The position numbers and the translations under genes were made by a program. Of a stretch of DNA of 16,119 nucleotides, positions 1 through 16,119 are shown piece by piece. How positions within the stretch are numbered: position 1 is the stretch's first letter; each line of letters begins with the position of its first letter. The notes under the pieces were generated by a model. It was not told the DNA's origin. It did no database searches and saw only the letters and a program-made list of their open reading frames with translations. The stretch lies in UHGV virus genome UHGV-1638998; one strand, given 5' to 3'. Origin of the DNA: a virus.

Positions 1-6
1 GAAGAT

Positions 7-38
7 AAAAAACCCTCTGTAGTAACAGAGGGTTTTGT
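7..38 (-). terminator. Rho-independent terminator, probably the native guaA terminator displaced by the insertion
   Basis: 9-bp stem AACCCTCTG/CAGAGGGTT (11..19 and 26..34), 6-nt loop, followed on the minus strand by a T-run. Lies in host DNA left of attL. Confidence 0.65.
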
Positions 39-61
39 TCATTCATAGTGCAGGGATTAAA

Positions 62-77
62 ATCATTCCCACTCAAT
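62..77. repeat. attL: attL core (ATCATTCCCACTCAAT)
   Basis: Exact 16-bp copy of the sequence at 16065..16080. On the minus strand it encodes …IEWE-stop, a duplicate of the host gene's last codons. Host DNA with a terminator lies to its left (1..61). Confidence 0.75.
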
Positions 78-130
78 TATTTACGACACACATAACCAAT
101 TGACTGGTAACAATTTTATGCAATCTGATT

Positions 131-161
131 TTCACCGTACCGTTTTATATACCGTCACCGG
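131..161. promoter_or_regulatory. Putative integrase arm-type sites, left arm (CACCGTACCGT, ATACCGTCACC)
   Basis: ATACCGTCACC at 149..159 is identical to 15930..15940; CACCGTACCGT at 133..143 resembles CACCTGTACCGT at 15937..15948. Confidence 0.45.
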
Positions 162-187
162 AAATCAGTGCCATGAAAAATGCCATG

Positions 188-670
188 TCACCGTGTCAGC
201 GAATCGTACTGCTTTTCACAGACTCGTCCGGCTTCGGCGGCCCGGTCAGCGTACTCTGCCAGTTGTCGGTTTCGCTCGAGAGATTTGCTGAGCACGTCGG
301 CAAGCAAAACTCCGGTGTCTGCGGCTGACGCCCCAGTGCCGATAGTGGCGTTATACTGCCTGAGCTGCTCACGGATGGCAACGAGCTGTTGCTGCAACCG
401 GCCAGCGCGAGCGGCAGCATCAAGAGCATCATTGCGCGCCTGGTCGATCCTCTGCTGCGCTTCACGTTCATTGGTCGCTTTTTCCTGTTCGTCATGCTGA
501 CGAGCTTTATCATCAGCCTGTTTCTGATCTGCCTTTGCCTGCGCATACCCGGCATCGTACTGGTGGCTGCCGTGTACATTCCAGGCAACCCTGCCGCCGA
601 TTACCAGAGCAGCAAGCATCGCCACGATAAGCAACTGTTTCCAGTACGCTTTGACGAATGCCCAGATCAT
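188..670 (-). CDS. Rz: Inner-membrane spanin (Rz-like)
   Basis: 160 aa; N-terminal transmembrane segment followed by an Ala/Gln/Arg/Glu-rich coiled-coil body; last gene of the lysis cassette; contains an embedded lipoprotein ORF in another frame. Confidence 0.75.
   Translation of the reverse strand: MIWAFVKAYWKQLLIVAMLAALVIGGRVAWNVHGSHQYDAGYAQAKADQKQADDKARQHDEQEKATNEREAQQRIDQARNDALDAAARAGRLQQQLVAIREQLRQYNATIGTGASAADTGVLLADVLSKSLERNRQLAEYADRAAEAGRVCEKQYDSLTR
196..471 (-). CDS. Rz1: Outer-membrane lipoprotein spanin (Rz1-like), embedded in Rz in an alternate frame
   Basis: ATG at 471 preceded by AGGAAA; signal peptide MNVKRSRGSTRRAMMLLMLPLALAG ending in the lipobox LAG-C; Pro/Ser-rich mature part. 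Start could alternatively be the ATG at 432. Confidence 0.6.
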   Translation of the reverse strand: MNVKRSRGSTRRAMMLLMLPLALAGCSNSSLPSVSSSGSITPLSALGRQPQTPEFCLPTCSANLSSETDNWQSTLTGPPKPDESVKSSTIR

Positions 671-1296
671 ACCGCCAGCACCTTACTGGCAGTGATATAC
701 CGCGCACGCCGGTCGTCGATGCCGTTCTGCCCACCATTGATGATCTGCGTGACGCGCACCAGGTCGCCGGTGTACTTCATGCAGCCTTTGGTTGCGAAGA
801 ACCACGCCGCGCTGCGGGCCGCGTATTCGTCCTGCGCCAGCAGCTCAGGCTGCTTAACCAGATCCACCTTCAGGCCATTGCCGCAGTCGCGATAGTTGTT
901 CAGCCCGGTGATCTGGATAAGCCCGCGCCCGAGGTAAAACCAGCCGTCAGTCGGACCGTTGTTCCCCATTCTTTTGCTGTACACCAGGTTGGCGATCGCA
1001 CGCTGGCGCTCCAGCGGTAACGATGGTTCACCAGCACGACGGCCCAGCGCGTTAGCCTGACCCTGAGTTAGGCGCCCGGTACGGACGAAACCTGCCAGCC
1101 CTGCTACGCTGTAGTTGAAGTTTTCCTGCAGCCGGGTAAAGCCGGTAGACTCATGCCCGACCTGCGCGATAAACATCGCCTGGTGCAGCGGTTGTTCGAT
1201 GCCAAACTCTTTCATTGCCGCGGTGATATGCAGATACCAGCGCGTGGCCAGCACCTCACTGATACCGGCGGCGCGGCGGAATTGGTTAATGTCCAT
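667..1296 (-). CDS. Endolysin, glycoside hydrolase family 19 (chitinase-class lysozyme)
   Basis: 209 aa; motifs FIAQVGHESTGF and GRGLIQITGLNNY are typical of GH19 phage endolysins; RBS GAGG 7 nt upstream; stop overlaps the Rz start (ATGA). Confidence 0.8.
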   Translation of the reverse strand: MDINQFRRAAGISEVLATRWYLHITAAMKEFGIEQPLHQAMFIAQVGHESTGFTRLQENFNYSVAGLAGFVRTGRLTQGQANALGRRAGEPSLPLERQRAIANLVYSKRMGNNGPTDGWFYLGRGLIQITGLNNYRDCGNGLKVDLVKQPELLAQDEYAARSAAWFFATKGCMKYTGDLVRVTQIINGGQNGIDDRRARYITASKVLAV

Positions 1297-1579
1297 GCTG
1301 GGACCTCGTTATCTTGAAAATTTGTACCACATTCCCTTTTGTCTTGATGAGCGCAGCCAGGAACACGGCTTTAATGATGACTTCTGACCAGTCGGCGCTG
1401 ACGTAGTACCCGTAAAACGTCCGGATAGGTACGCTGGCGGCCACGACGATCAACAGGTAGGCGAGCCATCCCCCCCACCAGCGATGGCGTGACCCGTCAC
1501 GACGGAACAGAAGCACTCGGATTGCAATGCCGCCGCAGATAGCGGCGTTAAGGATGAGAAGCAGCTCAGGACTGGTCAT
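1286..1579 (-). CDS. Lysis-cassette membrane protein (second holin or antiholin-like, 97 aa)
   Basis: RBS GGAGAA before the ATG at 1579; overlaps the holin 3' end and the endolysin 5' end; three hydrophobic segments. Confidence 0.45.
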   Translation of the reverse strand: MTSPELLLILNAAICGGIAIRVLLFRRDGSRHRWWGGWLAYLLIVVAASVPIRTFYGYYVSADWSEVIIKAVFLAALIKTKGNVVQIFKITRSQHGH

Positions 1580-1970
1580 CGTCTTTTCTCCCCGGAATCA
1601 GGTCGCGCGGATTTTCAGAACGGTGATACAGCCAGATGCCAATGCGAACAGCGACGATTGCCGACACGAATGCCCCGGCTGAATACACAATGCCCTTCTC
1701 AAAAGAGTCCTGCGTAATCGTCGGTATCAGGCTGGCAAAGCCAATCAGAATGGAAGCTGTCGCTTTATAGAAGAGAACACCGCAGAGGAAGCTGAGAAGC
1801 GCCAGGAGAAGCCGGCGCTTTATAGGATACTCAACTGCTGAGGTAACAAAAATTACCGCGCCAGCGAGCGCCCCTAAAGCCACCTCAGGAGGAACCCCGG
1901 CGACGACGGAAGCCAGCGCACCAAGGCTAAACCCCTGATTGAGTGACTCTGTTGTCAGCGTGGTTGACAT
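1566..1970 (-). CDS. Putative holin (134 aa, multi-pass membrane protein)
   Basis: First gene of the lysis cassette; ATG at 1970 preceded by GGTGG (the listed ORF starts at an upstream GTG); three or four hydrophobic segments and a charged C-terminal tail (RKDDDQS). Confidence 0.55.
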   Translation of the reverse strand: MSTTLTTESLNQGFSLGALASVVAGVPPEVALGALAGAVIFVTSAVEYPIKRRLLLALLSFLCGVLFYKATASILIGFASLIPTITQDSFEKGIVYSAGAFVSAIVAVRIGIWLYHRSENPRDLIPGRKDDDQS

Positions 1971-2181
1971 AGTGACCACCGTTTATTGTGCATATAGAAC
2001 CCCCTTAGTTGGTGAGTCCATCATACACAATAAACCATATGTGGTTAATTGTTACCATCAGTAAAAATACAGCAGCTTCATAATCACAATCAGACATGCC
2101 AGTGGTGTAAGCTACCAACTGGTTTTTTGTCATTTGTCATGGCAGAATCGTGCCACCTGGTGATATCAAAAGAAAACCATC

Positions 2182-2421
2182 ATGATTGGCAAAATTATCA
2201 AATACATATCCCTCTCTTTTGCAATAGCGCTGTTTGCAGTTCTTGCTCTTTCCGCAATCGATAATCAAATGGAGCAAAAAGCGTGGAATAAATATAAAAA
2301 CGAACACGAATGTTTTATTTCAGACACTGAAAGATGTGATGATAATTATAACAACCAAAAAATTTGGCAACATACCATCCTGCTACAAAATGTAAATGTA
2401 ATAATAGTGAGGAATTTGTAA
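2182..2421 (+). CDS. Small secreted or membrane-anchored Cys-containing protein (79 aa), unknown function
   Basis: N-terminal hydrophobic signal-like segment IIKYISLSFAIALFAVLALSA; two Cys eight residues apart; AT-rich like the downstream gene; stop 1 nt before the next start; weak RBS. Confidence 0.35.
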   Translation: MIGKIIKYISLSFAIALFAVLALSAIDNQMEQKAWNKYKNEHECFISDTERCDDNYNNQKIWQHTILLQNVNVIIVRNL

Positions 2422-2422
2422 G

Positions 2423-3541
2423 ATGAAAGTTAATTCTTTTTTTGTTTTTGGATTAAGTTGCCTTTTTATATCAGGGCCGGGATATTCACAAGATGATAAT
2501 GGCAATGAAAAATTAAATGAGGTTACTGTAAGAGGTAATCACCCAAGAGCAAATGGCATTTGGACTCAATACGAAGGTCTTGATACAGCCCTGCGCGGTC
2601 ATGAAATTCTCACTGATGTCATTGAACCTAATTCACAGTTCTACAACTGGAAAGGTGAGCCAGTAAAAGCCCATGATTTAACAAATCAGAATGCCGATAA
2701 TTATGATAGCGTTCACAATCACTATCAAAACTTCCTGAGTGAAGTATGGAATTTTAAACCAAACACCAACGCTGTCTCCATCTGGGGTGATTCTGCTGCC
2801 ATTGCTAAAGACTCAAAGGCGTGGGGGGCATTCTTTAGCGCTCGTTCATATTTCAAGGCCTTTACAAAGGATGGGAAATATCATGATCTGGCACCGGCTG
2901 GTTCAGATTTCACATTCAATCCAGAAGACTATGATAACCAACTCGTAGGGGTTGAGATTGATGTCCTTAATGGCGGCAAGCCCGGAGTATTCCCCAATAA
3001 GTCCAAAGTGGGCTTACAGATAGTTGGCTTTGGAAATCCAAACTCCATGGCCGTAGAAGTGCGAAGCGAAGATACAGATAAAGATGTACCAGCAGAGAAG
3101 CGTCGCGGTGTCTGGGAAAGTGGGATTTACTTCAAGAATTCTATAGCTGATTATGGCAGGCTCATTGTTGCTGATTTTGATAAAGCCAAGATGGGTTTTG
3201 ACTTTAGGCGATCTCTATTCCGCGAAGGGATAATGCAGGCACGCACAGAAGGTGTTGGTACCGGTATTATCTTGAATGAAGGAAAGTCGGGAGAAATATA
3301 TGGAGGCACTCGCTGGAACGGTTCAGAAGATAAGCGCAACTGGATTTCAATAAGAAACGGCGAAGGTGGAACTCGTATAGTCTCAAATGATAATACTAAA
3401 GAAGTTCTTGCAGTCGACAACGATGGCGGCGTTTACATTAATGGGGATGTTTACATTAATGGCAAGAAATTAAATGACCTACTAAAACTTGATGAAAGAG
3501 TTTCAAAAATCGAAAAACAATTATCAGAATTAAAAAAATAA
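2423..3541 (+). CDS. Secreted protein of unknown function (AT-rich cargo gene)
   Basis: 372 aa; N-terminal Sec-type signal peptide MKVNSFFVFGLSCLFISGPGYSQ; RBS GAGGA; much lower GC than the flanking phage genes; C-terminal Gly/Asn-rich repeats ending in a short coiled coil. No family recognised. Confidence 0.7.
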   Translation: MKVNSFFVFGLSCLFISGPGYSQDDNGNEKLNEVTVRGNHPRANGIWTQYEGLDTALRGHEILTDVIEPNSQFYNWKGEPVKAHDLTNQNADNYDSVHNHYQNFLSEVWNFKPNTNAVSIWGDSAAIAKDSKAWGAFFSARSYFKAFTKDGKYHDLAPAGSDFTFNPEDYDNQLVGVEIDVLNGGKPGVFPNKSKVGLQIVGFGNPNSMAVEVRSEDTDKDVPAEKRRGVWESGIYFKNSIADYGRLIVADFDKAKMGFDFRRSLFREGIMQARTEGVGTGIILNEGKSGEIYGGTRWNGSEDKRNWISIRNGEGGTRIVSNDNTKEVLAVDNDGGVYINGDVYINGKKLNDLLKLDERVSKIEKQLSELKK

Positions 3542-3544
3542 AAA

Positions 3545-3564
3545 GGTGGGGCGTAAGCCCCACC
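3545..3564. terminator. Bidirectional terminator hairpin between convergent genes
   Basis: Stem GGTGGGGC/GCCCCACC with loop GTAA; the long A-run upstream gives a strong T-tract for the minus-strand tail fiber transcript. Confidence 0.75.
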
Positions 3565-3571
3565 AATCTAC

Positions 3572-6322
3572 TTAATTGCCTTCCAATTTTTCAATTCTTT
3601 TTATTACATCTTGCATCGCTGATACAATTGGTGCTATGAATTGTTCATAACGTAAACCAATCTCCCCATCTTCACCCTCTACATATCCACCAAAGTCGCC
3701 AGTGCCGAGTTGATCAAGTAGGGCTTTAACTTCCTGAGCGATAAAGCCGTAATGGGTACGCTTACCGGCAACCGAAGTGATAACCGTTTTTTTCTTTGGT
3801 ACCCTTACAGTTTCCATGCGAGGAATGCTGACCGTCTCAAGGAAACTACCGTTTTCGTCTTCAACGTTAACAGTATCAAATACCGGGTGCTCAACTTCTT
3901 TTGTAACATATTTTCTTACAAATTTGATTACACCATCAACATTAATTCGCTCGTTAATCTCTTCTGTACTATGGATAATCTCAGTGACCTGCCGTTCTAT
4001 ATATTCAAATCCGTCATCAATTTCTTCAACAACATTCCCCCCACTGATGAAACGATATGATACCGGATGCAGCCCTTTAATAAACTCTATCGATAAGTTG
4101 CTTTCAGCCACATCAGTTTTTAAAGTTCCATCAGATGTTTGAATTGTTCCATTTGCAGCCCAAATAGATGAAGGGCGATTTCCAGATTTACCAACGGTAA
4201 ACATATTATCTACATGCGGGTAAATAGCGGCATTAAAATGTAGTTCATTATTTATTTGAATAAACCCATTACCTTTCGCGGCCAGAATAGTATTTATATT
4301 CGCATCAGGGCCGACAGCGCTAAAAGCAGGTTGATCACCAGTAGTGGCACTATCAAAACGAAATCTATTCACGTCTCCAGAAGAGTATGTGCGATAACCG
4401 AACTCTGCACATGCTCGCCCGTATGCCCCCCCTATAGTGACTATGCCATTTACACCATCAACAGTGATCTGTCGTCGTGCATTGCCGTCCGGATCCCACC
4501 CACTACCAATAAATACTGGATACTGGTCACCGTTACCACCAGCTGCGTGTAGGTGATAAAATCCCCGAGCAGAAGCAATAAGAGAAATATTTTCTTCAAA
4601 TCCAGCTCCGGTAACACGATGCATACGCAATGCAGTAACTAAGTTATCTACACTACCCCACCAATAATAGTCGACATTATCAGCAATACCTACATCCGCG
4701 GTAAGTGTGGCTAACCAAGAATCAGAATATGATGCCTGTACAGTCGTAATGCCATTCACTACGAACGTAGTTTGTATATTGTTGAGCGGAATAAATGGGT
4801 CGCCAGATATACGAATAATTTTCTTCCCCGATACATTGCATTTACCCTGCCCCCAAATGTAACAGCATACATAGGTTGCAGATATTGATGACGGAAATGA
4901 CACCGCGCTGTTATCGATGTTTTTCACTGTAAATGATCCTGATGCCACTGATACCACCGTATACCCAGCATCCCTGATCCATATTGTTTTTCCAATTTCA
5001 TCAACCGTTAAGCCTGGTCCTGTATTTACATTTACGATATTAGTTCCGGCAACAGTTGTGCATTTACCCGCGCGAGAAGCTGGCTGGACTGCGATCTCTG
5101 TCGGGCTTGGGTATTTACTTGGTTGTACTGAAGTCCATGACGAATAGCCATCCGGAAAGAAAACATTACCATAAGTTCCATTAATTGGGTTTCCGCCACC
5201 AACCTGTAGACCGGATACATTGCCAGCATTGCTCCCAAACCTGAAGTTAACACCAAATTGCGGGTGCCCATCCGAACCGCGAACGCCTTCAGTTCCAATA
5301 CTTACAGCCCCGGAACCACCATCAATACGCTGAACAACAGCACGGCGAAGATATCCGGTTCCTGTTATCGTTACTGGCTCTTCAAAAATGAAGTGGCGGC
5401 CGTAGCAGTCCACTTCGGTATTGAGCATGTAGTTTCCAGCAGGAACGAGAATTTGCTTGCCCTTTGGCACTAGGGCGTTTGCGGTAGAGAATGCCGGTGA
5501 GGCGTCCGTTGCGCCGGAATATTCATCGCCTAAGAAGTCTTTAATACTGATAAACTGCGCGTTAAAATCATGCTGCGTACGCCCTACCGCTCCAGCATAA
5601 GGCTGTTTTACGCCAATTAAGGAATCCCCCTTCCCATCATCAGTGCTTGCTAATTCAATGAGGACATCCGCTGCGCTTCCGCTTTCCGGAAGAAGCATAA
5701 TCGGATTACCAGATGAATCCATACCAACAATTTTATTTTTTCGTAACTCAATAGATGGTAATTGTGGGATGCTTTCTTCCGTACGAAGCGTTCTGCTGAA
5801 TAACAAATCTGTATGTGAAGTATTTCCTTCGCTTAATGAATCAGCATAATTTTTAGTTGCTGCATCCTGTGGCCTTACCGGATCTCGCAGATTTCTAATA
5901 TAGTTACTCATGGCATCGTAATAATTTGCCACAAACGACGGTTTACGCAATGCCAGGCTGAACAAACTGCCCACCTGCTGAATCAGCATCGTCAGTTTAT
6001 CGAATGCATCTTCATGCACCTCAGCGAAAAACTTACCCTGATTGCGCAGGTCTGTTTCCTGCGTTGCCTCCAGCTCGCGGGCAATCGATATTTGCCAACC
6101 GTTCGCCAGCGGCGAGGTAAGAACAACACTTCCGCCGTTAAAGCCACCAGCGTTCGTCACGGTGTAGTCAGTATCCAGCACCAGTACCGTGATGTTTTCG
6201 CTCAGGTCAATCACTGAAACGGTAAGGTCTGCTTTCTTGAAAATTCGGAAGGTGTAAGGGAATGATGTCGTAACGCCGTTCCCGGTGTAATCGTTATGGT
6301 CAACTACGGTTGATACCGTCAT
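3572..6322 (-). CDS. Tail fiber / tailspike protein with T7-gp17-like N-terminal anchor and C-terminal intramolecular chaperone (peptidase S74-like) domain; candidate depolymerase
   Basis: 916 aa from ATG 6322 (RBS GGAGA; the listed ORF starts 14 codons upstream). N-terminus …GNGVTTSFPYTF…LDTDYTVT… follows the T7 gp17 pattern. C-terminus HYGFIAQEVKALL…LRYEQFIAPIVSAMQDVIKRIEKLE resembles the self-cleaving chaperone domain of endosialidases. The central region is lower in GC. Confidence 0.85.
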   Translation of the reverse strand: MTVSTVVDHNDYTGNGVTTSFPYTFRIFKKADLTVSVIDLSENITVLVLDTDYTVTNAGGFNGGSVVLTSPLANGWQISIARELEATQETDLRNQGKFFAEVHEDAFDKLTMLIQQVGSLFSLALRKPSFVANYYDAMSNYIRNLRDPVRPQDAATKNYADSLSEGNTSHTDLLFSRTLRTEESIPQLPSIELRKNKIVGMDSSGNPIMLLPESGSAADVLIELASTDDGKGDSLIGVKQPYAGAVGRTQHDFNAQFISIKDFLGDEYSGATDASPAFSTANALVPKGKQILVPAGNYMLNTEVDCYGRHFIFEEPVTITGTGYLRRAVVQRIDGGSGAVSIGTEGVRGSDGHPQFGVNFRFGSNAGNVSGLQVGGGNPINGTYGNVFFPDGYSSWTSVQPSKYPSPTEIAVQPASRAGKCTTVAGTNIVNVNTGPGLTVDEIGKTIWIRDAGYTVVSVASGSFTVKNIDNSAVSFPSSISATYVCCYIWGQGKCNVSGKKIIRISGDPFIPLNNIQTTFVVNGITTVQASYSDSWLATLTADVGIADNVDYYWWGSVDNLVTALRMHRVTGAGFEENISLIASARGFYHLHAAGGNGDQYPVFIGSGWDPDGNARRQITVDGVNGIVTIGGAYGRACAEFGYRTYSSGDVNRFRFDSATTGDQPAFSAVGPDANINTILAAKGNGFIQINNELHFNAAIYPHVDNMFTVGKSGNRPSSIWAANGTIQTSDGTLKTDVAESNLSIEFIKGLHPVSYRFISGGNVVEEIDDGFEYIERQVTEIIHSTEEINERINVDGVIKFVRKYVTKEVEHPVFDTVNVEDENGSFLETVSIPRMETVRVPKKKTVITSVAGKRTHYGFIAQEVKALLDQLGTGDFGGYVEGEDGEIGLRYEQFIAPIVSAMQDVIKRIEKLEGN

Positions 6323-6426
6323 GGCCTGTCTCCAATAAAGCAGCGCCCGGCGCGCATGCATCATCTGGACAGTTTATTACCTAGCAAACCTTATATGAAT
6401 TGAATGAATAACAATCATGAAAGTTA

Positions 6427-6441
6427 TTACCTTTCAGGTAA
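6427..6441. promoter_or_regulatory. Operator-like palindrome TTACCTTTCAGGTAA (perfect)
   Basis: In the divergent region between the tail fiber start (6322) and the LexA-box gene, 38 bp upstream of the LexA box. Confidence 0.6.
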
Positions 6442-6478
6442 AGCTCATATCGTGCTGGATAGTGTTTCAAAGTTTTGC

Positions 6479-6498
6479 TACTGTACATACATACAGTA
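6479..6498. promoter_or_regulatory. LexA (SOS) box TACTGTACATACATACAGTA
   Basis: Matches the enterobacterial LexA consensus TACTG(TA)5CAGTA at all CTGT/ACAG core positions; 20 bp upstream of the ATG at 6518. Confidence 0.75.
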
Positions 6499-6517
6499 AT
6501 TGCATGGAGAACATGAG

Positions 6518-6778
6518 ATGCAACGTCAGTATCATCACCCGCTGGAAAAAGGATTTGCCGAACGCATACACACGCCGGGAGGCGTCCGCTCCCTTGTAGA
6601 AGAATCACATCTGATGACGTTGCTGCGACAACTGAATGAGGACGGATTTAACGTTGATGGCCCGATGGCGGAACTAACTGCCTTGGTGAACTACGTCACC
6701 AGCTCGCAGATGTCCATGAAGGATCTGCAGATGCATCTCGATTACTGTGTGGAAAAACTGAAGCAGGAAACGACTTAA
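6518..6778 (+). CDS. Small SOS-regulated protein, putative antirepressor (86 aa)
   Basis: ATG at 6518 with RBS GGAGAA 7 nt upstream (the listed ORF starts at an upstream TTG); a near-consensus LexA box lies 20 bp upstream. The product is not recognised; antirepressor function is inferred from context. Confidence 0.55.
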   Translation: MQRQYHHPLEKGFAERIHTPGGVRSLVEESHLMTLLRQLNEDGFNVDGPMAELTALVNYVTSSQMSMKDLQMHLDYCVEKLKQETT

Positions 6779-6812
6779 AAAAAGGCCGCATAGCGGCCTT
6801 GTGACATGTCAC
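6777..6812. terminator. Bidirectional terminator region between convergent transcription units
   Basis: 8-bp stem AAGGCCGC/GCGGCCTT (6782..6789 and 6793..6800), A-run on one side so a T-run on the minus strand; followed by the perfect palindrome GTGACATGTCAC (6801..6812). Confidence 0.65.
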
Positions 6813-7000
6813 AGTAATGGTAGCTTAAACACTATAGCCGCGAGAATGACGAAGGTCGCGAAGTAAACGACCTTCGCAGAGGTCTCGCCAAGCCAACCTT
6901 TTCTGATAGCGAATATTACCGCCCAAACATACGCCGTGCCGCATACCACGAAGAACGCAAACCAGAACAGAATCATGCCTATCTTGATCAATATATCCAT
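6809..7000 (-). CDS. Small membrane protein (63 aa, two predicted transmembrane helices)
   Basis: ATG shares a base with the TAA of the RuvC-like gene (TAATG). Translation MDILIKIGMILFWFAFFVVCGTAYVWAVIFAIRKGW… is strongly hydrophobic. The listed 84-aa ORF probably starts at this internal ATG. Confidence 0.5.
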   Translation of the reverse strand: MDILIKIGMILFWFAFFVVCGTAYVWAVIFAIRKGWLGETSAKVVYFATFVILAAIVFKLPLL

Positions 7001-7791
7001 TATTGCCCCACTGCCTTCCCGAGGTCTGGTGCGCGGCGAGGCGTTGTCTCGCCAGGCTCCCACCAGCTCGTCGTGTTGAATTCACGCTGCGCTCTGTCAC
7101 GCACCCTGTCGTTATACCCTGGGTTAGCCATCTCCTGAAGTTGCTGGAGTATCAGGTGGTTGGTAATGGCTTTCGCGTACCAGAGGTTGGCGAATGGGGT
7201 GATCATGCGCGCCGTCTTCAGCGCATCGGCACCGAAAGAAGTTTCTTCGCCCTGCAATGCCTTCTGCGGGTTCGTGATCAGAAGTTTGGTTAACTGCTCG
7301 GCGAAGCTCAGCACCGGCCCCCCGATGGTGGCCGCGATACTGGATCCATATTGCGTATGGTCCTGGAAAAGGAAATCGCCGTAGATACCGAATGAGCCGC
7401 CCTTCAGCAGAGCCTGCACCCATGTAGTTGGCTTTGTCATATCCAGTGGGTCATTGCCGGTCAATAGGCTGTTCATCTGGTTTGCAAACATCCCAGCCAA
7501 TGTCGTGCCTGCTATGTATGAAGCGAGGAATTTAAGCGCCGGTACGCCAGCTGCATGCCCGAACGTGAACATGCTTGCCGTTCCCTGTCCTGGCATGGCT
7601 CCGACCTGCTCTAGGTACGCATGAGTGATTCCGTACTGCCGAACCCATGCAGCTACCGCTGCGCCGTTCACCCTGGACTTTGTGCCGACCTTGATGGTTG
7701 GCATTGCCAGATGGTCGATGTATCCGCCCTGCTCAGTTACGAGAACCAGCGCCCCGCTGCATCCCGGGTCAATCCCTAATATTGCTGTCAT
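7000..7791 (-). CDS. RuvC-like (RNase H fold) nuclease with a C-terminal extension of about 100 aa
   Basis: 263 aa; N-terminus MTAILGIDPG and AYLEQV align with RuvC catalytic Asp7 and Glu66 (from memory); a later GDFLFQDH segment could supply the remaining acidic residues; the C-terminal 100 aa are unassigned. Confidence 0.65.
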   Translation of the reverse strand: MTAILGIDPGCSGALVLVTEQGGYIDHLAMPTIKVGTKSRVNGAAVAAWVRQYGITHAYLEQVGAMPGQGTASMFTFGHAAGVPALKFLASYIAGTTLAGMFANQMNSLLTGNDPLDMTKPTTWVQALLKGGSFGIYGDFLFQDHTQYGSSIAATIGGPVLSFAEQLTKLLITNPQKALQGEETSFGADALKTARMITPFANLWYAKAITNHLILQQLQEMANPGYNDRVRDRAQREFNTTSWWEPGETTPRRAPDLGKAVGQ

Positions 7792-7794
7792 GGC

Positions 7795-7871
7795 TTACCT
7801 CTCAGGTAATTTAAATCCACATTAGAGTTAAAATAAATAGCTATGCGCATATTTTGTTACCAGCAAGGTAA
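7795..7871. promoter_or_regulatory. Internal operator pair flanking an AT-rich promoter-like region: two perfect TTACC-N5-GGTAA sites
   Basis: TTACCTCTCAGGTAA at 7795..7809, 4 bp upstream of the RuvC-like ATG and overlapping its RBS; TTACCAGCAAGGTAA at 7857..7871. Both lie in the 117-bp gap between the P-like gene and the RuvC-like gene. Confidence 0.6.
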
Positions 7872-7908
7872 TTATACAGGCGTAAAAAAATGCGCTGCCG
7901 CGCTGGTG

Positions 7909-8694
7909 CTACCTGATGAGTCCCGCTGCCTTCCCTCGCCGGTATTCCTCCATCAACCACTGGGCCGGTGTCAGCCCTCCAAGGGTGGCGGAATTCGGCA
8001 TGCATCCGAAGCTTTTTCCGGGAGGGTGGTAAGCACTCCCCCCTGTGTCATCCGGTGTTTGTATCGGCTCTGGCTTCGCCTGGATGCTGAGAACCGGATC
8101 CGGAATCTGGTGACCGGCCGCCACTTTCGTAGCCCATTCCTCAAGCAGTTTGCGCGCATGCCTCTCAACTTCCACCTCACTCAGCTGGCGCTGGTACATC
8201 GCACGGCGGGTATCGCATACAATCCAGTACATGACCGGGTGGCGCCACGGGAATCTCTCAGGTCCTCCGGGCTGTAAGCTTTTCTCTTTGGCGTAACGGT
8301 GAAACTCCCCCATCACGTCCTCGATGCTCACGCCAAGCACCATTTTGCTGTCCTTGCACCACTTGATGAACTGCCCGGGCGAAGGCCAGAACGGTGATTC
8401 ACTGGCGCGGGCATGACGCATACCTGCCGATACCTGCTCGCGGGTACGGATCCCACCTTCAGCGAATGCGGCTATCCACTGGCGCTTCGCGTCGGTTTCC
8501 TGCTGCGCGGTCTTCAGGTTGGTCTGCTCAGCTGCAGGAAAGAGTTGCTTAAGCTGTTTAAACAGGGCATCGACGAGACGCTCTGCGCTGATGTTAACAA
8601 CGTTGTCCTGCTGATCATGGTGATTGTCCGGGCCCATCATGCGAGCCATGGCACCAGCATCACGATTCTGAATTGCTGCGAATACGTTATTCAT
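7909..8694 (-). CDS. P: Replication protein P-like (helicase loader)
   Basis: 261 aa; the segment KRQWIAAFAEGGIRTREQVSAGMRHARASESPFWPSPGQFIKWCKD closely parallels lambda P (RRQWVLAFRENGITTMEQVNAGMRVARRQNRPFLPSPGQFVAWCRE) as I recall it. Confidence 0.8.
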   Translation of the reverse strand: MNNVFAAIQNRDAGAMARMMGPDNHHDQQDNVVNISAERLVDALFKQLKQLFPAAEQTNLKTAQQETDAKRQWIAAFAEGGIRTREQVSAGMRHARASESPFWPSPGQFIKWCKDSKMVLGVSIEDVMGEFHRYAKEKSLQPGGPERFPWRHPVMYWIVCDTRRAMYQRQLSEVEVERHARKLLEEWATKVAAGHQIPDPVLSIQAKPEPIQTPDDTGGSAYHPPGKSFGCMPNSATLGGLTPAQWLMEEYRRGKAAGLIR

Positions 8695-9461
8695 AAGAAA
8701 TCCTTCCAGCCCTCAGGGCTGTTCCAGTGTGGTACGTCATCGTCAGAGCTGTCACCGCGCTTTCCTGCCGCTCTTTTTCTCCTGTTCATCAGCAGCCGGG
8801 CAAACTTCTGCTCCCACTGCACGTGTTGCATCACATTGCCTTCCGCCATCCAGTAGGTGATGAATTCAATCAGGTCTGATTTCTTGTACCCGTCTGCAGG
8901 AAGTGCATGACCCCACATCCTGGCGCGCATGACGAAGTCATCTGACGGCTGCCAGTTTTCATGCATGGTGAATTTGCCGATCGGTTCCCCGATACCTGGA
9001 ACGACAACGGGAGGGATTTGAATTCCTTCGCGCGCAGAGAGAGGGGTTTTATTTATATCTTCCTCTTCCTCTGGTAACTCTTTTTGTAACGCTGCTCGCG
9101 TTACATTTTGCGTTTCACGTTTGCGGTGTTCTGCGACTCTTCTGTTTGTAAGTGCCCGTTTTTTCGATGATTCACCGTTGTGACGCTCAAAGTTAGGCAG
9201 TACCAGCTTTTCGTCGACATATGCGAGCCAGCCAACAGCGATCAATGCATCAGCGAATCCGGTAATAAAAGCGAGTCTGTCCAGTACTCCCTTTGTAACG
9301 CTGCCAGCGTTACCGTCTATTGTCTGCTGATCGGCCCATGCCCAGATGCGAACCAGCTTCCCGAGAACGGCATCCGGGTCGATATTCAGTAGCTCGGCTA
9401 TCTGAAATATTTCAGGCTTATCAGGGGTGATCACCTCGACCTTAATCCAGCTGCTGGCCAT
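8691..9461 (-). CDS. Putative replication initiation protein (lambda O position; YdaU/DUF1376-like N-terminus from memory)
   Basis: 256 aa; strong RBS GGAGGTGA; lies immediately upstream of, and is translationally coupled to, the P-like gene; acidic linker and basic C-terminus. Family assignment is from memory only. Confidence 0.5.
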   Translation of the reverse strand: MASSWIKVEVITPDKPEIFQIAELLNIDPDAVLGKLVRIWAWADQQTIDGNAGSVTKGVLDRLAFITGFADALIAVGWLAYVDEKLVLPNFERHNGESSKKRALTNRRVAEHRKRETQNVTRAALQKELPEEEEDINKTPLSAREGIQIPPVVVPGIGEPIGKFTMHENWQPSDDFVMRARMWGHALPADGYKKSDLIEFITYWMAEGNVMQHVQWEQKFARLLMNRRKRAAGKRGDSSDDDVPHWNSPEGWKDFL

Positions 9462-9670
9462 CAGATCACCTCCGGCACGTTGCCTTTCGCAGCTTCATCC
9501 ATAATCCGTTTAATCTCCGCCTGGCGGCGCAGACTTGAGTTGATGGCGCACTCAACGCAATGGCCGTTATAGACGTAACGCTCACTGTCATGACCGTGTT
9601 TGCACTTTTTACCGGTGTAATAACGCTTAAGACCTGCCTTTGCAGCGTCCAGACGAGTGATAATCTCCAT
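9461..9670 (-). CDS. Small zinc-ribbon protein (CxxxH…CxxC), function unknown
   Basis: 69 aa; RBS GAGG 7 nt upstream; stop overlaps the start of the next gene (TGATG), whose start is preceded by GGAGGTGA. Confidence 0.5.
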   Translation of the reverse strand: MEIITRLDAAKAGLKRYYTGKKCKHGHDSERYVYNGHCVECAINSSLRRQAEIKRIMDEAAKGNVPEVI

Positions 9671-9689
9671 TACGCAACCTCATTGACGT

Positions 9690-9704
9690 TTACTATTACG
9701 GTAA
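9690..9704. promoter_or_regulatory. Operator-like site TTACTATTACGGTAA (9/10) upstream of the replication genes
   Basis: Located between the terminator and the RBS (GAGG) of the 9461..9670 gene. Confidence 0.4.
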
Positions 9705-9763
9705 TTTTGTGCGATGGCCGAAAAAAGATCAACCATATTCGGATCATTATTACCTGAGAGAAC

Positions 9764-9776
9764 TGAATAGATATGA
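9764..9776. repeat. 13-mer TGAATAGATATGA, copy 1 of 3
   Basis: Exact 13-bp match to 15968..15980 and 16031..16043; lies immediately beside the terminator after the Cro-like gene. Confidence 0.5.
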
Positions 9777-9779
9777 AAA

Positions 9780-9797
9780 GACCGCCAGAAGGCGGCC
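9780..9797 (-). terminator. Putative intrinsic terminator just downstream of the Cro-like gene (tR1-like position)
   Basis: Minus-strand hairpin GCCGCC-UUCU-GGCGGU followed by CUUUUCAU, within 40 nt of the stop at 9820. Confidence 0.45.
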
Positions 9798-9819
9798 TGA
9801 TGGGGTTTAGAGGGAGGTT

Positions 9820-10050
9820 TTATTCGTAGAAGAAGATGGCCAGTTCCGGCTTTGTTCTGACCCATCCGCGCTGTTTGCATGCCTTAAACAGCCCATTCAT
9901 CAATGTCTTACCTGGCATTTTCCGGCGACCTGTCAGATGCGTCTGGATGTAATGGCTGGTAGTTCCTGCCTCGTCAGCAAAGGCATTTCGCTCATCAGGA
10001 GTGAGTTGCAACCAGTGTTTTTTGAAGTCGAATTTTTCGTTCTCGCTCAT
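9820..10050 (-). CDS. Cro-like small DNA-binding regulator (YdaS-like)
   Basis: 76 aa, divergently transcribed from the repressor gene; HTH-like segment AFADEAGTTSHYIQTHLTGRRK; position equivalent to lambda cro. Confidence 0.55.
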   Translation of the reverse strand: MSENEKFDFKKHWLQLTPDERNAFADEAGTTSHYIQTHLTGRRKMPGKTLMNGLFKACKQRGWVRTKPELAIFFYE

Positions 10051-10086
10051 AGCTATTGCCTGATATTAATTTCAGATAACAAATAT

Positions 10087-10149
10087 TCACCCAGAAGGTA
10101 ATAATAATCAAGGTTTGTTACCTGTCGGGTGCATTTACCTGTGAGGTAA
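10087..10149. promoter_or_regulatory. Right operator cluster in the divergent switch region: three TTACC-N5-GGTAA-type sites
   Basis: TCACCCAGAAGGTAA at 10087..10101 (9/10), TTACCTGTCGGGTGC at 10118..10132 (weak) and TTACCTGTGAGGTAA at 10135..10149 (perfect), between the Cro-like start (10050) and the repressor start (10205). Confidence 0.7.
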
Positions 10150-10204
10150 ATTCGCTTTTAATTGAACCACTAACTAATTCATATATGAGGCGAATCACCA
10201 GAGC

Positions 10205-10795
10205 ATGAAAAGTATTCAGGATATCCGCAGGCAGAATATTAACGATATCATCGACCGTGACTTTAACGGGGTGCAGACTCGTCTGGCGGAAAAACTGGGA
10301 ACTCAGGCCAACCTGGTGAACCGCTGGGCCCGCGGGCAGAAGGTTATCGGCGACACGGTGGCGCGCAAGATTGAGAAGGCGGCGAACAAGCCGTCGAACT
10401 GGCTGGACGTAGACCACTCATTATCTGCTGTTGCCATACCGCAGGAGGAGATCACCCCTTCCGATATCGGCCAGCTGGCGGCGCATAATCTCGAAGCGTG
10501 GATGCAGAATAACCGCGACCTGTCGTCTCAGGGAAAGGTGTCTAAAGCGTCCGGCGTTGCCCAGGCGACAATCCAGCGCATGCTGAACAATGAGGTTAGC
10601 GTTTCTATCTCCACCCTGGAGGCGATCGCTGGCGCGTTCGGGCGCCGCGGCTATGAGTTGCTCATCCATCCCCGCGACCCGGCGACCATCCATTACGACC
10701 GGGCCCGCTACGCATTGTTACCTGAGAGCGAGAAAAGCAAGATTGAGAGCTACGTCGATTTTGTGATTGTTCAGAACGGTAAAGCGCAAGATTAA
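10205..10795 (+). CDS. Prophage repressor, dual HTH, no recognisable LexA-like autocleavage domain
   Basis: 196 aa; two XRE-type HTH-like segments (LAEKLGTQANLVNRWARGQ and VSKASGVAQATIQRMLNNEV); no GxSM serine-peptidase motif; divergent from a Cro-like gene across an operator-rich intergenic region. Confidence 0.65.
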   Translation: MKSIQDIRRQNINDIIDRDFNGVQTRLAEKLGTQANLVNRWARGQKVIGDTVARKIEKAANKPSNWLDVDHSLSAVAIPQEEITPSDIGQLAAHNLEAWMQNNRDLSSQGKVSKASGVAQATIQRMLNNEVSVSISTLEAIAGAFGRRGYELLIHPRDPATIHYDRARYALLPESEKSKIESYVDFVIVQNGKAQD

Positions 10796-10815
10796 AACCA
10801 TATATTTCAGATACT

Positions 10816-10840
10816 AAGCCGCCATTGAGCGGCTTTTTTA
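10816..10840 (+). terminator. Rho-independent terminator after the repressor gene
   Basis: Stem AAGCCGC/GCGGCTT with loop CATTGA followed by TTTTTTA, 20 nt after the stop at 10795. Confidence 0.7.
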
Positions 10841-10852
10841 TTGCCAGAAGCG

Positions 10853-10929
10853 TTACCTTACAGGTAATTTTTTATAATCATACCTATTGACTTCAAACCA
10901 CATAAGGATAATTATTACCTCAACGGTAA
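10853..10929. promoter_or_regulatory. Left operator cluster: two perfect TTACC-N5-GGTAA palindromes
   Basis: TTACCTTACAGGTAA at 10853..10867 and TTACCTCAACGGTAA at 10915..10929, between the repressor-gene terminator and the first gene of the rightward early operon. Confidence 0.7.
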
Positions 10930-10946
10930 CACTGAGGTAACGAATT

Positions 10947-11096
10947 ATGCAGTGGAAAATCATCAACGGTTGGTACTGCGTTACGGCGTGCGGGCTGATG
11001 AGCACTAAGTGCCGCACTCTGCATGAGGCCATCAACTGGGCGTTTGTCACCAAGATGGCAGTCAAAACTGAAATGGATATGGGGGTGAGCAAGTGA
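10947..11096 (+). CDS. Small hypothetical protein (49 aa, Cys-rich)
   Basis: ATG at 10947 after GAGG, immediately downstream of the left operator cluster; stop overlaps the next start (GTGA). Below the ORF-track cutoff. Confidence 0.3.
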   Translation: MQWKIINGWYCVTACGLMSTKCRTLHEAINWAFVTKMAVKTEMDMGVSK

Positions 11097-11392
11097 ACAT
11101 CCAGCAGATCAATAACCTAAAAAGCATCATGACCAGCATCGACAGCGACTACCAGCTGAGCCAGTTGCACTACGAGCGCCAGGTAGAGCTGATCGACGCC
11201 ATTAAGCATCACCAGCTGCAGGAACCTTTCTATGCGCTGGAGCGCAAAGGCGTGCGCAAGGAGATTCTGGAAGAGCTAATGATGAATCCGGAATTTGAAG
11301 AAACTCTCGCTGCATTCCAGAGCGCGCTGACCAGCATCATCGCGAAGTGGGATCTGGCTGACCAGTTGGACACGGCGAGGAACGCGGCATGA
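11093..11392 (+). CDS. Hypothetical acidic protein (99 aa), first conserved-size gene of the recombination operon
   Basis: GTG start preceded by GGGGGTGAG; overlaps the upstream small ORF stop and the downstream exonuclease start. Confidence 0.5.
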   Translation: MNIQQINNLKSIMTSIDSDYQLSQLHYERQVELIDAIKHHQLQEPFYALERKGVRKEILEELMMNPEFEETLAAFQSALTSIIAKWDLADQLDTARNAA

Positions 11393-12210
11393 AGCCAGGA
11401 ATTTACTTCGACATCAGCAACGAGGATTACCACTCCGGAGACGGCGTGAGTAAGTCGCAGCTGGATATGGTTGCGTTGAGCCCGGCCCTGCTGCAATGGC
11501 AGAAATCAGCGCCGGTCGACACCGAAAAGCTGAAAGCGCTGGATATGGGCACCGCCCTGCACTGCCTGCTGCTGGAGCCGGAAGAGTTCGATAAGCGTTT
11601 CATCGTGGCGCCGCAGTTCAACCGCCGCACAGCAGCCGGAAAAGAGGATGAAGCAGCGTTCCTGAAAGATGTCGAGAACATGGGCATGACGGTTATGGAT
11701 GCCGAACAGGGCCGCAAGCTGAATCTTATGCGTGACAGCGCGATGGCCCATCCGGCGGCGCGCTGGCTTCTTGAGGCGGAAGGTTTCTGCGAAGCGTCGC
11801 ACTACTGGACGGATTCGGAAACCGGAGAGCTGTGCCGCATTCGCCCGGATAAGCGCCTGAAGAATCATCCGGTTCTGCTGGACGTAAAGAAGGTTGCGGA
11901 CATGGAGCGGTTCTCCCGCCACATCGAGGAATTCCGGTACCACGTTCAGGACGCCATGTACCGCGAAGGCGCGCAGCAGACCACCGGTGAGCCGCACGGA
12001 TTCTTTTTCCTGGCAGTGAGCGAAACCATCGACTGCGGCCGCTACCCGGTGCGCGTTTTCGAACTGGATGCACAGGACGTTGACGCCGGGCATGCACTGT
12101 TCCGCCGGGATCTGAATACCTACCACCAGTGCCGTGAGTCTGGCGAATGGGGTGGATTTGAAATTATCAAACGCCCCGAGTGGGCACGCAAACAGGATAA
12201 GTACGTATGA
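11389..12210 (+). CDS. PD-(D/E)XK family exonuclease (recombination partner of the annealing protein)
   Basis: 273 aa; RPD…LLDVKK resembles a PD-(D/E)XK nuclease motif; RBS GAGG 8 nt upstream; paired with the Bet-like gene. Confidence 0.65.
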   Translation: MKPGIYFDISNEDYHSGDGVSKSQLDMVALSPALLQWQKSAPVDTEKLKALDMGTALHCLLLEPEEFDKRFIVAPQFNRRTAAGKEDEAAFLKDVENMGMTVMDAEQGRKLNLMRDSAMAHPAARWLLEAEGFCEASHYWTDSETGELCRIRPDKRLKNHPVLLDVKKVADMERFSRHIEEFRYHVQDAMYREGAQQTTGEPHGFFFLAVSETIDCGRYPVRVFELDAQDVDAGHALFRRDLNTYHQCRESGEWGGFEIIKRPEWARKQDKYV

Positions 12211-13088
12211 GCAACGACATCGCAATCACATCGCAGCCTGGCGCAACCGTTGGCACCGCTGCGGCAATCTTCAGCCCTGAGGGCATGGACCGCCTGGTGC
12301 GTTTCGCAACCCTGATGGCTGACAGTAAGGCCACCGTTCCTGCGCACCTGGCAGGAAAGCCTGCTGACTGCCTGGCTGTGACCATGCAGGCGGCGCAGTG
12401 GGGCATGAACCCGTTCGCTGTGGCGCAGAAAACACATGTGGTTAACGGCACGCTTGGTTATGAAGCGCAGCTGGTAAACGCGGTTGTGTCCTCCTCCAAT
12501 CTGCTGGCCACCCGCCTGAATTATCGCTGGGATGGTGACTGGTCGAAAGTAAACGGGAAATCCGACAAATCGCCGAACCTGACCGTTACCGTATGGGCAA
12601 CCCTCAAAGGAGAATCAGAGCCGCGCGAGCTGACGATCAGCATGGCCCAGGCCGGTGTTCGGAACTCCCCTCTATGGGAGCAGGATCCTCGACAGCAGCT
12701 CGCATACCTTTGCGTTAAGCGTTGGGCTCGCCTGCATTCCCCTGACGTCCTGCTTGGCGTGTACACCCCTGACGAATTGCAGGAAACGGCACCGCGCGTT
12801 GAGCGCGATATCACGCCGACACCCGCTACCGCGTCCGGCATGAACAAACTGATCAACTCCAAGTCTGAGCAGCACCAGGAGGAGAAGCCGAAGAGCAGCG
12901 ACGACCGCGATCCAGAAGAAATTCTGTGCGCCTTCACTGATGCAGCGATGAACTACAACACGCTGAAAGATCTGGACAAGGCATACAAATACGTTGCCAG
13001 CAAGCTCTCTAACGACGATGACCGACTGGCTAAAGCCACTGACGTGTACACCATCCGCCGAGATGAGCTGAACGAAGTCCCAATGTAA
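12207..13088 (+). CDS. bet: Single-strand annealing recombinase, Red-beta (Bet)-like
   Basis: 293 aa; segments AAQWGMNPF and ERDITPT resemble lambda Bet (ANQYGLNPW, ERDITPV) from memory; directly coupled to the upstream exonuclease (ATGA overlap). Confidence 0.7.
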   Translation: MSNDIAITSQPGATVGTAAAIFSPEGMDRLVRFATLMADSKATVPAHLAGKPADCLAVTMQAAQWGMNPFAVAQKTHVVNGTLGYEAQLVNAVVSSSNLLATRLNYRWDGDWSKVNGKSDKSPNLTVTVWATLKGESEPRELTISMAQAGVRNSPLWEQDPRQQLAYLCVKRWARLHSPDVLLGVYTPDELQETAPRVERDITPTPATASGMNKLINSKSEQHQEEKPKSSDDRDPEEILCAFTDAAMNYNTLKDLDKAYKYVASKLSNDDDRLAKATDVYTIRRDELNEVPM

Positions 13089-13095
13089 TCACCAC

Positions 13096-13114
13096 CGTGG
13101 CGCCACGGCGCCAC
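13096..13114. repeat. GC-rich palindrome CGTGGCGCCACG with overlapping GGCGCCAC repeat
   Basis: Perfect 12-bp palindrome immediately after the stop of the 12207..13088 gene; no following T-tract. Confidence 0.4.
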
Positions 13115-13137
13115 ACCTGCAACCAAGAGAGGTATTT

Positions 13138-13386
13138 ATGAAAGGTGCATTTGGTAAGAAGGAACTCCTGGCGGTGGTGCCACTGTCATGGAGCACGATT
13201 GACCGCCTGGAACAGGCTGGCGAATTCCCGTCTCGTTTCTGGATCACCGACCGCCGCTGTGCGTGGGACCAGAGCGAAGTTGAAGCCTGGCTGGATAAAC
13301 GTAAGGCGGCAAGCCCGGCGACGTTCACCGGAAAAAAGCCTCCAGTTGACCGCCGCGTTTATCGCCCGGTGAGTGCAGCTGCATGA
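13138..13386 (+). CDS. alpA: AlpA-family transcriptional regulator / excisionase-like protein
   Basis: 82 aa; the segment LLAVVPLSWSTIDRLEQAGEFPSRFWITDRRCAWDQSEVEAWL matches the AlpA/Xis-type HTH pattern; RBS GAGG 7 nt before the ATG; sits between the recombination genes and int. Confidence 0.7.
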   Translation: MKGAFGKKELLAVVPLSWSTIDRLEQAGEFPSRFWITDRRCAWDQSEVEAWLDKRKAASPATFTGKKPPVDRRVYRPVSAAA

Positions 13387-13481
13387 CGGCGCTGAAGAAG
13401 CATATCGGCAGATGGTCAGATGTGTACCTGTATCTGGCCGTGGTCGCCTACCTGATGTGGCTGGCGGCGGTAATCAGTTGA
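13383..13481 (+). CDS. Small hydrophobic peptide (32 aa, one predicted transmembrane helix)
   Basis: ATG overlaps the AlpA stop (ATGA). Translation is MTALKKHIGRWSDVYLYLAVVAYLMWLAAVIS. Below the ORF-track length cutoff. Confidence 0.3.
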   Translation: MTALKKHIGRWSDVYLYLAVVAYLMWLAAVIS

Positions 13482-13495
13482 GAGGTCTGGATCAA

Positions 13496-13792
13496 ATGAA
13501 AAAGACGAAACTTGAGCGCTATCACGAAGACTACGTCTCGCAGCGCCGTGTTGAAAGAGTGGTGGCAGTAACGCCGGAAGCCATGGAGATCGAAAGCCGG
13601 GCCATCGAGCGCGAGCGCCGCGGTCATTATCGCATCGCGGCCCGCCTCTGGCTCCAGTGCCTGGATGCGGCTGTTGGTGAAGTTGAGCGCGCCCGTATCG
13701 CGATGCGCCGCCAGCAGTGCATCACCAAAGGTAACCGCACCCCGCATCTGGACTACAGCGGGATCGGATGTCGCGGGGTGGTTTATGACTAA
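13496..13792 (+). CDS. Hypothetical regulator, possibly PerC-like transcriptional activator
   Basis: 98 aa from ATG 13496 (RBS GAGG upstream). Basic protein with the segment GHYRIAARLWLQCLD, which I recall as resembling PerC-family prophage activators; identification is weak. Confidence 0.45.
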   Translation: MKKTKLERYHEDYVSQRRVERVVAVTPEAMEIESRAIERERRGHYRIAARLWLQCLDAAVGEVERARIAMRRQQCITKGNRTPHLDYSGIGCRGVVYD

Positions 13793-13943
13793 CCCGCACG
13801 ACGGGATCACCGTGGGCAGTGTCACGCTGCCCTATTCCATCATTCGCCGTGGATGGGTAGCACCGAACGGCGACGTTATCAGAAACCCATTGAAGGCTCA
13901 GCGCCTGGCCGAGCTGATGAACTGTAAGAAGGTGGCGGCATGA
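13785..13943 (+). CDS. Small hypothetical protein (about 52 aa), translationally coupled to the methyltransferase
   Basis: ATG at 13785 preceded by GGGGTGG; overlaps the upstream stop (ATGACTAA) and the downstream start. The listed ORF 13665..13943 probably starts at this internal ATG. Confidence 0.4.
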   Translation: MTNPHDGITVGSVTLPYSIIRRGWVAPNGDVIRNPLKAQRLAELMNCKKVAA

Positions 13944-14587
13944 CTGGCAAATACACTCTCATTTACGCAGACCCGCCTTGGGTATACCGTGACAAAGCAG
14001 CCGACGGCGAGCGCGGCGCCGGCTTCAAGTATCCGGTTATGAACGTGCTGGACATCTGCCGCCTGCCTGTGTGGGATCTGGCTGCCGAAGATTGCCTGCT
14101 GGCTATGTGGTGGGTTCCAACACAGCCGATTGAAGCGTTGAAGGTTATCGAAGCGTGGGGATTTCGCCTGATGACGATGAAGGGATTCACCTGGCACAAA
14201 ACGAATAAGCACAAAGGCAACAGCGCCATCGGCATGGGACACATGACCCGGGCGAACAGCGAAGACTGTCTGTTTGCGGTGCGCGGGAAACTGCCGGCGC
14301 GCATGGACGCTTCGATCTGCCAGCATGTCACGGCGCCGCGCCTGGAGAACTCGCGCAAGCCGGACGTGATCAGAGAGAAGCTGGTGCAGTTGCTTGGCGA
14401 TGTGCCGCGCATCGAGCTATTCGCCCGCCAGTCGTCGCATGGGTTTGACGTTTGGGGAAACCAGTGCGAAGGCCCGGCGGTGCAGTTGCACCCTGGTTAC
14501 GCGCTGGATATCGCCGGGATAACGAGGGCATTCGGACATGCTCCGTTGTCACCAACAGACAACCAGGGCCGGGAGCGTGCGGCATAA
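13940..14587 (+). CDS. MT-A70 family N6-adenine DNA methyltransferase (orphan, no cognate nuclease seen)
   Basis: 215 aa; N-terminal LIYADPPWVY, a DPPW catalytic motif typical of MT-A70/Dam-like phage methyltransferases; start overlaps the upstream ORF stop (ATGA); RBS GGTGG. Confidence 0.8.
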   Translation: MTGKYTLIYADPPWVYRDKAADGERGAGFKYPVMNVLDICRLPVWDLAAEDCLLAMWWVPTQPIEALKVIEAWGFRLMTMKGFTWHKTNKHKGNSAIGMGHMTRANSEDCLFAVRGKLPARMDASICQHVTAPRLENSRKPDVIREKLVQLLGDVPRIELFARQSSHGFDVWGNQCEGPAVQLHPGYALDIAGITRAFGHAPLSPTDNQGRERAA

Positions 14588-14622
14588 TTCATCAGCGAGA
14601 TTTAAATAGCCATTTAATTCGG

Positions 14623-15873
14623 CTACTGACTTTCCATCCACCTCTCAAACTTCGACGGGGAGAACGGTACCAGATCGGTGTGCTCCCCATTAATCCAGGA
14701 ATCAACCATATCTGCCCACTGCTGCAACATATAGGCTCGCTGCCGGGCATACTCCGCTTTGTTGTAAACCGCGCGTACGCCCTTCTGCTCATGTGCCTGT
14801 GCCTTCTCGATCCAGTCTGATGGATAATCAGCTTCATGCAGCAGCGTGCTTGCCGTACGGCGCAGGTCGTGCACCGTGAAGTCCTGTATCTTCTCGCCGT
14901 CTCTGTTTATGGCCTCCACGGTACGGTTTACCAGCGAGTTCAGCGCCGCGTTCGATAACGGCTTACGGAAGTTGTAGCGCCCGGGCACCAGGTATTCACT
15001 GCCGCCAGCACACATCTGCAACCCCACCAGCAGATCCTGCGCCTGCTTCGGCAGGTAAATCACATGCGCACGCCCGGCCTTCATCCTGTCAGCGGGGATC
15101 GTCCATGTCCATTTCTTGAAATCGATCTCTGCCCAGGTCGCGTAAGTGAATTCGCTTTTTCGCACCAGCGTCAGCAGTACCAGCTTGAGAGCCATCTTCA
15201 TTGTGCCCATCGCTCCGATGTCGTCCAGCGCGCGGAAGAAAATGCCGATCTCCTCTGGCGACAGTGTGCGCTCGCGCGGCTTAAACATAGCGATGGATGA
15301 TGGCTTAATGTCGGCAGCCGGATTGAACAGGCCGTGCCCGCGGTCGTTGGCATACCGGTACACACTGCTGATTATCTCCCTGACCTGAATCGCCCTCGCC
15401 CGGCCGCCACGCTCGACGATACGATCGCACAGGTCGCGCACCACCCTGGTGGTTATCTCAGTCATCATCTTGTTTCCGAGCACCGGGAGGATATCACGCT
15501 CAATAACCGCCTGCTTCATGGATCGGGTGCTGTCGGCCAGGGTGACATATTTCATGTAGGCGTCGGTATATACCGCGAATGTTTCTGCGCTGGAAATCTG
15601 CCTGATACCGTCACGTTTTGCCGCAGCAGGCGACTGGCCTGACTTCAGCAACTTTTTGGCGGCAATAAGTTCCTCGCGCGCTTCCGCCAGGCTGATACCG
15701 TCACGACCGTACTGACCGATCACCAGCGTTTCCCGGCGGCCGTTAATGCGGTAGTCGTAGCGGAACGAGACAGATCCTGACGTGAGCACGGCGACATACA
15801 GCCCGTCACGGTCGGAAACCTTATACAGTTTCTCCTGCGGCTTCAGATTTTTCAGTTTGGTATCGGTAAGCAA
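14623..15873 (-). CDS. int: Tyrosine site-specific integrase, P4-like family
   Basis: 416 aa; N-terminus MLTDTKLKNLKP… is typical of P4-type integrases; C-terminal HDLRRT and a conserved Tyr region (AVYNKAEY). Adjacent to the att core. The listed start is TTG; no in-frame ATG nearby. Confidence 0.9.
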   Translation of the reverse strand: MLTDTKLKNLKPQEKLYKVSDRDGLYVAVLTSGSVSFRYDYRINGRRETLVIGQYGRDGISLAEAREELIAAKKLLKSGQSPAAAKRDGIRQISSAETFAVYTDAYMKYVTLADSTRSMKQAVIERDILPVLGNKMMTEITTRVVRDLCDRIVERGGRARAIQVREIISSVYRYANDRGHGLFNPAADIKPSSIAMFKPRERTLSPEEIGIFFRALDDIGAMGTMKMALKLVLLTLVRKSEFTYATWAEIDFKKWTWTIPADRMKAGRAHVIYLPKQAQDLLVGLQMCAGGSEYLVPGRYNFRKPLSNAALNSLVNRTVEAINRDGEKIQDFTVHDLRRTASTLLHEADYPSDWIEKAQAHEQKGVRAVYNKAEYARQRAYMLQQWADMVDSWINGEHTDLVPFSPSKFERWMESQ

Positions 15874-15915
15874 AATTCACCCGTAATGCATCCATGTTTT
15901 TGTCGGTATGAGAGT

Positions 15916-15930
15916 ATACCTTTCAGGTAA
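15916..15930. promoter_or_regulatory. Operator-like palindrome ATACCTTTCAGGTAA (9/10 match to TTACC-N5-GGTAA) upstream of int
   Basis: Lies between the int start (15873) and the arm-type repeats; 14 of 15 bases identical to the site at 6427..6441. Confidence 0.5.
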
Positions 15931-15950
15931 TACCGTCACCTGTACCGTCG
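15930..15950. promoter_or_regulatory. Putative integrase arm-type sites, right arm (ATACCGTCACC, TGTACCGT)
   Basis: The 11-mer ATACCGTCACC at 15930..15940 is repeated exactly at 149..159 in the attL arm. TACCGT occurs twice on each arm. Confidence 0.45.
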
Positions 15951-15967
15951 AAAAATGTGGCGTAGAG

Positions 15968-15980
15968 TGAATAGATATGA
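15968..15980. repeat. 13-mer TGAATAGATATGA, copy 2 of 3
   Basis: Exact copy; between the attR-side terminator and the arm-type repeats upstream of int. Confidence 0.5.
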
Positions 15981-15989
15981 GTAGTTATA

Positions 15990-16020
15990 AACAAAAACCC
16001 TCTGCGATTACAGAGGGTTA
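15990..16020 (-). terminator. Rho-independent terminator carried on the element side of attR, now downstream of guaA
   Basis: Same 9-bp stem AACCCTCTG/CAGAGGGTT (15996..16004 and 16011..16019) with a different loop (CGATTA); followed on the minus strand by TTTTTGTTT. Confidence 0.65.
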
Positions 16021-16030
16021 GATATTAAAA

Positions 16031-16043
16031 TGAATAGATATGA
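16031..16043. repeat. 13-mer TGAATAGATATGA, copy 3 of 3
   Basis: Exact copy; between the attR core and the attR-side terminator. Confidence 0.5.
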
Positions 16044-16064
16044 TGAGCTATGAGCTAGCTATAC

Positions 16065-16080
16065 ATCATTCCCACTCAAT
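16065..16080. repeat. attR: attR core (ATCATTCCCACTCAAT)
   Basis: Exact 16-bp direct repeat of 62..77; overlaps the last codons and stop of the host guaA-like ORF. Confidence 0.75.
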
Positions 16081-16119
16081 GGTAGCTGGCGGCTTGCCGC
16101 TGATGTCATACACCACGCG
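16066..16119 (-). CDS. guaA: GMP synthase, C-terminal end (partial, continues beyond the window)
   Basis: Minus-strand translation of the window end is RVVYDISGKPPATIEWE followed by TGA. I recall this as the conserved C-terminus of enterobacterial GuaA; no search was run. Confidence 0.7.
   Translation of the reverse strand, partial: RVVYDISGKPPATIEWE

Follow-up and report, generated by a model that had tools for sequence, protein, structure and literature searches.

The 16,119-nucleotide stretch of DNA analyzed here (the window) almost certainly carries a cryptic, defective prophage of the Uetakevirus (epsilon15/phiV10) type, which is integrated at guaA and was reduced by one deletion of 22,678 bp. 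The element is 16,019 bp long (62-16080) and is bracketed by two copies of ATCATTCCCACTCAAT, in agreement with the element of about 16 kb between att repeats described in an earlier note on this sequence. Within the window, this 16-bp direct repeat is confined to 62-77 and 16065-16080, and matches to phage records begin at 60-62 and stop at 16080. The att core of Uetakevirus (epsilon15, phiV10, ZX5), shared by attP and attB at the 3' end of guaA, is attgagtgggaatgatt (PMC9782041). The ends and host flanks are organized as follows.

1-61, no strand: host DNA toward yfgI; sequence identical to the E. coli guaA-yfgI intergenic region
8-34: native guaA terminator hairpin, within this flank
62-77, no strand: attL core ATCATTCCCACTCAAT, reverse complement of the published attP/attB core
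15993-16019, minus strand: phage-borne hairpin, 85% identical to the hairpin at 8-34
16065-16080, no strand: attR core, containing guaA codons IEWE and the stop codon
16066-16119, minus strand: 3' end of host guaA (GMP synthase)

Integration displaced the native hairpin from guaA, and the phage-borne hairpin substitutes for this terminator in the lysogen. Integration at the guaA 3' end via the core ATTGAGTGGGAATGAT(T) identifies a Uetakevirus-derived prophage, as do its nucleotide similarity to and synteny with isolated Uetakevirus phages. The phages BUCT554, Tyrion, epsilon15, SPN1S and phiV10 are syntenic with the element at 77-89% DNA identity; BUCT554 covers 73% of the window at 88.8% identity, epsilon15 34% at 80.2% and phiV10 27% at 77.9%.

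The deletion is defined by an intact prophage of 38,697 bp in E. coli EP91B, which occupies the same guaA site and is 99.9% identical to the window. A single block of 22,678 bp is all that the window lacks relative to it; the flanks on both sides are 99.9% identical, and 38,697 - 22,678 gives 16,019, the exact element length. Window positions 1-7545 correspond to 38942-31400 of the intact prophage sequence and 7539-16119 to 8728-148, while region 8729-31405 has no counterpart. Alignment to a complete relative, the check proposed in the earlier note, thus places the junction at 7543-7545.

7539-7545, no strand: deletion junction CCGGTAC, from the alignment to the intact prophage
7000-7791, minus strand: chimeric 263-aa ORF, the start of ruvC fused in frame to the end of a gp17-like gene

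The trinucleotide TAC (7543-7545) is common to both parental ends, and the 7-mer CCGGTAC matches at six of seven positions. The chimera consists of approximately the first 83 codons of ruvC (7543-7791) and the last 180 codons or so of the gp17-like gene for a 918-aa virion protein (7000-7545). In PHROGs, phrog_1770 matches amino acids 1-83, and profile positions 659-840 of phrog_684 match amino acids 77-261. The 263-aa ORF, part Holliday-junction resolvase and part virion protein, is a fusion of two truncated genes and is not a genuine gene. These two are the only pseudogenes; the retained genes are nucleotide-identical to those of the intact prophage or carry one or two substitutions, and none is truncated. 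With an intact relative and truncated genes at the junction, the element bears the deletion scar of a defective prophage, and the earlier reading of a deletion-decayed prophage is borne out. No observation speaks against a deletion origin. The opposite event, in which the 38.7-kb form would arise by insertion into a 16-kb form, is contradicted because both junction genes are truncated.

The missing block held terS, terL, the portal, protease, major capsid, cement and staple proteins, and also the tail tube/hub and ejection proteins. On its early side, it held the remainder of ruvC and eight small ORFs, including a candidate transcription regulator.

Misassembly can yield large internal gaps, and the window could in principle derive from an intact prophage whose contig was collapsed or mis-joined. 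However, the 3-7 bp that the parental sequences share at the junction are too short for an assembly to collapse there. The identical 263-aa fusion protein occurs in 30 blocks of an assembly collection, and its neighbors are guaA and yfgI in all 24 contigs read (up to 0.2-1 Mb), which shows that it is real and vertically inherited. Analogous remnants also exist in independent complete genomes, and the probability of an assembly or sampling artifact is practically negligible. The junction 34-mer is absent from the 2.9 million viral contigs of IMG/VR, from the GTDB species-representative genomes and from complete E. coli genomes; those complete E. coli genomes that cover at least 80% of the window contain only remnants having other junctions.

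The cryptic prophage retains two arms. The arm on the attL side carries the lysis, cargo and tail fiber genes.

188-670, minus strand: Rz-like i-spanin (DUF2514), 160 aa, Pfam E 9e-45, nucleotide-identical to the intact prophage
196-471: Rz1 o-spanin, 91 aa, lipobox LALAGC, embedded in the Rz-like gene
667-1296, minus strand: endolysin, glycoside hydrolase family 19 (Pfam), identical to the intact prophage
1286-1970, minus strand: holin genes, Phage_holin_3_7 (1286-1579) and Phage_holin_8 (1566-1970) (Pfam)
2182-3541, plus strand: low-GC cargo pair (GC 0.39-0.44), a 79-aa ORF and a 372-aa signal-peptide protein
3572-6322, minus strand: tail fiber/tailspike, 916 aa (Pfam, PHROGs), identical to the intact prophage
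6427-6441, no strand: operator-like palindrome TTACCTTTCAGGTAA, between the tail fiber gene and the 86-aa gene
6518-6778, plus strand: gp19-like gene, 86 aa, phrog_450 (PHROGs)
6809-7000, minus strand: gp18-like gene, 63 aa, final gene of the virion operon

The Rz/Rz1 arrangement is the same in the epsilon15 record, and the holin pair differs from that of the intact prophage by one substitution, L14F. The tail fiber has a Uetakevirus-type N-terminal anchor domain, a tailspike-like body and a C-terminal Peptidase_S74 chaperone; its length is 916 aa from the RefSeq start, the longest ORF being 930 aa. By comparison of gene order, the cargo pair sits at the lysogenic-conversion position of the genus. 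It has no match in Pfam, PHROGs, PADLOC or PDB, and the 372-aa protein belongs to an uncharacterized family with 188 homologs. The gp19-like protein is weakly similar to an anti-repressor C-terminus.

The arm on the attR side carries the replication, immunity, recombination and integration genes together with most of the operator-like sites.

7795-7871, no strand: operator-like palindrome pair, upstream of ruvC
7909-8694, minus strand: replication protein P homolog (lambda-P-like), 261 aa, Pfam E 1e-55
8691-9461, minus strand: DnaT-like replication initiator, 256 aa (Pfam)
9077-9104 and 9286-9313: repeated hairpins in the DnaT-like gene
9461-9670, minus strand: 69-aa gene, phrog_1081, function uncharacterized
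9820-10050, minus strand: cro-like regulator, 76 aa, phrog_35, divergent from the repressor gene
10087-10149, no strand: operator pair in the divergent repressor/cro promoter region
10205-10795, plus strand: prophage repressor, 196 aa, two HTH domains, without S24 peptidase domain (Pfam)
10853-10929, no strand: operator pair around the promoter-like site TTGACT-17-AATTAT, serving the leftward early operon
10947-11392, plus strand: two small early genes, 49 aa and 99 aa, gp37- and gp36-like
11389-13088, plus strand: recombination module, PD-(D/E)XK exonuclease (11389-12210) and RecT (12207-13088) (Pfam)
11506-12225, minus strand: unassigned long ORF, antisense to the exonuclease gene
13138-13386, plus strand: AlpA-family HTH protein (Pfam), 79% amino acid identity to epsilon15 gp33
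13496-13792, plus strand: PerC-like regulator
13785-13943, plus strand: DUF1317 protein
13940-14587, plus strand: MT-A70 adenine methyltransferase
14623-15873, minus strand: tyrosine integrase, P4-type arm-binding domain, 85% amino acid identity to the epsilon15 integrase
15916-15930, no strand: operator-like palindrome with one mismatch, upstream of int

The P homolog differs from that of the intact prophage by one substitution, and the repeated hairpins in the DnaT-like gene may be the replication origin. The repressor occupies the same genomic position as the epsilon15 repressor, and the epsilon15 record has an annotated repressor site where the window has the palindrome at 6427-6441. Scans for promoters and terminators gave overall counts at shuffle level, so individual sites were used only where position and operators agree. 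The integrase carries the HDLRRT and VYN motifs, and the AlpA-family protein is likely the excisionase. The antisense ORF 11506-12225, the one long ORF left without assignment, has no PADLOC match and is unannotated in 99.9%-identical RefSeq genomes. The immunity, replication, recombination and lysis genes and the 916-aa tail fiber listed in the earlier note are therefore all present by Pfam and PHROGs matches.

Profile scans covered 26 ORFs with Pfam, 10 ORFs having no or a weak Pfam match with PHROGs, and 10 ORFs with PADLOC. Among the ORFs scanned with Pfam or PHROGs there is no capsid, portal or terminase family, as the earlier note had stated from the ORFs alone, and terS, terL, portal and capsid lie in the missing block. 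The tail fiber and the gp17 fragment are the only structural families that Pfam and PHROGs detect, and the complete virion and packaging module of a functional phage is not present. Rfam at gathering thresholds gave no non-coding RNA and ARAGORN no tRNA. Genes like N and Q are indeed absent, but this is a trait of the family and not an anomaly.

For the packaging mode of Uetakevirus, the literature and a PDB sequence search with TerL of the intact prophage gave nothing usable; the sole hints come from the epsilon15 record, where HHpred notes compare TerS and TerL with the terminases of Bacillus phage SF6 and Shigella phage Sf6. Since the deletion took terS, terL and several kb on each side (about 3.4 kb upstream), it also removed the place where a pac or cos site usually lies, and the site itself was presumably lost with this region. 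The element cannot make or enter particles by any recognizable route. No capsids or tails can be built and the region expected to hold a packaging signal is lost, so the tail fiber would be an orphan and the element vertically inherited.

The earlier note also considered a helper-dependent element. Such a satellite (P4-, PICI- or cfPICI-like) would parasitize a co-resident Uetakevirus for its capsid and tail while retaining its own switch, replication genes, receptor-binding protein and lysis genes. The small size of 16 kb, the integrase with an AlpA-family gene, the intact att sites and replication genes and the full-length tail fiber and lysis genes are all consistent with it, and the genus-specific N-terminal anchor of the tail fiber could in principle fit the tail hub of a helper. 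However, the gene content beyond int and AlpA is not that of a satellite. The Pfam, PHROGs and PADLOC scans found no satellite family; besides the tail fiber and the gp17 fragment, they gave a type II methyltransferase. P4-like Sid, Psu, Delta and alpha primase-helicase are absent among the ORFs scanned with Pfam and PHROGs, as are the PICI-type pri-rep, terS and capsid gene; there is likewise no Ppi/Rpp or head-tail adaptor family. From the PICI/cfPICI set (int, alpA/master repressor, pri-rep, and a packaging module of terS, ppi and rpp or of own capsid, portal and adaptor genes) only int and AlpA are found. The P4-type integrase and the AlpA-like regulator are both present as had been noted, but they do not indicate a satellite, being native to plaque-forming epsilon15. 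Moreover, terS and terL are deleted with their flanks, the junction 34-mer does not occur in IMG/VR, and sister remnants retain different gene sets and have different junctions. The 99.9% identity to an intact prophage outside a single block, with a junction inside two genes, points to a recent accident and not to an evolved architecture. A deletion scar that leaves no intact mobilization functions had been named as evidence against a satellite. The scar is obvious, whereas the excision functions (int, the AlpA-like protein and both att cores) are intact as far as the sequence tells. Overall, a satellite is very improbable.

The deleted prophage is not the only one of its kind. At least four other E. 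coli strains have guaA-site remnants with junctions different from that of the window, located in P, in the 69-aa gene or, mediated by IS1, inside the tail fiber. Their losses comprise an intact P in two, O and P in two and half of the tail fiber in one. Together, the five remnants represent at least three sequence lineages, with deletions of 22.7-27.0 kb. The early-side ends fall within 1.9 kb, from the 69-aa gene to ruvC, and the late-side ends within 2.4 kb, from the gp17 end to the tail fiber; these intervals bracket the palindromic repressor sites that precede ruvC and the tail fiber gene. The endpoints resemble one another more closely than expected under a naive random model, in a list gathered by similarity to the window and biased towards its architecture. 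A size survey of guaA prophages gave at least eight records common to the integrase and lysis matches listed, too few for a test of endpoint clustering. Factors other than chance may influence which remnants come to light. It is quite unlikely that loss of the central block is non-random, through either a deletion hot spot or selection for a domesticated form. For a hot spot, repressor looping in the lysogen could hold the two operator regions together. Under selection, a form keeping immunity, RecT/exonuclease and the tail fiber/conversion/lysis arm would be favored and might donate host-range cassettes to superinfecting relatives by recombination.

The window itself could likewise be a domesticated remnant, kept by selection for a benefit to the host beyond neutral debris. 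Candidate benefits are homoimmunity, surface-related cargo genes, the RecT/exonuclease pair, and a tail fiber/conversion cassette that related phages could acquire by recombination. All retained ORFs are intact and the remnant is present in at least 24 assemblies. The five remnants keep the immunity-recombination and lysis arms and lose the same central block, their conversion slot is filled with differing cargo, and the tail fiber is whole in four of five. Against this, both ends survive any single internal deletion, the remnant list is similarity-based, one remnant has lost half of its tail fiber, and 99.9% identity to an intact prophage leaves too little time for visible purifying selection. 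Domestication of the window is unlikely.

The history of the cryptic prophage can then be outlined with high confidence. A temperate Uetakevirus podovirus was integrated by its tyrosine integrase into the guaA 3' end of E. coli. A single illegitimate recombination later removed 22,678 bp, its endpoints being ruvC codon ~84 and a position in the gp17-like gene ~180 codons short of the gene's end. Repressor bound to the dispersed TTACCT-N3-AGGTAA operators would keep the remnant silent, and the remnant probably still makes its host immune to homoimmune phages. The cargo genes may be expressed. If derepressed, the element could use int, AlpA and the att sites to excise, and the DnaT-like initiator, P and the origin repeats to replicate. 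The intact lysis cassette could still be triggered.

The window gives a clean example, and one that can be dated, of how one microhomology-mediated deletion inactivates a prophage; it matters little apart from correct annotation. Compact elements with int and AlpA and without capsid genes should be compared with intact relatives before they are called satellites; in Uetakevirus, int with AlpA and the absence of N and Q are native features. Endpoint clustering, if upheld in an unbiased survey, would tell something about the way in which prophages of podoviruses become disarmed and about the modules that hosts retain.

The att core and guaA 3' site are those of Uetakevirus (epsilon15, phiV10, vB_EcoP_ZX5, BUCT554 and the EP91B prophage). 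The gene order is also shared: gp17, gp18, gp19, tail fiber, conversion slot, holins, endolysin, Rz/Rz1 and att, then int, methylase, AlpA-like gene, RecT, exonuclease, repressor, cro-like gene, replication genes and ruvC, with repressor-site palindromes at equivalent places. The window differs in lacking the 22.7-kb block from mid-ruvC to near the gp17 end, and with it the small ORF block upstream of terS; its tail fiber body and cargo genes differ from those of epsilon15 and phiV10. With P4-like, PICI and cfPICI satellites it shares a similar size (10-16 kb), a tyrosine integrase with an AlpA-family gene, and site-specific integration. Unlike them, it has no primase-replicase, capsid-size or packaging-redirection genes, terS, capsid genes or recognizable packaging region, and its replication genes are the parent phage's own. 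Cryptic prophages of E. coli K-12 such as e14 (~15 kb, in icd), Rac, DLP12 and Qin are att-bounded remnants that keep integrase, regulators and odd late genes, with their morphogenesis genes deleted. The window contains the same kind of object, but it descends from a podovirus, whereas those of K-12 descend from lambdoid siphoviruses, and at 99.9% identity to its intact relative it is much younger.

The element is a Uetakevirus prophage made defective by a single 22.7-kb deletion, and its kind is already well known. Among the complete E. coli genomes, EP91B carries a prophage with the same cores between guaA and yfgI (38,697 bp, 187-38883 of the locus L001). By blastn, window 1-7545 corresponds to L001 38942-31400 and window 7539-16119 to L001 8728-148, with 99.9% identity in each match, and therefore the window differs from the EP91B prophage by one absent block of 22,678 bp. 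Subtraction (38,697 - 22,678) leaves 16,019, and the element with both repeat copies included measures 16,019 bp. Of the two origins offered in the earlier note, a deletion-decayed prophage and a helper-dependent satellite, the former is correct, as the alignment gives one missing block with its junction inside two genes. The same note had described a compact element with no capsid, portal or terminase; Pfam and PHROGs scans of the window confirm its gene list and detect none of these three families.

Gene content of the window
188-1970 (-), Rz/Rz1 spanins, GH19 endolysin and two holins (Pfam/PHROGs)
2182-3541 (+), low-GC pair of unknown genes
3572-6322 (-), 916-aa tail fibre with a Peptidase_S74 C-terminus (Pfam/PHROGs)
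7909-9461 (-), replication genes, lambda-P-like and DnaT-like (Pfam/PHROGs)
9820-10795, divergent cro-like gene and two-HTH repressor (Pfam/PHROGs)
11389-13088, PD-(D/E)XK exonuclease and RecT (Pfam/PHROGs)
13138-14587, AlpA-family protein, PerC-like protein, DUF1317 and MT-A70 methylase (Pfam/PHROGs)
14623-15873 (-), tyrosine integrase with a P4-type arm-binding domain (Pfam/PHROGs)

No tRNA or Rfam family is found in the window. Two repeated GTAACGC...GCGTTAC hairpins, origin-like in appearance, lie within the DnaT-like gene (9077-9104 and 9286-9313). A strong terminator-like hairpin (9779-9798, -) separates the cro-like gene from the replication genes, and an antiterminator gene is not recognisable.

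At the junction the parental sequences share TAC exactly and are alike at 6/7 positions over CCGGTAC/CCGCTAC, a pattern that is the hallmark of illegitimate, microhomology-mediated joining. The 263-aa ORF at 7000-7791 is an in-frame fusion in the PHROGs scan. Residues 1-83 match a Holliday-junction resolvase (phrog_1770, profile positions 3-80 of 158), and the C-terminal part matches a virion structural protein (phrog_684, positions 659-840 of 840). The RuvC portion lacks its C-terminal half, and the fusion is therefore a scar and no gene. In EP91B the absent block holds the remaining part of RuvC; eight small ORFs, including a phrog_536 transcriptional regulator and a UmuD-like protein just upstream of terS; TerS, TerL, portal, protease, major capsid, cement and staple proteins; tail tube/hub proteins, a T7-gp14-like core protein and two other large proteins; and the first ~739 residues of the homologue of gp17, a virion protein of epsilon15. 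The exact fusion protein occurs in 30 blocks of a public assembly collection, and in 24/24 contigs read (some of 0.2-1 Mb) it has the same neighbours and a position between guaA and yfgI. The retained genes are all full-length and most are nucleotide-identical to EP91B; one or two substitutions separate the integrase, P and one holin from their EP91B counterparts, and residue 247 of the window integrase is that of epsilon15. Judged by these sequence comparisons, the deletion is genuine and recent.

The window ends are bacterial, 1-61 being E. coli chromosome on the yfgI side and 16066-16119 (-) the last guaA codons. The 16-bp sequence ATCATTCCCACTCAAT has exactly two copies in the window, at 62-77 and 16065-16080, and the latter encodes the final four residues and stop codon of GMP synthase. 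In phiV10, epsilon15 and vB_EcoP_ZX5, which integrate at the guaA 3' end, attgagtgggaatgatt serves as the attP/attB core (PMC9782041), and the window repeat is its reverse complement. Integration has moved the native guaA terminator hairpin (8-34) to the attL side. A phage-borne copy, 85% identical to it, lies just inside attR (15993-16019); the guaA end and a terminator are therefore both restored upon integration.

The earlier note linked the pairing of integrase and AlpA to satellites, but both are native to the genus. Epsilon15 has an integrase (85% identity to that of the window) and an AlpA-like protein, gp33 (79%). The window contains no primase-replicase, Sid/Psu/Delta, terS, redirection or capsid genes, which are satellite hallmarks. 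The terS and terL genes are deleted with several kb on each side (about 3.4 kb upstream), and therefore the usual location of the packaging signal is absent; from this we infer loss of the signal itself. Nor does the junction 34-mer occur among 2.9 million viral contigs. The satellite reading thus fails on native int and AlpA, missing hallmark genes and a packaging signal that is probably lost.

Absence of N- and Q-like genes, also remarked on earlier, holds but is a trait of the genus and no anomaly. It is explained by a repressor that seems to act directly on several operons. The epsilon15 record places repressor-binding sites upstream of terS, the portal operon, the tailspike gene and ruvC, and around the repressor gene. 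In the window, the 15-bp palindrome TTACCT-N3-AGGTAA (≤2 mismatches) occurs eight times against 0.39 expected by chance. These predicted operators (6427, 7795/7857, 10087/10135, 10853/10915 and 15916) are all intergenic, and most match the annotated epsilon15 sites in position, among them those preceding the tail fibre gene and ruvC; for the one at 15916, upstream of int, the epsilon15 record annotates no equivalent.

Remnants with other junctions occupy the same guaA site in other complete E. coli genomes.

Deletions in sister remnants (L001 coordinates)
2017.15.02CC, 6782-33808 (27.0 kb), IS1 in its place, reaching into the tail fibre gene
PSS-07 (about 84-99% identical lineage, gtrABC cargo), 6819-32269 (25.5 kb), junction where a 69-aa gene meets the DnaT-like replication gene
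AST205 (72-88% identical lineage, acyltransferase cargo), 8060-32544 (24.5 kb), from within P to a point just upstream of the tail fibre

Four of the remnants lack O (the DnaT-like initiator) and P or have them truncated, and one has only half of its tail fibre; such variation in the retained genes argues for repeated decay and against a conserved satellite architecture. Intact forms are commoner: thirteen genomes have 80% or more of the 22.7-kb block, and among the matches listed, cross-matched integrase and lysis coordinates give prophages of 39-41 kb in 7/8 and 14 kb in 1/8. Almost the same block is lost in all five deletions: their ends lie within 1.9 kb of one another on the early side and within 2.4 kb on the late side, around the operators that precede ruvC and the tail fibre gene. 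The remnant list is small and was collected by similarity to the window, and the shared block may be an ascertainment effect; clustering that survived an unbiased survey would point to selection on the retained genes or a structural hot spot.

In its present state the repressor, acting on the dispersed predicted operators, would silence the early operons and protect against homoimmune phages. Derepression could let the element excise, by means of int, the AlpA-like protein and its intact att cores, and replicate from the DnaT-like/P module with its repeated hairpins. Particles would not form, and the tail fibre would have no tail hub for attachment. The lysis cassette is intact and is preceded by an intergenic region of its own (1971-2181); one candidate regulator is gone with the deleted block.

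The lysogenic-conversion slot holds a 372-aa signal-peptide protein of an uncharacterised family (within 2182-3541, +). It has no Pfam, PHROG, PADLOC or PDB match, AlphaFold models were poor, and fold searches gave no significant match. The 188 homologues returned include Paenibacillus proteins at about 70% identity, one of which adjoins Wzy/Wzt polysaccharide genes (L008, 6001-7122). In a Pseudomonas locus (L010, 3313-7164) a homologue (53%) directly follows an 881-aa tail fibre homologous to the window fibre across its whole length, and fibre and partner therefore move together.

Against phage records, megablast matches only the phiV10/epsilon15/ZX5 group: Enterobacter phage BUCT554 at 88.8% identity over 73% of the window, and Tyrion, SPN1S, epsilon15 and phiV10 at 77-82%, all with genomes of about 39-42 kb. 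Gene order in the epsilon15 record is identical to that of the window on either side of a gap. One side carries gp17 (918 aa), gp18, gp19, the tailspike, serotype-conversion genes, holins, endolysin, Rz/Rz1 and attP; the other carries int, methylase, gp33, RecT, exonuclease, gp36, gp37, repressor, gp39, gp40, the DnaT-like protein and RuvC.

What the first reader, a model, noticed from the sequence alone, without database searches (positions are those of the whole stretch)
6427..6778. Probable SOS induction by antirepression: LexA-box-controlled small gene paired with a repressor that lacks a cleavage domain
A near-consensus LexA box (TACTGTACATACATACAGTA, 6479..6498) sits 20 bp upstream of an 86-aa ORF (6518..6778) that has a good RBS and a terminator. 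The element's repressor (10205..10795) has two HTH-like segments and no recognisable RecA-dependent autocleavage module (no GxSM serine motif, and the C-terminal part is too short). Together this suggests induction through a LexA-regulated antirepressor, as described for Gifsy-type prophages and coliphage 186 Tum, rather than through repressor self-cleavage. I do not recognise the small protein, so it may be a new antirepressor family.
Basis: partly seen in the sequence, partly recalled or inferred. Interest (0 to 1): 0.7.

Follow-up and report, generated by a model that had tools for sequence, protein, structure and literature searches.

The report
Known SOS-controlled phage antirepressor switch

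Summary
TACTGTACATACATACAGTA (6479-6498) is the only LexA-type box in the window (about 0.01 expected by chance). It differs by one spacer base from the E. coli K-12 sulA operator and lies 19 nt upstream of an 86-aa ORF (6518-6778) with a GGAG ribosome-binding site.

The protein is not unknown. It is 79% identical over its full length to Ant of Salmonella phage SPC32H (PDB 5D50 chain E, E=6e-44). The repressor (10205-10795) is a full-length homologue of SPC32H Rep (5D50 chain A, E=3e-48), with two HTH domains and no peptidase S24. This system was described by Kim & Ryu (2013) and solved by Kim et al. (2016): LexA represses ant, and Ant takes Rep off the DNA without cleaving it.

The box is conserved in all relatives aligned except SPC32N, the published constitutive-Ant mutant. 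Ant and Rep co-occur in 35 of 35 phage records.

So the mechanism is supported by homology, and the "new antirepressor family" idea is refuted. No Pfam or NCBIfam model covers Ant, which explains why it was not recognised.

The window is a defective epsilon15-like prophage with a 22.7-kb deletion of the virion genes. The switch is intact but cannot yield phage. Interest is low.

The parts
6479..6498 (.). LexA operator (SOS box) TACTGTACATACATACAGTA
   Evidence: Unique in the window, 0.01 expected. One spacer base different from the K-12 sulA box. CTGT-N8-ACAG is invariant in 7 of 8 aligned relatives, the exception being the SPC32N mutant.
6476..6484 (+). Inferred extended -10 of the ant promoter (TG-c-TACTGT), overlapping the left half of the LexA box
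   Evidence: TG-n-TACTGT is invariant in all 8 relatives. The annotated p95 promoter of phage 186 has the same TGcTACTGT arrangement, with the -10 equal to the first 6 nt of its LexA box. This is an inference: the start site is not mapped and the consensus scan found no promoter.
6453..6462 (+). Invariant block TGCTGGATAG; candidate -35 (TGGATA, 6456-6461, 17-bp spacer)
   Evidence: Invariant columns in alignment A1. The function is inferred only.
6506..6509 (+). Ribosome-binding site GGAG, 8 nt before the ATG
   Evidence: Sequence. GCATGGAGA is invariant in relatives.
6518..6778 (+). ant: 86-aa antirepressor
   Evidence: 79% identity over 86/86 aa to SPC32H Ant. PDB 5D50_E 'Anti-repressor protein', E=5.8e-44. 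PHROG 450. 123 homologous clusters, all from Enterobacterales.
6782..6800 (.). GC-rich hairpin shared by the convergent ant and gp18-like genes; intrinsic terminator for the minus strand
   Evidence: The homologous hairpin is annotated as a rho-independent terminator in epsilon15.
6427..6441 (.). Putative Rep operator TTACCTTTCAGGTAA between ant and the tailspike gene
   Evidence: One of 6 exact TTACC-N5-GGTAA copies, 0.015 expected. Conserved in relatives. The equivalent site is annotated 'repressor; lysogeny' in epsilon15.
10205..10795 (+). rep: 196-aa two-HTH repressor without an autocleavage domain
   Evidence: PDB 5D50_A 'Repressor', E=3e-48, full length. 47% identity to SPC32H Rep: N-terminal domain 59%, C-terminal domain 41%. 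HTH_3 twice and no S24 at E<=10.
10087..10149 (.). Operator cluster in the rep-cro intergenic region: 10087 (1 mismatch), 10118 (2 mismatches), 10135 (exact)
   Evidence: SPC32H has two exact copies at the equivalent place.
9820..10050 (-). cro-like gene divergent from rep
   Evidence: PHROG 35 transcriptional repressor, E=1.8e-9. Position is as in SPC32H and epsilon15.
10853..10929 (.). Two exact operators downstream of rep, ahead of the recE/recT operon
   Evidence: Three sites lie at the equivalent place in SPC32H and epsilon15.
7795..7871 (.). Two exact operators between the P replication gene and the ruvC-derived ORF
   Evidence: Equivalent sites in SPC32H (35972, 36034) and epsilon15 (35906).

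Best explanation
This is the Ant/Rep antirepression switch of epsilon15-like (Uetakevirus) temperate podophages, as worked out in Salmonella phage SPC32H.

In the lysogen, host LexA sits on the box at 6479-6498. The box overlaps the inferred -10 of the ant promoter and keeps ant silent. Rep (10205-10795) occupies TTACC-N5-GGTAA operators at the phage promoters. Rep is a two-HTH protein that binds DNA as a tetramer and has no RecA-dependent cleavage module.

DNA damage leads to LexA self-cleavage and ant is transcribed. The 86-aa Ant, a tetramer, binds two Rep dimers, breaks up the Rep tetramer and releases it from the DNA. No proteolysis of Rep is involved.

Shown here: the box, the ORF, full-length homology of both proteins to the two chains of the solved complex, conservation of the box, and co-occurrence of the two genes.

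Inferred: LexA binding, the promoter position, the physical Ant-Rep interaction for this particular pair, and the identity of the operators.

In this window the switch sits in a deletion derivative of the prophage without virion genes. Its firing could at most derepress the early genes, replication, recombination and possibly the tailspike and lysis genes. It cannot give phage particles.
For: - Ant homology: 79% identical and 93% similar to SPC32H Ant with no gaps. It hits only PDB 5D50 chain E 'Anti-repressor protein', E=5.8e-44.
- Rep homology: residues 1-192 align with 5D50 chain A 'Repressor' (E=3e-48) and the C-terminal domain aligns with 5D4Z.
- No S24 domain in Rep.
- GenBank annotates 'ant' and 'rep' in SPC32H and SPC32N at syntenic positions, with ant divergent from the tailspike gene.
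- The LexA box is unique in the window and one base away from the sulA box.
- The box is conserved in E. coli PM4, BUCT554, SPC32H, epsilon15, TL-2011b and Tyrion. A near-consensus version is present in Klebsiella phage BUCT711.
- SPC32H and SPC32N differ at only 2 nucleotides genome-wide, and one of them destroys the CAG of the right half-site.
- All 35 phage records with Ant also carry a full-length Rep homologue, and 35 of the 36 records with such a Rep carry Ant.
- Literature: LexA-controlled Ant inhibits the repressor through protein-protein contact (review PMC7380047 citing Kim & Ryu 2013). Rep binds DNA as a tetramer, and tetrameric Ant binds two Rep dimers and breaks the tetramer (PMC9638917 citing Kim et al. 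2016).
- The operator motif is strongly enriched and placed as in SPC32H and epsilon15.
Against: - Nothing was measured on this element.
- Rep is only 46-47% identical to the characterised Rep, and the C-terminal domain is 41% identical. From my recollection of the 2016 paper, that domain carries the main Ant contacts. Binding of this Ant to this Rep is therefore inferred from homology and co-occurrence.
- No consensus sigma-70 promoter was found by the scan. The proposed -35 is weak.
- The hairpin after ant lacks a U-tract on the ant strand.
- The two primary papers could not be read here. Details of their experiments rest on citing papers and on my memory of the abstracts.
- The prophage is defective, so the biological outcome of the switch here is unknown.
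Confidence: 0.9

Rival explanations
1. The 86-aa protein founds a new antirepressor family.
For: No Pfam or NCBIfam model matches it. PHROG 450 is labelled 'unknown function'. RefSeq and most other sources call it 'hypothetical protein'.
Against: It is 79% identical over its full length to SPC32H Ant, a protein with a published function and a crystal structure in complex with Rep. Several GenBank records already name it antirepressor.
Confidence: 0.01
2. The repressor is inactivated by RecA-stimulated self-cleavage, like lambda cI, and the small LexA-controlled gene is an unrelated SOS moron.
For: None found. The only general point is that most lambdoid repressors work this way.
Against: No Peptidase_S24 match even at E<=10. 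The C-terminal half is a second HTH-type domain homologous to the solved Rep(92-198) tetramerisation domain, 5D4Z. Citing literature states that the repressor is inhibited by protein-protein interaction rather than cleavage.
Confidence: 0.02
3. The LexA box mainly controls the divergent tailspike/late promoter rather than ant.
For: The box lies in a 153-bp divergent intergenic region (6365-6517) shared with the tailspike gene.
Against: The box ends 19 nt from the ant ATG but starts 115 nt from the tailspike ATG. The invariant TG-n-TACTGT reads as an extended -10 in the ant direction, just as in the 186 p95 promoter. A separate conserved Rep-operator-like site lies on the tailspike side. From memory of Kim & Ryu 2013, the SPC32N box mutation gives constitutive Ant.
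Confidence: 0.04
4. The switch is intact in sequence but has changed role in this defective remnant. It may act in trans on Rep proteins of co-resident epsilon15-like prophages, or drive SOS-dependent expression of the retained recombination, tailspike or lysis genes, rather than inducing its own element.
For: The 22.7-kb deletion removes all packaging and most virion genes, while ant, rep, cro, O, P, recET, int, the tailspike gene and the lysis cassette stay intact and about 99.8% identical to the intact PM4 prophage. Ant is consistently more conserved than Rep across the family, which would allow cross-reactivity. Trans-acting antirepressors are documented for Gifsy prophages.
Against: The near-identity to an intact prophage suggests a very recent deletion, so there has been no time for selection. 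Sister remnants have lost ant or cut it off from its promoter, which looks like plain decay. The source genome of the window is unknown, so co-resident prophages cannot be checked.
Confidence: 0.1

Closest known systems
Ant/Rep antirepression system of Salmonella phage SPC32H (Kim & Ryu, J Virol 2013; Kim et al., PNAS 2016; PDB 5D50 and 5D4Z)
   Same: Both proteins are full-length homologues: Ant 79% identical, Rep 47%. The gene lengths match (86 aa; 196 versus 198 aa). ant is divergent from the tailspike gene, with a LexA box just upstream. The same TTACC-N5-GGTAA sites lie at rep-cro, downstream of rep, after the replication gene and between ant and the tailspike gene.
   Different: The host is E. 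coli rather than Salmonella. The Rep C-terminal domain is only 41% identical. The spacer of the LexA box differs (ACATACAT versus ATGTTTAT). The element has lost the virion module that normally follows ant.
Tum/CI of coliphage 186
   Same: The logic is the same: a LexA-repressed promoter (p95) drives a small antirepressor that blocks DNA binding by an uncleavable repressor. The promoter geometry matches too, with TGcTACTGT serving as -10 plus the left half of the box.
   Different: No sequence similarity between Ant and Tum. Tum carries a DinI-like part. 186 is a P2-like myophage with a different repressor.
Gifsy-1/-3 and Fels-type LexA-controlled antirepressors of Salmonella (Lemire et al. 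2011)
   Same: SOS induction through LexA-regulated antirepressors acting on non-cleavable repressors. Trans-acting crosstalk is possible.
   Different: Lambdoid siphophages. From memory of the Kim & Ryu abstract, their antirepressors are structurally distinct from Ant. This was not tested here because I had no sequences in hand.
Lambda cI / LexA-type autocleaving repressors (Peptidase S24)
   Same: A divergent rep-cro arrangement with multiple operators, and SOS as the inducing signal.
   Different: No S24 domain and no cleavage. The second domain is HTH-like and mediates oligomerisation.
P22 Ant (immI region)
   Same: Both are called antirepressor and inactivate the repressor by binding it.
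   Different: P22 Ant is a much larger protein controlled by Mnt and Arc, not by LexA. No Pfam antirepressor domain is detected in this protein.

Membership tests
SPC32H-type Ant/Rep antirepression module (epsilon15-like phages) | Small (~86 aa) protein homologous over its full length to SPC32H Ant | tested here: met
   79% identity over 86/86 aa, E=2e-54 pairwise. PDB 5D50_E, E=5.8e-44.
SPC32H-type Ant/Rep antirepression module (epsilon15-like phages) | Repressor homologous to SPC32H Rep: N-terminal HTH DNA-binding domain plus C-terminal HTH-like oligomerisation domain | tested here: met
   5D50_A E=3e-48 over residues 1-192, and 5D4Z over 91-192. 47% identity. Two HTH_3 stretches.
SPC32H-type Ant/Rep antirepression module (epsilon15-like phages) | LexA operator immediately upstream of ant | tested here: met
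   The box at 6479-6498 is unique in the window, conserved in relatives and one base different from the sulA box.
SPC32H-type Ant/Rep antirepression module (epsilon15-like phages) | LexA operator overlaps the ant promoter | tested here: inconclusive
   The invariant TG-n-TACTGT fits an extended -10 and matches the 186 p95 annotation. The consensus scan finds no promoter and no start site is available.
SPC32H-type Ant/Rep antirepression module (epsilon15-like phages) | ant and rep occur together in the same genome | tested here: met
   35 of 35 Ant-bearing phage records also carry Rep. Both are present in the window.
SPC32H-type Ant/Rep antirepression module (epsilon15-like phages) | Ant binds Rep and releases it from operator DNA, and Rep is not cleaved during the SOS response | not testable with these tools
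   This needs pull-down or SEC, EMSA and a western blot after mitomycin C. It is known for SPC32H only, through citing papers.
LexA / lambda cI-type autocleaving repressors | Peptidase S24 domain with a Ser-Lys dyad | tested here: not met
   No S24 hit at E<=10. The C-terminal half matches the Rep(92-198) HTH-like domain.
Coliphage 186 Tum family | Sequence homology to Tum | tested here: not met
   BLASTP finds no alignment at E<=100.
E. coli LexA regulon operator | 16-mer core CTGT-N8-ACAG with an AT-rich spacer, within the 20-mer TACTG(TA)5CAGTA | tested here: met
   18 of 20 positions match the consensus, with both mismatches in the spacer. LexA binding itself was not tested.

The most novel reading that the evidence does not exclude
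The conserved Rep-operator-like palindrome at 6427-6441, about 37 bp upstream of the LexA box, might make ant (or the divergent tailspike promoter) answer to Rep as well as to LexA. Once Ant starts to strip Rep from DNA, ant expression would then reinforce itself, giving a commitment loop. In this virion-less remnant such a switch could persist as an SOS-triggered trans-acting inducer of related prophages, or as a lysis module. As far as I could check without access to the primary papers, neither idea has been described for the SPC32H system.
Probability: 0.12. Interest if true: 0.4.

Novelty: already known. Interest (0 to 1): 0.12.

Why it matters
It matters little for discovery. The LexA, Ant and Rep pathway was established genetically, biochemically and structurally for a close relative, and homologues in E. 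coli phages of this group were already noted.

There are two practical points.

1. Annotation. Ant has no Pfam or NCBIfam model, and its PHROG is labelled 'unknown function'. RefSeq therefore calls it 'hypothetical protein' in E. coli, and sequence-only readers will keep rediscovering it. A curated family model would fix that.
2. Prophage decay. This locus and its sister remnants give a natural series of decay of an SOS switch: an intact prophage, a virion-gene deletion, an IS insertion splitting the LexA box, and an IS1 deletion of ant. This series could be used to ask whether such switches are kept or lost in defective prophages.

Tried and rejected
- Primary papers: I tried to read Kim & Ryu 2013 (PMC3807360), Kim et al. 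2016 (PMC4983836) and the epsilon15 genome paper (PMC2698709). None is held. I used citing papers instead and tested the published statements directly on sequences.
- Promoter scan: the consensus sigma-70 scan of 6300-7000 found no promoter on either strand. The promoter proposal therefore rests on conservation and on the analogy with 186 p95.
- Family searches: Pfam and NCBIfam searches of Ant gave nothing meaningful. DUF724 at E=0.007 and CCP_MauG at E=0.15 are far below their cut-offs and were rejected as noise. A weak PHROG 1760 'anti-repressor' match (E=8.5e-7, residues 28-76 against the C-terminal end of a 232-position profile) hints at a shared domain with larger antirepressors. I did not pursue it.
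- Rep hits to YdaS_toxin, HigA and RstR are sub-threshold HTH cross-matches and were rejected.
- Ant versus Tum: no similarity.
- A second ant copy in the window: none.
- The 372-aa ORF compared with the epsilon15 O-antigen polymerase: no similarity.
- Structure prediction was not run. At 79% identity to a solved chain it would add nothing.

Full report
**1. The observation**

The 20-mer TACTGTACATACATACAGTA is at 6479-6498. It matches the E. coli LexA consensus TACTG(TA)5CAGTA at 18 of 20 positions, and both mismatches fall in the spacer. It is the only match in the 16-kb window at up to 3 mismatches, against 0.01 expected from shuffles. It is also the only exact CTGT-N8-ACAG. It differs at a single spacer base from the operator of the K-12 sulA gene, which I located at the expected place upstream of sulA.

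The ORF runs from ATG 6518 to TAA 6778 and encodes 86 aa. GGAG lies at 6506-6509. A strong hairpin at 6782-6800 (-17.5 kcal/mol, z=-3.8) follows the stop codon. Its T-run is on the minus strand only, so it is the terminator of the convergent operon, and on the ant strand it lacks a U-tract.

The putative repressor (10205-10795, 196 aa) has two HTH_3 stretches and no Peptidase_S24 match, even at E<=10.

**2. What the proteins are**

The 86-aa protein hits one entry in the PDB: chain E of 5D50, 'Anti-repressor protein', E=5.8e-44, aligned end to end. The repressor hits chain A of the same entry ('Repressor', E=3e-48, residues 1-192). Its C-terminal half hits 5D4Z.

DNA searches place the region in epsilon15-like podophages (Uetakevirus): BUCT554, epsilon15, SPN1S, SPC32H/N, phiV10, TL-2011b and Tyrion. 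In the SPC32H and SPC32N GenBank records the syntenic genes are annotated 'ant: anti-repressor protein' and 'rep: repressor'.

Pairwise identity to SPC32H is 79% for Ant, with no gaps. It is 47% for Rep, made up of 59% in the N-terminal domain and 41% in the C-terminal domain.

**3. What is known about the system**

The primary papers (Kim & Ryu 2013, J Virol 87:11775; Kim et al. 2016, PNAS 113:E2480) are not in the held library. Citing papers give the essentials:
- Rep binds DNA as a tetramer. [quoted passage not shown]

From my memory of the 2013 abstract, SPC32H and SPC32N differ by two nucleotides, and one of them, in the LexA box, makes Ant constitutive. I checked the sequence part of this directly. 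The two genomes differ at exactly two positions, 19960 and 20147. Position 19960 changes the CAG of the right half-site to AAG.

**4. Comparative evidence on the control region**

I aligned the tailspike-ant intergenic region of the window with E. coli PM4, BUCT554, SPC32H, SPC32N, epsilon15, TL-2011b and Tyrion. The invariant blocks are:
- TACTGTA and ATACAGT of the box, except in the SPC32N mutant
- a TG two bases before the box
- the block TGCTGGATAG at 6453-6462
- the RBS block GCATGGAGA
- the palindrome ATTACC-N5-GGTAA at 6427-6441

In the most distant relative examined, Klebsiella phage BUCT711 (Ant 59% identical), the same layout is present. Its left half-site has one core change (ATGT), and the palindrome is retained.

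The annotated p95 promoter of coliphage 186 has TGcTACTGT, with the -10 equal to the first six bases of its LexA box. The window has the same nine bases at 6476-6484. I therefore propose that the left half of the box is the -10 of the ant promoter, with an extended-10 TG and a weak -35 (TGGATA, 6456-6461). This is an inference, because the consensus scan detects no promoter.

**5. Co-occurrence**

tblastn finds Ant in 35 phage records. Every one of these also carries a full-length Rep homologue. Of the 36 records with such a Rep, 35 carry Ant. Ant is always the more conserved partner. For example, identities are 97.7% versus 95.5% with BUCT554, 84% versus 66% with Tyrion, 79% versus 44% with SPC32H, and 59% versus 46% with the Klebsiella phages.

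In the 5.8-billion-protein collection the family comprises 123 clusters, all from Enterobacterales. None has a Pfam domain, and nearly all are named 'hypothetical protein'; a few UniRef entries read 'Anti-repressor protein'. Pfam and NCBIfam have no model for it, and PHROG 450 is labelled 'unknown function'. That explains why a reader working from memory did not recognise it.

**6. Operators**

The palindrome TTACC-N5-GGTAA occurs exactly six times in the window, at 6427, 7795, 7857, 10135, 10853 and 10915. About 0.015 copies are expected by chance. Degenerate copies lie at 10087 and 10118 in the rep-cro intergenic region.

SPC32H has ten exact copies at the corresponding places: rep-cro, downstream of rep, after the replication gene, between ant and the tailspike gene, and ahead of the terminase and portal operons. 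The epsilon15 GenBank record annotates these positions as 'repressor; lysogeny' binding sites. They are therefore the likely Rep operators.

The role of the copy next to ant is unresolved. It could control the tailspike promoter, or it could couple ant to Rep.

**7. Context: a defective prophage**

The window spans the whole element between yfgI and guaA. Compared with the intact, 99.8%-identical prophage of E. coli PM4, it follows that prophage up to 7545, which lies inside the C-terminal part of the gp17-like virion gene. It then jumps into ruvC, with a 7-bp overlap at 7539-7545.

The deletion is 22,677 bp. It removes the rest of the structural module, the terminase genes and the nin-type genes. 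It also creates an in-frame fusion ORF at 7000-7791, with a Holliday-junction-resolvase N-terminus and a virion-protein C-terminus.

The lysis cassette, the tailspike gene, ant, P, the DnaT-like O gene, cro, rep, recE/recT, the AlpA-type regulator and the integrase gene remain. 'Induction' here cannot produce virions.

No complete E. coli genome in the collection has this exact junction, but sister remnants exist. In Z226-5 an ISEc53-like element carrying a ClbS gene is inserted inside the LexA-box spacer with an 8-bp duplication, and a different deletion runs into P. In 2017.15.02CC an IS1-associated deletion removed ant.

**8. Comparison with known systems, and verdict**

The element meets every testable defining feature of the SPC32H-type Ant/Rep module. 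Only the biochemical features cannot be tested here. It works like 186 Tum and the Gifsy antirepressors but is not homologous to Tum. It is not a cI/LexA-type autocleaving repressor system.

Novelty: already known. Interest is low. The residual value lies in the annotation gap, the unresolved operator next to ant, and the series of decaying remnants.

Noticed in passing
window 6809-7791 (junction 7539-7545): Relative to the intact prophage of E. coli PM4, the element carries a 22,677-bp deletion with 7-bp microhomology. It removes the virion, terminase and nin-type genes and creates an in-frame RuvC(N-terminus)-gp17(C-terminus) fusion ORF at 7000-7791. The window is a defective epsilon15-like prophage filling the whole yfgI-guaA interval.
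   Followed up: yes
window 6427, 7795, 7857, 10135, 10853, 10915 (plus degenerate copies at 10087, 10118, 9690, 15916): There are six exact copies of TTACC-N5-GGTAA (0.015 expected), placed at operon starts just as in SPC32H (10 copies). The equivalent positions are annotated as repressor sites in epsilon15. The motif is shared by phages whose Reps are only 44-47% identical, so how immunity specificity is set is unclear.
   Followed up: partly
L003 (E. coli Z226-5) 9477-11395; equivalent to window 6485-6492: An ISEc53-like ISL3 element carrying a ClbS/DfsB-family gene (1,885 bp) is inserted inside the LexA-box spacer, with an 8-bp duplication ACATACAT. This separates ant from the left half-site and the inferred -10. 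The same remnant has a different deletion ending inside gene P.
   Followed up: partly
L010 (E. coli 2017.15.02CC): This is a third decay variant of the same prophage at the same locus. An IS1-associated deletion runs from the middle of the tailspike gene to the cII-like region and removes ant, while rep is kept.
   Followed up: no
window 2182-2421 and 2423-3541 (+ strand): A 79-aa ORF with one hydrophobic segment is followed by a 372-aa ORF with a signal-peptide-like N-terminus and no transmembrane segments. The larger ORF has no Pfam or PHROG hit and no similarity to the epsilon15 O-antigen polymerase. Together they occupy the slot where relatives carry O-antigen-modifying genes (oac, gtrABC, the epsilon15 polymerase and its inhibitor), so they may be uncharacterised lysogenic-conversion cargo.
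   Followed up: partly
window 6801-6812: The perfect palindrome GTGACATGTCAC lies directly after the shared terminator hairpin and overlaps the stop codon of the gp18-like gene. It is conserved in SPC32H (L001 6467-6478) but absent in the Klebsiella relative. Its function is unknown.
   Followed up: no
phage records phiV10, TL-2011b, HEMP4 and others: tblastn with Ant reports 2-3 separate places in several phage genomes, which suggests a second Ant-like ORF or domain in some relatives. The window has only one. A weak PHROG 1760 'anti-repressor' match to Ant residues 28-76 may be related.
   Followed up: no
window 3572-6364 (- strand): The 930-aa tailspike carries a C-terminal Peptidase_S74 intramolecular-chaperone motif. 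It differs from the tailspikes of relatives, which are annotated as polysaccharide lyase, sialidase or beta-helix types, so the receptor-binding module has been swapped while the adjacent ant region stays conserved.
   Followed up: no
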